Both the position numbers and the translations under genes were made by a program. From contig CP154954.1 in NCBI GenBank assembly GCA_039621445.1, forward strand, positions 41,099,572 through 41,163,571: a DNA stretch of 64,000 nt, read 5' to 3'. This document shows, piece by piece, positions 1 through 64,000 of the stretch (position 1 is the stretch's first letter; the number at the start of each line of letters is the position of its first letter). The DNA comes from Euglena gracilis (taxonomy: Eukaryota). Under the pieces are notes generated by a model that searched no databases, was not told where the DNA came from, and saw only the letters and a list, made by a program, of their open reading frames with translations.

Positions 1-2674
1 CAAAATTTTCAAGATTTTTGAAGGTTTTTTAAGGGTTTTTTAAGGTATTAAGAATCTTTAAGGCGCCTATATTTCATGGACGGTCAAAATGCCATCCGGG
101 CATCGAACCAACGTCGGTCCAGGTTGAAAATCAAACACATTTTTTTTGAGTTTTGGGTGGATGGACAATGTTCAGTGATGCAAGAAATCATCATTTTTTC
201 CCCTGGAGTTGGCCTGTTTTTGCCAATATTTTGAGACTTCTGTTTCGCTCAAAATTCGAAAAATTCCAGAACCACTTTTTTTAAAGGGGTTTTCAGGTTT
301 TTTCAGGCTCCTTAAAAAAATAATGCCTGGTGGCAACGAAGTGTCCAAAAGTGGTAAAAGCAGGAAAAGCAGCCTGAAAGTGGCCGAAGTGGCCATAAGG
401 CCAAAAGTCGGTAAAAGTGGCCAAAAGTGGCCAAAAGTGGGCAAAAAAGCACAGAAGCCATCAAAAATGCCAAATTGGCCAAAAGGACCAAAAGTTGCCT
501 AAACGTTGCCAATGGTGCACAAAGTGGCCCAAGAAAAAATAGAGCACCCAAAATTGGCTTAAATGGCTAAAATTGGCCAAAAAGCTGCCCCCCCCCCAAA
601 AAAAACGGGCAAAAGAGGTCGAAATTGGGTAAATGGGTAAAAGTAAGAAAAGTGGGCAAATGTGTTTCAAAGTGTATTGTACGGTCGTGACATATGCTGA
701 CCCCCACCTGCGGCCGACCATTTGCCAACCAGGGCCGACCAGGGCCCACAGTTTACCCATGCATTAAAGAATTAGAATGCCCCAATTCAAATGCATCCAA
801 AATTGAGGGTTTTTTTCCCTCAAAAGCGAGAACAAGGGAGAGAGGAGGACAAATGTGTGTTTTCAATTCAGAAGTAGTTCTTCCAAGAGAATTGCAGTCT
901 TTCTTTTCTTTCTGCTTTCTTTTCTTTTTATTTTTTTTCCTTCTGGCGGGTTTTTAACGCAACTTAGTTTTTTAACCCGCAAGCATGTTTTTGTATTTTG
1001 TGATTATTTTTTTATGTTTGTTGTTTCAAGTTCATAGAATATCTGTTTCATTTTGCATTCTTCAAGTTTGTTGTTTTGTTGATTTTTTTTGAAAAATCCA
1101 ACCAATTGGTTTTTTTTGTGTGCTTATTTTTTGACTTTTTGAGTTTCCCCCAAAATTTCACGGAAGAGTCAGAATAGCAAGTATCATGAAAAAGTGTAAT
1201 GTCAAAATCATGAAACGGTGCTGTGAAAAAAGGTTTTGTTGTATCTCAGGAATTTTGGGTCTTCCCAGTGTGTTAAATGTGGAAAAAGTGCGAAATATTT
1301 AAAAATTCTTCACATACAGTGAGGAAATTTTCGCTTTGCATAAAATGTTGCAATTTGTTGACCAAAAATGGAAAAATGACAAAAATGACAAAAATTTTGG
1401 CGTAAGGGTAAAATGGGTGCAAAAAAAAAACAGAAGGACACACACAAAAGCATAAATCTTGCCAAAATAAAAAAAAATGCAAAAAGAACGCAAAAAAAAG
1501 CCGTCCCCCCCCCTTCAAGGACAGATGCATGCCATTTCCGGAAGTTTCCCCTCCCCCAACCCCAGGAAGACTGTCAGCTGACCGGTCGACGCCTGGGACC
1601 CTGAAAATTTCGTTTAACAACAGGTTGGCTTACCAGGGACCCTGGCATATTCTCGAGAACAAAAATTTCCCGTGGGGCCTGTGACAAGGATTTGCTCTGA
1701 TGAGAATTTTTGGCAGAGTTCCATGAAATCCCATACCCCTTGGAGCAATAACTCACATAATTATGGAACAACTTGGATTTCAAAATTCAACACTGGATGA
1801 GATTTCCCCCTGCTATGGAATTGCCTACTTTTGTAGAGGAGTGAGATGCCCCTCTTGCTGTTGGTTGACAGACTAGACTAGACAGAAAGGAACTGCCATG
1901 CCATCCCACTCTCCCAGGGTCGGGCAATGGGGATGGCAAAAAGATTGAAGTGTAAATAAGTCGTGGGCGAATTTCAGAATCCAAATTTGGAGGTCAAACC
2001 TCAAATTAGGAGTCGTTTCGGGGGGGGGGGGGGACGTTATTTAGGACCCTCAAAAACATGCAAACATATAAATATAACAAACAAAAGGTGAAAGTCGTAT
2101 TTCATGCATTTTTAACCCAAAAAAAGCAGAAAAGATGGTTTTTCTAATTTTTGAAAACTGCTGATCGCAAAATATGCTCAAATAAAACAAAAGAAATGCT
2201 TTGGTCTCCCCTTCACCAGTTTGGGAGTAAACCCTGTGTTTTTTCTTTGGAGAGAGTTCCAAAATTGTTCCAGTATAAAGTATAGTAAGTGCACAATTCC
2301 ATTTAATTTCTGTTGAGTTTGGAGCCATTTTTGCATGTTTTTGGTTTTGTATTTTTATGATTTTCATTTTCATTTCTCTCACCCACACATTTTGCACAAT
2401 TTTGCACAACTTTGTGCATTTTTTCACCAAAATGCGCATTTTTGCACATTTTTGCACATTTTAGCGATTGTTTTCGAGGCCGGCCTGCCCCCCCCCCCCG
2501 CCTTGAGCAGAGTTGAAGATGACAATCCCTCTTCCTGTGAGTTTTTGGAAGTTCAGCCGTGCCTTGTTGCGTTGCGTGTTGTTTCTGCGACAGTGACAGT
2601 GACAGTAACCCCTTCTCTGATCTCCCTTTCTGCCTCCCATCCCCCCCCCCCCCCGCCCATCCCATCCTCCACAG

Positions 2675-5600
2675 GGGTCCACCCCCCGGCCGGGCAGAGC
2701 CGTCGCCCACCGCCCCCCTCCCCCCACACCCCGCCCCTCCCTCGCCCCCAGAGGCAGAGGGCCCGCGCCGGCTCTGTATCTTCGACGGGGCCACGTCGTT
2801 CCCCCCGCGGTTCGCCGGCGACCGCCCGCCACTGCCGCCCCCGCAGCGGTGCGCCCCGTGCAGCCTCTGGCTTGCCCGGCGTGCCTGCCTGTTTCCGGTT
2901 CTTTCCAATCCATGGCACACGCATTGTCTGACAGTACCGTCGACGACAATCAAGACGGTCGGCAACATGCGTCTGCTCCGACTCAGGGGGTCCGCCGAGG
3001 GTCCCGCCGGCCGCCCCCCTTCCCCTCCGGCAGTGGCCCCACCATCCCACCCGCCCCAACCAGGGCCGCATTCCACACTGCTTCTCCAGCCTGTGCTGCG
3101 GGCAGCCCCTGCACGTTGTGAAAAATAAAATGGGCTCATGGGCCCTGGCCTCGGTCGCCCCTCTCCTCCCCCGTCAGCAGCGGCCCCACCTCAGCCCGCT
3201 CTCCCTCCGCCGGCCCCCTGATCACCGGCGGCGTCCGCCGTCTTCCGGCCTTCGCGATCTTCGACGGCGCAACCTCCTACGCACCTCATTTCGCTGCAGA
3301 CCTTCCTCACCCGCCGCTTGGGTGTGTGCCACCTGTGGCCGCTTTCTGCCACCCATCCACCCACCCACCGACCCACTCCATTATTTTTCACAAATGTCCT
3401 GAAAACCTGGAGGCACCGTTGAGATTTAACGCTTTTTTCCCCTCTCACATTCGATGATTTGCCCAATCACATAAATCACATAAAAATCATTCAAATCACA
3501 TTAAAAAAAGGTTGTTTGCTTCTGTTGTATGCTATTGGTATTCGATAGACATTTTTGTCCCCGTCCTCTCTGGGGGGTCGCGCACAGACCTGGGGGTGCC
3601 CCCCACCCCCAGGATCATGTGCACTCCACTTGCCAATTGGACTGGGAACGCAAGCAGGTGTATAATGCATTGAACACCAAAAAAATCATCTGCAAATTCT
3701 CTTCATGTTTTTCAAGGGGATGACGTCCTTCAAATATTTGAGCCTAAACGTAAAAAAAGCCCAATGGGCACCCACTTGGAGTTCCCCAAAAACTTTTATT
3801 CTCATGAGCACATCTGTTGCCATTCGCGTGTGAACCAGCGTCAAAAAAAGGAACCCATGGAGGGAGGGGAGTCCCCCCCCACTTTATTGGATTGCCAGTT
3901 AAAGTTGATCCCCGCTGGGTTAAAGTTGGCTTGGGTCGTAGCGACTCCCCTCTTCCGAATAGAGCAAAGACCTGGGGTGAACCAATCCCCCCCCGGGCAC
4001 ACATTGGAGCTGGCTCGGGTTTTGCTCTCTCTGGCTTGATCCCGGCAAAATGTGTTTTTATTTTTGAATTCGAATTTTTGAATTTGAGCTTTTTGGGGGT
4101 CCTGGGAGAGCGAATTGCACCCCCACCCCGCCGAGGGATTCTGAATTGTGCCTGAAAGGTACCTCCCCCCATGTCAAAATGGACCCCTTGCCCAACAAAC
4201 AGTGGGTGTCCGGACCGTCAAGTCATTTGTTGCCTTTCACAACGATGCAAATGCCCATACAACCTGAACGTCCCCTGTCCGGACCATGTCGACTGTCGCC
4301 TTGGTATTCATTGGGCTTGGGGAGGGGGGTACTGTTTCTGAAATCAACCCTTCGATTGTCCCTGTGGTCGGGAGGGTGGCGGAACCAACGCTCCCAGCGG
4401 CGTTTTAAGGCCTCGGGGGAGTTGTTGAGCTAGGGCTAAAATTTTGGGCTGGCTATTTATTTGTGCTGGCCAGCTAGTCCCCCCCGGGGGGGGGTGGGGG
4501 GATGAACACCTATTGGGCCAGGCTGGACACACTGGACACGCTGGACAATTGCCCCAAAAATGACCTGCAAAATGCAGCTTGGAAATCAATGAGCATCTGA
4601 CGGCCCGGCCCACTTCTCAGGGGGCATGGGGCTGACGCGGGGTCCTCCGCGGGGCCGGTCGCCGGGGCGGCCGCCGGGCCCAAGCGCTTCGCCATCTTTG
4701 ACGGCGCAACGTCGTTTGAGCCGCGGTTTGCTGCGGAGCCCGCCGCGTGCGGGCCACGGTGTGCCGCTGGGCCCTGCAGGGCCGATCGATGGAGACGCCA
4801 ATGCAAACAGCCAACCAATCTGCACCCGGTGCCGGTTGGGTGCGGTTCCCCTGGTCGGCATGTTTTTTTTCCACATTCCAGTTCCAGTTCCAGTTAATCA
4901 CAAGGAACTGGAAAAAGGGCGATGGCCAAGCGTGCACGTGGAGTGTTTTTGTGGAATGTGAATGCGTGGCCAGGCACCTATAGCTAAAATGGCCTAAAAT
5001 GGCCTAAAATGGCCTAAAATGGCCTAAAATGGCCTAAAATGACTTTTTGACTCCCTATAGGTGGGGGTCCCTAAAATGGCCTAAAATGGCCTAAAATGGC
5101 CTAAAATGGGAAAAATTCTGTTGCACAAATTTTTTTTTGTGAACAACTGAATCCATTCAGGCAATGACTTTCGGTGTCTTTTGTTAATGTGGACGGCGAA
5201 CAGTGGATTTGGTGGAGGAGCACAGCCCCACAAGGCCATGTTTTTATCCCTATTAATAATAGCATCAGTCCCCAAATCCACAGTCCACAACCTTTTGGTA
5301 GCTGAACTTTGAAGGTTTGGACAGAAATTATTTTTCTTACTCCCATTTTTTTTCCTTCGGTGCGGAACAATGTCTGTTTCACAAATAATGAAACAGTGCA
5401 AGTTTTGAAGCACGGGGAAAAGGACAGAAAAAAAAACGTAAAAGATGTTGGAAAATCTCAATTGAAATATAAAATACAAGTATTATTATAAATTTATAAA
5501 TTTAACAATAAATTTTCTAAGGAAATTTATTTTTTTTTATGAATGGACATTTTATTATCATACAAAATTTTATATGTTTAGTATGGATATTGAATGTGGG

Positions 5601-8600
5601 TATTTTATTATTATCAGGGCTGTCCTTAAGGGACAGGATAGTTTTTTTTTTCCTTAAGGACCGCCCCCCCTTTCGGCCAAAGGGCCGGCCAAGGGCCAGA
5701 CTCTGACCAGAGACTGGGATTTGAACGGGGGCAAAAATTTAACAGTCGGAAAACACAGTTTTTGATGATTTGGGTGGATAGACGATGGTCCAAGGGTGCC
5801 AGGAATCAATTTTTTTCCTGATGTCGACCTGAAAAATACCAAAAATTTCTTGCCCATTTTCCTGTATATTTTTCATTGAGTGTGCTGGGACAGCGGAGTT
5901 TTTTTTTTTATTTGCTTAAGGACCGCCCTGATTATTATCAATTTTATTAATATATATTTTCTAATGACGTTTACAAATAGAAATTAATAAATATATATTA
6001 AGTAAAATAGTATTGATATAATATGTAATTGTTAATAATAACTATTATGACCATTTTAAAGCATATTATTAATAAAATTGAGTATGATAAAATATATGAA
6101 TATGATAAAATTGAATATGATAAAAAAATATGATAGAATGTGAAATATTTTATTGGTATATAGGTACAGGATTAGGTTCACATATTTCACCTGTTATTGT
6201 TTTTGGGAGTTTATTTTTTGTTTGTATTATGGATCTTAATAATTATTCTTATATATTCTTATAATTAAATATTTATCATCATAAAGAAATGAATGATGTA
6301 CAACAAATTTTTTATAATGGTGCTAACTATAATGATACTATGATTTGATACTATGATTTTTTTATGAAAGATAATAATATATTTTTATTATTTATAGAAG
6401 CATTTTTTTTATGAATTGGCTATATCAAACGATATATATTATGGTGTTTGGGTGTGGTTAGTGTATTATTCTCTCCCATTTATAACTTGTTCAGAGGGTT
6501 TTTTATTCAGCATTATGTTTCCCCAAAATACAAAAAGCTGAGCCCTTCTGGTAGTGCAAATAAAACTTTTAATATTTGTTCAGAAAAATTTTCTGAAAAA
6601 ATTTCACTGCCGCAAATTCTTGCTGTTCAGAATTCCTCTATGGGAATGAATTAAGATTTGTTGAGCTTCCATGGTTTTGATCCAGTGTTCATGAATTTTG
6701 CATGCTTTTTGGATGTACTTTTGTTATAACTGAATAAGAGAAGGTTTGCACACGTTATGATACAGTTTTCGGGACAAAAATAACGAAAAAATATGATTTC
6801 AGAACCCCCACCTATACCTTAAAATGGCCTAAAATGGCCTAAAATGGCCTTAAATGGCCTAAAATGGCCTAAAATGGCCTAAAATGAGGAAATTTTTGGC
6901 TTGACTATAGGTGCCTGTGCGTGGCCTGTCCATTTGCGCATCTCTGGACCCACAAGTTCATAACGCATTTTTTTATTTTGCACTCAGGATTTGTGGTAAT
7001 ATATAATGGCAATGCCTTTGGGCACAGGTGTCATGTGACCATGTGGTTCTATTTCATCTGGCAGTTTTTTTTTTGCATCAAGGCATATTTGAAGAAAAGA
7101 TCAAATTTTTAGAAAGTTGAAATCGAGGAGATTGGATGAGCAAAAGAAAAATAATTTTCAAACCTAAAAGCTGATATCCCCTTGAGAAATCATTCTAGAA
7201 AACCACAGGAATTCGCATTTTGTTTTCATCCAACTCAAATGTCTTTCTGCAGATGTTTCTGCCTCTGTTGCTTCGCACCAGAGTTGCCCCAAGTGTTGAA
7301 CCCTATCCACAAACGTGCACATCACACATGGCCCTCTCTGACACCTCCCATTTCAACCACAGGCACCCCGCCCCCCCCCCCCCCCCCCTCCCACCGCCCG
7401 TCCCATCCTCCACAGGGGTCCGCCCCCCCCGGGCAGAGCCGTCGCCCACCGCCCCCCTCCCCCCACCCCCCGCCCCTCCCCCGCCCCCGGAGGCAGAGGG
7501 CCCGCGCCGGCTCTGCATCTTCGACGGGGCCACGTCGTTCCCCCCGCGGTTCGCCGGCGACCGCCCGCCGCTGCCGCCCCCGCAGCGGTGCGCCCCGTGC
7601 TGCCGCTGGCCGGCTGGCCCATTTTCTTTGTGTCTCCCACCGAGAAGGTTGTTGCTGGGCTTTTTATCAGGAAGTTCGCACCCCCCCCCCGGAGGGTGGA
7701 TGCAGGCAGGAGGGGTCGGGGGCTGCTGTAGCACACCCTTCCACCCCCAGCGCCAATGTGCTGGGGGCGCGAAAATGGCCCACAAGGATAATTTGTCTGG
7801 GTCGGCAGGCAGCCGAGCCCAAAACTGACCACTCTTGGGACGGTTTGCCTGCTATGGACAGGCACCCCACGGCACAAGGCACTCCCACCAGGGGTTGATA
7901 AAAAAAGAAGTCTGGACGTTGCACTGGGGCTGCCGCGGTGTAGGCCATGCACCCGTCTTGCCTCAGGGCATCATCTGCGGAAATGGCGCCGGCAGAACCA
8001 TTGGCCAGGCCAGCCTCCGCCCCATCCCCAACAAGCAGGGCTGACCGGGAACCAGGAACCCTCGGTGGTAACCCCCCCCCAAATAATTTTGCCCCCTGCA
8101 ACGTTAGGACCGATCTTTTTGGCCCCAATCCCCTGCAAATTTATTTGGGCAGTACCCAAAACCATTGATGGATTGATTCACCACGCTTCTTAAAAGAAAT
8201 TTGTTTCACTAATATTTGTGATATTATTTAATATTTATATTCATCTAATAATAGATTATTATGGCATTTCAGATGATTTTTTGTCCTTGCCACCTCCTGA
8301 TTTCCCAAAAAGATGCATCATTTTTCACGGTTTTTCCTTGAAAAGGGAGGGGGGCAAAGTTATTTGGACCGATCTTTTTACGCTTTCCCCCCTGCAAAGT
8401 TCTTCAGGCACACAAAACTTTAGGACACTGCAAAGTTATTTGGGAGGGAGGGTTGTCTAATCCACACCTTCTGGGGGGGGTCGACCCCCGACCAGGACTC
8501 CCTGGACAGCCCTGCTGACAAGGCAGGGCTCCGGCCCCTATGGGCGGCTGATGGGTGCGATGGCTTGGCTGCGGGGACACTCGGGTCCCCTGTAAGGTGG

Positions 8601-9197
8601 CTGTGCCTGCGCCTGTGCAGATTAGGATACCAGTAGCCCATCAGACAGGGGGGAGGGAATATGCAGAGTGCATATTTTGCGCATATTTCGCACATTTAGT
8701 GCATATTTCACTTTTTTTGTCCAAGAATCGCATATTTGTGCATATTTCGCATATTTAGCGCATATTTCGAGGTTCTGCAGGAGTTTGGCGCAGTATAATT
8801 GCCCATTCCCGCACGTTTCGACTGCATGGTCAAGTTTGGGCCATCTGAATCTGTTTTGGGGCCTTTCCTCCCTTTTTGGGGCCATTTTTCGCTATTTTTG
8901 GTATAATAAAAAAAAAGTATGAATTGGTGTGTGAATTTGATTCACAGGAAGGAGTGGTCTAATGGGCCGTATTTAGGGCAATTTTGGGGGCATTATCTGC
9001 CATAATTGGTGTGCATTTTCTACCGTTCTTTGTCATAAACTGATCCCAACTTGCCCCAAAAAAACAGTTTCCAGCCACATACCAACGCACTAGGGTATTG
9101 CGGCAGCAGCCCAGAGGTTCTCGTAGATATTTGCCTGGTTCTTTCCAGGACCCACAGAGAGACCTCAGTGGCAACATGAAGAAACCCCCGCCTGGAG
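2675..9197 (+). CDS. Multi-exon host gene (partial), Pro/Ala-rich protein with four IFDGATS[FY]xP[RH]FA repeats; function unknown
   Basis: Exons 2675-2848, 2987-3057, 3153-3321 and 4621-4758 splice in frame using AG/GT ends plus one nonconventional intron (3058-3152). Likely further exons: 7416-7587 (1-nt discrepancy in a poly-C run), 7967-8049, 8510-8554, 9149-9197. Start and stop not located. Confidence 0.7.
3058..3152 (+). other. Euglenid-type nonconventional intron
   Basis: 5' AACCAGGGCC (CAG at +4..+6) and 3' GGCCCTGGCCTC (CTG at -8..-6); ends are complementary; removal restores the IFDGATS frame. Confidence 0.8.
4971..6917 (-). mobile_element. Decayed hAT-type DNA transposon (intronic)
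   Basis: 13-bp TIR CAGGCACCTATAG (4971-4983) / CTATAGGTGCCTG (6905-6917); 8-bp TSD TGCGTGGC; subterminal CTAAAATGGC tandem arrays; AT-rich interior with weak BED-finger-like and dimerization-domain-like remnants on the - strand. Confidence 0.8.
5615..5930. mobile_element. hAT-type MITE nested in the hAT element
   Basis: TIR CAGGGCTGTCCTTAAG / CTTAAGGACCGCCCTG; 8-bp TSD ATTATTAT (5607-5614 and 5931-5938). Confidence 0.8.
8070..8454. mobile_element. Probable MITE (intronic)
   Basis: Imperfect TIR AAC(C)nAAATAATTTTGC / GCAAAGTTATTTGGGAGGGAGGGTT; termini resemble the MITE at 25061; flanked by GT/GT. Confidence 0.45.
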
Positions 9198-10255
9198 GTG
9201 AGAGCTGCTGTCCGTCAGTTGACCATGCCCTTCACTCTCACCCACCACAAATGGTGTCTGTTCATTTGCCCGCTGTGCCGCTGCCAGCCGCTTCAGTCTT
9301 CCTATTATTTTTTCGGGGCAGCGGCTCGATGTGTGGCCACAGCTTGTCCATATTTGTCCAGATTGTGCACATGGCCCCTGCCGCTGTCTGCATGGTGTGT
9401 CATTTGTCCTCATATTCTTTGCTTCTCCTGATAACCTCTGCCCACCCATCCATCCATCCACCCTCCGCTCTGCCGCCTTGACATGATGACGCAACATAAA
9501 TTGAAGTTATTCCAGCAGTCATCAGAGAACACAAAAAACAACAACAAAACCAGCACACATAAACGCACATATATGCACGCATTCATGGAAGCACTCTCAT
9601 ATGCACGCCTTATATGCGCGCGCTGCACACACCCACGCAACCCCACATGCATGCACAAAACTCACAACACACATTTGTGCCTGAGTGTGTTTGTTTATGT
9701 TACAGCCAGGAATCCCGTGTGGGGAAATTCTTACCCAAGTTTCCTTGAACCATTTATGTGCACCACTGGCTGTTTGCTTTCTTGCGATTTCGTCATTGCA
9801 ATCCCTTTACGAACCCTCTTAAGAACTTGAGCTAGGAAAGGCAGCAACATGCACCTTTTTTTAAGGGCCAGGGTCTTACCACCCATCCAGACCGGAGGAC
9901 CCCCCCCCCTTTTCCGGGGAAGCCCACCAATTGCCGCACTCCCTCGAGGAAAAACCGACAAGGGAGGGAGGGACACACGCCTCGGGCTCCGCACTTTTCC
10001 CTTGTGAGCCGGCGGTGTTGCTTGGATTGTTTTGAGGCGCTGGGAAAGGCGTTGCTGCTCAGTGCCTTTTTCGCCGAAGTTTGTTGATTCGAAAAATTTG
10101 ACCTTCGACAACCCAGAAGACAGGAACAGAGTCTAGAACGAAGGCGAACCAAGACAAGACGTCAGCGAACCACATGGAGACAATTTTTTCCGGACTGGGA
10201 GTATTACTGGGCACTAAAGGGACCCACCCAAGACCCGAATCCCGAGGTAGTCAAG

Positions 10256-11542
10256 ATGGAATTTATCGATTGCCTACCGAGGGAGGAGCGAGAACGCGCA
10301 CGCAATTTGGTGCTACGTAATGGTGTATCATTCGATAACCTGGTTGAGCAATACGCTTCAACTAACTCAAGTTTGGTCACCAGGATTACCCTGGAGAAGA
10401 AATGGCGACAATTCGCGCCATCGGATCGCAAATGGAAATCCATTGACCTTTGGTATGCCAAATGGTTAGCACTTGCTTCCGAAGTTGATGAACTTAGCGA
10501 GAAGCAAATGCGCGAACAATTCGATGCGGTTTTGTTGCATTTCACACCATCCCTCGTGAAGGATATCCATCGCGAGGAGTTGGCAGGGCATGAGATGACT
10601 CTTGCCCAACGTTGGAATTATGTGTCAAAACAACTCAAACTCACACAAGTTTTGGGACAAATACAGTCCGCTTTCCAAACGCATCCCACCGCGGGAATCC
10701 CTGCGGGTGGGGTTAATGCGTTACATAAATCACCCATGTCACCAAGATCACCCACCACGGGACCGAAAACGCGGAATCAGCGTTCTTCGGACCAAGGCAC
10801 GGATAAACTGTGCTTTTTGTGCAACAAATCTGGTCACATGTCTCGGGAATGCCCGAATCCCGATGCGCGAAAGCGTATTGGAAGCCCAAGGGGCTCGACC
10901 TCCTCACGGGGATCGGGTTCCTCGGCGTTTTCACGTCAATCGGGAGTTTCACGTTCTTCCGAGAACCGCTTTAGCGGTAGTAGGCCCAAGTCACCATCGC
11001 GTGATGGTCGGGAAACCCGTCCCTCTCGCGGTCGGTCACCTGGACCCCCTACCCGAAAACGGCATTTCAATCGTGACTCTTCACGATCGCGTTCGCGAAG
11101 TGGATCATCCTCTTCGCGGGAGTCACCGGGGAAACCCCGGTACACCGGTCATGGTCGACGGGAAACCCGTTCACCACGACGGTTCGACGGAAGAACGGAA
11201 TACCGTTCCCCCCGTTATGCGGAATCCCGCCACAAATCCCGTTGTTCACTTTGCGGTTCCAAAGATCACCACTCATCCAAATGTCCCAGATCTCGTTCCC
11301 CCCGGCCCGGCTACGGAAATCGCGGTAAGCGCCGCGAGGACCGTGGTTACTCCTCCAACCGGCAAAAGGTCGGTTTCAAGATTTCTTGTTTGGATGAGGA
11401 CACCCCGGCTTCGGGCAGGGAGGGGGATGAGACCTCGGACGGGGAATTTAATGAGGCCCGAATGGCGGTGCGCTCATTGAGTTCCATCTATTCCACCAAA
11501 AAGTCCGTTGCCGGCTATGCGGCCGGTTCGGACTTGGAGTAG
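10256..11542 (+). CDS. gag: Gag of Gypsy element 1 (frame stays open upstream of 10256)
   Basis: Two CCHC knuckles (CFLCNKSGHMSREC, CSLCGSKDHHSSKC) and an RS-rich region. Upstream in-frame WRQFFPDWEYYW matches WQGFEVDWNLYW in element 2 Gag. Confidence 0.85.
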   Translation: MEFIDCLPREERERARNLVLRNGVSFDNLVEQYASTNSSLVTRITLEKKWRQFAPSDRKWKSIDLWYAKWLALASEVDELSEKQMREQFDAVLLHFTPSLVKDIHREELAGHEMTLAQRWNYVSKQLKLTQVLGQIQSAFQTHPTAGIPAGGVNALHKSPMSPRSPTTGPKTRNQRSSDQGTDKLCFLCNKSGHMSRECPNPDARKRIGSPRGSTSSRGSGSSAFSRQSGVSRSSENRFSGSRPKSPSRDGRETRPSRGRSPGPPTRKRHFNRDSSRSRSRSGSSSSRESPGKPRYTGHGRRETRSPRRFDGRTEYRSPRYAESRHKSRCSLCGSKDHHSSKCPRSRSPRPGYGNRGKRREDRGYSSNRQKVGFKISCLDEDTPASGREGDETSDGEFNEARMAVRSLSSIYSTKKSVAGYAAGSDLE

Positions 11543-11626
11543 GGGAGCCCGAGGCCCGAGGGCACGGACCTCTGGGCTGATGAACAGATGGAGGAAAGAC
11601 CTGATCAACCTTTCCCCTCCTGCCCT
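11540..11626 (+). promoter_or_regulatory. Putative UAG readthrough signal between gag and pol
   Basis: gag TAG is in frame with pol; 8-nt spacer, stem GAGGCCCG/CGGACCTC, loop AGGGCA complementary to TGCCCT (11621-11626). Confidence 0.5.
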
Positions 11627-14600
11627 TTCCGCCTTCACGGTCAGTACCCGGAATTATTTCGGTCCCCCACCCCCCACTCCACATTTCCGCTCGGAATGCT
11701 GAGCAAAGTAGGAAAGGGTTCATGGGAAAGCTGGCATGCAAACGTATTTCCGCCAGACCTTTCACTTTGCGTACCACCAATGGAATTACTTGTCCAAGCG
11801 GAAATCCGCATCCAAAATTTCTCCGCGAAAGTTAAAATTCTCATTGACACTGGTTGTCGCATTGCACTGCTCTTTCGGTTGGGGTTGATACCGACCCCGC
11901 TCTTGGTAAGCGCCAAGAAACCGATCAAAATTACAACCGCGGATAACACCCTCATGTGTGGTGGTGATTTGGGATGTGTCCTCGAGATACTCTTGCCCAT
12001 CATTCCGAAGCATCACTCACAACCCCCACAATTACAACATTTCACCAATATTTGGGGTTACGAGTCCGGAATTCACGGGTCTGACGTATTTTTGGGATAC
12101 CCATTTTTACGCCAGTACCGATTGGTTGTGGATTGCCAGTCCCACGGTTTGCGCACAGCACCCACCACTTCATTGACACCCAAACCACCATCACCGTTGA
12201 CATCCGCCATGATGACCACCACACCAACAACCGTTTTCCACACCCGGGGTACGGAGAAAGCCTCCCCCCTGCCCAACGACACACCAACATGCGTTCCACA
12301 TGAGGCAGGGCAAGCCAGTAGCGGTACCCCCGCCGTTTCACTGGGTTACAAGACGAAAGCCCAAAGGCCTGAAGAAATTACGGTGTCGAGTAGTCGCCCA
12401 GCTACACCACCACTCCGTTTCCCACCAGTTGTGCCGAATCCAGGCACACCTGTACAAGACTCACCGGCTAATGCCATCGACACCCACCTACACGCACACC
12501 TGTCACACCAACACACTTCCTTCCAATGTGTGCACTGCAGGAGAATTTCCACCCAATCGGATTTCGATTGTGGATGTTTAGTTCAAAATCCGACACTAAT
12601 CGCCATTCCGAAAGCGGAATCCACACCCCAGGATACACTAAGTTGTAGCCCGCAGTGCGCGGAGATACACCGAGTGCTCCAACAACGCGGATTAGCCTCG
12701 TTGTTCGGAAACGCGAAAAGCGTCATGCCTAATCACCATCACGAGTACACTTGGTACGTATTTGATGCGGAATGGGGAAATCCCCAACCTGTCCAAACTC
12801 CCTTGGTATTATCCCTTGAGGTAGTGGAAGACAACCCGCATGGTTGTGGATCCATTCATTGTGTTTCTTCACTCCAACCCGGAAATCGGGTACATGAATA
12901 CGTGGAACGCGTATGGAATGCTTTCAATTTTGGTCAATATCGCATTTTGGAACGATGGTTTTCCAACATCGCGACATTGGCTGATTCTTTTGATTTGGCA
13001 TTGGAAATCGATGCCTTTTCATCCAATGCACATGCCCGTTTGCCACGTCATTGGTCACAACACTCCAACGCATTTAATAAATTTTGGGGTGATACGGTGT
13101 TATGGATACACCCTCCCCCAAAACTTATCGAATGTGCGGTTGGGAAGATTCTGCGGGATGAAGCCCGTGGAGTTATTCTCATACCCATCATTCCGGAAGC
13201 GGAATGGTTCACCCAACTATCGTATGTATGTTTTTATTGGTGGGATTTACCCACTAATGTGCCGATTTTTGAGGATTTTTGTGGTAAAATATTACCACCC
13301 TTGCAAGAAATCATTTTTCGCGTATGTTTCTTCGATGCATTCGGAATGTCCGAATTCGCGGTGCCGAGGAAGCTCGGTAGCCCCAGGGATACCCTGGTGG
13401 TTTCCGCAGTCATCGAGAGTGCAGGTCAGCATCCTAAGTCAGCCGAATTCTGTTCGCGGATCACCCGCGAATTTCACGGTGTGCTGGAAAATCCAGTATA
13501 CGCGTGCGACATCGACCCCGCGATACGCGGTCCGTTCGGTGTTTGTAAAATCGAGCTTAAGGATGGAGCCAAACCAATGCACCGGAATTTTTTTCGTTGT
13601 TCGGGAGAACGCGAACAAGCTCTCAATGAAATGATTGAGAAGCTTATTCAGCGCAAGTGGATTGTACCCTCGAAAAGCGAGTGGACATCCCAGGCATTTG
13701 TTGTTCCTAAACCCCCAGACCCCTCAGGTCAGAAGAAATGGAGACTGGTGCTGGATTACCGGTACCTGAACTCCCAAACAAGGGATGATCCCTTCCCGCT
13801 CCCCCTGATCGAGGATTTGATCACCAAGCAATCGGAAAACCGGTTGTGGTCAATTTTCGATCTGGAGGACGGTTTACACCAAATGCACTTGCACCCTACC
13901 CTGACTCACAACCATACTCGGCATTCGTGACATCCAAGGGTGTGTACCAATGGACGGTACTCCCCATGGGTGTTAAGAATGGCCCAGCCATGTTTCAGCG
14001 CATGATACAATGGGTTCTACGCGATTTACCGTTTGCCATATCCTCGTCACACACTTCCACCATGTTTGCGCGGTATTAGCCGCCTTTCAAAAACATGTGC
14101 TTTTCGCGAAAGGCGCGAAAATGCATTTGTTTCAGATTCTCATAAAATTTTGCGGTCACATCCTCAGCAATGGACAGCGGAAAGCCGCTCCGAGTAAACT
14201 CGAAGCCATTAAGAAATGGACCCCTGAGGTAATCAAAACGATTACACACCTCAAAGGATTTTTGGGATTAGCCCAATACTACGCGATTTATATGAAGGGC
14301 TTCGCGAAAATCGCGGTACCCCTCACCAAACAGCTCAAAAACCGGGCTGTTGGCAACACCAAAGTCATTTGGGATGACCAAATGCGCGAGACCCTTGAGA
14401 AAATCAAGGTTTTGCTTTTGGAGAATGTTGTCCTCGAAATCGCGGACCCCTACAAACCATACGTCTTGGAAGTCGACAGCAGCGATTCCGCTGTTGGCGG
14501 AGTTCTTAGCCAGCATAATGCGGCAAATGAGCTCCGACCTGTGGCTTTCTTCAGCAGAAAGTTACAGGGCGACGATGGAAAAGGCCAAGTCAAATGGAGT

Positions 14601-16542
14601 ATACGCGAGAAGGAAACCTACGCAATCGTGCTTATACTCCAGAAATTCCGAAGCTGGGTAGCCAGCAGCCTCGTCCTGATCCTCGTCAAGACCGACCATG
14701 AGAGCCTCCAACACTGGTACACCGAGGATTTGAACAAGGCCATGTCATCGGTCGGAAGGCGATGCAGATGGCATGAGTTCTTGAATCAATTCAACCTTGT
14801 GGTTATTTATACCCCTGGACACACACAAAAAGTAGCGGATCCGCTCAGTCGGGCCCCTTGGTATTACCCTGGGAACCCGGATGAGGGAGACGCGACTTTT
14901 CATGGAAGTCAGGAAGCTGACAAATACGCACGTCGAAACGACGCTGCGGATAATCTTTTGGATTCTTTTCCCGTTTCACAACTATTCCTGGTCGCACCAG
15001 TGCACGGAAGGCGCCGACGTGGAAACACGTCCGGGCCCCGGCGTATTACGTGTACGGAGTCCCCTTCACCACTGTTCTTTCGCGAATGGGATTATAGTCG
15101 TGATCCGGTGTATGACACCATTGCAACCAGACTTCGTAATGGCGAAGTGCTGGACAATTACACTCTTTCACCTTTACGGTTGGTTTTTCGCAATGAATCG
15201 GGTTACAAATATTGTATTCCCCAGGACCTGGTTGATGATGTGATTTTGTGTTATCACAACCATGGTCACCCTGGGGCCCCCAAACTTCTTTCGTTGGTGG
15301 GCCGCAGGTATTGCACAACCCTGAGCGAGAAAGAGCTTTACTCACGCTGTTTGCGAATAGCGCAACGGTGTCAAATTTGTCAAGCGGTAAAACCCCGCAG
15401 AGGTACCCCCCCTGGTACGATGGACTTTTTCCCCGTACCCCCTGACATTTTTACATCCCTCTGCATGGATTTTCTGGAATTAGAACCGTGCAAAGGAACG
15501 GACGACAAAATTTACGATTACGTTTTTGTTGTCGTCTGCAGGCTGAGTGGGTACATTGTAGCCATTCCATGCCAGAAGTCAGGGTTGACTGCCCAAAGTT
15601 TGGCAACTATATTTTTGGAGAAATGCATTTGCTTAATGGGTTTACCGAATGAAATCGTGAGTGATCAAGACCATTTGATTTCTTCAAGGTTTTTTCACCA
15701 CTTTGTGCGGTTTACTCGGAATCGAGCAACATTTTTCCATTATATACCGACCCAAAGGCAATGGTAGAGCCGAGGCAGCCGTGAAATCCGTCGTGAATAT
15801 GCTTCGCCTTTCACTGGCTGACTCGCGCAGCAACTGGATATCAGTTCTACCATGGTCTTTGTTTTATATCAATACCCTACCAGGGTTGGTTTTACCTCAC
15901 TCCCCTTATAAATTAGTTTTCGGACGGGACCCTCCGGCCATAGGGGATGTCCCTTCGGAGAGACCCGCCCGAACGAGTGTCAGTTGCGAGACCTGGTTTG
16001 CGGAAGTAGAAAATCTACGTTCTGCAGTCCAGAAGCGCGTCACTGATATTCATGCAACCAAACGGAAACCGTTTTGGCAGAATTTCAAGTCACCTGTGTA
16101 TAGCCCCGGTGACCGTGTGTGGGTGCGGAATAGCCGCACTCGCATGCAGTCTTCCAATCTGGACCCCCTCTGGCTCGGCCCCTGTGAAATCCTAGAAAGA
16201 CTAGGTACCAGCGGGCGTTACAAGGTTGCATTACCGAATGGTGTTGAGGACGTTCATATGGACGACTTCAAACCATACCTGTCGCCACCGGATGGGAAAC
16301 CCATCCCGTGTTTGCACTTCAAACCCCGTTCCAGATTACCTGAGACGGACGACTTTGTAGTCGATAAAATTATCGATCACAAAATCGACAAAGGTATGCA
16401 CCTTTGGAAGGTCCGCTGGAAAGGGTATGGGCCCGAGGAGGACACTTGGGAGCCAGCAACCAGTTTTGTTGGGTATGTCCAACAGGATTGGAAGCTGTGG
16501 AACAAGAAGCATAATATTAATGTTTCCATGACAAGTTTTTGA
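11588..16542 (+). pseudogene. pol: Pol of Gypsy element 1 (protease, MTase-like domain, RT, RNase H, integrase, chromodomain), frameshifted
   Basis: LIDTGC protease; WRLVLDYRYLN and LPMGVKNGPAMFQ RT motifs with the YxDD segment deleted near 14040; RNase H VDSSDSAVGGVL/TDHESL; integrase HNHGH..CQIC, MDF, SDQD, GRAE; chromodomain VDKIIDH..WKVRWKGYGPEEDTWEP. Split over ORFs 11588, 13846, 14010, 15703. Confidence 0.92.
12932..13340 (+). other. Dam-like / DIRS-type N6-adenine MTase domain inside Gypsy Pol
   Basis: EIDAFSSNAHARLPRHWS..NAFNKFW..LWIHPPPKLI..ILIP..EWFTQL is colinear with the DIRS MT domains in this window (LFASPGNKKL..NAL..YANPPW..LIVPQW..WW). Confidence 0.75.
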
Positions 16543-16704
16543 GAACGCATGGGAAACCCATGTTGTTTTCTTTTTCTTTTTATCATTGATTCTGCTCATT
16601 CTTTCTTTCCGCAGACTTTTACCAAATAATACTCAAGCGGTTACCCTCACACACCTTACAACCAACAACCCCAACATCCCACCGTACCGACCCCGGGCTG
16701 TATC

Positions 16705-19700
16705 ATGCTGCCCGGTGGAAGGGAGCCAGGCGGAGGACCGCCTTACCACCCCACCACTCACCCTCAACCTGACCAGTATGCGTACCGATACGGTACACAG
16801 CCACCTGCACGGACTGCGGCTCAGGGAAACCCTGAAGCCAGCAGCAGTAGCAGGATGACCCAGATGCCCGCGGAAGCGCGGCCATCTCAGCCATCAGGCT
16901 CTCGTCGCCTCCCACCGTATGCGGGTGTGATGATCCACCGCACGGCGGAGACGATGAACCGGGTTATGCGTATGAGCGCAAACCCGGCACCAGACCAACT
17001 CACACAGGCATTGTGGGATGACCACTGCCGTAAAGTTTTGACCATCGCGAATACCCCTCCAGCCCTGTGGTGTATGTGCGCCCAGGCGACGATGACCGGT
17101 CTGGTGTATTACACCGACCCGGACGCGTCGGGATTCGCGGCAGACATTACCATGCGTGACCTGGGCGTGGAAGTCCCGCCACAGGTCGCACGGCAGGTAC
17201 CACCAGTTGGCACTTACACTGCACATTTTCGTGCTCACTCCCCCGGATTACCCGAGGAAGAGACAGTGGAAGCACCTGTCCGGAGTGAACACCCACGTGT
17301 GAAAGAAAGTATTTTTCGATCCCCTGAGCGCATGCCCCGGCGGGATTATCCTGCGCAGGAGCCTGTGTCTCAGTATACCGTCTCTGGGGATTACCCCCAG
17401 GAGGCGCCAATGCCACGGGATCAGTACGTATATCCACCTCAACCCCACCCAACCATACGTGACCCTATCCCACGACGTCCTGCGGAGGGGAATCCTCCCC
17501 CGACGTCTGACTCTGCCCGAAGCGCTCGTCCGCGGGAAGCCGCGGCAGCGCCTCGTGCGGCACCAGTTCCCCCGGTACGGGATGAACCCGTTAACCCGTG
17601 GACTGGCCGGCCGTTTGAGACTGAGGAGGAGCGTCAACAGTATGAATATGCTGTGACGATCCAACGACAAATCGCACGTCGCCCCCCTGTTTCCGCTGGC
17701 CAGGGATACCCTGCCCGGGCGGAAATGACACGGGACGAGCGCCAGCAGTATGATGCCGCTGTGTCGGCGCTCACAGGAATCCCAGCTTCATCACGATCAA
17801 GTCAACCAGCGCGACAGCAGGACGTTGCTGTGGCGGAAGCGCCTCCAGCACGGCCCACAGGCTCTGCCGCCGGCAAACGTGACCGCGGCCCGGAAAATCT
17901 GACGCCGCAGCCACAGCGCCGCTCGCCGAGGTCGGAAAATCCGCCCGCGGCGATGCACGTCGACGCTGAGGAGGAAGCTCCGCCAGCGCCAGGCGTGTCG
18001 GCAGAACGGGCACGTCGGGAAACCCGACCATCCCCAGTCGCACCGGTTTACTCGAAGCGTGGTGACGCTGAGCAGGAATTTGCTCGAACACCAAGCACGG
18101 AATCCGTGACTTACCCCTTGTTTACACCAGAAGACCCAGACTACTGGGAATACTTTGACCCATACCGGGCGACCTTTGAATGGCTGTCTAACACAAAGGG
18201 TAAGGGGAAGGGTAAAGGCAAGGGTAAGGGAAAGGAAAAGGCCAGGAGAAAGGTGGGAAAGCCCCACCTGGCAAAGGCGGAAAAGCCGCCTGGCCAGCTC
18301 CAGGCAAAGGCGGAAAATCTGCCGGACCCCCAGCAGGCAAGGGCGGGAAAGCCGCCGAACCTTCGAAAACGAAGGATTATGACGTTGCCTCAGTGTTCAA
18401 GTACCTGGAGGAGATCTGGCCGAAAATCGACGAGGATCTCCAAAAGTTCACAAGGGCAGGCAACGTCATCCACCGACCACCGGATGCGGTGCTCGAAGTG
18501 GTGCAGAATCGTATGAACGATCACTGCAAACGTTTTTTCTACAGTGCCGAACTTCATGCGTTCGAGGGATACCCTCATTCGAATGAAGTTGTCCTGGACC
18601 AGATGCCTGGTTTCTGGGAGCTGTGGTTCTGGTTTGGATACCCCTGCCAGAATTTCGGCATTTTTACCGACCGAAACGGTCTAACGTACATCGATTGCCT
18701 GAATACCTGTGAAGACGGCGAAACGTTCGTCGCACAGTTGAAGGAAATCTTCAACCACATGTTTTCAGTCAGCGTACTGGGAATCCAGTGGAAGTATTAC
18801 CCCCTGCCGGAGAAACTCCAGGCGCAGGCTGCGGTAATGTTCACGAACAACCTCCAAGTCTTCTTGGACAGCATGTATGGCATGCTGTTCAAGGTACTGG
18901 ACGTGGACCTCGCGTACCCCCAGCGGTACAAACTGGAATGCCAGTTTTGCAAGGAAGTCCATATCGTTGACTTCTGGGGTTTCGGAGAACGCGGAAAACC
19001 GCCTCCGTCTGCCGAGAATGCCGGCAGACAGCCGACCAGGAGATTCCTCCTGCATCAGTGCCGGAATCCCCAGATCGGAACGCAAGACCGAAAGGTGCTG
19101 AAACAGCACCGGCAGAAAATATTTCTGCTGCAGCAGTACTGGCACAGGGCGTGGATTACCTACGTCCTGGAGGTCTACATATATTTCCTGGAATATATGA
19201 CCACCGATGTGGAAATCCACAGACAGTGGTTGCCTCGAGGATATATGGAGGTGAACGCCATACCCAATGACCCAGACCAGCGCATGATGAACCTGCGACC
19301 AGACTGGGAAGAGGCCGAAATCGGTCTCTAGGAACACCTGGAGACCCAATTCGGGAATATCCTGATATGGGAGGATTTTCAGATTTTTTTCGCGGCGCAC
19401 GAAGGGGAAGTCCCTCGTTACGCGCTGCCACTGCCTGCATTCCTGGAAGAAACCGGAGAGTTTGGCGTGACTGACCATTGTCGACGACAGTGGGAAGACC
19501 TTTGCTTGATCGACGATGATCAACCACAGCCTCCACCCGAAAGCTGGGTGAGAGCGACATGGCCACCCCCATACCCCAATTCTGACAGGAGTGAAAGTAT
19601 TAGTTTTTTCCGCCTGTCGAACGCACAAGGGTGCTACAGGAGGGGGAAAGACCCGCGTTCTGCAGCACAGCTACACGCAGCCGAATCCTCTCCGGAAGCG

Positions 19701-22137
19701 GAGGAGGAGGAGGAGGAGGAGGTCCCAATGGCCGAGGATGAACCTCAGCCAACGGAACCTCCGGCACGGGAAACCCGTAGCCCATCGGTAGTGATGCTGG
19801 ATACTGTGGCAGAAACCGCCCAACACCCAGGATCACAGGCAGGTGAAATGACACCTGTCCATCTATCACCAACCTCACTGGGTACAGCGGGTGTACCAAC
19901 CCCTCCCCGGGAAAACCCGCCGGAAACGGTGCCCCACACGCCTGAGGTATTACGCCTCAAGCTCCCTGTTTCCGGGGGAACCCCGTTAACAGAGGAGCCA
20001 GCCGAGGAGCCCACTTCAGGTGAGGAGAGACGCACCTCGCTGGGCGGACGCGTACTCGGTGGTTTACAGTCGCTGATCGTAGTTGTCACTCCACGTGGCA
20101 CTGCGGCCAGTTCTTCCGCAGCTGCCAGCGGCGGAAGAAACAGCTGACACTGCAGCCATGGTGGAGGATGAACCTCACCCAACGGCAGCGCCACCGCCAG
20201 TGTCGGAAGCGACACGGACGGAGGGCGAAAGGACAGCAATGACTGTGGAGACAACACCGGCCGTGTCAGTACAGGATGAACCTGTATCGACACCGGCGGC
20301 ACCACCGGAGGCACGGGATGAACCCGTACCTCATGGTACAGCCACAATCACCGCAGAGAAGCGTCAAGGCACACGGACACCGGCGCCTGAAAAACAGGCC
20401 GAGCGGGCGTGCATGCCTCCACCACAGGCTCAGCCAGCGCGAAGTGCACAGGCTAGGCCTACACCACCACCATCCCCCACGGCTACCCCTGGGAAACCTT
20501 CGGGAGCCGTGAAGGAGCGTGTAGGACGACCATCAGCTCGGGAAACCCCTGCTGAAGGTCAACGACGTTCGGCGTCGGGGAAAAGACCCCCGTCCCAAGC
20601 GTCACCACACACGTGGGCAAGCAAACGAGACGCCGAGCGGCGCCCCTCGGAGACTCCGGAAACCGGAAGCCCGAAGGCCCCGGCGAAAAGTAAACCGGGA
20701 GCCACACCTTGCAAACCCACACCGAAATCTGGTGATCAGCCCCCACCGAAAGGCGGTGGTGGTGCTGGCGGCCAGAGTGCTGCATCCTCTTCTCGGGGAT
20801 TAACCTCGGGACAAGGATTCACGCATGTCACGTCAGCCGGCTATGGGAAAACCTCACAGCCGAAACCTCCGACAACGGGGCAGGGAAAATCCCGCGCCTC
20901 GACAGCCGAGACACCTTCAGAAGACGAAGTTGTCATCGACTGGAACGCGATCAATCAGGATGACCCTGACGTTCATGACCTGAAAAACAGGTACATGATG
21001 ATCGCACATAAATTGAGAACACAGAAATGCCTTAACCGGTGGATTGAGCCACTGTTATGTCAGGGACGGAAATAGTACTTTGATCAGAACGTCACCTGGA
21101 ATTATTACAATTCCAGGTCCCCCCGTGTTTTTTGCCCAATCCTTCGGTGAGGAATTCCTCATCGACAAAACAACGGAAAGCCGTTTTGTGTGGCTTTGCA
21201 CTGTATGCCACAAGATGTACAACAGTGCACCTGACCTGGGATTACCCCTCGTTCATGTGTGCAACCTGTGGATCGGAAATCGTTCCACAATGATGTATAC
21301 ATTCCTAACTGTGCCGCCTTGGTATGTGCCAAGTGCGTGGACAGTTGGACCCACAAGCACAATTTCAGTTACACCGACCGAGATGGTACGAATGTACCAG
21401 TTCTCTGCGTCAACTGCCTTCGAGGTACCTTCTGGCACACTGCGGAAGGCGCAGTACGCACAATCGTGCCAAGTGACGAGAAGCCACTGGAGGAATACTC
21501 CACCTTGAACAAAAAGTTCAAGGACTTTTTCAAGTATGCCAACCTTAAGCTTGACGACTACCGCCACACGGGAATGGCCCGTGTGTGGCAGATCGACAGT
21601 GGGGCGATACGCCTCGCTGCTGAGGAGGCAGGGGTAAGATTACCTTACCTCTGGGAAACAGCAGACAGGGAAAAGATACTTTTCCGCCTGTTCCAAAACC
21701 AGGACCGAAATGGTCGCTGGTGCCTGCCACAATGGCCACCCAAAAACCACGGGATGACCTGGAAAGACTGGCTTGGGGCCGTATTACGACCCAATACAGT
21801 CCGCGCAGAATGTGCGTATCACATGCCGATTGACTTCCACCCGGGGAATGCCCCGCAGGTGTCAGCCAATCACCCAAGGATGAACTACTTCATCCGGCCA
21901 GCAACTCTGCCCAGGAAATTCTGGGAGAAGCTGCAGTGGTTCCTCGCGGAAAGAGCGAGTGCAACCAAGCACACAGTCCCCGAAGGATGGGTTCGGGACT
22001 GGGTGGCACCTGATTTCGAATACGAATCGCCAGAAACCTGGCTCGTAGATAGGCCACCACCACCACAATTCCAGATGGTCCTTGTGGAAGATCCCTTGGA
22101 CTCCCGCCATGATTATTGGCGGCTGGAACGGATGTAA
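16705..22137 (+). pseudogene. Large extra ORF (~1800 codons, broken) downstream of integrase in Gypsy element 1
   Basis: Overlapping same-strand ORFs 16705, 18393, 19467 (same frame as 18393 across one TAG), 20083, 21044, 21259; Pro-rich linkers, KG/GKGGK repeats, two aromatic-rich regions with CxxC motifs. Confidence 0.6.
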
Positions 22138-22194
22138 TGCCGAAACGGCATTACCAGGCTCATGTAAGGTAAGTGCCTTCATGGGTCCTGGACA

Positions 22195-22657
22195 TCCATA
22201 TACTATACATACATATAGGACTATAATATATATCATATATCAGATATATACAAAGATAGAAGATAGATGGATATAGAGGAGAGATACTATAAGATATAGA
22301 ACAGATATAGCTAGAGATAGGGAATATATCATCTATATATATATATATATATAGAAGAGATACAGAGAGAGAGATAGCAGAGATAGATAGAGAGAGATAG
22401 AGGAGAGAGAGAGAGAGAGAGAAGAGATAGAGAGAGAAGAGAGAGAGAGAGAAGAGAGAGAGAGAGAAGAGAGAGATATAGAGAGAGAGATATAAGATAG
22501 ATATATAGAGAGAGATATCTATCTATATATATATAATAGAGAGAGAGAGAGATATATATATATATATATATATATAGATATCTATATATTCTCTATATAT
22601 AATATTATATATATATATATGTATATATATAGATATATATGTATATATATATATACA
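22195..22657. repeat. Compound (TA)n/(GA)n microsatellite
   Basis: Irregular TA and GA dinucleotide runs; possibly low-quality consensus. Confidence 0.9.
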
Positions 22658-23829
22658 TTGGTAGCGGAAATCGCTAAACAGCCCTGGGATGAACCTGGGT
22701 CTGACACTCTACGCTCTGGATGGAAGCATCCGAGAGCCACCCCCCCCCCCCCCCCCCACCCCCCTCTGCCAATGGCCATGCGGACGGATACCGTCTGCAA
22801 GAGGTAATCGCCTCTTATTGCGTCGTGAAGGAGCTACTGCTGTGAAGACCTTGGCAGCCGGGAAACCTGGCAAGCCGCTAAGTGGCGCACAGCACACAGC
22901 GTGCACGCCGTAATAATAGGCCAACTTGTCACTTTTCGGCCCTAAGGCCCTCAAGGCTGCCAGACAGCAAAAATTCTGTTCTGGCCTAAGCCAGCCCCCC
23001 TCTCCTCCCTACTTTCCCCCCACCCCCGCAAAGCTGTCGCCGGCCCCCCCCTTCCACACCTCTCCCCTCGGGTTTTCAGCGAATCGCTTGACCAACCCCG
23101 CGTGCCTTTGGCACACCCAAAGTGGGTGGATGGGACACTTTGTCAGGAAACCTGCCAAGCCCCGTTTCCCACGGTGGGCGTTTTCACACCACACCTAATC
23201 CGAAAAGGCTAATAGGTAACCGCGAAACGCGGCTAACCTTTTGCGCGTTTTTGGGCTTTGGGTGGATGCCACTGTGCGGAAAGGAGAGACACCGAATGTA
23301 GAAGTGAACCCCACCTAGGGCAGCGTCAGATATCCTGACTGGACTGGGAAACCCTGGTCCATGAAGGAAATCGGGCGTAGCCCTGGGAGGTGGATGTGTA
23401 CCAGGCACGTCCCAGCTCTGTAGGATATCTGCAGAGTGGGTTCTGTGACGGTCGTACCACTGTGGAAAACCACAGCTGGTAGGATCGTGGCAGACCCTTC
23501 TGGGATCTGCCCCTGGACACGTCAGCACTTTTCTCTCCTTCCCCCACAGGTGGTATTCTTTACTCTCACAATCTCAAAGTTTGACCATTGGTTTTGTCAG
23601 AGGGAAAAACCCTCAGAACAGTCGAACTTGATCTCAGAAGAAACTTCTGAGTCTTTGCTTTGTGCTTTGCTTCTTGGGGAATTGGGAAGAAAAAGGGAAA
23701 ACCACTTTTCGTTACTCCAAAGACTTTTCCCTACCATAAGTAGGCTGCGCACCAAGGCGAAAGCGAAAGGCTTTTACAGAAAGTTCCAAAAAGGGGAAAA
23801 TGGAAAGCTTTGGACGTACACTGGACCCC

Positions 23830-24260
23830 CTGCCTCAGAATCACCCCCTACAGGGGTCTGTTCACCAATTGCATGGGGGAACAAATGCCACCCCTCACGT
23901 GGCCCCTGTTTTGCATGATTTGCTCAGGCAAATTTTGGACGGGGAAAAAATTCAGGTTAAAACTATTCACGATTTCCTGGGGATAAACCCCAGTTTATAA
24001 TGTCATGAGAGTGCTTTTGCACTTCTGTGGGTAATTTCGGAGCAAATGGGGGTGCCCCCCCCTGCATCCACCACAGAACAGGTGCCTGACGCTGTAATAC
24101 AATTTTTCCAATTTTCCAAGTCTTAAGCCCGTAATGCATACAGTGCTATGCTTTTGATTCCTGGCTTTGGTGGGTTAAGATTCCACACCCTGTTAACCCC
24201 TTACAAGAGGCTTTGGAACCAAAAGCTGGATAAATATGGTGTATTTTGGGGTCCCCTTCC
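23830..24260 (+). mobile_element. DIRS fragment (end of MT, start of tyrosine recombinase)
   Basis: Similar to 33430-33850 (LIPGFGGLRFHTLLTPYKRLWN). Confidence 0.7.
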
Positions 24261-24489
24261 AGTCCTCCTTGGGCACTTCCTTGTCCTTGGTTGCATCTTC
24301 GCCAGCCTTGTTGGAAATGTGTCTTGGTAGCTGGGAGGCAGTGTGGGTCCTGCCTTTTGCAGCGCCTGGGTTCCTGTTGTCCCATCTTGCTTGGTGTTCT
24401 GCCCCCAATGCCCAGGGTTTTCTGCCCCTATTGGGCTGGGGGTTTCGTACTCCCTCGAGGAGGACCGACAAGGGAGAAAGGGACACTGA

Positions 24490-25550
24490 AAGTGAATCAC
24501 AGAGACCTTGTGAGGCCATGCCTTCCCCGCCGGCAATGTTGTTTGGATTGTTTGCCGCTTTGGGTTAGGAGGTCCCGCTTAGTGCCGCCTCGCCGGAGTT
24601 GGCTGACGATGCTGCTCCGGCTTGGCGACGTGACTTCTTGCCCTTGGGGGGGCCGGGGCATTTTCTAGGGCATCTTGAGCACCAAGTCTTTGATACTGGG
24701 CTGTAAAAGCATCCACCCCCCTTCACTGGCCAATTTCGCAAACTTCTTTGGCAGAAAGGCCTAATTTTTTGAGGTAACCAACCACTGCCCATCTGGTGGA
24801 GTGGGCCCCCCACACCTGTGGGGTTACCCCATACTTGGCCAAAGATTCTTTTGTGACAGTAGCAATGGTATCTGCACTTACGGCCATGAAGGGGGGTTTT
24901 AATTAATCGGACGGGGGCCGCCCCCAGGTCAGGTGAATGAACGCGTGGCAGCCACGTAAGACATCATTAAATGAAAGGGGCTTATTTGTGGACACGCAGG
25001 AATGGACACCACTCTCTGCAGCTTGTGAAACTTCTGGCCTTTACACTCAATTTTTATGTAAACCCCCCCCCAAATAATAAACCCCCCCCAAATAATAAAC
25101 CCTCCCCAAATAATAAACCCCCCCAAATAATAAACCCCCCCCTGAGGACCGACTTCGGCCGCCCAAATAATAAACCCCCCCTCCGGCAGGTGCGAAGCCA
25201 AAGAAAAACAGAGTCAAAAATTAACAGAAATGTTGCCAAAAATCACAAAAATGGGACAAATTGGTGCAGAAAATGTTCCAAAAAATCACACAATTTTCAA
25301 AAAAGCCCAAAAATGCCAAAAAAATGACTATTGGGGCCTGTGGAGGGGTTTTCGGGCCGATTTTTGCCTTCGAAATTTTTGCCCAAATAATAAACCCCCC
25401 CCCAAATAATAAACCCCCCCCTGGACCCTGACTTCGGGTGTCCAAATAATAAACCGGGGGGGTTTATTATTTGGGGGGGGGGGTTTAGGGCACCCTACAC
25501 AACACACTGGTGTTTCGCTTGATCTGTGCCAAGTCTGAGCACATGAATAA
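24490..25550 (-). mobile_element. DIRS fragment (YR C-terminus and terminal sequence), interrupted by a MITE
   Basis: Reverse-complement homolog of 33900-34380 (KWERVVSIP..ISPFHLMMSYV; DAFTAQYQRLG); 24490-24655 is similar to the reverse complement of 60120-60260. Confidence 0.7.
25061..25485. mobile_element. Tc1/mariner-type MITE with AATAATAAACCCC subrepeats
   Basis: TIR AAC(C)nAAATAATAAACC / GGTTTATTATTT(G)nTT; TA duplicated (25059-60, 25486-87); removal rejoins the YR sequence as in the uninterrupted copy near 33955. Confidence 0.8.
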
Positions 25551-25639
25551 AAAGAGGATTCGTGAGCAAAAAATAAGTTGTGCACACAATGTACAAATAT
25601 CAGTATCATGATCAGTATCAATATCACGAGGGCCAATTA

Positions 25640-27990
25640 CGCCAGCAACTCCGCACAGGAAGGGGCAGAAAAGGTTTGCCAAAACACACCAATTTTTCAA
25701 GCACCACAACCCCTCCTAAGGGGAAGGGGGAGGGCACAGCAGCCCCCCCAGACTTCAAATGGTGCTGGAGACCAAGCAAAAGCTACCAGGGCCATGGAGG
25801 CCAGAATTATATTCAAGGCCAGGAAGGACAGTTTCAATAACAAGGCCAGCAAGGCCAGAATCATCTGCAAGGCTGTGGCAGCCAGAAATTGCAGGGCCAT
25901 GAAGGCCACATGCACCAGGGCAATGGGGCCCAAAGGGGTGGTCCAACACTGGCCACCCAGAAGCTAAGGTGCAAACCTCATTCAAATCAGTTGGCACAGC
26001 CCCAGGAGGATGCCCCAGAAGGAGCAGTGGAGGAAAAGGTGGTCAACATTTATTTACGCCCATGGCAGGGGATGATCAAAAATAGGGGGGTACCCACAGA
26101 GGCCCCCCCATGTGGTATGTCTTCTGACAACGCCAGGAACAAAACGGAGGACCAGAGAGTCGGTGAGCACAGAGGGAGAGAGTACATGCGCACCACCACC
26201 CCCCGTGTCTTTTTCAAAATTTTCAAACGGGTGAAATTTCCAACGCCCCCATCTCAACTCTCGGAAAATCACCGAATTGGGGAAATGGTTTCCTGGGATG
26301 GCAAGTTGGCAGATAACCCCCTACACCAGATGCTTCAAAAAGCCTGCACTGGTGGCAGAAAAGTTCCCCTGCAGCAACCTGTCAACTCATCAAAGATGGA
26401 ATCCTCCCCCCCCCTGGGTAAGGCACCCAAAATTATCCACCCACCCAAAACCCAGAGCCAATTTAGACCTGAAACAGACAGAAAAAATCCTGGACTACAA
26501 GAAAACTGCTTCAGTAAAAAGAGTGGGTGAGTCAGGAACCCAACATTTAACACCATGGTTTTCAATTTCAAAACCAGAAGGGGGGGCAACAAAATAGAGA
26601 ATGATCAGCGACTTCAGAGAACTAAACCAGCGCTTTTCAGTAAAACATTCAAAAAGAATCACATCCAGCACATTTTCCAAGTTTTGGAAAAAAGGCAACT
26701 GAGCAGAAAAAAAGCGGATTTGATGTGTATTTTCACATCCCAGTCAGCCATGCCCCAAGACCATTCTTGAGACAGCAGGTGGGGGACATACCTGGGATTT
26801 CCAGGATGAGGCAGGCTGTTTTGGCCTGAATGTCATGCACCAAATTTTCGTGGGGGTGATGAAAACATTTGAAAAGCTATGAAGAAAAAGGGGAATTATA
26901 GTATTCATATACCTGGACGACATTTTGCTGGTGGCCCCAACACAAAACAAGTTAAAAATTCATCTCAGCACAGTGGTCATATATTTACTGAAAGCAGGGT
27001 CAAAATTAACGTCAAAAAGTCCACCATTCAGCCCACACAAATTGTACATCATCTTGGGGTTCAACTCAACTTCCAAGAAGAAAGATTGCAAGTGCCCCCC
27101 TCCCATAAAGTAAAGACAATAAAGAAAGAACTGGTGAACAATGGGGGAAAGACCTCATGTCAAAAAGGCAACTGGCTGCCATTTTGGGCCTGATAAGGTG
27201 CACTCACATGGCATTTTTGCCATGAGAGTGCACTCTCATTGCCATTTCTCAGGGCTTTCACAGTCTCCCTGGCAATTTTTTTTGGTAGCAAAGTCCACAG
27301 CCCCCTGGGATTCAAAACATCCCATTTCACAGAAACTGAAAGCCCAATCGTGGGAAAAAAAATCCTACGGGACACCTGGGTGGGAGACCCTTCCCCAAAA
27401 CTACAACCAGATAGGTGCACTCATACATCAGCACCCATGCCTGGGGGGGACATTCAAACAGGCAGAATCGTGCAATAATTTTGGAGAGAAGGCTTTGTTT
27501 TGCACATAAATGTAAAAGAGCTGTGGGCAGCAATAAACACTGTATAAACACTCAGCAGACCAGGGGGAACAGTTTCCTTGTCATGAGACAACCAGGTAAT
27601 CAATCTACTGTTACCTAACAAGGGGGGGGGGGTGCTGAAGAAACACCATCAACTCCATTCTGAGACCTTTTTGAAATGGTGCATGGAGCACAACATAAAC
27701 CTTCAACTGAAGTGGGTCCCTTCAAAGGAATGTCCAGTAGACCCTATAAGCAGATGGGAGACGGACAGGAGCGGTTTCTCTGAATACAACCAACTTTTCA
27801 ATGACTAAGGCAGCAATTACGTGACTTCAAAACCATTGAAACAGTTTTTTTTTCCTCCGTAGGCAACAAAAAAACTACCTAAATTTGTGGCCAGTTGGCA
27901 TCGTTTGGGAGCCTCAGGGGTGGATGCACTGCGGTGTCCCCTGGACAATTTATGGGTTCTTTGTGCCAACCACCATGGGGGCGCTGGGAA
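25640..27990 (+). mobile_element. Decayed DIRS copy (gag 3' part, RT, RNase H, start of MT)
   Basis: YLDDILL near 26910; LHINVKEL RNase H; GVDALRCPL MT; many frameshifts. Confidence 0.8.
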
Positions 27991-28584
27991 CAAAATTAAG
28001 ATTCCACCAGAGGAATTAGGAATTGCGCTAAATTCTGTCTGTGTTTGTGTTTACTGTGGCAAGCAGCATGTTCAGTTTGACTTTGGTTTGTCAGTTCTCG
28101 GAAGTATCTTGATTTGTGCCCGCGCTTGGAATTGGGAAGTGGGATTACCATGAAACGTTCCAAGGAAAGTCCCAGGTGGGTGCCAGGCCACCTGGGTGAA
28201 TTGATGGATCCCAGCCAGTGGCAGGGCCTGCAGGCGCCAGGGGCCAGCCGCCAGGGGGTTGTGGGAGTGGTGAGGCCCACACCCCCTACACAAACTGAAC
28301 ACTGCCAGTAAAACAACATGCCTACCCGCCACGTGGCGGCTGTCCGCCATGCCCGGATCAGGCATGGCATGTGCCTGCAGGAGATCATCAAGAAGGCGTG
28401 GAATGAAGGAGAACATAAACCTGATGGAGTATTATTCAAGTTTTGATGCATTACGGGCTTGTGCCTGCATTACGGGCTTGTGGCTTGGAAAACTGGAATT
28501 ATAGTAGAAACGTTTCAGCCACTTGGTCTGTGGTAGCTGCAGGGTGCGGCACCCCCATTTGCTCCGAAATTACTAACAGAAGAC

Positions 28585-31500
28585 AAAAGACTCTGATAAC
28601 GTTTGAAAACTGGGGTTTATCCCCAGGAAATCGTGAATAGTTTTAACCGGAATTTGTTTCCCCTCCAAAATTTGCCTGAGCAAATCATGCAAAACAGGGG
28701 CCACCTGGGGGGTGGCATTTGCTCCCCCCTGCAATTGGCGAACATACCCCTGTAAGGGGGTGATTCTGAGGCTGGGGGTCCTGGGCAGTTTCATTTTTAT
28801 TAAATATGGCCACCAGGTGGCTGAATCCCAGTTGGGGGTGACCATCAAAACTTTGGTCTGGGGAAACGTTTTCAACCTGGGCAGAAAAATTTCAATTATT
28901 AACTGTGGGTTTGCATAAATATCTCTCATGTTATCCAGTGGACATTGTAATGCATTTACTGCTGTTGCATCCAACTAAGACCATGTGGCAACAAAATTGG
29001 TCAGTTTTTTGTTGCCTGGGGAGGCAAATAAATATGTTTCTAAGTGCATGAAATTTTGGAAACGCTGTCTTAGCAAGTGAAAAAGCTGGGAGTCTAAACA
29101 GTAATCCCCCCTGTCCATTTCCCATCTGCTTATGAGGTCTGCAAGGTAGTCTTTTGAGGGCACCCAGCTGACTTGGAGGTTTACTTGTTTTTCCGTGCAC
29201 CATTTGAAAAATGGTCTTAGAATTTTGTTGATTGGGTCCTTTCTGCCCCCACCCCGTTTTGGCAGGTAATAGAAAATTGCCTGGTTGTCTACGGACAAGG
29301 AAACTGTTTCCCCAGGTTTGCTCAAACTTTTAACAGTGCTTATTGCTGCACTGAGCTCCTTTACATTTATGTGTAAAACGGAGTCTTTCTCCAAAGTTGC
29401 TGCACAATTTCTCCTGTGTGGATGTCCAGCTCCCCGCCAGGCATAGGTGCTGCTGTCTGAGTGTAACTCCCTGGTTGCATTTTGGGGGAAAGGTCTGCCC
29501 CCCAGACGTCCAGTACAATTTTTATTTCCCTTACTTGGGCCTTGGTTTCCTGGGAAATGCGGTGTTTTGAGTCCCAGGGGGCTCTGGCCTTTGCCACCAA
29601 AAAAATTCGCAAGTGGTGTCTGTATAAACTCTTAAAAAGGGCAGGGCCAGTAGGTTGCATCTTATTTGACCCAAAATTGCAGCCAACTGCCTTTTCGACA
29701 GATAATCTTTTTCACAATTTTTCCCTGCTCCTTTTCTACTGTTTTGACTTTCTGGGGGGGTCACCTGTAACTTTCCTTCCGGGAAGTTTAGTTGAAAACC
29801 CTGATGGGTTACCACTTGGGTGGGCTGCAGGGTGGACTCTTTCACATTGATTTTGAACCAAGAATTCAGCAAATCTGTGACGACTGTGTTCAGGTGATTT
29901 TATAAATGTTCTAGGTTGGTGCCACCAGCAAAATGTGGTCCAGGAAAATGAACACCTGTATGCCCCTTTTTCTCCACAGCCTTTCGAAAGTTTTCATTCA
30001 TGACATGAAATTTGGGTCATTAAATTTAGCCGAAAGCAGCCTGTTTGAAATTCCCAGGTCTGCCCCCCTACCTGATGATTTAAAAATGGCCTTTGGCCTA
30101 TTTGGAATATGAAAACAGGCATCCAAGCAGGTCTTTTTTCGCTGCCCAGTGGCCTTTTCCAAAACGGGAAAAATTTGTTGGATATGATCCAGCTTGTAAG
30201 GTTTTACTTGAAACTGCAGATTTATTTCTCTGCAGTCGCTGATCACTCTCCATTTGGTTGTTCCCCCTTCTGGTTTTGAAATTAAAAACCATGTGATCAA
30301 ATGCTGGGTTTCTGAGTCCCAAACACGTTTCACTGACCCAGTTTTTTCGTAATCCAGCAGAATTTTTTCTACCTGGTTCAGGACCAAGTTGGCTCTGGGT
30401 TTTGGGTGGGTGGACAATTGTGGGGATTTACCCAGGGGGGTTGAATTTCATTTTTTATCAATTTACATGTTGCTGGGGGAGGGGGCATTTTTCGTCCACC
30501 ATTTTAGACTCTTCCGAAGTCTCTGGTACAGGGGGGTGTCTCCCATTTTTCCTCCATGGAATGTTTTTTTAAACTGAATGATTTTATTTTGGCTGGGTGG
30601 GGGGTGATGGGCATCGCACAGCACCTAGAGCCCCTGGGGGCTTGAGCCCTTGTAAAAAGAAAGTGCTCCTGGGGGGGATGTACATGCATGTACATCCCTT
30701 TGTACCTTTCTGCTCACTCTCTCTGGGGAATCTTGTTGTTGGTTTCCATACGTTTTGCCTATACGGCCTTCTTCATGTTGACGGGGTTGCTACGCACACC
30801 ATAAGGGGGGCCTCTGTGCCCACGCTCTTGTTGATGGAATAAGAATAAATGCCGATGGGGAGTCTCCCACTTCCTGTTCCTCTTGGATCGCCATTGGAGG
30901 GCCATCGTCTTCCTGGGGATGGGCATGGGGCTGCCCACCTAATTACAAAGCCCTTGCAGGGATGCCCCTTAGCTTCTGGTGGGCCTGTGAAGCCCCGCCC
31001 CTGTGGCCTTGTTTTAATTGTTGATCCTCTTGTTGATATTTCTGGCCCCAATGGCCTTGATGATAAGTTGAAAGTCCGCAATGGCCTGATTGGTTTCTGA
31101 AGCGCCATGCCCATTTGAAATCTTGACGTGTTCTTCGGACCACACCCCTGACCCATGAGAGGTGGTTTGATTGAGAAATGGTGGGGATGTTGTGTTTGAT
31201 CTTGTCTGCCCCTGCCATGTCCTGTGAGGTCTTGGCGCTAGTGGCCACCTTGGCCTTTGTTCCAGCGACTTTTGTAAATCCAGACGCCTTCATCGTCGTT
31301 TGCGCCGTCATGGCCTTTGTTGCCCATGTCCTGTGCGCTTTGGCTCTGCCATAGCCTCGCTTTAATGGCACTGACTTGTGGAATGTTGGCCCGCATTTCC
31401 CTGGCTCCAATGGCCGTAATGGTCTGCTGGTTGTTGCTTCTGCCACTTGCAGGGTCTTCTGACCACTGTCTGCCAGGGCCCGCGGCCATGACGTTGGGGT

Positions 31501-31790
31501 GTTTTGGTTGTGGAGGTTTCTTTTGGATAATTTTTTTTAGGGAAGGGGCAGCCACGGTTCGCAACAGACGACCCGCGCCGTCAGGTTTTCCAGCTGCGGC
31601 TGCTTCTGCTGCTCCCTCCTGAATGTATCCAGCGCTGTTCGTCTTGGAAATTGCATCTGTCATTGACATATTTCGTACACTTCAAAAAAATCTGCTTTGA
31701 GGGTTCTGAACCAGCATCTTATTCTGATAAATGTGAATTCATTGACTTATTCTTCGTCCAATTCTCAGGTATTTGTAGTTCCTGACACTT
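28585..31790 (-). mobile_element. Decayed DIRS copy (gag, RT, RNase H, MT)
   Basis: KWRVISDCREIN RT; HINVKELSAAI..VDNQ..ADLISR RNase H; GDYCLD..LFASPGNKKL..IYANP MT. Confidence 0.85.
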
Positions 31791-32589
31791 CGGGCTACGC
31801 ACGTTGCCCTTGTGAGGCCATGGCTTGCTCGCCGGCGGTGTTGTTCGGATTGTTGTTGGTGTTTTGGGTTAGGAGGTCCCGCTTAGTGGTTTTTTTTGCC
31901 GGATTTGGCTGATTCTAATGCGTCCTGCGACATCCAGAGGAAAGGAACATCACATACCTCATCAGTTTGGAGCAAAAGAAGACATTCACTCAGTTCAAGT
32001 TATCCAGAACTTCATGCTCGTTCAGAACTTGATATCAAAATCTGTTGTATTTTTTAAGGAATTCCATGAAAGTTGCAACTTTAAAGACGCAAAGCGCTGG
32101 AGACGTTGATGGGGTTGGTAGGCATACCATAAGGGGGCCTCTGTGGATCCCCCCATTGTTGATCGAATCGGAATAAGCGCTGGTGGGGAGTCTCCCCCTT
32201 CCTGTTATGTTGGGGTGCCATCTTCCTTCTGGGGCTGGGGAGGGGGCTGTCAATTTAAATACAAAACCCTTGAAGGGCGGCCCCTTAGCTTCTGGTGGGC
32301 CTGTGAAGGATCCTCTGCTGTGGTCTTGTTTTAATTTTTGATCTTCTTGTTGATATTTCTGGCCCCAATGGCCTTGATGATAAGTCGAAAGTCCCCAACG
32401 GCCTGGTTGATATCTGGGTCGCCATGCCCATTCGAAATCTTGAGGTGTTCTTGTTTTCGCCGTCATGGCCTTTGTTGCCTCATGTCCTGTGCGGTTTGGG
32501 CTGGGATAGCCTCGCTTTGAAGTAAAATGTGTTGTGGAATGTTGGTCCGCATTGCCCTGGCTCCAATTGCCGTACTGGCCTGCTGGATG

Positions 32590-34430
32590 TTGCTTTTTTG
32601 GTGGCAAAGATCACAGCCCCCTGGCACTCAAAGCACCCCATTTCCGAGGAAACCAAGGCCCAATTAAGAGAAATAAAATTTTTACTGGACATCTGGGGGG
32701 GGCAGACCTTTCCCCAAAATGCAACCAGGGAGTTACACTCAGACAGCAGCACCTATGCCTGGGGGGGGGGCTGGACATCCACACGGGATAAATTGTTCAG
32801 GAATTTTGGAGAAAGGACTCCGTTTTACACATAAATGTAAAGGAGCTCAGTGCAGCAATCAGCACAGTGAAAAGTTTGAGCAAACCGGGGGAAATAGTTC
32901 CTTTATCCGTAGACAACCAGGCAATTTTCTACTACCTGACAAACTGGGTGGGGGCAGAAAGGACCCTTCAACAAAATGCTAAGACCGTTTTTCAAAATAG
33001 TGCATGGAAAAATAAGTAAACCTCCAAGTCAGCTGGGTTCCTTCAAAGGAATGCCTAGCAGACCCCATAAGCAGATGGGAAATGGACAGGGGTGATTACT
33101 GTTTAGACACCCATCATTTTCACTGGCTAAGACAGCATTTCAAAAATTTCATACACTTGTAAACTGATTTATTTGTCTCCCCAGGCAACAAAAAACTGAC
33201 CAATTTTGTGGCCAGATGTCCCCACTTGGAGGCCACAGCAGTAAATGCATTACAATGTCCACTGGACAACATGAGGGATTTTTATGCAACCCCCCCCCAG
33301 TCAATAATTCAAATAATTTTGCCCAGGTTGAAAATATTTCCCAAGACCAAAGTTTTGATGGTCACCCCCTACTGGGATTCAGCCACATGGTGGACCCAAT
33401 TAATAAAAATGAAAGTGCCCGGGACTCCCTGCCTCAGAGTCACCCCTTACAGGGGTATGTTCACCAATTGCAGTGGGAACAAATGACGCCCCCCAGGTGT
33501 CCCCTGTTTTGCATGATTTGCTCAGGCAAATATTGGAGGGGAAACAAATTCAGGTTAAAACCATTGACGATTTCCTGGGGAGAAACCCCAGTTTAAAATG
33601 TCATGAGAGTGCTTTTGCACTTCCGTGGGTAATTTAGGAGCATATGAGGGTGCCCCCTCCTAAAGCCACAGACCAAGTGGTTGAACCTTTAATACTATAA
33701 TTCCAGTTTTCCAAGGCCCAAGCCCATAATGCATACAGTGCTACGCTTTTGATTCCTGGGTTTGGTGGGCTCAGATTCCAAACCCTGTTGACTTCTTACA
33801 AGAGGCTTCGGAACCAAACATCTGCAGAAGAATGGGGCACTTTGGGACCGCCTCCTAGTCCTCCTGGGCTGGCCAAAGCCCCTCACGAATCCGCTGTTAA
33901 TACAGGTCCTCAGACATGGCACAGAACAAGCGAAACACCAGTGTGTTGTGTTGGGTACCCTACATAAAAATTCAGTGTGAAGGCCAGAAGTTTCACAAGT
34001 GGGAGAGGGTGGTGTCCATTCCCCCAGGTCCACAAATAAGTCCCTTTCATTTAATGATGTCTTACGTGGCTGCCACACCTTCATTCGTCAGACCTGTCTG
34101 CCCCCTTCTGATTTCATTAAAACCCCCCTTCAGGGCAATAAGCGCAGATACCATTGCTTCTGTCACAAAATAATCTTTGGACAAGCATGCGGTGACCCAC
34201 AAGGTGTGGGGGGCCTACTCCACCATGAGGGCAGTGGTTGGTTCACTCAAACATTTAGGCGTTTCTGCCCAAGAGGTTTGCGAAATTGGCCAGTGGAGGG
34301 GATTGAAGCTTTTACAGCCCATTACCAAAGACCTGGTGCCCAATGTGCCCTAGAAACTGCCCTGGCCCCCCTAATTCCAGTGCACAGTCAGGCCTCACAA
34401 GGGCAAAGTGCGGAGCCCGAGGTGTCTCTT
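32590..34430 (+). mobile_element. Decayed DIRS copy (RNase H, MT, tyrosine recombinase)
   Basis: HSDSSTYAWGG; NALQCPL..FYATPP..TPYWDSATWW; YR region 33750-34380. Confidence 0.85.
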
Positions 34431-36053
34431 ATCCCATCGACGCAAACCGACCAGGGAGGAAGGGACACCGTTGGCGAAGCACAAATACCTTGTGAGCCCG
34501 ACCACCCTCCCGTAAAAGAAAATTTGTCTTCAAAAGCCCTCGGATAATGGGGTCAGATAATGGGGGGTCGGGGGGGGGACCATTCGGGATCCGCGCTGCG
34601 ACATGGTGATGATGACGTGCTACTTTACTTGCCGGCTGTTCTGTTCTGGTGTGTTTGTGCGTGCGCGGGGGGTGCTTCTTACTGCTTTTTGTTGCCGGAG
34701 TTGGCTGATTCCTAATCCTGCCCTTCGACCCCAAGGAAGAATAATTATACTTCTACCAGTTCAACTGGAATTATTTTACGATGACTTCCATTCACGCAGA
34801 CCATCACTTTCATCAACTGGTGGATCGAACATTTTTCTGACCTTCAACTCCCTGGAGGAAGGATTCAACTCTGCGACTTAAACTGGAATTATTCCCGGAA
34901 GAATTGCAATTCCCAAGACAAATAACAACAACTGGAATTTCATGAAGAATGAATTTCAAAGAACTTCAGACTGCCAAGAAGAACTTCGAAGAACTTCCCA
35001 GAGGGCAGCAGAAGCAGGGGAAGGTGGTGACACAGCAGCAGCTGAAGAAGCTGGAGAGCGGCAGCAGCACGTCAGTCCGTGGGCATTGCAACCCCCCCAC
35101 CACCCCACACCACATCAAATATTTCAAAATCCCCCACTCAACATTATGATGGCCAGGGAACATGGACAAATGTGGTCAGGAAGGCAAGAAGACAGAAAGC
35201 GATTACCACCACAGGTCCAACAAACTCCACCTCCTCTTCTCTGCTCCCCTCCTTACAGGGATTCCAGTCAATATCAAGGCTAAGGCAGCGAATATTCAAC
35301 AGGGCCTGGGGCCTAGATTCAAAACTATGGCAGACATCATTCAAGAGGGCAGTGGTCCCAGGGGTAAGGCTATGGCAGCCAGCATCCCAATCTGGGAAGA
35401 TCCCATTGGGGAAAGGTATTTCCAACTTTCCCCCCGGCACCCTCACAAACACACTCCCCGGGGGCAGCAAGCCCGTGCCATGACAAGGGACAGAGAATAG
35501 ACAAAAGAAGTCATGGATAGAGAGCCAATGGAGACCAGTTAGCCAGTGGGGCTATATGGCCAGTGGGGGCCATATGGCCACAAAGGCCAATACAGGCCAT
35601 TACATTCAAGACGATCCACACAGCCCTCGGGTGTGAGGCCCAAAGATTGGCTCAGACAGGCACCCCCCAGAAGATATTCCGCCCAGAATAATATATGTAC
35701 CTCCCCACAGCAGACACACAACGTCCCCCATCATTTGAAAACAGCGGGAAATCCTGTCTTTGGGAAGCCCTATGGCAGGGCCAGCTGTAGCCCCAGTGAT
35801 GGGGCAGTCAGAGGTGGCCCCAATGATGGGGCAGCCAGAGGTGGCCCCAGTGATGGGGCAGCCAGGGGGAAGGACCCTAGTGACGAGGCCCATGGAATCC
35901 CCAGACACATTACACCAAGGGGTGCCCCATTACAAGGCCCTGCTGGCCAGCATTTCCCATTGGGTCAAAGCATTAGCCAGCAGAGAGGTATTAAACCTGA
36001 TAATGGGAGGGGTCATGGCAGATCTTCCCCTCCACCCTCAAATGTCCCGAAAA

Positions 36054-37150
36054 TGACGACCTTTTGAGGTCGACCGCCGGGTGGCGGAGTTTTTCCCTTT
36101 TAGAAGGCCTTTTGACGGGCGGTTTAGCTCTAATTTCAAGGCTTTCTAAAGATTTCCATTAAAATTCCCTCTCCTAGGGCGTCCATGGTTTGGTTGTGCA
36201 AGGAGAGAGATTGAGTGATGCTAGGTATTCCCAAATGGTCATTTTGGGTTTATTTAGGACATTTTAAGTTTTTTTTTGCATTTTCCATTTGGTTTTAAGG
36301 GAAAATGTTGGATTTAGTGAGAGCGCTTGCAAGCGCTTGGAACAAAATTTTAAGAGATTGGCGCCTGAGTTCCTGGAGTTTTTGCAGGGGTTTGCAAAGC
36401 TCAATAATGATGGAATTCAGCATAATTTATCAAAATCAAGGGGGGAAACCTTGATTTTGACTTGGGTTGGTTGATTTTGATGCAATGGGCTAGGATTTGG
36501 GATTTGAGAGCGCTTAGTAATCAGCGCACTCAATCCTAAATTTAACTGCCCATCAGAGGCATCAAAATCATTTCCTTTTCACAGGGTTTTCCTCTTTACC
36601 TGTTACATCATTGTACTTGTTGTGGCAAATACATCCAATTACAATCAAGTATTGAGTTTGGAATTTCAATTGCAAATGGAAGATCAACAAAACAATCAAT
36701 CATTTGAAGAAGGAGAGGTTTGTCTTCCCCCCACCTCATCTGTGGGAAAGGGGGCAGGGGGGTGGGACTCTTCAACTCAGGCAACCACTGGCCAAATTTC
36801 ACCCCAAAACCCCTTTTTTGGCCCAGAAACTGTGAGAAATGACACCCAGGGGGTGGGGGTGTTGGCTCTCACTGGTCAACTGAGCATGGAGGGGTTGAAA
36901 CCCCAAAGGCACCCCCCTTGGAGATACCAGTAACACCCCCCTCAGGGGTCGGGGAGGGTCCACTGGGAAGTTCATCCTTGGAAATGATGGCCCAGTTTCG
37001 GCCACAGGGAGGGCCAGAATGGGAAAAAATTTCCGACACAAGTCGGCTCGAGGAGCCAAAAAACGATCCTACGCCGGACACTGGCCCGGGGCGGGGGTTT
37101 CCGCTTCACCCCAGTGCTGCCGGGGGACATGGCAGCACGGGTGTGAAACA
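36054..37150 (+). repeat. 5' LTR of Gypsy element 2
   Basis: TGACGACC...GTGAAACA; near-identical direct copy at 48513-49607. Confidence 0.93.
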
Positions 37151-40100
37151 TGGTAAGCAGAGGTTGATCCTTCAGCCTTCTGTTGGAATTTTTGGGTTGG
37201 AAATCCCTGCTCAGAATGTTTTCTTTGATGATCAGCCAATGGCCCAATCTCAGATGGCAAATCTGACGATTGGAGTTTCGGGGAACAGGGATTTGGGACC
37301 CGAAACCAGTTTGGCTGAACTCAGAACCCCCACAAATATGGGACAGATGTTGGAATTTCAGGGTGGGGATGGCCAGGTTGTCATTTCCAACCAACCGTGT
37401 TTTCAAGAGCCTTTTTCAGAGGTTTTGCCTTTGCAAAATATGGGGTACGGTTTTATGCTGCCTGAGTTGCAACCTCTCCCAGCCTTTTCATGGGTGCAAA
37501 ATTTAGGGAATCTGCCATCATTACCCGCTTTTGCATTGCCTTTGCCTCCAGCTCAACCAGTTTCTTCAACACCAGCCCAAGATCCGATGGCACTTTTGCA
37601 GTTTTCCCAACCATCCCAGGTAGATGGGCTGGCGAAGGAAACGGGAAGTGCCTCGGCAGGGCAGGGGGGTGATAACCCCAGCCCAGTTTTCTTTGAAAAG
37701 CAAGCACAGGGCCATGTGCTGGGCTTAAACAATAATAATAACTGGAACAGCAACGAACGGGTCAGAGCGGAAGTGGAGCAGGCAGAGGAAAACCCGAAGG
37801 ACCAGCCCAGCTCTACTTCTCGGCGACCCCGACCACCAGCTTCATCACCAGGTAGTGATGAAGTTCAGCAAAAACGGCTGCACCGTGAGGTTGATCACGG
37901 TCAGCCAGCTGCTGCAGCCCCCCAGCCTCCTCATATTTTCATCGAGGGGGGTGAGGAGGAGGTCCAACCCCAGCCTATGAAAGTTCTGAAGCCACCCCCA
38001 GGGGGGGTTCACAAAATCAGGGATTTGAAGACCCTGGTGGTAATTTTTACAAAGTAACAGAGACCTCCAGTGGACTGTGCAGCACCTGACGTTTCGGGTT
38101 TTGGCTTTGGAAAAAGCCAACGAAGAGTGGATTCTGCAGCAGCAGCAGCAACAACCCCCCGCAGTCGACATCCACCTGGTGGAGCACATGGCTGCACGAA
38201 TCGAAGAAACGGCCAGGGCTGACCGCCTCCATATGTTTGAACTTTTTGAGAAAAAAATGTGAGGCCTAGGTGCAAGTTTCTGTGAAAAAAAATAGACGCA
38301 CAGGCACTTGAACTTTTCGTCGGGCAGGAAAAAGTTTTGAGGAAAAACTGGCCCAGCAGTTTTATTCGAGCCGTGATCAGTTTTTCGCCCTGAGGCAGGA
38401 ATTTTTACGAATTTTGGACAGCCTGCCACAGGAAATTTTGAAACAAGTGCAAAATCAGCTGGCTGTCTTACCGATTAAGGATCTCGTGCTTGAAAATTTT
38501 CAGCGGTTTGCTGAGAATTTTAAAGCTGCCCAGCCAGCTCAGGGGGTGGAGGCAGAAACTCTCCAGGAGCTGGCCGTTGTCGCTGCCAGAATCATTGAAG
38601 TTCAGGCTGACCTGGTATCGCTGCGTAGTACGGTACAGGGCCAGGCTCAGCAGCTTCAGCAGTTCGCCGATTATGTTCGCCAGCTGGGTGAACAAAATTC
38701 AGCGATGAATACAGCCCTCCATGGTTTGGTGGGGGTATTCAGAAACTGCACCAGAATTTTTCAGATGAAGTAGGGAAACGACACTCAGAAATGCAAAAAA
38801 TTTTGACGGATTGTCAGCAGAATTTTCAGAGTGTTTATCAACAGATTTTTTCCCAGGAGAAAAAATTTGGTGGGCTGGTGGAGGAATTAAGGCAGGAACT
38901 TGCAAAAGTTGGGGGGAACACTTTCGAGTTACAGAAAGTGCTGCAGGATTTACAAAAAAAATGGACCCGTACACCCAACTGCAGAACCGAGAGGAGTTTT
39001 GCAAAAAATTTCTGACATGTGGTGGCTGCGGCAGGGCAGCCAGCAGCCCCTACACCCAGTGGAGCTGCCACAGCCTGGGCAGCAGCTGGCCCAGCAGCCC
39101 GTCGTCCAGCTAGCCCAGCGGCCTGGCCAGGCAGGCCCGCCGCAGCCTGCTCACGGGCTGCCAAGGGGGCTGGGCCTGCCGTCAGTTGGACAGCAGCAGC
39201 CCCTGGGGCAGCCTTCCAGCTCACTGGCCAGCACGGTGCCCAGTGCTGACCCAGGTTTTTTTCAGATCAGATTATTTCTCAAAATAAATCTGCAGGTTCA
39301 AACATTTCCCCTCCCTTAGTTATTGAGGGGGGATTTGTTTTGGAGAACACACAAGATACGGAAGTGGTTTCTTCCGTGTCATTGTGTGTCCCCCCACATG
39401 TTTCTGCAGCCCCTGCTTTCTCGATTAGGCCCATCGGGACAGGGGGGGCTGCAGCCAACCCAGGTAACGGGTTGGGTTTTCCTTTTATCGGTGACCCAGT
39501 AGCTTTTGAAATTTTGCAGGGAGGTACTAAGCCCTATTTTGATGAATCGGGCAGCATTTCCTGGCAAGGTTTTGAAGTAGATTGGAATCTTTACTGGGAC
39601 AGGTTGACATCAGGCAAACCGTATTCTGATTTGCAAAAGCTCCAGGTTTTTGAGGCATGTTTAGGACCCAGATTAAGGGAGGAAATCAGGCTCTATCGGT
39701 TGAATGGAGCTAAATTAAGTTACCCCACCATATTAGCCGAATTCCAGAACCGTTGTGCCTCAAGTAAGGGGCTGACGGCTCGAAAAATATGGCAGGAGGT
39801 AACTATGGTGAACGAAGGAAAAATTACCCGGGCTGACCTGCAAGAATTTTGGATTAAATTTTGCAGTGCCTGGCACCATGTTAAGGATGCCACAGCCGGG
39901 GAGGCTCGGAGATTATTTTTGGAAAGAATTCCTCCTTTTTTAAGCACGTTTTGCATAGAAGAGGAGGATAACCGATCCCGTCAACAACCCATTGTCAGGC
40001 TCACATGGATACCAAATCCCACGGTGGATGGGATTAAAAGGAGTGTGACCCAGATCACTGGGGGGATTGATCCACGGAAAGTGGTTATCAAAAACCCTGG

Positions 40101-40857
40101 TGCCATTTGCCTTATTTATTTCAGTTCTTCGGAGGAGGCACTGAAATTAACAGCCGCAAATGGAAGGAAATTGCAGGGAATGGAGAATTTCCTCAACGCC
40201 GAATTCGTGGAACAACTAATGACCGTTAAGGAAATGTTTGCTTTTGCCGAGGGCAGGTTGGCTCTTCGGGAGAAGCAGGATTTGGCTTTGAATCAGCACC
40301 ATTTTCCCAGATTATTCAGCAAAGCGACAACAAAAGGCTCAGGGAAAATACAGGTGTTGGAAAAAGGCCAGACCCCCCCCCCGGTGTCCCCAACATCCAT
40401 GCCAGCACCAGCAGCCGGGGGGCAGGGTCACACCTCAAAATCTGCCCCACAGCCAGCTGCGAATGGCGATAAGGGGGCAGCCCAGCCAGCCCCACGTGGC
40501 AGGTGGGCATCTTCAGCTTCACGGCCAGCAGCAGCTTCATGGCCGCGAACCCAAAGTCCAACTCCCCCAGCCCGGCAAGGCAAAGGGGGGCAGACCTGGA
40601 CCCCACAGGCATCGGGTCGGGGCAGGTCTCCATACCCATGCTTCAACTGTGGGGAGGGCGGACATTATTTTTATGAGTGCGAAAAACCGCTGAGTGAGGC
40701 CCTTGCTAAATCTAAGGAATTTTGGCAAAATAATAGAAAAGGCAAGGGGCAGCCCAAGGGTAAAGGGCAGCCACCCACTCAGCGAAATTCCTCGGGCAAG
40801 GGGGGTGCATGGTCAAAGGGGGGTGGGCCCACCTCTTCTCCCCCTGGGGCCCAATAG
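36677..40857 (+). pseudogene. gag: Long Gag/ORF1 of Gypsy element 2 (frameshifted; longest intact part 39340-40857)
   Basis: Chain of same-strand ORFs from an ATG inside the LTR (MEDQQN), Gln-rich coiled-coil-like segments, capsid-like helical region, CCHC CFNCGEGGHYFYEC. Confidence 0.7.
37151..37163 (+). promoter_or_regulatory. Primer-binding site (tRNA-iMet-like)
   Basis: TGGTAAGCAGAGG directly after the LTR terminal CA; resembles TGGTA(G/T)CAGAG iMet PBSs. Confidence 0.7.
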
Positions 40858-40915
40858 GGAGGCCAGGGGCAGTTTGAGAAGGGGGGGGCTGCCCATGGCC
40901 GTGTCTCTCCCCCCT
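40855..40915 (+). promoter_or_regulatory. Putative MuLV-like UAG readthrough pseudoknot
   Basis: TAG + 8-nt GGAGGCCA spacer + stem 1 GGGCAG/CTGCCC + stem 2 AGGGGGG/CCCCCCT. Confidence 0.6.
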
Positions 40916-41129
40916 GTGAGGAAAATTGTGTAAATATTTCTGATTCAAAAGACTGGGCTGTACAGGATTTTATGGCTGATTCAGGGGTGGGGAAAAACAT
41001 TCTATGGATCAGCCCGCCAGATTTTTGATTCGGATCCGATACTCCTGGAGGGAAGGGAAATGTTCAAGGGTTCCCATTTTGCATACAAACCTGCCACAAC
41101 CCAACCCCCTACCATCAGCCCAGCGACCT

Positions 41130-41730
41130 CAGGCATTAGATTTATTCGCTGGCACAGGGTCGGTGGGGAGGCGGTTGGCAGAACGGGGGTATGAAGTTTT
41201 GTCAATTGAAAATGCTCCTTGGACGGACTTCCACCCCACACAGACATTTTGACCTGGGACTACAGGCGATACCCGGTTGGATTTTTTGAGGTTATTGCCG
41301 CAAGTCCCCCCTGTAATATTTATTCCACGGCTTATAACTCCAGGCCAAGGGATTTCTCCCAGGCGGATGCCCTGGTGGAGAAAGCCCTGGAAATTATAAA
41401 TTATTTTCAGCCAAAGTTGTGGTGGTTGGAGAACCCCCGCACTGGTCCTTGCGAAATAGGGAGGTGGTGAAAAACTTGCCCTATATCGAAATTGATTATT
41501 GTCAGTTTTCAGATTGGGGTTATAAAAAACCCACACGTTTCTGGTGCTGCCCAGCCATTTCACAACTACGGTCGGTGTTGTGTGATGGCGAATCGTGTCC
41601 TAACCTGGTGATGGGGGACAATGGGCAGTTCCGGCACCGTGAATTGTTGCGGGGCAGAAAAATGAAGTTCACCCCCGACAAAAAGGAAGAATACCCGCCC
41701 TGGTGATTGATTATCTCCTAAGTGCTGGGG
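41130..41730 (+). pseudogene. C5-cytosine DNA methyltransferase domain at the N-terminus of Pol (about 3 frameshifts)
   Basis: Motif I ALDLFAGTGS, DI, motif IV ASPPC, motif VI WLENP, then DYCQF..YKKPTRFW and a C-terminal GRIPALVIDYLL that is in frame with the protease ORF. Confidence 0.88.
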
Positions 41731-44700
41731 ATTTTCAGGGGGACCAGCCCATAGAAATTTCCCAAAATTCCCAGGATTTTGAGGAATGGGAAATTGCAGA
41801 CCGTTTTTGTCATTTGGCCAACACCTTGAAGGTTAATCAGGTGTTGCCCATTGAAAACGAGCTGCAACTTTTGATGCTATCACAGACGTATCTCCCTAAC
41901 GGAGATGCCAGGCACCTCAGAGTTTTGGTTGACACGGGAGCCCAGGTGAACCTGGTGAAAAGGTCCATCGTCCCAAAACATTTGGCCAGGTCACCGCGAA
42001 TGCCAATTCGGCTGGTGGCTGCCAACGGCCAATGTGTTTTGGGGGGCGACCAGTGTATTAAGTTGGAGTTGGGTTTTCAACGCAGGGGTACGGGGCAGGG
42101 GGGCACACAGGCCTTGTACCTCGAAGGGGAATTCTACCTCGCGGAAATTGAGGTAGATGCTATATTATCATTTCCATGGTTAGCCGAACATGGTATGGGT
42201 GTGTTCCCACACCATAAGGCTTTGGTTTTTGACAATCCTAATCTGACTTTCTTGTACGGGTGGGATACAAGAAATCAGAAACGGAAATCCCATAAGGGGA
42301 AGAAAAAACACAATTCACAAAAAAGAATTGGGGTTGTGGTTTCTGACTTCGGAGAATCCCCTGAAAACGCACCAACCACGGAGTCCCCTGAAAATGAAAA
42401 AGTGTGGTTGGACCTGCAAAAAATGAATTTGCACCTACCCTTGCAAGGCTTTGATATGCAACCAAAATTCCTTGGTAAGAAGGAATTGCATACCATAGCT
42501 AAGCATCTCACCGAATCGCCAGCCGAGGACAAGGCGGTGAACGTCATAATCCAGGCTCGCGACTCGGGTGAGGAGGAGGACCCCAGGGTGGTGGCATTTC
42601 GGGATAAAATTTTTCAGGATTTTGAAGGGGAGGTCTTGGGTACGGAGGTACCCCCTGACCCTCCCGTTCGGGGACCTTATGGTTACGCCCAGATTCCTCT
42701 GAAGGAGGCGGCTGTACCCACAAGGCAAAAACCCTTTGTTTTACATGGTGAAAGATTTGAAGCTCACAAAAAGGTCACACAGGAATGGTGGGACCGGAAA
42801 TATGTTGAGCGTTTGCCCAAGGGAACAGTTTCGGAATGGCTGTCCGTAACATTTGTAGTGCCGAAAAAACGAGGCGAATGGATGGGGGTGGTAGGCATGC
42901 GGGGGCCTAACAGTCAAACTAGGCGTGTATCCTACCCCCTTCCCGTAATTGAAGACCTCCTTGTAAAACAAGGTGGAAACATGATGTTTTCCATCTTGGA
43001 TTTACAGAAGGCTTTCCACCAACAGCCGTTGGACCCGGAAAGCCGGCCCATCACATGGTGCAGTACCCCCCTCGGTCTTTTTTAGTGGAGGGTTAATGTG
43101 ATGGGCCTAATAAATGCAAGCCAGCAGTTTCAGCAAATGATGGAGGATCGCCTCTTCCTGGTGGGGGACGTGGCTGATCCTTAACATCGACGATATTTTG
43201 ATCGGAACTCGAGTGGGTCCTGGTGAGGATTTACTCGCAGCACACGACAAGGATTTGCGAAGAGTTCTTGAAGTTTTACGAAAAGACAGATTTGTAGCCG
43301 ACAAAAGAAAATGCCGTCTTTTCGTGAAAGAAGTTGAGTTTTGTGGCCATGTTCTGGGTGGTGGGATGAGAAAAACATCCCCTGGAAAGCTAATGGCAAT
43401 TGAAAAATGGGAGCTACCCCAAACAATCACGGGTCTACGTGCTTTTCTGGGGTTCACAAATTATTACAGCTCCTATGTGAAGGATTACGCCCACATTGTC
43501 GCTTGCCTTCAGGATAAGCTCAAAGTTTCTCGGGTGGACGGCAAGAAGGGTTCAAAGAAAAGAATTTCTTGGGAACCATCCGACATTGATGCATTTGAAA
43601 AAATTAAATCACTGTTGTGCTGTGAATTAATTTTATAACACGTTAAGCCAGACAAACCATTTGTTTTAAGAGTGGATGCCAGCCAGTATGCGGTTGGTGC
43701 CACCCTTGAACAATTTGTTGGGGAGGAAAGCGCTCCTACTCCTGAAGACGTACGGGCCAAGCGTACTGTGCCTGTCGCCTTCATGAGTAGGAAGCTAACG
43801 GGCAGCCAAAGAAACTGGGTACCTAGGGAACAGGAGACTTACGCCATAATCCTAGCCTTACAAAAGTGGGAATCATGGATTGGGCTGCAGCCCGTCCTGG
43901 TTCTCACGGACCACAAGGCTCTAGAATCTTGGGCTAGAGAGGTTCTAGACACACCAAGTGGTCCCATTGGGAGAAGGGCTAGGTGGCATCAGATTTTATC
44001 AAAATTTGACCTGTCGGTTGGGTATATCCCGGGGCGGGAGAATACCATAGCCGATTTATTGTCAAGATGGGCTTACCCGGCCTCCCAAGCCTTGAAGGAC
44101 ATTTCAAGGCGTGGGTCAGCCCTTGACACCGGGGAAATGAGGGAAATCATTCAAACAGAAAAAATGGAGTAAGCCGAATGTATGTGGCTACGGTTGGTGG
44201 ACCAACCAACCACAGCCAACACATACATTCGCGGAGTCACCACACGGGGTGGTGCTACCACGGTGTCCGGGGACGCGGGTGAACGGTGCACACGACCGGG
44301 GGATAGGAAGTCAGAACCACTTGGATGAACAAAAACCCAGGGTTTGGGTTCAACCTCCACCCCAAGCGAGAAAAAGGAAAACATGTTTCATTCTCAACTC
44401 GGGTTGACGAGTTTGGGAATGAGACAAGTCTTGTGGAGGAGGTCCAAGAGCCAAGGGGGGAGCATTTTCCATTGACACCCACTTCTCTGCCAGCTTCACC
44501 AACGACGCCAACCCCTGAACCTGCTGCTGCGGCTACCACTGAGGTACCTGGGGCAGACCGAGAATCACCTGCGTTGTCTTCAGGTGGTTTGAGTGGTGAG
44601 GGTGGGGGAAGCCACTTCTACAACCGATTCCTCACCCATCCCCCCTGGTTCTGTGTGGGATTTATCGTGGAAGGAGGAATATTTAAAATGTCCCCGCTGG

Positions 44701-46124
44701 TCACCAATTTTTCAGGCTACTCAGGATTCGAAGGTGCCGTGGCCTGAAAATATCACGGTTTTTGGTGACAAAATGTTTTTTGAGGAGAGGCTTTGTGTGC
44801 CCAAATCTCTCCAAGAAAAACTCATTCGGGATCACCACTCATACCAAGGGCATGTGGGATTCCCAAGGCTATGGGAATGCATGTCCCTTAGGTATGATTG
44901 GGCTGATTCCTCACTCGCTCGAGAATTCGCTAAAGGAGTCATGGGCCTTTGTGGGACTTGCCAAGCGTGCCGAAGGCCGGCGAGTCTTAAGGGTTTAGTG
45001 GAATCTACACCCATACCCCCAGCCGTAATGTATTCGGTGACCCTTGACATGTTTAGCATGCCTCTCGTGGAGTGGGAAGGGAATTCTTATGGCTCCATGC
45101 TTGTGTGTGTGGATCGTCACTCCGGTTGGATAGTGGCGATCCCCCACCTAGCAAAAGGATTTACAGGAGCCAAGGCAGCCAAGCAAATGCTGTCGCTTGC
45201 TTGGCGAACTTTTGGCGTCCCTTCCATTATTACTTCCGATCTAGGCTCACACTTTGTCGCCGGTTGGTGGCAGACAATGTGTGCCTTGATGGGAATTAGG
45301 CAAGCCTACTCCCGGGCCTACCATCACCAGGCGAATGGTAGGGCGGAGAGGGCTGGCCAACAAATAATGGAACGGCTCAAAAAAATTCAGGTTGAGGACA
45401 AGTTGAATTGGGTTGAAGCCCTCCCCCAAGCACTAGATCGTATCCATGATACGCCGGGGGAGAGTGGCCTAAGCCCATTTCAAAGCTTGTTCGATCGACA
45501 CCGTTCTTTGGGTGGTTTACCTTATGAACCGTTAAGGGATTGTGAAGATGCCAGGGCACTTTTCTCTCGGCAAAGAGAAATTGATTTGGTAGTAGCTGGC
45601 AAAATGAATAATTTGCATGCCAAGCAATGTGCTCGGGCCAACCGTGGTTTGGACGGTTGGGAGCCATTGGAGGTAGGGAATCTGGTGTGGTACGTGAGAC
45701 CCCCCGATAGTGGCACGAAATTGGATTCCCGTTGGTTGGGCCCTTGCAAGGTTACCGCAAGGGAGGGAATTCACTCCTACCTAATTGAGGTTAAACCGGG
45801 CTATATTATGAATGCCCATCGGAAGGTTTGAAGCTGTATGTGGAGGATCCCATATCTGATAAGCCTATCCCCCTATTTTTCCACCGGCGTACGGTACCTG
45901 AGGCGGAAGGTGCCCCAGATATCTGGTTAGTGGATAAAATCCTAAACCACAAGTTCGTTAAGGGAAAAATGTTTTTCTTAACGAAGTGGCAAGGGTTTAA
46001 GGAGGCGAATTGGGAACCGGTGGAACATTTTTTCCAGGAGTACAATAACGACGTAATAGCGTATTGCCTGGGAAAAGGGTTGCCGTTAGACGTCTCTAAG
46101 GATTTAAAGGCAAGGGCAACCTGA
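41703..46124 (+). pseudogene. pol: Pol of Gypsy element 2 (PR, RT, RNase H, integrase, chromodomain), disrupted
   Basis: LVDTGA; ILDLQKAFHQ; broken (Y)IDD at ~43182; DASQYAVG, TDHKAL, ADLLSR; HHSYQGH..CGTC, LDMF, SDLG, GRAE; chromodomain LVDKILNH..TKWQGF..WEP. Confidence 0.92.
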
Positions 46125-46160
46125 AAAAAGGGGGGAAGGAGAGGTGAAAAAGGGCCTGGA

Positions 46161-47374
46161 GTGGTTGCCTGGGGGGGGGTCCCATTCTATGCCCCTTCAC
46201 AGATGCAGGTGGACGTGCCAACGGAAAACCCCACGGAGGAGGAGACGGCCCCCTCGGAGGAGGAGGAGGTCACCGCAGAACTGGAAAAGGCACTTCAGAA
46301 AAATGATGGGGGCAGTGCTTCTTCGTCATTTTTTGAGTTTTTATTTCTAGAACTCATCCATCAACCCTGTCCGGGTTTGGATGGGGTTCAAGTAACCGAA
46401 GGATTTTCGGATGCTTGGGACGCTATTTTTCGATATGCACCTGAACCCCCGAGAACGGAAGTTCAGGTGGTTATTGAAAGTTTATATCCGGACATCCGAA
46501 CGGCTAGGGAGAAACTAGCCGGGGATCCGTATTTTATTGTTTTGATGGGTGGAGAAGGACAATTACAATTTCATCCAACCCCGGATGGGGGCGGGATGAA
46601 TTTGCCAACATTAAAAGGCAAAGCCCGCATCGTCCAGCGAATTGTCGATGTGGATGGTTTTGCTTATGTGGCCATAAATGGATGGGTGCCGGTTTGGTTC
46701 CCATCCCGTGTACGCGATTGGATTGAAGTGATGGGGGAAAGTTCTCGGTGGCAAAACCACTGGAGGTGGGTCCGAGGATTTTACCTCGAGCAAGCACAAA
46801 GGTCCCATGTGCTTGTTCATTTCCCAAATACAGACATCGTGTGGGTCCACGTTGCATGATGGAAGGAACTCCGAGGCGAACGTTACCTCTTCCTGTGGTC
46901 GGAGGAGGCCGATTTCCTCAACGAGTACATCTGTTAATCTCACTCCTGGTTTGGAATGAGAGAAGGATAGGGAAGGGCCACGGTCTGCTCATCGGTACAG
47001 CCGAGCAGAACCCTTTTGTAAATAAAGGACGGTTGGGGGAGGATTTCCCCCTTGCCACCTGCTGGTTTTGTGGCGAGCTGGGCCATCGTAAGATGGATTG
47101 CCCCATACGCCCAGTCAAGGGCAAGGCCAATCGGGGAATCCAGGTGGAAACGGGGAAGGAAATTGTGCGGCAGTACCACCACACACACCCACCTCCCAAG
47201 CGAAGAGCGGAAGATGCACCGACATCAGCAAAGAAGCCCAAAAGCAACCTCGAACCCAAGCCCCCAGCTCAGCCCGCCTCCAAGTCCACAGCCCCTCCGG
47301 CCCTCCGCCGTCCCTGGGCTCCCAAGCCCATACCTTACAAGGGGATCGGCAAGGGCACGGAGGAGTGGCAGTGA
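46161..47374 (+). CDS. Extra ORF(s) downstream of integrase in Gypsy element 2, with a CCHC knuckle
   Basis: ORFs 46161-46859 and 46748-47374; CWFCGELGHRKMDC. Confidence 0.5.
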
Positions 47375-47929
47375 AAACAAAACCCCCCAAGCTGCAATCA
47401 TTGCTGCCACACACATCAACCACCGTACCCCCCCCCCAACCGTACCCATACCCCCCACCGCAGCAGTACACCTGGTGGTATTAATATCTTTGCATGGCAT
47501 TGGATATATGGGGAATGGGATGTATATACAACTGCCTGCCTCCTGCCTCCTCGTACTTACTCTGGACGGAACCTAGAGCCGGGACTCTGAGTTGGACGAG
47601 TTGAAGACGGATTCTCAATTATTATTCGAAGTCTGGAATATCAAGCTTCCACGAGCGGTGGACAGGCCGAAGGTGTAACCTGACCACACTCGAACGACAA
47701 TGTGCCCCGTTGCGCCCACAGTCATGAAAGAGGAATATGTGATTTTTCATTTCTCCCCTCTCACGGGTCGGTGACACTCGTGGTGGGGGGTTCCTTTCTC
47801 CAATCGGTTTGATTGGCTATTTTTATCGTACCCCCACCTTTGGGCAAGTGAGGCCCGAAACCACGGTCGGCTTGATCGGGGGGGGCTATGTTATTATTTC
47901 TCAAAAAATGAAGTGATTTACCTTTTCCA

Positions 47930-48152
47930 ACCTCCCGGGGGGGGCAAGGCAAGCCCTCCCATTGCCCGGGGGGGGCGGTTTGACCAAAGCTTTCCCCTCT
48001 GGGGGGGGGGGGGGCAAGCCCATCTCTCGCCCGGGGGGGGGGGCGGTTTGACCAAAGCTTTCCCCTCGGGGGGGGGGGGGGGGCAAGTCAAGTCCACCTC
48101 TCGCCGGGGGGGGGGGGCAAGTCAAGCCCACCTCTCGCCGGAGGGGGGGGGC
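47930..48152. repeat. G/C-run tandem repeats in the 3' noncoding region of Gypsy element 2
   Basis: Units such as (G)nCGGTTTGACCAAAGCTTTCCCCTC and (G)nCAAG recur. Confidence 0.7.
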
Positions 48153-48501
48153 TGATTTTCATCTATCACCGAAAGGATTTTTGGTGATAATGGACCCTCC
48201 ATTCCCTTCACGGTTGGGAATACCGTGGGGGGGGGGCTGATTTTTATCCATTCAAGAAAGGATTTTTTGAGTGGTGTTGGGCCCCCATTTCCTTTCACGG
48301 TGGTGAGAACCGTGAAGGGGGGGGCTCGGTGTGGTGGAACGGGATCTTTGGGTTATAGATTCCTCCTCACCGTTACGCCACCACATATGCACGTTGCCGA
48401 ACAATGTTGTCGCAATTGAGTTGCAAAAATTCAAAGTGTATTTCATTCCCATCCCAAGGAAAGCGAGAAGGAGCGGGAGTGAAACCCCCGACTTTCGTCG
48501 C

Positions 48502-48512
48502 AAGGAGGGGAG
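48502..48512 (+). promoter_or_regulatory. Polypurine tract
   Basis: AAGGAGGGGAG immediately before the TG of the 3' LTR. Confidence 0.8.
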
Positions 48513-49607
48513 TGACGACCTTTTGAGGTCGACCGCCGGGCGGCGAAGTTTTTCCCTTTTAGAAGGCCTTTTGACGGGCGGTTTAGCTCTAATTTTAAGG
48601 CTTTCTAAAGATTTCCATTAAAATTACCTCTCCTAGGGCGCCCATGGTTTGGTTGTGCAAGGAGAGAGATTGAGTGATGCTAGGTATTCCCAAATGGTCA
48701 TTTTGGGTTTATTTAGGACATTTTAAGTGTTTTTTTTTGCATTTTCCCTTTGGTTTTAAGGGAAAATTTTGGATTTAGTGAGAGCGCTTGCAAGCGCTTG
48801 GAACAGAATTTTAAGAGATTGGCGCCTGAGTTCCTGGAGTTCTTGCAGGGGTTTGCAAAGCTCAATAATGATGGAATTCAGCATAATTTATCAAAATCAA
48901 GGGGGGAAACCTTGATTTTGACTTGGGTTGGTTGATTTTGATGCAATGGGCTGGGATTTGGGATTTGAGAGCGCTTAGTAATCAGCGCACTCAATCCTAA
49001 ATTTTACTGCCCATCAGGGGCATCAAAATCATTTCCTTTTCACAGGGTTTTCCTCTTTACCTTTTACACCATTGTACTTGTTGTGGCAAATACATCCAAT
49101 TACAATCAAGTATTGAGTTTGGAATTTCAATTGCAAATGGAAGATCAACAAAACAATCAATCATTTGAAGAAGGAGAGGTTTGTCTTCCCCCCACCTCAT
49201 CTGTGGGAAAGGGGGCAGGGGGGTGGGACTCTTCAACTCAGGCAACCACTGGCCAAATTTCACCCCAAAACCCCCTTTTTGGCCCAGAAACTGTGAGAAA
49301 TGACACCCAGGGGGGGTGTTGGCTCTCACTGGTCAACTGAGCAGGGAGGGGTTGAAACCCCAAAGGCACCCCCCTTGGAGATCCCAGTAACACCCCCCTC
49401 AGGGGTCGGGGAGGGTCCACTGGGAAGTTCATCCTTGGAAATGATGGCCCAGTTTCGGTCACAGGGAGGGCCAGAATGGGAAAAAATTTCCGACACAAGT
49501 CGGCTCGAGGAGCCAAAAAACGATCCTACGCCGGAAACTGGCCCGGGGCGGGGGTTTCCGCTTCACCCCAGTGCTGCCGGGGGACATGGCAGCACGGGTG
49601 TGAAACG
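48513..49607 (+). repeat. 3' LTR of Gypsy element 2
   Basis: Direct repeat of 36054-37150; the terminal CA is altered. Confidence 0.93.
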
Positions 49608-52500
49608 TAAAGTGCCCTTCAAAACCCCCCAAGAAATCATGACTGCCCAGAGAATTCTGAGGGAATACGAATGTGCAGGGGCAACCAGGCAACACCCCCC
49701 AGAGGAGGCAAAACAATTTGTCCCTTACTTCATCATTTCAAAAAAAACAAGGTGAGAAGACAAAATAAAGGTTAATTTCAGATTGCCGACAGTTAAATCT
49801 CCACTTCACCCCCCAGAAGTTCAGACTGAAACACACGGGAAATATCTTCCCACTTTTACGAAAGGGTTGTTTTTGTGGAAAAATCGATCTGAATGATGCT
49901 TATTTCCATCTACAGCTTCACAGCAGCTTAGAAAATTCTGTTTTCATGCAAGTGGGGGGTACACTTGGCAGTTTCAAGCTGCATGCTTTGCCATCAGCAG
50001 CCTGCAACAAAAATTTATGACTCTAATGAGAGTCTTGGAAAGGAAATGCAGAAAGGAGGGAAAGGTAGTTTTCATCTACCTGGACGACTTTTTGCTGTTA
50101 GCCCCCAGCAAAAAGACAGCAGCCCAACATTTTGGCAGAAATGGAAAAGGATCTTTAACTGGCAGGTTTCAGATTAAGCCAACCAAAAACCTGTCTGGAA
50201 CCCACACAGGAAATAAAGCACTTGGGCCAGTGGTTCAATTTGAAACAAGGCCAACTGGAAATTACTCATAAAAAAACTACGTTCCTTAAGAAACGAGCTA
50301 GGCAAAGTGCTCACAGCACAAAAAATGAGCTGCAGAAAACTGAGTTATATTGTGGTGCAAGTAAGTAGCTATTTAGTGTCAATGCCTTTGCTCAAAATTC
50401 TGACAGATAAGCTTTGCAAAATGGTGGATCTCCACACAAAGTGAGGTTGTGACCATACCCTAACCATTCCCCAGGTGGTCAAGGATCAAATTGTGGAATT
50501 AAAAGCATTTTTACAGCCAGGGGTTAGCAGGGCATTTCAATACCAGGCCTCTCAAGAACTGTTCTCAGACAGCAGCACCTGGCAGTGTGGGGGGCTGGAC
50601 AAAAACTCAGACCAAAAGGTGCAAGATTTTTGGAGGGACCTGCATATCCTTCATATCAACCAAAAAGAGTTGACGTCGGCAGTGGAAGCAGTAAAATCTT
50701 TGGCGAGGCCAAAACAAACAATTGTCCTTCACGTGAACAGCCAGGTAGCTGTAAGTTATTTAACAAAATGGGAGGCAGAAAGACCTACCTAAATTCCATC
50801 CTGAAAACTCTTCTGTACCATTGTCAAGAAAAGTAAATCAATTTGCAGGTGGTTTGGGTCCCCACACAGGAGCAATTGGCAGACTCTCTGACCAGAGAGC
50901 AAAAAGACCCAGGGGATTATACCCTAAACCTAAACATTTTTCACCAGGTTCTGCGATTTTTCAAAAGAAACATAACCCCAGAGGTTGACATGTTCTGCAC
51001 ACCCAGCAACTAAAAACTCCCCAAGTTTGTTTGTCGATACCCCCACCAAGGGGCATTGCTGGTGGATGCCTTGAAGGCAGATTTGAGGGGCCTCCCCCAG
51101 TCTATGCAAACCCTCCCTGGAGCATCATTCCCCAGTGGGTTCATAGGTTAACTTTAAACCAAGACCTGATTTGTCTGTTGATCGTACCCCAGTGGGTTTC
51201 GACATCATGGTGGCGCCAATTAATGTCCATCAGGCAGCCAGGCAGCAAAGTTTTGTTGGTGCCCCCCCCCCCCAATGGGGTCTGTTCACCACCTGCTGGG
51301 GGGAGGAGATGCCCCCCCCCAATGTGGAATTTGGCCTGCTTGATTGTGTCAGGCAAATATTACAATCCCAGGAAGTTTCGATGTCCAGTACCAACACTTT
51401 CATAAAAAAATCTGAGAAATGTCAATAGATCTGACTCAGCCTTCAGGACATTGCTGGGCCAATTGTTGCACAAAAGGTGCCCCTGCAGGACTGCACAGTC
51501 CACAAGATGGCCTACGCCATCCTTGATCTTGGTGTCCACAGCCTCAATACTGCCAGAAATGTATATACAGCAGCCTTGTTACTCCCGGGGTTTGGTTCAT
51601 TGAGGTTTCCCCCTCTTTTGTCTCCATTGAAACGAAAATGGAATTCGAATGTCTGCAAGTATGCCCGTTTTCGGACCCCGCTGACCTTCTAGAAAACATC
51701 ATCAGAAATTCAAAAAACCCCTCTCAGAACTGTCTGTGAAAGAGCTCAGAAACAGACGCATCATTTGTTGGAGGCTGTTGGCCCTCCACAGGTGGGTTGA
51801 CCTAGCCGGAACCCAGCAGAAAATCAGTTTCGTGGGAGAAAGAAATTTCATTTTGTTGCAAAGGCAAGGGCGGCAGTACCCAAGGCGGGAGGAGGTTTTG
51901 AGTTTGCCACACAGCCCCCTCATAAGCCCCTGGCATTTATTGAAAGAGTATGTGGAAATGAAAGCCCACGTGGTTGGTCGCAAAAATAATTTGTTATGGT
52001 CTTTGGATGGTAGAAGGCCTTTGACTTCAGAAAGAATGAGTTCTCTTACCAAAGAAATTCTTCAAGCGGGGGGGGGTGGACACCACCCACTGGAAACCCC
52101 ACAGCACCAGAGGGGCTGGTGTTTTATGGTGGAAAAATGCTGATTTGTAAGTGGAAGAAGTCCAGCAGCTGGGCCAATGGAAATCGGACTCCCACGACAC
52201 AGGAAGGGGGAGGAAGGGACCAAGAGGGCGAAGCACAAGAAGATGGTGAGGTCCTGCTTTCCTTGCCGGCTGTTCTGTTCTGGTGTGTTTCTGCGTGCCC
52301 GGGGGGTGCTTCTAACTGCGCCTTTGTTGCCGTAGTTGGCGATGATGAGGCCTCCTCCGACATCTTGGCGAAGCTGAACCGTCGTTGCCCCCCCCCCCCC
52401 CCCCCTTTCCCATGGTCGCTTGGTTGCCCCCCCCCCCCGATGGGAATGGCTGTCTCTTTCTGGATGTTTTTCTATTTCTGCTGATTGTTGGGGTGTGGGG

Positions 52501-52793
52501 GTTGGGTTAGGGTTAGGGTTAGGGTTAGGGTTAGGGTTAGGGTTGGGGTTGGGGTTAGTGTTAGGGTTAGGGTTAGGGTTAGGGTTAGGGTTAGGGTTAG
52601 GGTTAGGGTTAGGGTTAGGGTTAGGGTTAGGGTACCCTAACCCTAACCCTAACCCTAACCCTAACCCTAACCCTAACCCTAACCCTAACCCTAACCCTAA
52701 ACCTAACCCTAACCCTAACCCTAACCCTAACCCTAACCCTAACCCTAACCCTAACCCTAACCCTAGCCCTAACCCTAACCCTAACCCTAACCC
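52501..52793. repeat. Head-to-head interstitial telomere array (TTAGGG)n-(CCCTAA)n
   Basis: About 22 TTAGGG units then about 26 CCCTAA units with a palindromic centre GGGT|ACCC at 52633/52634. Confidence 0.97.
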
Positions 52794-53830
52794 TTCCTCT
52801 GTCGTGGGAGTCCGAGGCCATTCGGGCTCCGCACTGCGAGATGGTGAGGTACTGTGCACCCCCCTTTGGGCCATAATTTTTTGAATTTTTGAAACTACAC
52901 CAAGTCGCAAATAATGAGCTTGGAAGGCCCCAAAAGTTTTCCACTGACCCAGCTGCTGGACTTCTTCCACTTGCAAATCAGCATTTTTCCACCATAAAAC
53001 ACCAGCCCCTCTGGTGCTGTGGGGTTTCCAGTGGGTGGTGTCCACCCCCCCCTCTTACAGAATTTCTCTGGTAAGGGAATTCACTATTTCTGATGTCAAA
53101 GGTCTTTTACTATTCAAAGACCATAACAAATTATGTTTGTGCCCAACCATGTGGGCTGTCATTTCCACATTCTCTTTCAATAAATGCCAGGGGCTTATGA
53201 GGGGTGTGTGTGGCAAATTCAAAACTTCCTCCCATCTTGGGAATTGCCACCCTTTCCTTTGCAATAAAATCAAAACTTTTTCTCCCACGAAACTGATTTT
53301 CCGCTGTTTCCTGGCTAAATCAACCCCCCTGTGGAGGGCCAAAAGCCTCCAACAGATGATGAGTCTGTTTCTGAGCTCTTTCACCGACAGGTCTGAGAGG
53401 GGTTTGGATTTCATTGATGATGTCTTCTAAGAAATAAGTGGGGTCCAAGGAATGGGCATACTTGCAAACATTGGAATTCCATTTCCTTTTCAATGGAGAC
53501 AAAAGAGGGGAAAACCTCAATGAACCAAACCCCGGGAGTAATTAAACTGCTGCATATGCATTTCGTGCAGTGTTGAGGCTCGGGGCAGCGAGATCAAGTA
53601 TGGCATCGGCCATCTTGTGACTGTGCAGTCCTGCAGGGGCACCCCTTTGTGCAACAATTGGCCCAACAATGTCCTGAAGGCTGAGTCATATCTCTTAACA
53701 TTTCCCAGATTTTTTATGTAAGTGTCGATACTGGACATCGAAACTTCCTGGGATTGCAATATTTGCCTGACACAATCAAGCAGGCCAAATTCCACCTTGG
53801 GGGGGGGGCATCTCCTCCCCCCCGCAGTTC
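52794..53830 (-). mobile_element. DIRS 3' part (tyrosine recombinase) abutting the telomere array
   Basis: LLALHRGVDL..HSTRGAG..GQW..FQAHYLRL (YR R/HxxR/Y residues); inverted homolog of 51300-52200. Confidence 0.85.
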
Positions 53831-56800
53831 CTTTGGGAGGCAATGGATTGGGGGGGATTTTCCGCAGGGAGGGGGGATGTTGTAAAATGGAGGGCGGCCT
53901 GACCTCCATTGGTAGCTCTAAAGGTCAGGCTGGCCGTTTTCAAAATCTGCACTGAACAAGCTGCTGTTTGGGACTTTGTCATTCGGGGGGGGGGGGGGCG
54001 GTGCCAAATCCAACACTCATTTGCACATAACACTCACAGTTTCCAGGATATTTTGCCATAATTTTGAAAATAATAATTGTGTACTTTGTCAATTGCATTT
54101 TTGAAAAAATTGTGTACTTTTTTGCCTTGCCACAATTTTCGAACAGTACTTTTAGCTGCTTTGTCAGAGGCTCGGGATTCCGTGGTCTGGCAGTTTTGGG
54201 ACTTGCCAATTTTTTTATTCCTTTGCCTGCAGTGTACATTTTCTGGGAAAGCCTGTCCATCCAAACGCCGGCACGCCTGGCAGCTCATTTAAACCGAAGC
54301 CAAAAAAAATTTTAAAATGTTTTAAACTGTTTTTGTTTTGAAAAAGGTAAAAAAATAAAAAATACACCACTGAGGCTTTTGAATTTCCTTTCCAATGACT
54401 TGTATTGAATGTGCAACTCTGACTGACAGAGTGGCTGAGGCTTGAAGAGGTGAAGGTGGGTGTAGCAGCAAATGGAAGTGATGTAATCAATGCAGAGGAG
54501 GGTGCACTCACAGTTGCTTGATAACCCTGCAGTGTCTTGTTGTTGTGAGGGACTGTGGCAAGGTTTGTAACAAATGCACCATAGAACTTGTTGTCCACTC
54601 TCCCATCAGCTCGGTCAAGAGTCGACGCATGCAAATCACCCTCTGCAGCCACTGTTGGCCTCAAAAATTCGTTCTCAAAAGAAGTGAGTTTCGCAAGTGG
54701 AGGAGAGTTGAAAACAACTTGACCATGACTTGGGATGTAAGGCTAGAGTGTAAGAACAAACAGAAACAGGTGTATGGCTGGGGTCCAACCTGACCAACGG
54801 CGGAATAGGTTGTCACAGCTCAAAGGAATTGCCAATATAGAGAAATTCGTCGCGTTTTAGGTTTTTTTTATGTCGGCGTTCGTTTTTAAAAAAAACCACT
54901 TTAACAGTCACGGGTTACCCACGTGAGGAAATCGTTATTTATCATTCCATGGAATTTCTCGTGAGAACTTTTTGTTTGACAAACTGAAACAACTGAGAAC
55001 CGGGGTTCACTTTCGTTCTCATCATTCGGAAAAATGGGGAAAATGACACGATGCTCGCCACTTGGAAAACGGGATCGGGACACGATTTCATTGTCATACA
55101 TACCATCATGTTCACAAACACGTTTTCCAAGGCATGGTGTGGCCTGAACACGTTTTTGATAATGTTGAAACCGTGTCTGGGAACTCCCTAAGTTTTCCCG
55201 AAATGTAATTTCACGAACAATGAACAATGATTCTTTCATTGACCATATTATGTTATTGCATCGAGCGAAAAGTGACATATTTTTGTGAAAGCAAAAAACA
55301 CGGCAGTAAAAACCGGAAGGCTGCTCACTGTTCGTCGCGAAGAAGCTGGGAGGCCCCCCCATGGATGCCAAACTTCTCTGAAAGTGGGAGAAACAACGGG
55401 CCCAAAACGGTTACCAAACTGGCCCCAACATGTGCTAAACTGTCCCGAACTGCGGCTCCAAGCTGGCCCTGAGATCCAAGGGGGTGTACGGGTCGCGGGC
55501 GGGGTCGGGGGGGGGGTCGGGGGGGTCCAGGGGGCATGTGGCAGTTTTGACGGGTCACACGTGACCAGTGTGACCTCACATACAACGTCACATGTGACCT
55601 ATTTTTAGATCTTTTGGATCCAAAAATAGATCCAATTAGGAATTTATCGCACGTTTTCAGCAATTTTGATTCCTAATTCGGCTGCCAATTCCTAATTAGG
55701 TGACATTTTTTGGTTCCCACTGGGATGCGGAAACCCTCCATGTGTGGGTCGCGGGGGGGTCGCGGGGGGTCGCGGGGGGGTTGCGGGGGGGGGGGGCCCG
55801 CGGGGGGTACCCCCCAAGGTAGGATGGTTAATCGAAAAACGGTTAATCGCTTGTGAACCCCCCAATTAATCGGTCGTTTGTAGGGGGGCAATTAACCATG
55901 GTTCCATGGTTACAATGCCCCCCCCCCCGATAGTGTCCCATACTCGGGGGGCTAATACACCCCTCCCCCCCCCCTCACCGAGGGCTCGCCACGCCATTTA
56001 CCCCCCCTCCCCCCCCCTAGCCGGACCCCCTCGCCACGCCACCCAACACATTTTTCATTGTGCAACCATGGTACACCCCTCCCCCCCCCATCCGAGACCC
56101 CCTCGCCACGCCATTTTCCGGCCATTTCCCCCCCCCTATTCGGACCCCCTCGCCACGGCGTACGGGGGGGACACTATTGGGGGGGGGGGGTCAAAAAAAA
56201 TTCCTTTAGGACCGGCCGGCCGGGTCCCAAGGCAGGGGTATGGGACACTATCGGGGGGGCGGGGAGGACACTATTGGGGGGGCATGGTAGTCGGAAAACG
56301 GGTAATCGCTTGTGACCCTCCCAATTAATCGCTCCTTTTTCTTTGTCGGAAGAAGAAATGTCCTGGGATTGGGAACGTTTCTTTGAGAAAGATGGCAAAG
56401 TTGTGTGTCATGCCAATGTGGATGAAAAGTTCTTTCAAAAAGCCTGTTGGTGTTAAATCTAGAACTCTGTTTTTCATACCACATTTTTTGGATGCCAAAT
56501 TTTGGGGATCCTTGGCCTATTGTGGAGTGAGGAAGTTTACCAAAAAAGGCTCCGTGCGGATGATTGGCTATGACGATCCTGGAGGTCGTACCGACCATGG
56601 TCGTGCCGACCTAGGTCGGGCCGACCATTGGCTATGGCCTATCGACCATTGGAGGTCGGGCCGACCTGGTCGGCCCGACCTCCTCCCAACCATCCGCATT
56701 ACCCCCCCCTTTTTGGTTTTTAAGCCCCCCCCCCCCCCGGAAACTTGAAGCAGTATTCAGTAAAAATTGACTCAAAATGCATGGAAAAACATTGGAATGA

Positions 56801-57195
56801 GCTTGAAACTGGCAAAAAAACGTCCTATGTTAAAGAAAGAGACCCTAATGACCTTAGTCGGCCTACGACCTCCTCCGGGGGGGGGGGGGGGCGGCCGCCC
56901 CCCCCCCCCGACACCCCCCACCCAAAATAACAATATCCCCTTTGTGTGTGCCAGGCAAGGGTGGACAGAACGCGCATCCTAACAAAATCCTTTTGTGTGT
57001 GCAAGGCAAGGATGGCCAAAACACGCCCCCCAACAAACTCCCTTTGTGCTAACTTAGTTGGCCTACGGCCTCCTCCAGGGGGTTGCCGCCCCCCCCCCCC
57101 GGACCCCCTGTGTATCAGGCAGCCATTCTGCCATGGCACTGTGTACCAGATACAATGGGCTACGGCCTACAATCTGGCTACGGCCGGGCTGTACA

Positions 57196-59620
57196 AGTAC
57201 CTGCACTTTTTGTCCTGAGTTTTTGTCCAGCCCCCCCCCCCACTGCCAGGTGCTGCTGTCTGAGAACAGTTCCTGAGAGGCCTGGGATTGAAAAGCTCTG
57301 CCCACACCTGGCTGCAAAAACGCTTTTAACTCCACAATTTGATCCTTGACCCCCTGGGGAATGGTAAGGGTGTGGTCCACCATTTTGCAAAGTTGATCTG
57401 TCAGAATTCTGAGAAAAGGCATTGAAACTAAATAGCTTCTTACTTGCCCTACAATGGAGCTGAGTTTTCTGCAGCTCATCTTTTGTGCTGTCAGCACCTT
57501 TCCTAATTCCTTTCTTAAGGATTTTAGTTTTTCCTGTGGAATTTTCAGCTGGCCTTGTTTCAAATTGATCCACTGGCCCAAATGCTTTATTTCCTGTGTT
57601 GGTTCCAGACATGATTTGGGGATGTTTATTCTGAAACCAGCCAGTAGAAGATCTTTTTTCATTTCTACCAAATGTTGGGCTGCTGTCTTTCTGCTGGGGG
57701 CTAACAGCAAAATGTCGTCTAGGTAGATGAAAACTACCTTTCCTTCCTTTCTCCATTTCCTATCCCAGACTCTCATGAGAGTCATAAATTTTTGTGTCAG
57801 GCTGCTTATACCAAAGCATGCAGCTTGAAATTGCCACGTTTCCCCCATCACCTGCATGCATACATGTTTTTCCAGACTGCTGTGCAGTTTTAAGTGGAAA
57901 TATGCATCCTTCAGATCTATTTTTCCACAGAACCAACCTTTTCTTAGGTATGGGAAAATGTTTCCCATGTGTTCCAGTCTGGACTTCTGGGGGGTGAAAT
58001 GGAGATTGAACTGTCGACAATTTGAAATCAGTCTCTCCTTTGTCTTCTCCCCTACTTTTTTTGGAAATGATGAAGTAAGGGACGAAATGTGTTGTCTCCT
58101 CTGGGGGGATTTGCCTGGTTGCCCCTGCACATTCGTATTCTCTCAGAATTTTCTGGGCAGTCGTTATCTCTTGGGGTATTTTGAAGGGAACTTTTAAGGA
58201 CATTTGAGGGGGGAGGGGAAGATCTGCCATGACCCCTCCCCTTATCAGGTTTAATACCTCTCTGCTGGCTCCTGCCTTGACCCAATGGGAAATGCTGGCC
58301 TGCAGGGCTTTGTAAGGGGGTACCCCTGGGTGTAATGTGTCTGGGGATTCCACAGGCCCCATCACTGGGGGTCCTTCCCCCTGGCTGCCCCATCACTGGG
58401 GCTGCTGCAGCTGGCCCTGCCATTGGGCTTTCCAAAGACCGGCTTTCCCCCTGTTTGTGAACGACGGGGGAAGGTCTGTGTCTGCAGTGGAGGTACATAT
58501 AAAACTGGGCTGATTATCTTCCGGGGGTGCTTGTCTGAGCCAATCTTGGGCCTCCCCCCCAAGGGCTGATGTGGTGTTGGTCTTGATTGTATTGGCCACC
58601 TTTTTCCTTCAGGACCATTTGGCCTCCATTGGCACTCAGGCCTGTTTGGCCTCCATTGGGCGTCTCTCCAGGACTTGTCTTGTTCCCCATATAGGCCACC
58701 ATGGCCTGATTTTGGCATTGGCTTGCTGCTCCTGGGGGGTTTGTGTCTGAAATGCCTGGGGGGGAAGTTGGACATACCTTTCCCCAATGGGATCTTTCCA
58801 GGCTGGGATACTGGCTGCCATAGCCTTGCCCCTGGGCCCACTGCCCTCTTGAGTGATGGCTGCCATAGCCTTGATTCTGGACCACAGGTACTTTTAGATG
58901 ATGGCTGCCATAGCCTTGATGTATTTCTGATATTTGTTGAAAGGCTGCCATAGCGCTTGCCTTGTCCCCTGGAAGGGGGGGGGGCTTAGAAAAAGCGGGA
59001 GTTTGTTGGACCTGTGATGGTAATTCCCTTCTGTCTTCTTGTCTTCCTGACCACAGTTGTCCATGATCCATGGCCATTCTCATGTGGAGTGGGGGATTTT
59101 GAAATCTCTGATGTGGTGGGGGGTGGGGGGGTTTGATGGCCACGGACTGACGTGTTGCTGCCGCCCCTCCAGCTTCTGCAGCTGCTGCTGTGTCTCCACC
59201 TTCCCCAGCTTCAGATGCCTTCTTGGAAGTTCTTTGAGGTTGTCCTCGGCAGTCCGATTTTCTTTCAGATTCATTCTTCATGAAAGTCCAGTTTTTGATC
59301 TTGTCTTAGTAATTGCAATGCTTCTGGCAATATTTACAGTTGAACTCGAAGAGTTGAATTCTTCTCCAGAAAGTTGAAGGTCTGAAAAAATTTCGTCCCA
59401 CCAGTTGATAAAGTGATGGACTTCGTGAATGTAGTGCTCCTCGTAAAAAAATTCCACTGGAACTCGTTGAAGTAAAATTCTTTCTCCTTGAGGTCGAAGG
59501 GCAAAATTAGGAATCAGCCAACTCCGGCAACAAAAAAGCAGTAAGAAGCACCCCCCGCGCACGCACAAACACACCAGAACATAACAGCCGGCAAGGAAAG
59601 CAGGACCTCACCATCTCGCA
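57196..59620 (-). mobile_element. DIRS 5' part (gag, RT, partial RNase H); probably the same element as 52794-53830
   Basis: ORF 57063-58130 contains KIDLKDAYFH, FGI, IYLDDILL, FSDSSTWQWGG; gag region homologous to 34700-36050. Confidence 0.88.
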
Positions 59621-60360
59621 GTGCGGAGCTCGAATGGTCAATTTTGGGGCCTTCCAAGCTCATTATTTGAGGCTGGGTGTCGTATCCAAAATTCAAAAAA
59701 AATATGGCTCAAAGGGGGGTGCTAAGTACCTCACCATCTCGCAGTGCGGAGCCCGAATGATCTCGGACTCCCACGACACAAGAAGGGGGAGGAAGGGACC
59801 AAGAGGGCGAAGCACAAAAAAATCAGCCGAAAAAGAAAGAACACCAAAAAGAGAACGCCATCCCCACCTCCGGGGGGCCACCCACCAAGCGACAATATGG
59901 GGGGGGGGGGGGGGCGTGGCCACGACGGTTCAGCTTCGCCAAGGTGTCGGAGGAGGCCTCGTCATCGCCAACTCCGGCAACAAAGGCGCAGTAAGAAGCA
60001 CCCCCCGCGCGCGCACAAACACAACAGACCAGGAGAGCCGGCAAGGAAAGCAGGACCTCGCCATCTTCTTGTGCTTCGCCCTCTTGGTCCCTTCCTCCCC
60101 CTTCCTGTGGAGTCCGAGACCCCCCCAAGGGGAAAGAAGTCACGTCGGAGGAGCATCAGCAGACAACTGCGAGGCGGCACTAAGCGGGACCTCTTTACCC
60201 AACGCATCAAAAACAATCCGCGCAACACCGCCGCGAGCAAGGCATGGCCTCACAAGGGCAAAGTGCGGAGCCCGGTGTGTCGCCTTGTTGTTTTGCCTCG
60301 AGGGGGTACGGAACGCGGTCTTTTTTGGCCTCAAAAGAGCAAAGTGCGGATCCCGTGGTG
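59517..60360. repeat. DIRS terminal-repeat complex (nested direct and inverted segments)
   Basis: 59517-59616 is repeated at 59967-60066; 59764-59817 is inverted at ~60068-60117; a + strand YR tail lies at 59634-59820. Confidence 0.7.
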
Positions 60361-60564
60361 TCTGGACGGACATTGGCCAAAAAAATACCTACATATCAGG
60401 GACGATGTGGAACTAACCGATGTTTGAACATTTGCTGGAATGCCCAGGGTCCTGCGCCAATTTCATGTTATGTTGATGGTGCCTCTTCTGGGCCGGTGCA
60501 TGGAGAACACGAAAAAAAAAAGTGAAACACATCAGGAAAAAAACTCCAAAGCCAGCCAGTACTA

Positions 60565-60990
60565 GTACCCCCCCCTATGTCCAATGACCGGTAACCTCTG
60601 TCCTCTGACCGGGTGACCGGGGGGGGGGGGGGTGGTTGCTGGACATAGGGTAGTGACCAAAAAGGTGTCCTCTGACCAGGGGGGTGGTCGTTGGACATGG
60701 GGTCAAAAAAAATTGGGGGTACCCGGGTCCCTACCCACCCAAAAATGCCCAAATTTTCCCTTCCGGCGCTTCGCGCCGAAAATTTTGGGCAATTTTGACA
60801 AATTTTTGTCCAAAAAGTGTCAAAAATGGCACTTTGGCCAAATTTTTGGCCAATTTTTGGGAAAAAATTTTCGTCCCGGCGCTTCACGCCGGGACCAAAA
60901 ATTTGGTCAAACCTCGGAAAAGGTGTCCTCTGACCGGGGGGGCGGTCATTGGACATAGGGGGGGGTCGTTGGACATAGGGGGGGGGGTAC
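60565..60990. mobile_element. Tc1/mariner-type MITE
   Basis: TIR GTAC(C)nTATGTCCAA / TTGGACATA(G)nTAC; TA on both sides (60563-64, 60991-92); internal TTGGACAT and TCCTCTGACC subrepeats. Confidence 0.8.
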
Positions 60991-61532
60991 TAAGGTTGCA
61001 GCTGGGAAAGAACATGTGGGGCTGGATTGTATGTAAAAATGCGAATTTTCCTGACACCTGCTGGGTTGTGAATAGGAGAGAAAAGCAAAGCGGTTGGTGG
61101 TGCCTGACGGCCAAGAAGGAAGAGGGAGGTGGGCCAGTTGCCGCAAGCCCAGAGGGAGGGCTGCTGCCAGCGTGGGTTCGGATCGCTGGTTCTGTGGCAG
61201 AACCAAAATAGGGGCGAGGCATTTGTTCGGCCTGTACAGCAAGGAGAGGGGGGCGGTGGGGGCAGGGAAGGGAAAGGGGACGGCCACTGAGGCCGGCTCC
61301 GGTGTCACTTGGACGGTCCACCCACCAGGGGGACGCGTCGAGGGCCGAAGCGCCTGCGGATCCCCCAGCGGGGGCCGTGGCAAGGGGCATGGCGCGGGGT
61401 TGGTTCGGGAAGTGCATTGCGGAAGGGGGGCAGAAGACAGGGGAGGCGGGGGTACAACAGGAGCACGCCAGACGGGGGAGGACAAGGTGCAATGATGGAG
61501 CGCAGGGGGTGTGTGGGACGGGGGCCAGCCGG

Positions 61533-63755
61533 TCAGTCCTCCTCGTCGTCCCACCCCGACGCCAGGGTGGGGGACGGCACCTCCATGTCGACGCGGTACT
61601 GCCAGTTCGGGTCCCCCGGCTTGCCTCCAGGGGGTCGGGGCACTGGTCAACAGGGAAGACCAGGGGAACAGGGGGGACGTTGAACGTAGTGGAAACAATT
61701 GAGGCCAAAGTGCCTGGAGGAAGGTGGGGGCCAGGGGTAATGGGATAAGGTCTGGGGACCCTTGCTCCCTGGGCGATGCGCTTCTTCTCAAATTCGAGGT
61801 CCATCTTGGCTTTGACCGCCTTCAGCTGCTCCTCATCGATGGTGTTGAAGTCCCCTGCAGGGTCCTGTGACAAAATGACATCTCCCCCTATACATCAGTC
61901 GGGAAACAAATGCTCCACAGACCCCCCCCTTGTCCAGTGACTAATGTTCATCTCCGACGGGGGGGGGGGGGCTAAAACAGCAAACGTTCAGGGGGAGGGG
62001 GGGGGGGGGCGTTGTACGGGGGGGGAACCCTGTGCCGGCAAAAAATTGGCCACAGGTGGGGCATGTGGCCATTTCGGGCTGCTTTTTTGCCCAGTTTTGG
62101 CATTGTTGGCCATTTTGGGCCATTTTGGGCCATTTTGGCGGTTTCCTTTGCCATTTTTCGTCATTTTTTACCGTGTTTGGCCATTTGTTTTAAACGAATT
62201 TTTAGCGAAAAATGCACAAAATGTCGACCGTCAAAATGGGAACCCGTTGGGGATCAACGTTTCCCGAGCCCCCCCCCCCTCATTGATGGGGGTAAAGGCA
62301 AAGCCCGAGCCAAGAGGATGAAGGAAAATTGCCAGAGAAAAAGAGGATGGCGGTTGAGAACTCTCAAAGTAGCTTGTAAGCACACCATCCCCCCCAAACT
62401 TGTCCCCCCCCGGACACTGTCCCATACTCGGCCAAGGGTCCAAGGGTCCGCCAAAAGAAATTTGTTGAGCCCAAATCTTGTCCACCCCCCCCCCGAACTG
62501 CCCCTACCCGGGCCAGTGTTAGCCTGGGAATGGGACAAGATCAGGGGGGGATGGTAATCAAAAACTTGTTTCATTCTCCTCAGTTGCAAAGAAAAGGGTC
62601 CTCGGTGCACCACTTGGAACAGAAAACGACCTGCCAGCAACATCACAATCTCGCACACTTACATCAGTTTTATTCATTTCAGAAAATTTGTGATCATTTT
62701 TGGGGGATATTGGCTTTTTTCTTGCCATTTTTGTGGGGCATTTTCAGCCATTTTTTGGCAGTAATGCCAACAAATTACAAAAGAAAACTTCTGTGAAACA
62801 TACAAATTTAAAAAGCTAGATTAAGTCACACAATTCTTCCTTCGCACACATAAAGATCGCACATGATCGGGGGGGGGGGGTCGTCAGACGCTGCCCGTCA
62901 GTCGCCCGGTCGTTGGACAAGGGGGGCGGGAGGTAAATGCACACACACAAACACACACACACACGCGCGCGCGTGATGGCACACTAAATACAAACACCAC
63001 ACACGCCTCGCGCGCACATGCACGCACACACGTGCACATGCGCGCATACACACATAAGACACAACCAAACACCGCAGCAAACCCACTTCAAGGGCAGTGC
63101 CCTGGCCGGCGTCATCCCCCTCCAGGGCGATGCCGCCCAGGCGGCCGCCCCCCTCTGCATCGTTGCTGTTGGCGGAGGCGCGGCGGGGCGGAGGGGCCGG
63201 CGGTTCCGCCCCACCGGGGCCTGAGCTTCCCTTTGGGGACAGAGAGGCCAGCGGGCACGGCGTACTGAATGTGTCCTGGCCGCCTCCGTGCATACATGTA
63301 GGGTTTGCATCTCAGGGAACTGCGGCAGGCAATTTCCGTCCGGATATCATTTGGGGGAGTTGATGCTGCCCTGTGACGACCCTGAAAGAGACGAGTGCCA
63401 TATCCCGCTGGCATGGTAGCCGCCTGCCCCCGCTAGACGATTGCTCCACAACGGCAGTGGAGTCTATGCAACCAGGTTTGGGGGGAAGTGAATTGGGGAA
63501 AAGAGGAGGATTTCGTGACACACACACACACACACACACCCACCCAAGCACACCTCAGGCCCCCCGCCTCATTTCCCCGTTGCCACGGCCCAGGTGGCGC
63601 AGAAAACCCATCACAGCAGCGGCCCTCCTGGGTGGCATGTGCCGCTGCAAGACCTCCAGGAGGGGCACGAGTCGTTCCACCGTCAGCACGTCTGGGTGGA
63701 CCTTCACCAGCCGCTCCGCCAGCGCCGCGCAGCCGGTGGCGGGGGTCAAATGCCG
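61533..63755 (-). CDS. CEP19: CEP19-like centrosomal/basal-body protein, last four exons (5' end outside the window)
   Basis: Exons 63755-63634, 63234-63108, 61852-61775 (alternative AG acceptor at 61864) and 61622-61533 splice in frame: RHLTPATGCAALAERL..LLEVLQRHM..DFNTIDEEQLKAVKAKMDLEFEKKRIKPGDPNWQYRVDMEV..SGWDDEED*, matching the recalled CEP19 C-terminus (DLNKLDD.EL...K..MD..FEKN....DPNFVY). Confidence 0.85.
61623..61774 (-). other. Euglenid-type nonconventional intron (CEP19)
   Basis: 5' GCCCAGGG, 3' CCCTGGAGGC; no GT-AG; phase 0. Confidence 0.85.
63235..63633 (-). other. Euglenid-type nonconventional intron (CEP19)
   Basis: 5' ACCCAGGAGGGCC pairs with 3' GGCCTCTCTGTCCCC; removal keeps the frame. 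Confidence 0.75.
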
Positions 63756-63871
63756 CTGCCCGCAGAGCCGGGTCTCGCCACACAACGGTTTTTAATTGTG
63801 TGTTGGTGTGTGGTGTGAGCTGCCCAGTGGGGGGGGGGGGTTGAGTGAATGAGTGAGTGAATGAGGGTGTG

Positions 63872-63906
<35 letters not shown>

Positions 63907-64000
63907 GGTGGGCAGGTGTGTTTGTGTGCGTGCGGGTTTGTGTTTGTGCATGTGTTTGCGTGCGTTACGGTGCCCCATGGTGGTGTGTGTGAGGGCGTGC

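Follow-up and report, generated by a model that had tools for sequence, protein, structure and literature searches.

Three kinds of methyltransferase-carrying retrotransposon lie close together in the genome of Euglena gracilis, which raises the question whether they constitute a working system or a nest of dead copies. The stretch of DNA analysed (64 kb, hereafter the window) contains broken copies of all three, lying in a pile: two Ty3/Gypsy chromoviruses (Gypsy#1 and Gypsy#2) and a set of DIRS-like fragments. The first-pass annotation had described a Gypsy element with an adenine-type methyltransferase, a Gypsy element with a C5-methyltransferase and DIRS elements with a methyltransferase, and each was found close to where it had been placed. 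Domain content was determined with Pfam, at curated and at relaxed thresholds, and with tblastn maps against the intact relatives P0008, P0002, P0016 and P0167. Four sequencing runs were compared (X1, X15, X17 and X20, of which X15 and X17 are putatively RNA).

Anatomy and state of the element copies

The features of Gypsy#1 are as follows.

10088-16539, + strand: Gypsy#1, recognizable part; Ty3/Gypsy chromovirus with a Dam-like domain between protease and RT
10088..11539, + strand: gag-like ORF with CCHC zinc knuckle (zf-CCHC, E=1.5e-6)
11543..13927, + strand: first part of pol (tblastn against P0008 and P0016; Dam and RVT_1 in Pfam with the relaxed threshold)
12803..13462, + strand: Dam-like adenine-methyltransferase domain, motifs EIDAFSS and LWIHPPP (His replaces the usual Asn)
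13897..16539, + strand: remainder of RT, RNase H, integrase and chromodomain (~16354-16461) (Pfam, tblastn)

The gag-like ORF is closed by an in-frame TAG (11540-11542), and pol continues in the same frame, its first part containing the protease (~11831-12130), a Cys-rich linker, the Dam-like domain and the start of RT, in this order. The chromovirus assignment follows from a gag with CCHC and the pol order PR-RT-RH-IN-chromodomain; Pfam detected zf-CCHC, RT_RNaseH, Integrase_H2C2, rve and Chromo (E=1e-10), and across RH-IN the element is 82% identical to P0016. There are frameshifts near 13897, 14040 and 15680, and the YIDD box of RT is missing, as is everything else that would correspond to P0016 residues 659-678. 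A direct-repeat search found no LTR pair flanking 10088-16539; the copy is truncated or rearranged.

Gypsy#2 has retained its ends.

36054-49606, + strand: Gypsy#2, whole; LTR pair, C5-MTase between gag and protease
36054..37149, + strand: 5' LTR; left target-site copy GAAAA at 36049-36053
39250..40854, + strand: gag-like ORF with CCHC-like knuckle (weak zf-CCHC matches)
41130..41700, + strand: small C5 cytosine-methyltransferase in three frames, with DLFAGTGS, ASPPC, ENP and DYCQF..YKKPTR
41853..46121, + strand: protease, RT, RNase H, integrase and chromodomain (~45927-46025) (Pfam, tblastn)
48513..49606, + strand: 3' LTR, preceded by a purine-rich tract; right target-site copy GTAAA at 49607-49611

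The 1.1 kb LTRs are direct repeats, 97.7% identical over 1098 bp. Together with the target-site duplication, the PR-RT-RH-IN order with a C-terminal chromodomain and the colinearity with P0008, they identify Gypsy#2 as a chromovirus. The Pfam matches include RT_RNaseH (E=6e-25), rve (E=3.6e-10) and Chromo (E=4.6e-5, 23.7 bits with a cut-off of 25.1). Its pol is interrupted by frameshifts and by in-frame stops at 43636 and 44170. At the positions of both stops every contig listed, from all four runs, has a different letter, and at the frameshift at 41233 one extra base is present in most X1 contigs and in all X15, X17 and X20 contigs. Thus, the breaks of Gypsy#2 that could be checked are private to the copy in the window.

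The DIRS-like fragments number at least seven and belong to two families (A0, A, B and C in family 1; D, E and F in family 2). All of them except F retain a recognizable Dam-like segment, which makes six pieces (A0, A, B, C, D and E).

23823..25060, + strand: family 1, A0; C-terminal end of the Dam-like domain and the element's 3' part
26372..27970, + strand: family 1, A; RT, RNase H and the first 22 Dam-like residues, many stops
28466..30555, - strand: family 1, B; RT, RNase H, Dam-like domain (YLFAS ... ANPQ)
32594..34371, + strand: family 1, C; RNase H, Dam-like domain (CNPPP), frameshifted
34578..36053, + strand: family 2, D left; terminal repeat 34608-34709 and pol start, interrupted by the Gypsy#2 insertion
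49609..52343, + strand: family 2, D right; RT, RNase H, Dam-like domain (YANPPW, 50989-51402), tyrosine recombinase, terminal repeat 52242-52343
52938..53830, - strand: family 2, E, 5'-truncated; last 35 Dam-like residues and tyrosine recombinase
57202..59639, - strand: family 2, F; pol start and RT only, no methyltransferase part

The copies are colinear with P0167, which reads RT, RH and Dam-like domain; in copy B the 632-column alignment to P0167 contains 13 stops. The putative tyrosine recombinase was recognized by motif only, being readable in D and E (ALHRGVDL ... HSTRGAG ... QAHY), and the Pfam scan gave no Phage_integrase match for it. On these sequence features the elements are classed as DIRS-like, with an RT/RH pol and a predicted tyrosine recombinase in place of a DDE integrase. 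The ends of copy D are repeats of ~100 bp, 87% identical, and end-to-start joints were seen in contigs of the sequencing runs. Goodwin and Poulter reportedly described DIRS1/PAT-like retrotransposons with a Dam-like methyltransferase domain. Those elements resemble the ones studied here in that pol combines RT and RNase H with a Dam-like domain, a tyrosine recombinase takes the place of a DDE integrase, and the repeats at both ends are apparently not plain LTRs; the window differs in that its DIRS-like copies are all decayed. A relative of the copy D Dam-like domain is present in EukProt as EG_transcript_22914, which agrees with a euglenid origin of the window.

Stops, frameshifts or deletions disrupt every copy in the window, so nothing at the locus is able to act. 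The families are extremely abundant in the sequencing runs of the organism, with a summed word depth of 1e5-1e6 (word depth is not copy number), and for families this abundant co-occurrence within one 44-kb stretch is not beyond chance. The presence of three types within 44 kb, two of them physically nested, could suggest a cooperating, previously undescribed system at the level of the locus. Against this stand the broken state of all copies, the expected co-location of families that are among the most repeated sequences of the organism, and the fact that the element classes have already been published (see below). Moreover, we found no regulatory or coding feature shared by the three element types at the locus and no functional link between them. 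We consider such a system highly improbable; the region is very probably a nest of dead retrotransposons, and the genome around it a repeat-rich one of a protist, probably a euglenid. The anatomy of the copies, their homology and their decay are established by these observations, as is the conservation of the domains at family level described below.

The nested insertion

The first-pass annotation had placed the C5-MTase Gypsy inside a DIRS element, and this proved correct. The uninterrupted reference is DIRS copy F (59639-57202, minus strand), which can be aligned colinearly with 34578-36053 followed by 49609-50623. Gypsy#2, with its LTR pair, is bordered by a 5-bp target duplication (GAAAA / GTAAA), for which the uninterrupted copy F has TAAAA, and contigs of run X1 join 36044-36047 directly to 49609, representing DIRS copies without the insert.

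It had also been proposed that nesting offers a route for domain swapping. If so, the nesting at this locus could have mediated a recent transfer of a methyltransferase domain between DIRS and Gypsy elements. The geometry is suggestive, as Gypsy#2 has the same orientation as copy D and lies just upstream of its RT, and an open frame (ORF 49297-49752) runs from the Gypsy#2 3' LTR into the DIRS pol. In addition, a preprint of May 2026 (bioRxiv 10.64898/2026.05.21.726589) proposes DIRS-to-LTR transfers and stresses E. gracilis for its mixed DIRS/LTR clades and nested insertions. The domains themselves argue against a transfer here. Gypsy#2 is without any Dam domain: in tblastn P0008 residues 354-540 had no counterpart, and ~52 residues stand where P0008 has 187. 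In BLASTP the Dam-like domain of Gypsy#1 matched neither of the local DIRS families significantly (E 3.8-5.7), the corresponding values for P0016 being 0.09-0.49. Among the four Dam-like lineages compared (Gypsy#1, an EpiLTR relative and the two DIRS families) identity did not exceed 29%, and these values show that no domain swap occurred by nesting at the locus. A transfer mediated by this nesting is accordingly very unlikely, and the proposed route was not taken here.

Identity and conservation of the methyltransferase domains

The Dam-like and DNMT pieces of the window score below the Pfam cut-offs; they were assigned to their families by transitive homology and with the help of models of relatives. 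Against PF05869 (Dam, cut-off 28.1) Gypsy#1 scored 17.1 bits at the relaxed threshold (E=0.0045, residues 479-557 of ORF 11543-13927) and DIRS copy D 13.2 bits. The Gypsy#1 domain has 309 relatives at E<=1e-3, and when 26 relatives were scanned with PF05869, 23 matched at E<=1e-3 and 12 scored above the cut-off. For an AF2 model of the Gypsy#1 domain (pLDDT 83.4) the nearest folds were N6-adenine methyltransferases, with the following VIA-align Z values: 10.5 (PCIF1), 8.7 (METTL5), 8.6 (KsgA), 8.3 (M.TaqI), 8.2 (T4 Dam) and 8.2 (EcoDam). As VIA-align noise lies at about Z 7-8, the margin is modest, and at that margin the model points to a class I methyltransferase fold with N6-adenine enzymes as its closest counterparts.

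The 86-aa middle piece of the Gypsy#2 enzyme matched PF00145 with 20.2 bits (E=4.3e-4, cut-off 22), whereas its relatives P0008 (28.2), P0007 (26.1) and the viral L004 (35.2) scored above the cut-off. It matched 14 of 49 candidates at E<=1e-3, including P0008, which carries PF00145, Dam (44.2 bits), RT, RH, IN and Chromo. When a profile of the C5 family was compared with the PDB, the 29 sequences that it matched at E<=1 were C5 methyltransferases without exception, though the matches were weak (E 0.004-0.19). The AF2 model of a relative, P0005 (pLDDT 88.2; not the split gene of the window), had only C5 methyltransferases among the matches listed (M.HhaI, M.HaeIII, DNMT1 and DNMT3; best E 2.9e-8). 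Motifs I, IV, VI and VIII are present in Gypsy#2 in this order, across three frames, and align with the relatives.

Since the Pfam scores of the window itself are under the curated cut-offs, the matches might be ascribed to chance similarity in decayed sequence. This reading was rejected on the basis of the 14/49 and 309 relatives at E<=1e-3, the Pfam matches of relatives and the structure matches of P0005. With hundreds of significant relatives, the same domains in intact polyproteins, an alignment that agrees motif by motif, and structure matches for the Gypsy#1 domain as well, we regard its probability as negligible.

The two domains are also conserved. Over the 220-aa domain region Gypsy#1 and P0016 are 61% identical; in the Dam core 107 of 143 residues are identical without gaps (75%), compared with 112/281 and 26/55 in the flanking linkers (40-47%). 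The catalytic PPC and ENP of the C5 domain are kept in 10 of 10 aligned database relatives and in the window piece, with Leu for the Glu of ENP in P0015. Gypsy#2 shares 64 of 71 residues with P0002 in the PPC-ENP piece and is 57% identical to the P0008 DNMT over the 86-aa middle piece. Judged by these alignments, the methyltransferase domains appear to be constrained at the family level, with intact motifs kept in relatives elsewhere; they are not confined to single decayed copies.

The Dam-like catalytic triplet varies. In place of Asn-Pro-Pro plus an aromatic residue Gypsy#1 reads HPPP and its relative P0016 HPPL, the His being common to both; DIRS copies D, B and C read NPPW, NPQ and NPPP, respectively. 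In an alignment of 151 relatives NPP occurs at least 73 times, HPP at least 22 times and CPP at least 10 times. With HPP replacing NPP and no aromatic residue after it, the Gypsy#1 lineage may not be catalytic. More broadly, the methyltransferase-like domains of these lineages could be non-catalytic modules kept for nucleic-acid or cofactor binding or for polyprotein architecture, with which the variant triplets and a Dam core that is still conserved would agree. So would the result of the preprint that eukaryotic DAMs expressed in E. coli caused no rise in 6mA (bioRxiv 10.64898/2026.05.21.726589). However, relatives of DIRS family 2 keep NPPW, the C5 domain keeps its catalytic motifs, and hydrogen bonds would still be possible with His; moreover, retrotransposon DNMTs of other lineages are described as methylating CG de novo. 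On balance a general loss of catalysis seems unlikely, though it carries appreciable weight. We infer that the domains would be active in intact relatives and of benefit to the element.

By sequence the Gypsy#2 DNMT belongs to a "mini" family of ~200 aa that is frequent in giant-virus-like contigs. The mini C5 methyltransferases encoded on their own in viral contigs, giant-virus MAGs among them (IMG/VR L003-L082), have a similar length (~196-243 aa), are 37-61% identical to the window piece and share with the Gypsy#2 enzyme the motifs ELFSGTGS, ASPPC, ENP, DYCxY..K.TR, a Cys-rich insert and a C-terminal R.RIP..L. In contrast to the retroelement-borne Gypsy#2 enzyme, each is encoded by a free gene, and the contigs are AT-rich (28-32% GC in 4 of 6 checked). 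A D5-like primase-helicase gene lies near the mini C5 gene in L003, L004 and L006 (the last with 49% GC), and L004 and L009 contain another methyltransferase gene. In a tree without outgroup that includes 80 sequences from viral contigs, the five rows that we labelled as retroelement-borne group together in a single branch (SH-aLRT 96). We tentatively suggest, as a possibility short of an even chance, that the C5 module of euglenid-type chromoviruses and of EpiLTRs is a viral mini-DNMT of ~200 aa, exchanged with DNA viruses of giant-virus-like or polinton-like type, and not a descendant of a cellular DNMT family.

Relation to published elements and implications

The locus had been put forward as an undescribed system, a claim that fails, as methyltransferase-bearing retrotransposons of protists are already in print. 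In de Mendoza et al. 2018 (PMC5890265) C5 DNMTs inside retrotransposon coding regions are described for SymbioLINE-DNMT, SymbioDIRS-Dnmt3 and charophyte DNMT3 elements, and the idea of cDNA self-methylation comes from the same paper. The preprint describes DAM-LTRs, DAM-DIRS and DAM+DNMT+chromodomain "EpiLTRs" in E. gracilis (bioRxiv 10.64898/2026.05.21.726589). Repeated capture, also claimed, is supported: methyltransferase domains entered different classes of retroelement on more than one occasion.

Like the elements of the preprint, those of the window are Ty3/Gypsy chromoviruses with Dam-like and/or C5 domains beside DAM-DIRS. The differences lie in the domain sets, and neither Gypsy copy of the window qualifies as an EpiLTR. 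P0008 has the full EpiLTR set (DNMT, DAM, PR, RT, RH, IN and chromodomain), whereas Gypsy#2 combines DNMT and chromodomain without DAM, and Gypsy#1 a DAM-like domain and chromodomain without DNMT: its ORFs of at least 115 aa had no C5-MTase match in Pfam, and tblastn found no counterpart of the DNMT part of P0008. The DAM follows the protease in Gypsy#1 and precedes it in P0008. The Gypsy#1 lineage matches Pfam Dam with E 8e-4 to 5e-3, weaker than the 1e-5 threshold of the preprint's screen, and has HPP, not NPP. The elements of PMC5890265 are LINE, DIRS and charophyte LTR elements with Dnmt3 or orphan-lineage DNMTs; here a Ty3/Gypsy chromovirus carries a DNMT of ~200 aa that has a short Cys-rich insert. 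The additions made here are small: Gypsy#2 as a DNMT-only, DAM-less relative of EpiLTRs, the placing of its DNMT in the mini family, and the Gypsy#1 lineage with His-Pro-Pro in place of the usual Asn-Pro-Pro.

Successive insertion probably brought the three kinds together: an element whose pol reads PR, Dam-like domain, RT, RH, IN and chromodomain (Gypsy#1); one whose pol reads mini C5-DNMT, PR, RT, RH, IN and chromodomain (Gypsy#2), inserted into a DIRS-like element; and two DIRS-like families, both with RT, RH and Dam-like domain in pol and a presumed tyrosine recombinase after it. Going by the literature, the methyltransferase of live family members would most likely be made within the pol polyprotein and would modify DNA of the element itself, either just reverse-transcribed or recently integrated. 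In a genome with CG methylation as the default state the C5 enzyme would deposit 5mC, the Dam-like enzyme would write or recruit 6mA, a mark of permissive chromatin, and the chromodomain would steer integration.

The finding is real and largely explained, and the leads that it offers overturn no current understanding. Its value is that of a worked example, at the level of coordinates, of what in Euglena had been no more than a suspicion in the preprint: a gene model with both DIRS and LTR features can arise by true nested insertion and not from a chimeric element, the nesting here being a clean insertion with no sign of domain exchange. Three leads follow for specialists in transposon epigenetics: a DNMT-only EpiLTR relative that is invisible to a DAM-based screen, a retrotransposon DNMT connected to the mini-DNMTs of viral contigs, and a Dam-like domain in a conserved His-Pro-Pro form. 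If the suggested exchange of the C5 module with viruses is true, gain and loss of modules would be free, Gypsy#2 could be described as an EpiLTR minus its DAM, and the Gypsy#1 lineage would retain a conserved HPP Dam-like domain, missed by Pfam-threshold screens, whose role may be altered or non-catalytic.

Anatomy of the methyltransferase-bearing retroelements

The window is a repeat-rich eukaryotic sequence of 64 kb with about 50% G+C. Its anatomy was worked out from self-comparison of the window, Pfam scans of individual ORFs and tblastn maps against intact relatives; Rfam and tRNA scans across the window returned no matches. Three types of methyltransferase (MTase)-bearing retroelement were found in this one locus, as the first-pass annotation had claimed: a Gypsy element with a Dam-like domain (Gypsy#1), a Gypsy element with a C5-MTase nested in a DIRS element (Gypsy#2), and DIRS elements with Dam-like domains.

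Retroelement features of the window (basis in parentheses)
10088-16539, + strand: Gypsy#1 (Pfam and tblastn)
12803-13462, + strand: Dam-like domain of Gypsy#1 (weak Pfam PF05869, relatives, AF2 model)
23823-25060: DIRS family 1, piece A0
26372-27970: DIRS family 1, piece A
28466-30555, - strand: DIRS family 1, piece B
32594-34371: DIRS family 1, piece C
34578-36053 and 49609-52343: DIRS family 2, copy D
36054-49606, + strand: Gypsy#2 (LTR pair, Pfam, tblastn)
39250-40854, + strand: gag of Gypsy#2 (ORF)
52938-53830, - strand: DIRS family 2, copy E
57202-59639, - strand: DIRS family 2, copy F

The gag-like ORF of Gypsy#1 contains a CCHC knuckle and stops at an in-frame TAG (11540-11542). In pol the order is protease, Cys-rich linker, Dam-like domain, RT, RNase H, integrase and chromodomain (Pfam Chromo E=1e-10); a search for an LTR pair of this element found none. 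Gag and pol share one frame with the single TAG between them, which reflects either read-through or a mutation private to Gypsy#1 as it stands here. Directly 3' of the chromodomain there are five long same-strand ORFs (16630-22134, + strand; 628, 367, 271, 330 and 300 aa), which are partly Pro/Ala-rich, the last one with a Cys-rich start, and which matched no Pfam family. In the ESM Atlas a weak RING-like lead (0.87) was obtained for ORF 21235-22134 and no usable match for ORF 18228-19328, and the block may be part of Gypsy#1, of a different element or of a host gene. It is followed by a long AG/AT-rich microsatellite tract (22260-22670). A 233-bp direct repeat (2641-2871 and 7380-7610, 94% identity), amid high-GC ORFs, stands outside the retroelement finding.

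The Dam-like domain of Gypsy#1 itself matched Pfam weakly (PF05869, E=0.0045, 17.1 bits vs a cut-off of 28.1). An exhaustive HMMER search with its 220 amino acids yielded 309 proteins at E<=1e-3, 87 at E<=1e-10 and 9 at E<=1e-30. Twenty-six of these relatives were scanned: PF05869 was matched at E<=1e-3 in 23 and above the cut-off in 12, and 8 have, as Gypsy#1 does, a Dam domain upstream of RVT_1 in the same protein. The AF2 model of the domain (pLDDT 83.4) was aligned by VIA-align with PCIF1, METTL5, KsgA, M.TaqI, T4 Dam and EcoDam at Z values of 8-10.5, which exceed the noise level of the tool only modestly; VIA-align was clearer than Foldseek, where TM-scores were only 0.36-0.50. The predicted fold is nearest to N6-adenine methyltransferases. 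Aspartate racemase, the sole PDB-sequence match to the Dam-like alignment profile (E=1.3), was discarded.

Gypsy#2 is bounded by 1098-bp LTRs that are 97.7% identical. TGG lies one base beyond the 5' LTR, and the 3' LTR is preceded by a tract rich in purines. Its small C5-MTase lies between gag and protease in three successive frames (DLFAGTGS; ASPPC...ENP; DYCQF..YKKPTR). The middle piece of 86 aa matched PF00145 with E=4.3e-4 and 20.2 bits, below the cut-off of 22, and a search with it gave 14 of 49 candidates at E<=1e-3. Among the database relatives, P0002 is 90% identical to this piece and has the order DNMT, PR, RT, RH. P0008 is 57% identical to it; this pol of 1911 aa contains PF00145 (28.2 bits), Dam (44.2 bits), RT, RH, IN and Chromo, which is the architecture of an EpiLTR (an LTR element with DAM, DNMT and chromodomain). 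When a profile of the C5-MTase family was compared with the PDB, 29 sequences were matched at E<=1, all of them C5 methyltransferases, if weakly, and every match listed for the AF2 model of the 196-aa relative P0005 (pLDDT 88.2) was to M.HhaI, M.HaeIII, DNMT1 or DNMT3.

No Dam domain was found in Gypsy#2: residues 354-540 of P0008 have no counterpart, only about 52 residues being present there, and P0002 likewise lacks a counterpart of the Dam residues of P0008. A remnant of the DAM N-terminal helix was considered in Gypsy#2 (EEWEIADRFCHLANTL, compared with the P0008 stretch preceding its DAM) and was rejected, the similarity being too weak. In the relative P0011 the mini-DNMT comes after a protease of retroviral type, the reverse of the order in P0008 and Gypsy#2; by this order the mini-DNMT module has moved within pol.

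Two further features of Gypsy#2 were recorded. After the chromodomain, the summed word depth of segment 46520-47721 in sequencing run X1 was 10-40 times below that of the rest of the element; an ORF in this part (46727-47371) encodes a CCHC knuckle, and the segment may be subfamily-specific or foreign. In a single contig of run X17, adaptor letters and ATTTTTTTTC directly precede the G at 49045 in the 3' LTR. Before this G the window itself reads a pyrimidine tract and AG, and the 5' LTR position that corresponds to 49045 is about 36586. ATTTTTTTTC resembles the 3' terminus of the spliced leader of euglenids, and 49045 looks like a candidate spliced-leader junction inside the LTR, as seen in this one contig.

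Gypsy#2 was inserted into the pol gene of DIRS copy D. In the self-comparison, DIRS copy F (59639-57202, minus strand) is colinear with 34578-36053 and then with 49609-50623. The insert is flanked by GAAAA and GTAAA, and copy F has TAAAA at this place. The alignment with the intact DIRS relative P0167 runs up to residue 155 left of the insert and resumes from residue 150 right of it, and X1 contigs join 36044-36047 straight to 49609, the join that DIRS copies free of the insert should show. The colinearity, the flanks, the overlap and the joins therefore all place the insertion in DIRS pol. An open frame at 49297-49752 runs from the 3' LTR of Gypsy#2 into the RT of the interrupted pol, and could be taken by a gene caller for a chimeric LTR/DIRS protein.

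The two DIRS families are about 27-31% identical as protein. Dam-like segments were seen in A0, A, B, C, D and E and are near complete in B, C and D only, where the motifs are ANPQ, CNPPP and YANPPW, respectively. Tyrosine-recombinase motifs are readable in copies D and E, and the Pfam scan of window ORFs reported no integrase family for the DIRS pieces. Intact relatives are P0167 (RT, RH and a Dam-like domain with NPPW), P0168 and P0169 (EukProt name EG_transcript_22914). Between the tail-to-tail copies D and E lies a long microsatellite of hexanucleotide type (52487-52794), which translates as (GL)n/(NP)n.

Decay of the copies and constraint on the families

Nothing at the locus is able to act. 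Gypsy#1 is dead, with frameshifts near 13897, 14040 and 15680 and the loss of a counterpart to residues 659-678 of its relative P0016, the site of the RT YIDD box. Stops are numerous in all DIRS copies; copy B, for instance, has 13 in an alignment of 632 columns. The MTase domains are decayed in the window and, as judged by sequence comparison, appear constrained at the level of the family. Between Gypsy#1 and P0016 the Dam core was 75% identical without gaps, compared with 40% and 47% for the linkers on either side and 91% for the start of RT; between Gypsy#2 and P0002 identity was 90% in the PPC-ENP piece and 76-91% in PR, RT and RH.

Contigs of four runs (X1, X15, X17 and X20) were compared with the window over 34500-52500; contig cover in RNA-labelled runs is not a sign of transcription. 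At the Gypsy#2 stops 43636 and 44170 every contig shown, in all four runs, has another letter, and at the first DNMT frameshift (41233) an extra base is present in most X1 and in all X15, X17 and X20 contigs. One X17 contig over 41152-41727 has three gaps and is three bases longer than the window, which would be compatible with a single open frame from DNMT to protease. X20, a leaf-litter metatranscriptome, contained 9% of the sampled words, and also contigs that were 90-97% identical. A metagenome scan for P0002 DNA found only two RT/RH loci (64-66% identity), with no DNMT part. The identities and the contig reads, with a conserved Dam core, a conserved PPC-ENP piece and the checked breaks of Gypsy#2 private to the window copy, therefore speak at family level against neutral evolution of the MTase domains and against their confinement to single decayed copies, the two outcomes that the first-pass annotation had named as refuting its reading.

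The catalytic motif of the Gypsy#1 lineage is unusual: LWIHPPP in Gypsy#1 and LWLHPPL in P0016, vs a family norm of Asn-Pro-Pro and an aromatic residue. Of 152 sequences submitted, 151 were aligned, and the triplet position was occupied by NPP in at least 73, HPP in at least 22 and CPP in at least 10; 10 rows had no residue there, and another 19 rows, with the rarest patterns, are outside these counts. Catalysis by an HPP-type Dam-like domain is doubtful. Fernandez-Moreno et al. 2026 (bioRxiv) report the Asn-Pro-Pro triplet in almost all DAMs sampled, in a screen with an E-value threshold of 1e-5. The Gypsy#1 lineage matches Pfam Dam more weakly than 1e-5 and may therefore have been overlooked by that screen.

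Relationships of the C5 module and of the Dam-like domains

Among stand-alone proteins, the nearest relatives of the Gypsy#2 C5 module are about 196-243 aa long. With six of them as an aligned query, 163 relatives were detected in viral contigs; the best 80 were retained, and three carry contig names that denote giant-virus MAGs. Five viral contigs (L003, L004, L006, L009 and L072) were checked with Pfam. A D5-like primase-helicase gene is present on L003, L004 and L006, close to the mini C5-MTase in the case of L003 and L004. On L004 and L009 a second DNA methyltransferase gene, of another class (D12 N6A, N6_N4), lies near the mini C5-MTase. Their G+C content is 28-32%, except for L006 (49%). 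The prokaryote collection contributed 28 loci, mostly weak or on MAG contigs.

After short or stop-containing matches had been dropped, 88 of 108 loci were kept, and the tree comprised 102 rows (80 viral, 8 MAG, 9 metagenome proteins and 5 labelled as retroelement-borne). These five form one branch (SH-aLRT 96) in a tree that has no outgroup and from which the direction of transfer is not readable. P0002, P0008 and P0011 have retroelement domains in the same protein as the DNMT; P0003 is a 164-aa fragment, and for P0007, which has no transposon domain, the label was assumed. EpiLTR DNMTs are placed as sister to DNMT4 by Fernandez-Moreno et al. 2026 (bioRxiv).

The proposal that nesting gives a route for domain swapping found no sign at the locus, the Dam-like domains being distant from one another and differently placed in pol. 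By BLASTP, the domain of Gypsy#1 was 23% identical to that of P0008 and had no significant match to DIRS copies B or D; identity was 27% between DIRS families 1 and 2 and at most 29% for the remaining pairs. The domain follows protease in Gypsy#1, precedes it in P0008 and follows RNase H in DIRS pols. Two proteins from the HMMER search with the Gypsy#1 domain, P0120 and P0149, combine Dam with Copia-type RVT_2, P0120 also with rve; the DAM hosts named in the accessible text of Fernandez-Moreno et al. 2026 (bioRxiv) are Ty3/Gypsy-like and DIRS only.

Published relatives and a possible role

DNMTs encoded within dinoflagellate and charophyte retrotransposons, and de novo CG methylation by such enzymes, are described by de Mendoza et al. 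2018 (PMC5890265), where Dam-like domains in DIRS are mentioned as already known. Fernandez-Moreno et al. 2026 (bioRxiv) report DAM-DIRS, several independent DAM-LTR lineages and EpiLTRs in Cymbomonas and Euglena gracilis, and present Euglena as a case of mixed DIRS/LTR clades with possible nested insertions. The element set of the window matches this description of E. gracilis; together with the EukProt name of P0169 and the single X17 contig end before 49045, it points to a euglenid as the likely source. A literature search on E. gracilis DIRS retrotransposons and genome assembly gave nothing relevant besides this preprint, and the available part of PMC12344493 has no mention of a Euglena retrotransposon DNMT. 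The idea of repeated MTase capture under selection is thus sound, but the system is already in the literature and cannot be called undescribed; the interpretation as a whole is partly supported. The locus offers three modest leads, in elements that belong to already published kinds.

What was observed is the anatomy and the conservation; that the enzymes are active and of use to the element is inferred. On the model taken from the literature, in live members of these families the methyltransferase would be released from pol and would mark the element's own new DNA. With 5mC, new copies would blend into a genome with default CG methylation; with 6mA, laid down directly or via host AMT1, they would stay in permissive chromatin, and the chromodomain would guide integration.

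Follow-up and report, generated by a model that had tools for sequence, protein, structure and literature searches.

A Dam-like domain with a variant motif IV in the Pol frame of a Ty3/Gypsy element of Euglena gracilis

Introduction

Can a Ty3/Gypsy retrotransposon carry, between protease and reverse transcriptase (RT), a Dam-like methyltransferase (MT) domain of the type familiar from DIRS retrotransposons, and what would such a domain do if its motif IV reads HPPP? The MT domain of DIRS1-like retrotransposons was reportedly described by Goodwin and Poulter. The question is raised by a Pol frame in a stretch of 64,000 nucleotides of the Euglena gracilis genome (GenBank assembly GCA_039621445.1, contig CP154954.1, positions 41,099,572 to 41,163,571, forward strand), here called the window.

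A first-pass annotation of the window had assumed that Dam-like domains are typical of DIRS and not of Ty3/Gypsy elements. This assumption is outdated, as elements with such a domain were described as DAM-LTR elements in a May 2026 preprint by Fernandez-Moreno et al. (bioRxiv 10.64898/2026.05.21.726589), cited here and below from portions of its text. These portions describe five DAM-LTR lineages, use a DAM screening threshold of 1e-5 and treat membership in a single eukaryotic DAM clade as one mark of DAM-LTR domains. At least four transfers from DIRS to LTR elements are inferred there, and we adopt the direction of transfer from this source (10.64898/2026.05.21.726589). Eukaryotic DAMs align to only part of the prokaryotic enzyme, and Asn-Pro-Pro is found in almost all of them; several, expressed in dam-deficient E. 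coli, gave no gain of 6mA, and in three species DAM-LTR copies carried more 6mA than LTR elements of other kinds (10.64898/2026.05.21.726589). Because the class is already in print, a Dam-like domain in the Gypsy element of the window is no surprise. The relevant passages of the Chlamydomonas v6 and Ectocarpus transposable-element papers do not mention Gypsy elements with Dam-like domains.

Results

The element has a gag open frame that spans 484 codons and encodes a CCHC zinc knuckle (10088..11542, plus strand; zf-CCHC, E 1.5e-6). It terminates with TAG at 11540-11542, and pol continues in the same frame. The first open part of pol (11543..13930, plus strand, 795 codons, defined by the ORF and Pfam) contains a protease motif, a Cys motif, the Dam-like domain and the start of the RT. 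A putative retropepsin region was placed at 11780..12110 (plus strand) by its position and by the motifs LIDTG (11840-11854) and GYPFL (12095-12109), both conserved in aligned relatives; its sole Pfam match, Peptidase_A3, is sub-threshold (E 0.062). The N-terminal part of the RT lies at 13706..14040 (plus strand), as judged by Pfam and by comparison with a sister protein, P0003. It is followed on the same strand by the RT end, RNase H, integrase zinc-binding domain and integrase core at 13977..15767 (RT_RNaseH_2, E 5.9e-23; Integrase_H2C2, E 1.2e-6; the rve match of the core, at 26.8 bits, is under its Pfam cutoff) and by the SH3-like C-terminal part of the integrase and a chromodomain at 15679..16542 (Chromo, E 1e-10; SH3_Tf2-1, E 3.5e-6). 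The Pol frame of this Ty3/Gypsy chromovirus element hence reads DTG protease motif, Dam-like domain, RT, RNase H, integrase, chromodomain. Apart from the Dam-like domain, this is the chromovirus order of protease, RT, RNase H and integrase with a C-terminal chromodomain, the protease being placed only by the DTG motif and the sub-threshold match.

Compared to the sister protein, the RT changes frame twice, near 13897 and at 14040. At the second site, the window copy lacks a counterpart to about 21 residues of the sister protein, among them its YIDD box. Because of these frame changes and the absence of the YIDD box, the window copy is dead. No pair of repeats that could represent LTRs was found flanking 10088-16542, and a weak colinear match between 9935-10087 and 24446-24606 is the sole repeat-like link near the element. 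Rfam and tRNA scans gave no matches. Among the ORFs examined there was no clear host gene, the sole candidate being a sub-threshold CEP19-like match.

Within the 795-codon frame, positions 12932-13340 comprise 136 codons without a stop, in line with the uninterrupted stretch of about 135 amino acids that had been noted before. Using Pfam, phmmer, the predicted fold and structure scans, we delimited a Dam-like domain with a class-I methyltransferase fold at 12878..13342 (plus strand); the folded model covers about 12878-13342 and the match to a profile of relatives 12923-13354, both slightly beyond 12932-13340. The Pfam Dam profile (PF05869), which represents phage and bacterial DNA N6-adenine methyltransferases, matched with an E value of 2.2e-4 and 21.4 bits, which does not reach its gathering score of 28.1 bits. 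Residues 16-94 align to profile positions 22-104 of 169, i.e., about half of the profile, with the PP motif included and His in place of Asn. A phmmer search with a 201-residue stretch around the domain against 1.84 billion representative proteins retrieved 316 proteins at E<=1e-3, among them 86 at E<=1e-10 and 10 at E<=1e-30. Seven relatives (P0019, P0021, P0054, P0027, P0055, P0128 and P0135) pass the PF05869 cutoff, as do three further proteins with other architectures.

An AlphaFold2 model of the domain (pLDDT 87.3, pTM 0.76) was most similar in Foldseek to the cap-specific adenosine N6-methyltransferase 6irw (E 2.1e-4, TM 0.52), followed by Dot1L and KsgA. An independent structure scan of 48,161 chains was headed by 6irx (Z 10.3; 127 aligned, rmsd 2.7), PH1948 (Z 9.9), METTL5 (Z 8.8) and KsgA (Z 8.7), with M.BseCI (Z 8.1), T4 Dam (Z 7.7), M.TaqI (Z 7.5) and E. 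coli Dam (Z 7.4) further down. According to the model, the domain is a class-I methyltransferase fold with N6-adenine methyltransferases as its nearest neighbors. The nearest solved fold by both methods, PCIF1/CAPAM (6irw, 6irx), is a host enzyme that acts on RNA and has additional domains, with 11-14% identity at a TM of about 0.5, a likeness of fold that does not show function. When the profile of domain relatives was searched against sequences of solved structures, there was no match at E values up to 10.

The sub-cutoff Pfam score and the lack of a solved structure found by sequence could also mean that the stretch is a mere spacer between protease and RT with a chance match or a generic Rossmann-like fold, since Z scores of 7 to 8 are common for unrelated models. 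However, the top Z of 10.3 lies above the usual background, adenine N6-methyltransferases dominate the list, the 86 relatives at E<=1e-10 and the seven relatives and three further proteins above the Dam cutoff would have to be explained, and the motifs follow one another as in DIRS MT domains. We regard a spacer or chance match as very improbable, contradicted as it is by the profile and fold results. The data instead support a real domain, one that belongs to the Dam-like family carried by eukaryotic retrotransposons and known in DIRS elements as the "MT" domain. The first-pass annotation had placed a Dam-like MT domain between the protease and RT of a Gypsy Pol and had proposed fold and profile comparisons with Dam as a check; Pfam, phmmer, the fold and hhalign agree on it, with a methyltransferase fold predicted with high confidence and a PF05869 match below the cutoff.

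The window contains nested transposons, among them several DIRS-like fragments and an LTR element that lies within a DIRS-like copy. The element at 36054-49606 belongs to a Gypsy family that lacks the Dam-like domain. Four DIRS-like MT stretches neighbor the domain, the first three of which served as comparison copies: one at 33088..33414 (plus strand) with the motif YATPP and an RNase H-like stretch before it, one at 50822..51318 (plus strand) with YANPPW and a frame change, located 3' of an RT-like stretch, one at 28708..29211 (minus strand) that is 70% identical to the 33-kb copy and carries a stop codon as well as a frame change, and a partial one at 27668-27952 (plus strand). They are labeled DIRS-like from their RT/RNase H/MT order and motifs, with no confirmed recombinase, because Pfam at E values up to 1 gave no match for either the MT stretch at 33163-33483 or a recombinase-like stretch at 34174-34350.

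An hhalign comparison of the relatives profile with the 33-kb copy, taken as 33163-33483, gave an alignment of 74 columns (P 5.5e-4, identity 23%, probability 30%). Both share the order DxFxS, N..[KR]L, NA[FL], xPP, K, a beta strand that terminates with P, and WF/WW, so that the colinearity with neighboring DIRS MT domains that had been claimed earlier holds. The F..(C)G...PP tail, likewise described as shared, is common to Gypsy-borne relatives; it falls outside the DIRS alignment and is unconfirmed for the DIRS copies. On a six-frame translation of the window, the relatives profile picked the Dam-like domain under study and the DIRS-like MT stretches and nothing else, and a tblastn search of the window with the domain as query recovered only the domain itself, the next match having an E value of 0.073. 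The DIRS1-like MT domain thus resembles the window domain in its conserved motif order, as a distant homolog. It differs in its place after RT and RNase H in elements that encode a tyrosine recombinase, where it has no known function as far as the portion of the article available to us states (PMC3266345), whereas the window domain precedes the RT and its element encodes a DDE integrase. The neighboring DIRS-like copies were ruled out as donor by their identity of only about 23% to the domain; at this distance, no recent local transfer took place.

The architecture recurs outside the window. P0155 shows the same order in one protein, namely, Dam, RVT_1, RNase H, integrase, SH3 and Chromo, and this order is likewise seen among independent proteins of other origin, namely, P0003, P0009, P0023, P0027, P0054 and P0155, which also settles the earlier question of whether sister copies have the domain at all. 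Of 151 relatives, 30 have a Gypsy-type RT after the domain; among the 44 that extend at least 100 residues beyond it, this holds for 26. The nest of DIRS-like fragments, and the LTR element within one of them, could suggest that the domain is foreign to the Gypsy element, either as an inserted DIRS fragment or through an assembly join of two elements. Against this, a single reading frame joins the domain to the protease motif and the start of the RT, a DIRS RT, RNase H or recombinase is absent from its surroundings, the same order exists in the six independent proteins, and the DIRS-like copies of the window share only the identity given above. We therefore consider a foreign origin of this kind very improbable. 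As the Dam-like domain lies between protease and RT in a chromovirus Pol, together with an RVT_1 RT and a DDE integrase and without a tyrosine recombinase, we assign the element to the DAM-LTR elements as the 2026 preprint uses this term, as far as its available portions define it. Being translated with Pol, the domain travels with the RT and integrase.

We next turn to the variant motif itself. Motif IV is defined as (N/D)PP(F/Y/W). At its place, as located by alignment with the relatives, the window domain has HPPP (13109..13120, plus strand), in which the PP pair is retained while both the Asn and the aromatic residue are replaced. Upstream, DAFSS (13010..13024, plus strand) lies on the first strand of the sheet, with D and F nearly invariant in relatives; we take it to be motif I (D/ExFxGxG). 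Sister copies might have been expected to read NPP[FW], as the first-pass annotation had suggested checking, but the sister protein P0003 reads HPPL. Among 139 relatives, 30 have His for Asn, and an aromatic fourth residue is kept in 7 of 30 His-type versus 67 of 90 Asn-type sequences; since these are drawn from related sequences, the counts do not represent independent events, and many of the representatives are fragmentary and may stem from decayed copies. P0004 and P0012 are examples of Asn-type relatives. Other conserved sites are about as often intact in His-type as in Asn-type relatives, as seen for D51 (21/23 versus 83/86), W76 (27/28 versus 86/89) and K96 (28/28 versus 86/89). On a tree of the 45 nearest rows, the His state requires at least five changes, in a quick search over 142 columns with support below 80 on 18 of 41 inner branches. 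A degenerate DNA pattern hit 60 loci, one of which (L011) encodes a relative, with 32% identity and the motif WIHPPY.

Aligned to P0003 without gaps, the domain has 73% identity, versus 47% for the linkers on either side and 88% for the RT start, region-wise identity to one sister protein being a rough proxy for selection. Of eleven candidate DNA stretches, none was confirmed as related to P0003. Contigs of sequencing runs covering the domain stretch indicate a very high copy number of the family. Among the 40 listed of 151 differences on this stretch, none affects the His codon, and the loose end of one contig reads LWMHPP. Contigs of one RNA library and of runs guessed to be RNA also cover the domain stretch, a coverage that does not imply transcription. 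HPPP is a trait of the family and not decay of the window copy. The earlier suspicion that the motif is inactive or repurposed is borne out as far as sequence goes, with His recurring together with loss of the aromatic residue.

Discussion

The reading that we consider probable as a whole is that a DIRS-type Dam-like domain resides in the Pol of a Gypsy element of the DAM-LTR class, with an HPP[P/L] variant kept for a non-canonical job. Since motif IV reads HPP[P/L] and yet the rest is conserved, the domain is probably kept for a function that has no need of the canonical Asn/aromatic chemistry. The element resembles the chromovirus-like kind of DAM-LTR, as described in the preprint portions, in having a DIRS-type Dam-like domain in a Ty3/Gypsy-like Pol with a DDE integrase and chromodomain. 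It differs in motif IV, with HPPP in the window family versus Asn-Pro-Pro in almost all DAMs. With a Pfam E value of 2.2e-4, which is weaker than 1e-5, the family may have escaped the preprint's screen as described there.

The same preprint proposes a model that would apply here if the HPPP domain were a working N6-adenine methyltransferase that places 6mA on cDNA or new insertions, upon which the host maintains open chromatin. The fold nearest to N6-adenine methyltransferases, the retention of DxF, PP and other conserved sites, a domain better conserved than its flanks in a family of very high copy number, and the excess of 6mA on DAM-LTR copies in three species reported in the preprint portions are all compatible with such an enzyme. 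In contrast, both the Asn/Asp and the stacking aromatic residue of motif IV are replaced, at a position that, according to the preprint, almost always forms part of Asn-Pro-Pro in DAMs, and even the DAMs assayed there produced no 6mA in E. coli. Taken together, we consider a working methyltransferase of this kind rather unlikely. Its His might still accept the hydrogen bond of the Asn, so that methyl transfer by the window domain could be possible, and for the class as a whole the 6mA excess reported in the preprint portions favors a methylation-linked role.

For the window family, we favor a non-canonical or non-catalytic role, as suggested by the motif and its conservation. Most likely, the domain would either bind the element's own nucleic acid, or adenine in it, or recruit a host methyltransferase in the way that METTL14 serves METTL3. 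The motif IV of METTL14 is EPPL, with no aromatic side chain, and the part of the article available to us calls METTL14 catalytically inactive (PMC5023411). METTL14, the partner of the m6A writer METTL3, offers a mechanistic analogy by combining a methyltransferase fold with a degenerate motif IV; it belongs to MT-A70, a different family, so that no homology is claimed, and a partner enzyme is known for METTL14 only.

Tentatively, and with less than even confidence, the His-type and perhaps Cys-type Dam-like domains might form a selected non-canonical class that arose repeatedly from Asn-type domains inside LTR elements, with the aromatic residue lost, the fold kept and one family reaching very high copy number. 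If so, the domain's gift to the LTR element would be binding, recruitment or a different chemistry and not canonical N6-methyl transfer. What is new in the window family is a natural variant in which both hallmark side chains of motif IV are replaced while the domain is conserved and the family thrives. It bears on a point left open in the preprint portions, with their negative E. coli assays, namely, whether DAMs methylate at all. Retrotransposons with their own chromatin- or DNA-modifying modules illustrate the adaptation of mobile elements to host epigenomes.

Furthermore, a four-Cys motif (CxxC...CxC) is located 5' of the Dam-like domain at 12527..12577 (plus strand) and is common to its closest relatives, being present in 6 of the 33 relatives whose sequence extends 150 residues or more to the 5' side of the domain. 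When co-folded with the domain, the motif reached a pLDDT of 56-69 and the linker was disordered. In its alignment, C30, C33, R35, D43 and C44 are invariant.

RESULTS AND DISCUSSION

The Dam-like domain occupies 136 open residues at 12932-13340 (+) in a pol frame, between a protease motif and the reverse transcriptase (RT), as the first-pass annotation had described for an uninterrupted stretch of ~135 residues in a Gypsy Pol. The element has a gag frame containing a CCHC knuckle (10088-11542, +; open frame and Pfam), followed by a first pol open frame of 795 codons (11543-13930, +) found by ORF scan. This frame carries LIDTG (11840-11854, +) and GYPFL (12095-12109, +), which we take to be retropepsin hallmarks; from Pfam, the putative protease gave a sub-threshold Peptidase_A3 match alone (E = 0.062). 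Downstream frames matched RNase H (E = 5.9e-23), the zinc-binding and core domains of integrase together with its SH3-like end, and a chromodomain (E = 1e-10); this predicted domain content identifies the element as a Ty3/Gypsy chromovirus. Gag and pol share one frame and are separated by a single in-frame TAG (11540-11542, +), which would reflect read-through expression or, alternatively, a nonsense mutation in a dead copy.

A motif of four cysteines (CxxC and, about 10 residues later, CxC) was found at 12527-12577 (+), 100 to 150 residues upstream of the domain. The closest relatives have it too, 6 among the 33 relatives whose upstream sequence is long enough; it has five invariant residues in an alignment of relatives and is possibly a zinc-binding element, modeled with a fold confidence of just 56-69. 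Directly after the chromodomain frame, five long, proline-rich and partly repetitive open frames (271-628 codons; 16630-22137, +) gave no Pfam match in any of them, and a long GA/TA-rich simple repeat (22239-22668) lies just 3' of these frames.

Pfam Dam (PF05869) matched the domain over profile positions 22-104 of 169 with E = 2.2e-4 and 21.4 bits, short of the gathering score of 28.1. When the 201-residue stretch that surrounds the domain was run with phmmer against 1.84 billion representative proteins, 316 relatives had E ≤ 1e-3; of these, 86 reached ≤ 1e-10 and 10 reached ≤ 1e-30. Ten of the 27 Pfam-scanned relatives were above the Dam cut-off (P0019, P0021, P0027, P0054, P0055, P0128, P0135, P0113, P0120, and P0151). 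An AlphaFold2 model built from an alignment of 37 sequences (pLDDT 87.3, pTM 0.76) predicted a compact alpha/beta domain at residues 7-159 of 201 (window 12878-13342). Foldseek ranked the cap-specific adenosine N6-methyltransferase 6irw first (E = 2.1e-4, TM 0.52), then Dot1L and KsgA. A second, independent scan of 48,161 chains agreed and was dominated by adenine amino-methyltransferases: 6irx (Z 10.3; 127 aligned, rmsd 2.7), PH1948 (9.9), METTL5 (8.8), KsgA (8.7), M.BseCI (8.1), T4 Dam (7.7), M.TaqI (7.5), and E. coli Dam (7.4), where Z 7-8 is common background and the top match is somewhat higher. No solved structure was found by sequence using a profile of the domain's relatives. Since a Pfam Dam match, albeit sub-cut-off, and structural matches led by 6irw and 6irx both exist, the objection that a Rossmann methyltransferase fold or profile match might be missing does not apply. 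Both the domain and the element are identified with good support.

LTR elements with a Dam-like domain in Pol (DAM-LTRs) are already known as a class through a bioRxiv preprint dated 22 May 2026 (10.64898/2026.05.21.726589), which reduces the novelty of the window element. In its available text, the preprint covers 10,030 eukaryotic DAM proteins, claims to be the first to identify adenine methyltransferase domains in LTR elements that are not DIRS, defines five DAM-LTR lineages, one of them chromovirus-like, and infers that transfer from DIRS to LTR elements happened at least four times. Its hmmsearch screen had a threshold of E ≤ 1e-5, which the window domain, with its Pfam E of 2.2e-4, is too weak to reach. 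No other paper on LTR elements with an adenine methyltransferase domain came up in full-text literature searches.

The sole close relative from a word-indexed search, the sister protein P0003 (1208 residues, 64% identity over the query region), has the same Dam-like domain, followed by RVT_1, RNase H, and the integrase zinc-binding domain, so the domain is present in a sister protein and lies upstream of RVT_1 as in the window. In P0155, a single protein of 1677 residues, the order is Dam, RVT_1, RNase H, integrase, SH3, and Chromo. A Gypsy-type post-domain/RT region follows the domain in 30 of 151 relatives (26 of 44 if at least 100 residues past it are required); RT/RNase H lies upstream in 3, and the other 118 have neither or are too short. 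P0151, a 1905-residue Pol counted among the 3, is an integrase element as well: it contains protease, RVT_1, RNase H, Dam (E = 6.4e-13), and integrase and thus, unlike the window element with its domain before RT, carries it between RNase H and integrase. In another relative, P0107, Pfam placed rve (109-183), a below-cut-off Dam-like match (561-606, E = 7.1e-5), and RVT_2 (974-1074), which is a Ty1/Copia order with a Dam-like domain; Ty3/Gypsy-like DAM-LTRs are the only kind named in the available preprint text (10.64898/2026.05.21.726589).

At the place of motif IV, canonically (N/D)PP(F/Y/W), the window domain reads HPPP (13109-13120, +), with both hallmark side chains replaced. According to the available preprint text, almost all DAMs have Asn-Pro-Pro (10.64898/2026.05.21.726589). 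The motif is spanned by 139 of 151 matched segments, which are related and do not count as independent events; of these 139, 90 start it with N, 30 with H, 11 with C, and 8 with another residue, and 111 retain PP. P0003 has HPPL and the closest relatives mostly NPP[I/L/V], and an aromatic fourth residue occurs in 67/90 N-type, 7/30 H-type, and 10/11 C-type segments. Other conserved sites are retained about equally in H-type and N-type segments. A quick maximum-likelihood tree (45 rows, 142 columns), in which many branches are weakly supported, paired the window domain with P0003 (SH-aLRT 98) within a mostly NPP[I/L/V] group and needed at least five changes for the H state. A metagenome contig encodes a distant Dam-like stretch (L011:335-571, +; 32% identity to the window domain) with WIHPPY, a further His-type example that retains the aromatic residue.

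Because the motif IV replacement runs in the family and also recurs elsewhere while the domain is otherwise conserved, we favor a role that would not need canonical methyl transfer. METTL14 offers an analogy: its motif, EPPL, has no aromatic residue either (PMC5023411). A serious rival, which we consider rather unlikely, is that the domain is a working 6mA writer; the available preprint text reports that, in three species, DAM-LTR copies carry more 6mA than LTR elements of other kinds, and no 6mA gain upon expression of DAMs in dam-deficient E. coli (10.64898/2026.05.21.726589). The proposal that HPPP marks an inactive or repurposed domain is, at sequence level, consistent with the inherited loss of both side chains; the original observation is confirmed and its interpretation supported. 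The unusual motif IV of this DAM-LTR-type element makes it worth biochemical comparison.

Contigs of four public runs were matched to a 1-kb stretch at ≥80% likeness. With 7375 and 2116 pieces on this stretch in two DNA runs, the element's family is very abundant in both. Among 40 of 151 contig differences listed, none affects the His codon. The codon before it has another letter in almost all contigs (Ile to Met), and LWMHPP is the translation of one contig's loose end. Among the differences listed, the window copy departs from the contig majority at at least four places within the domain. Compared with P0003, the window RT has frame changes near 13897 and at 14040, and about 21 P0003 residues, including the YIDD box, have no counterpart; the window copy cannot be autonomous. 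Identity to P0003 is 47% in the linker before the domain, 73% without gaps in the domain, 47% in the linker after it, and 88% at the RT start. Such a pattern is consistent with purifying selection acting on the domain within a His-type lineage, and serves as a proxy only, because sister DNA for dN/dS was sought and not found.

Four DIRS-like methyltransferase (MT) stretches, each after an RT/RNase H-like stretch, lie at 33088-33414 (+; YATPP), 28708-29211 (-), 50822-51318 (+; YANPPW, with a frame change), and 27668-27952 (+; partial). The function of the DIRS MT domain is stated as unknown in the available part of a 2011 overview (PMC3266345). A six-frame window search with a profile of Gypsy-borne relatives picked exactly the window's own domain and these four stretches, the latter at i-E values of about 1e-3 only and one at 1.5. 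The annotated colinearity with the neighboring DIRS copies holds, since an hhalign alignment of 74 columns preserves the order of the motifs (P = 5.5e-4, probability 30%); the relationship is distant (23% identity), and recent exchange with these copies is therefore excluded as far as the alignment indicates. No tyrosine recombinase was confirmed with Pfam in these copies, so the label "DIRS-like" is based on their motifs and on the order of their domains.

A second Gypsy-like element without a Dam-like domain (36054-49606, +) carries 1.1-kb LTRs of 97.7% identity. It is inserted in a DIRS-like copy and divides it into two halves (34578-36053 and 49609-50623) that adjoin each other in another copy at 59639-57202 (-). 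An inverted repeat of ~890 bases with 88% identity (51293-52183/52938-53827) adjoins a DIRS-like MT stretch and may represent terminal repeats or two head-to-head copies. Finally, an open frame at 60884-61894 (-) has a short sub-threshold CEP19-like match (E = 2.4e-5, 33 residues), the window's sole indication of a host gene.
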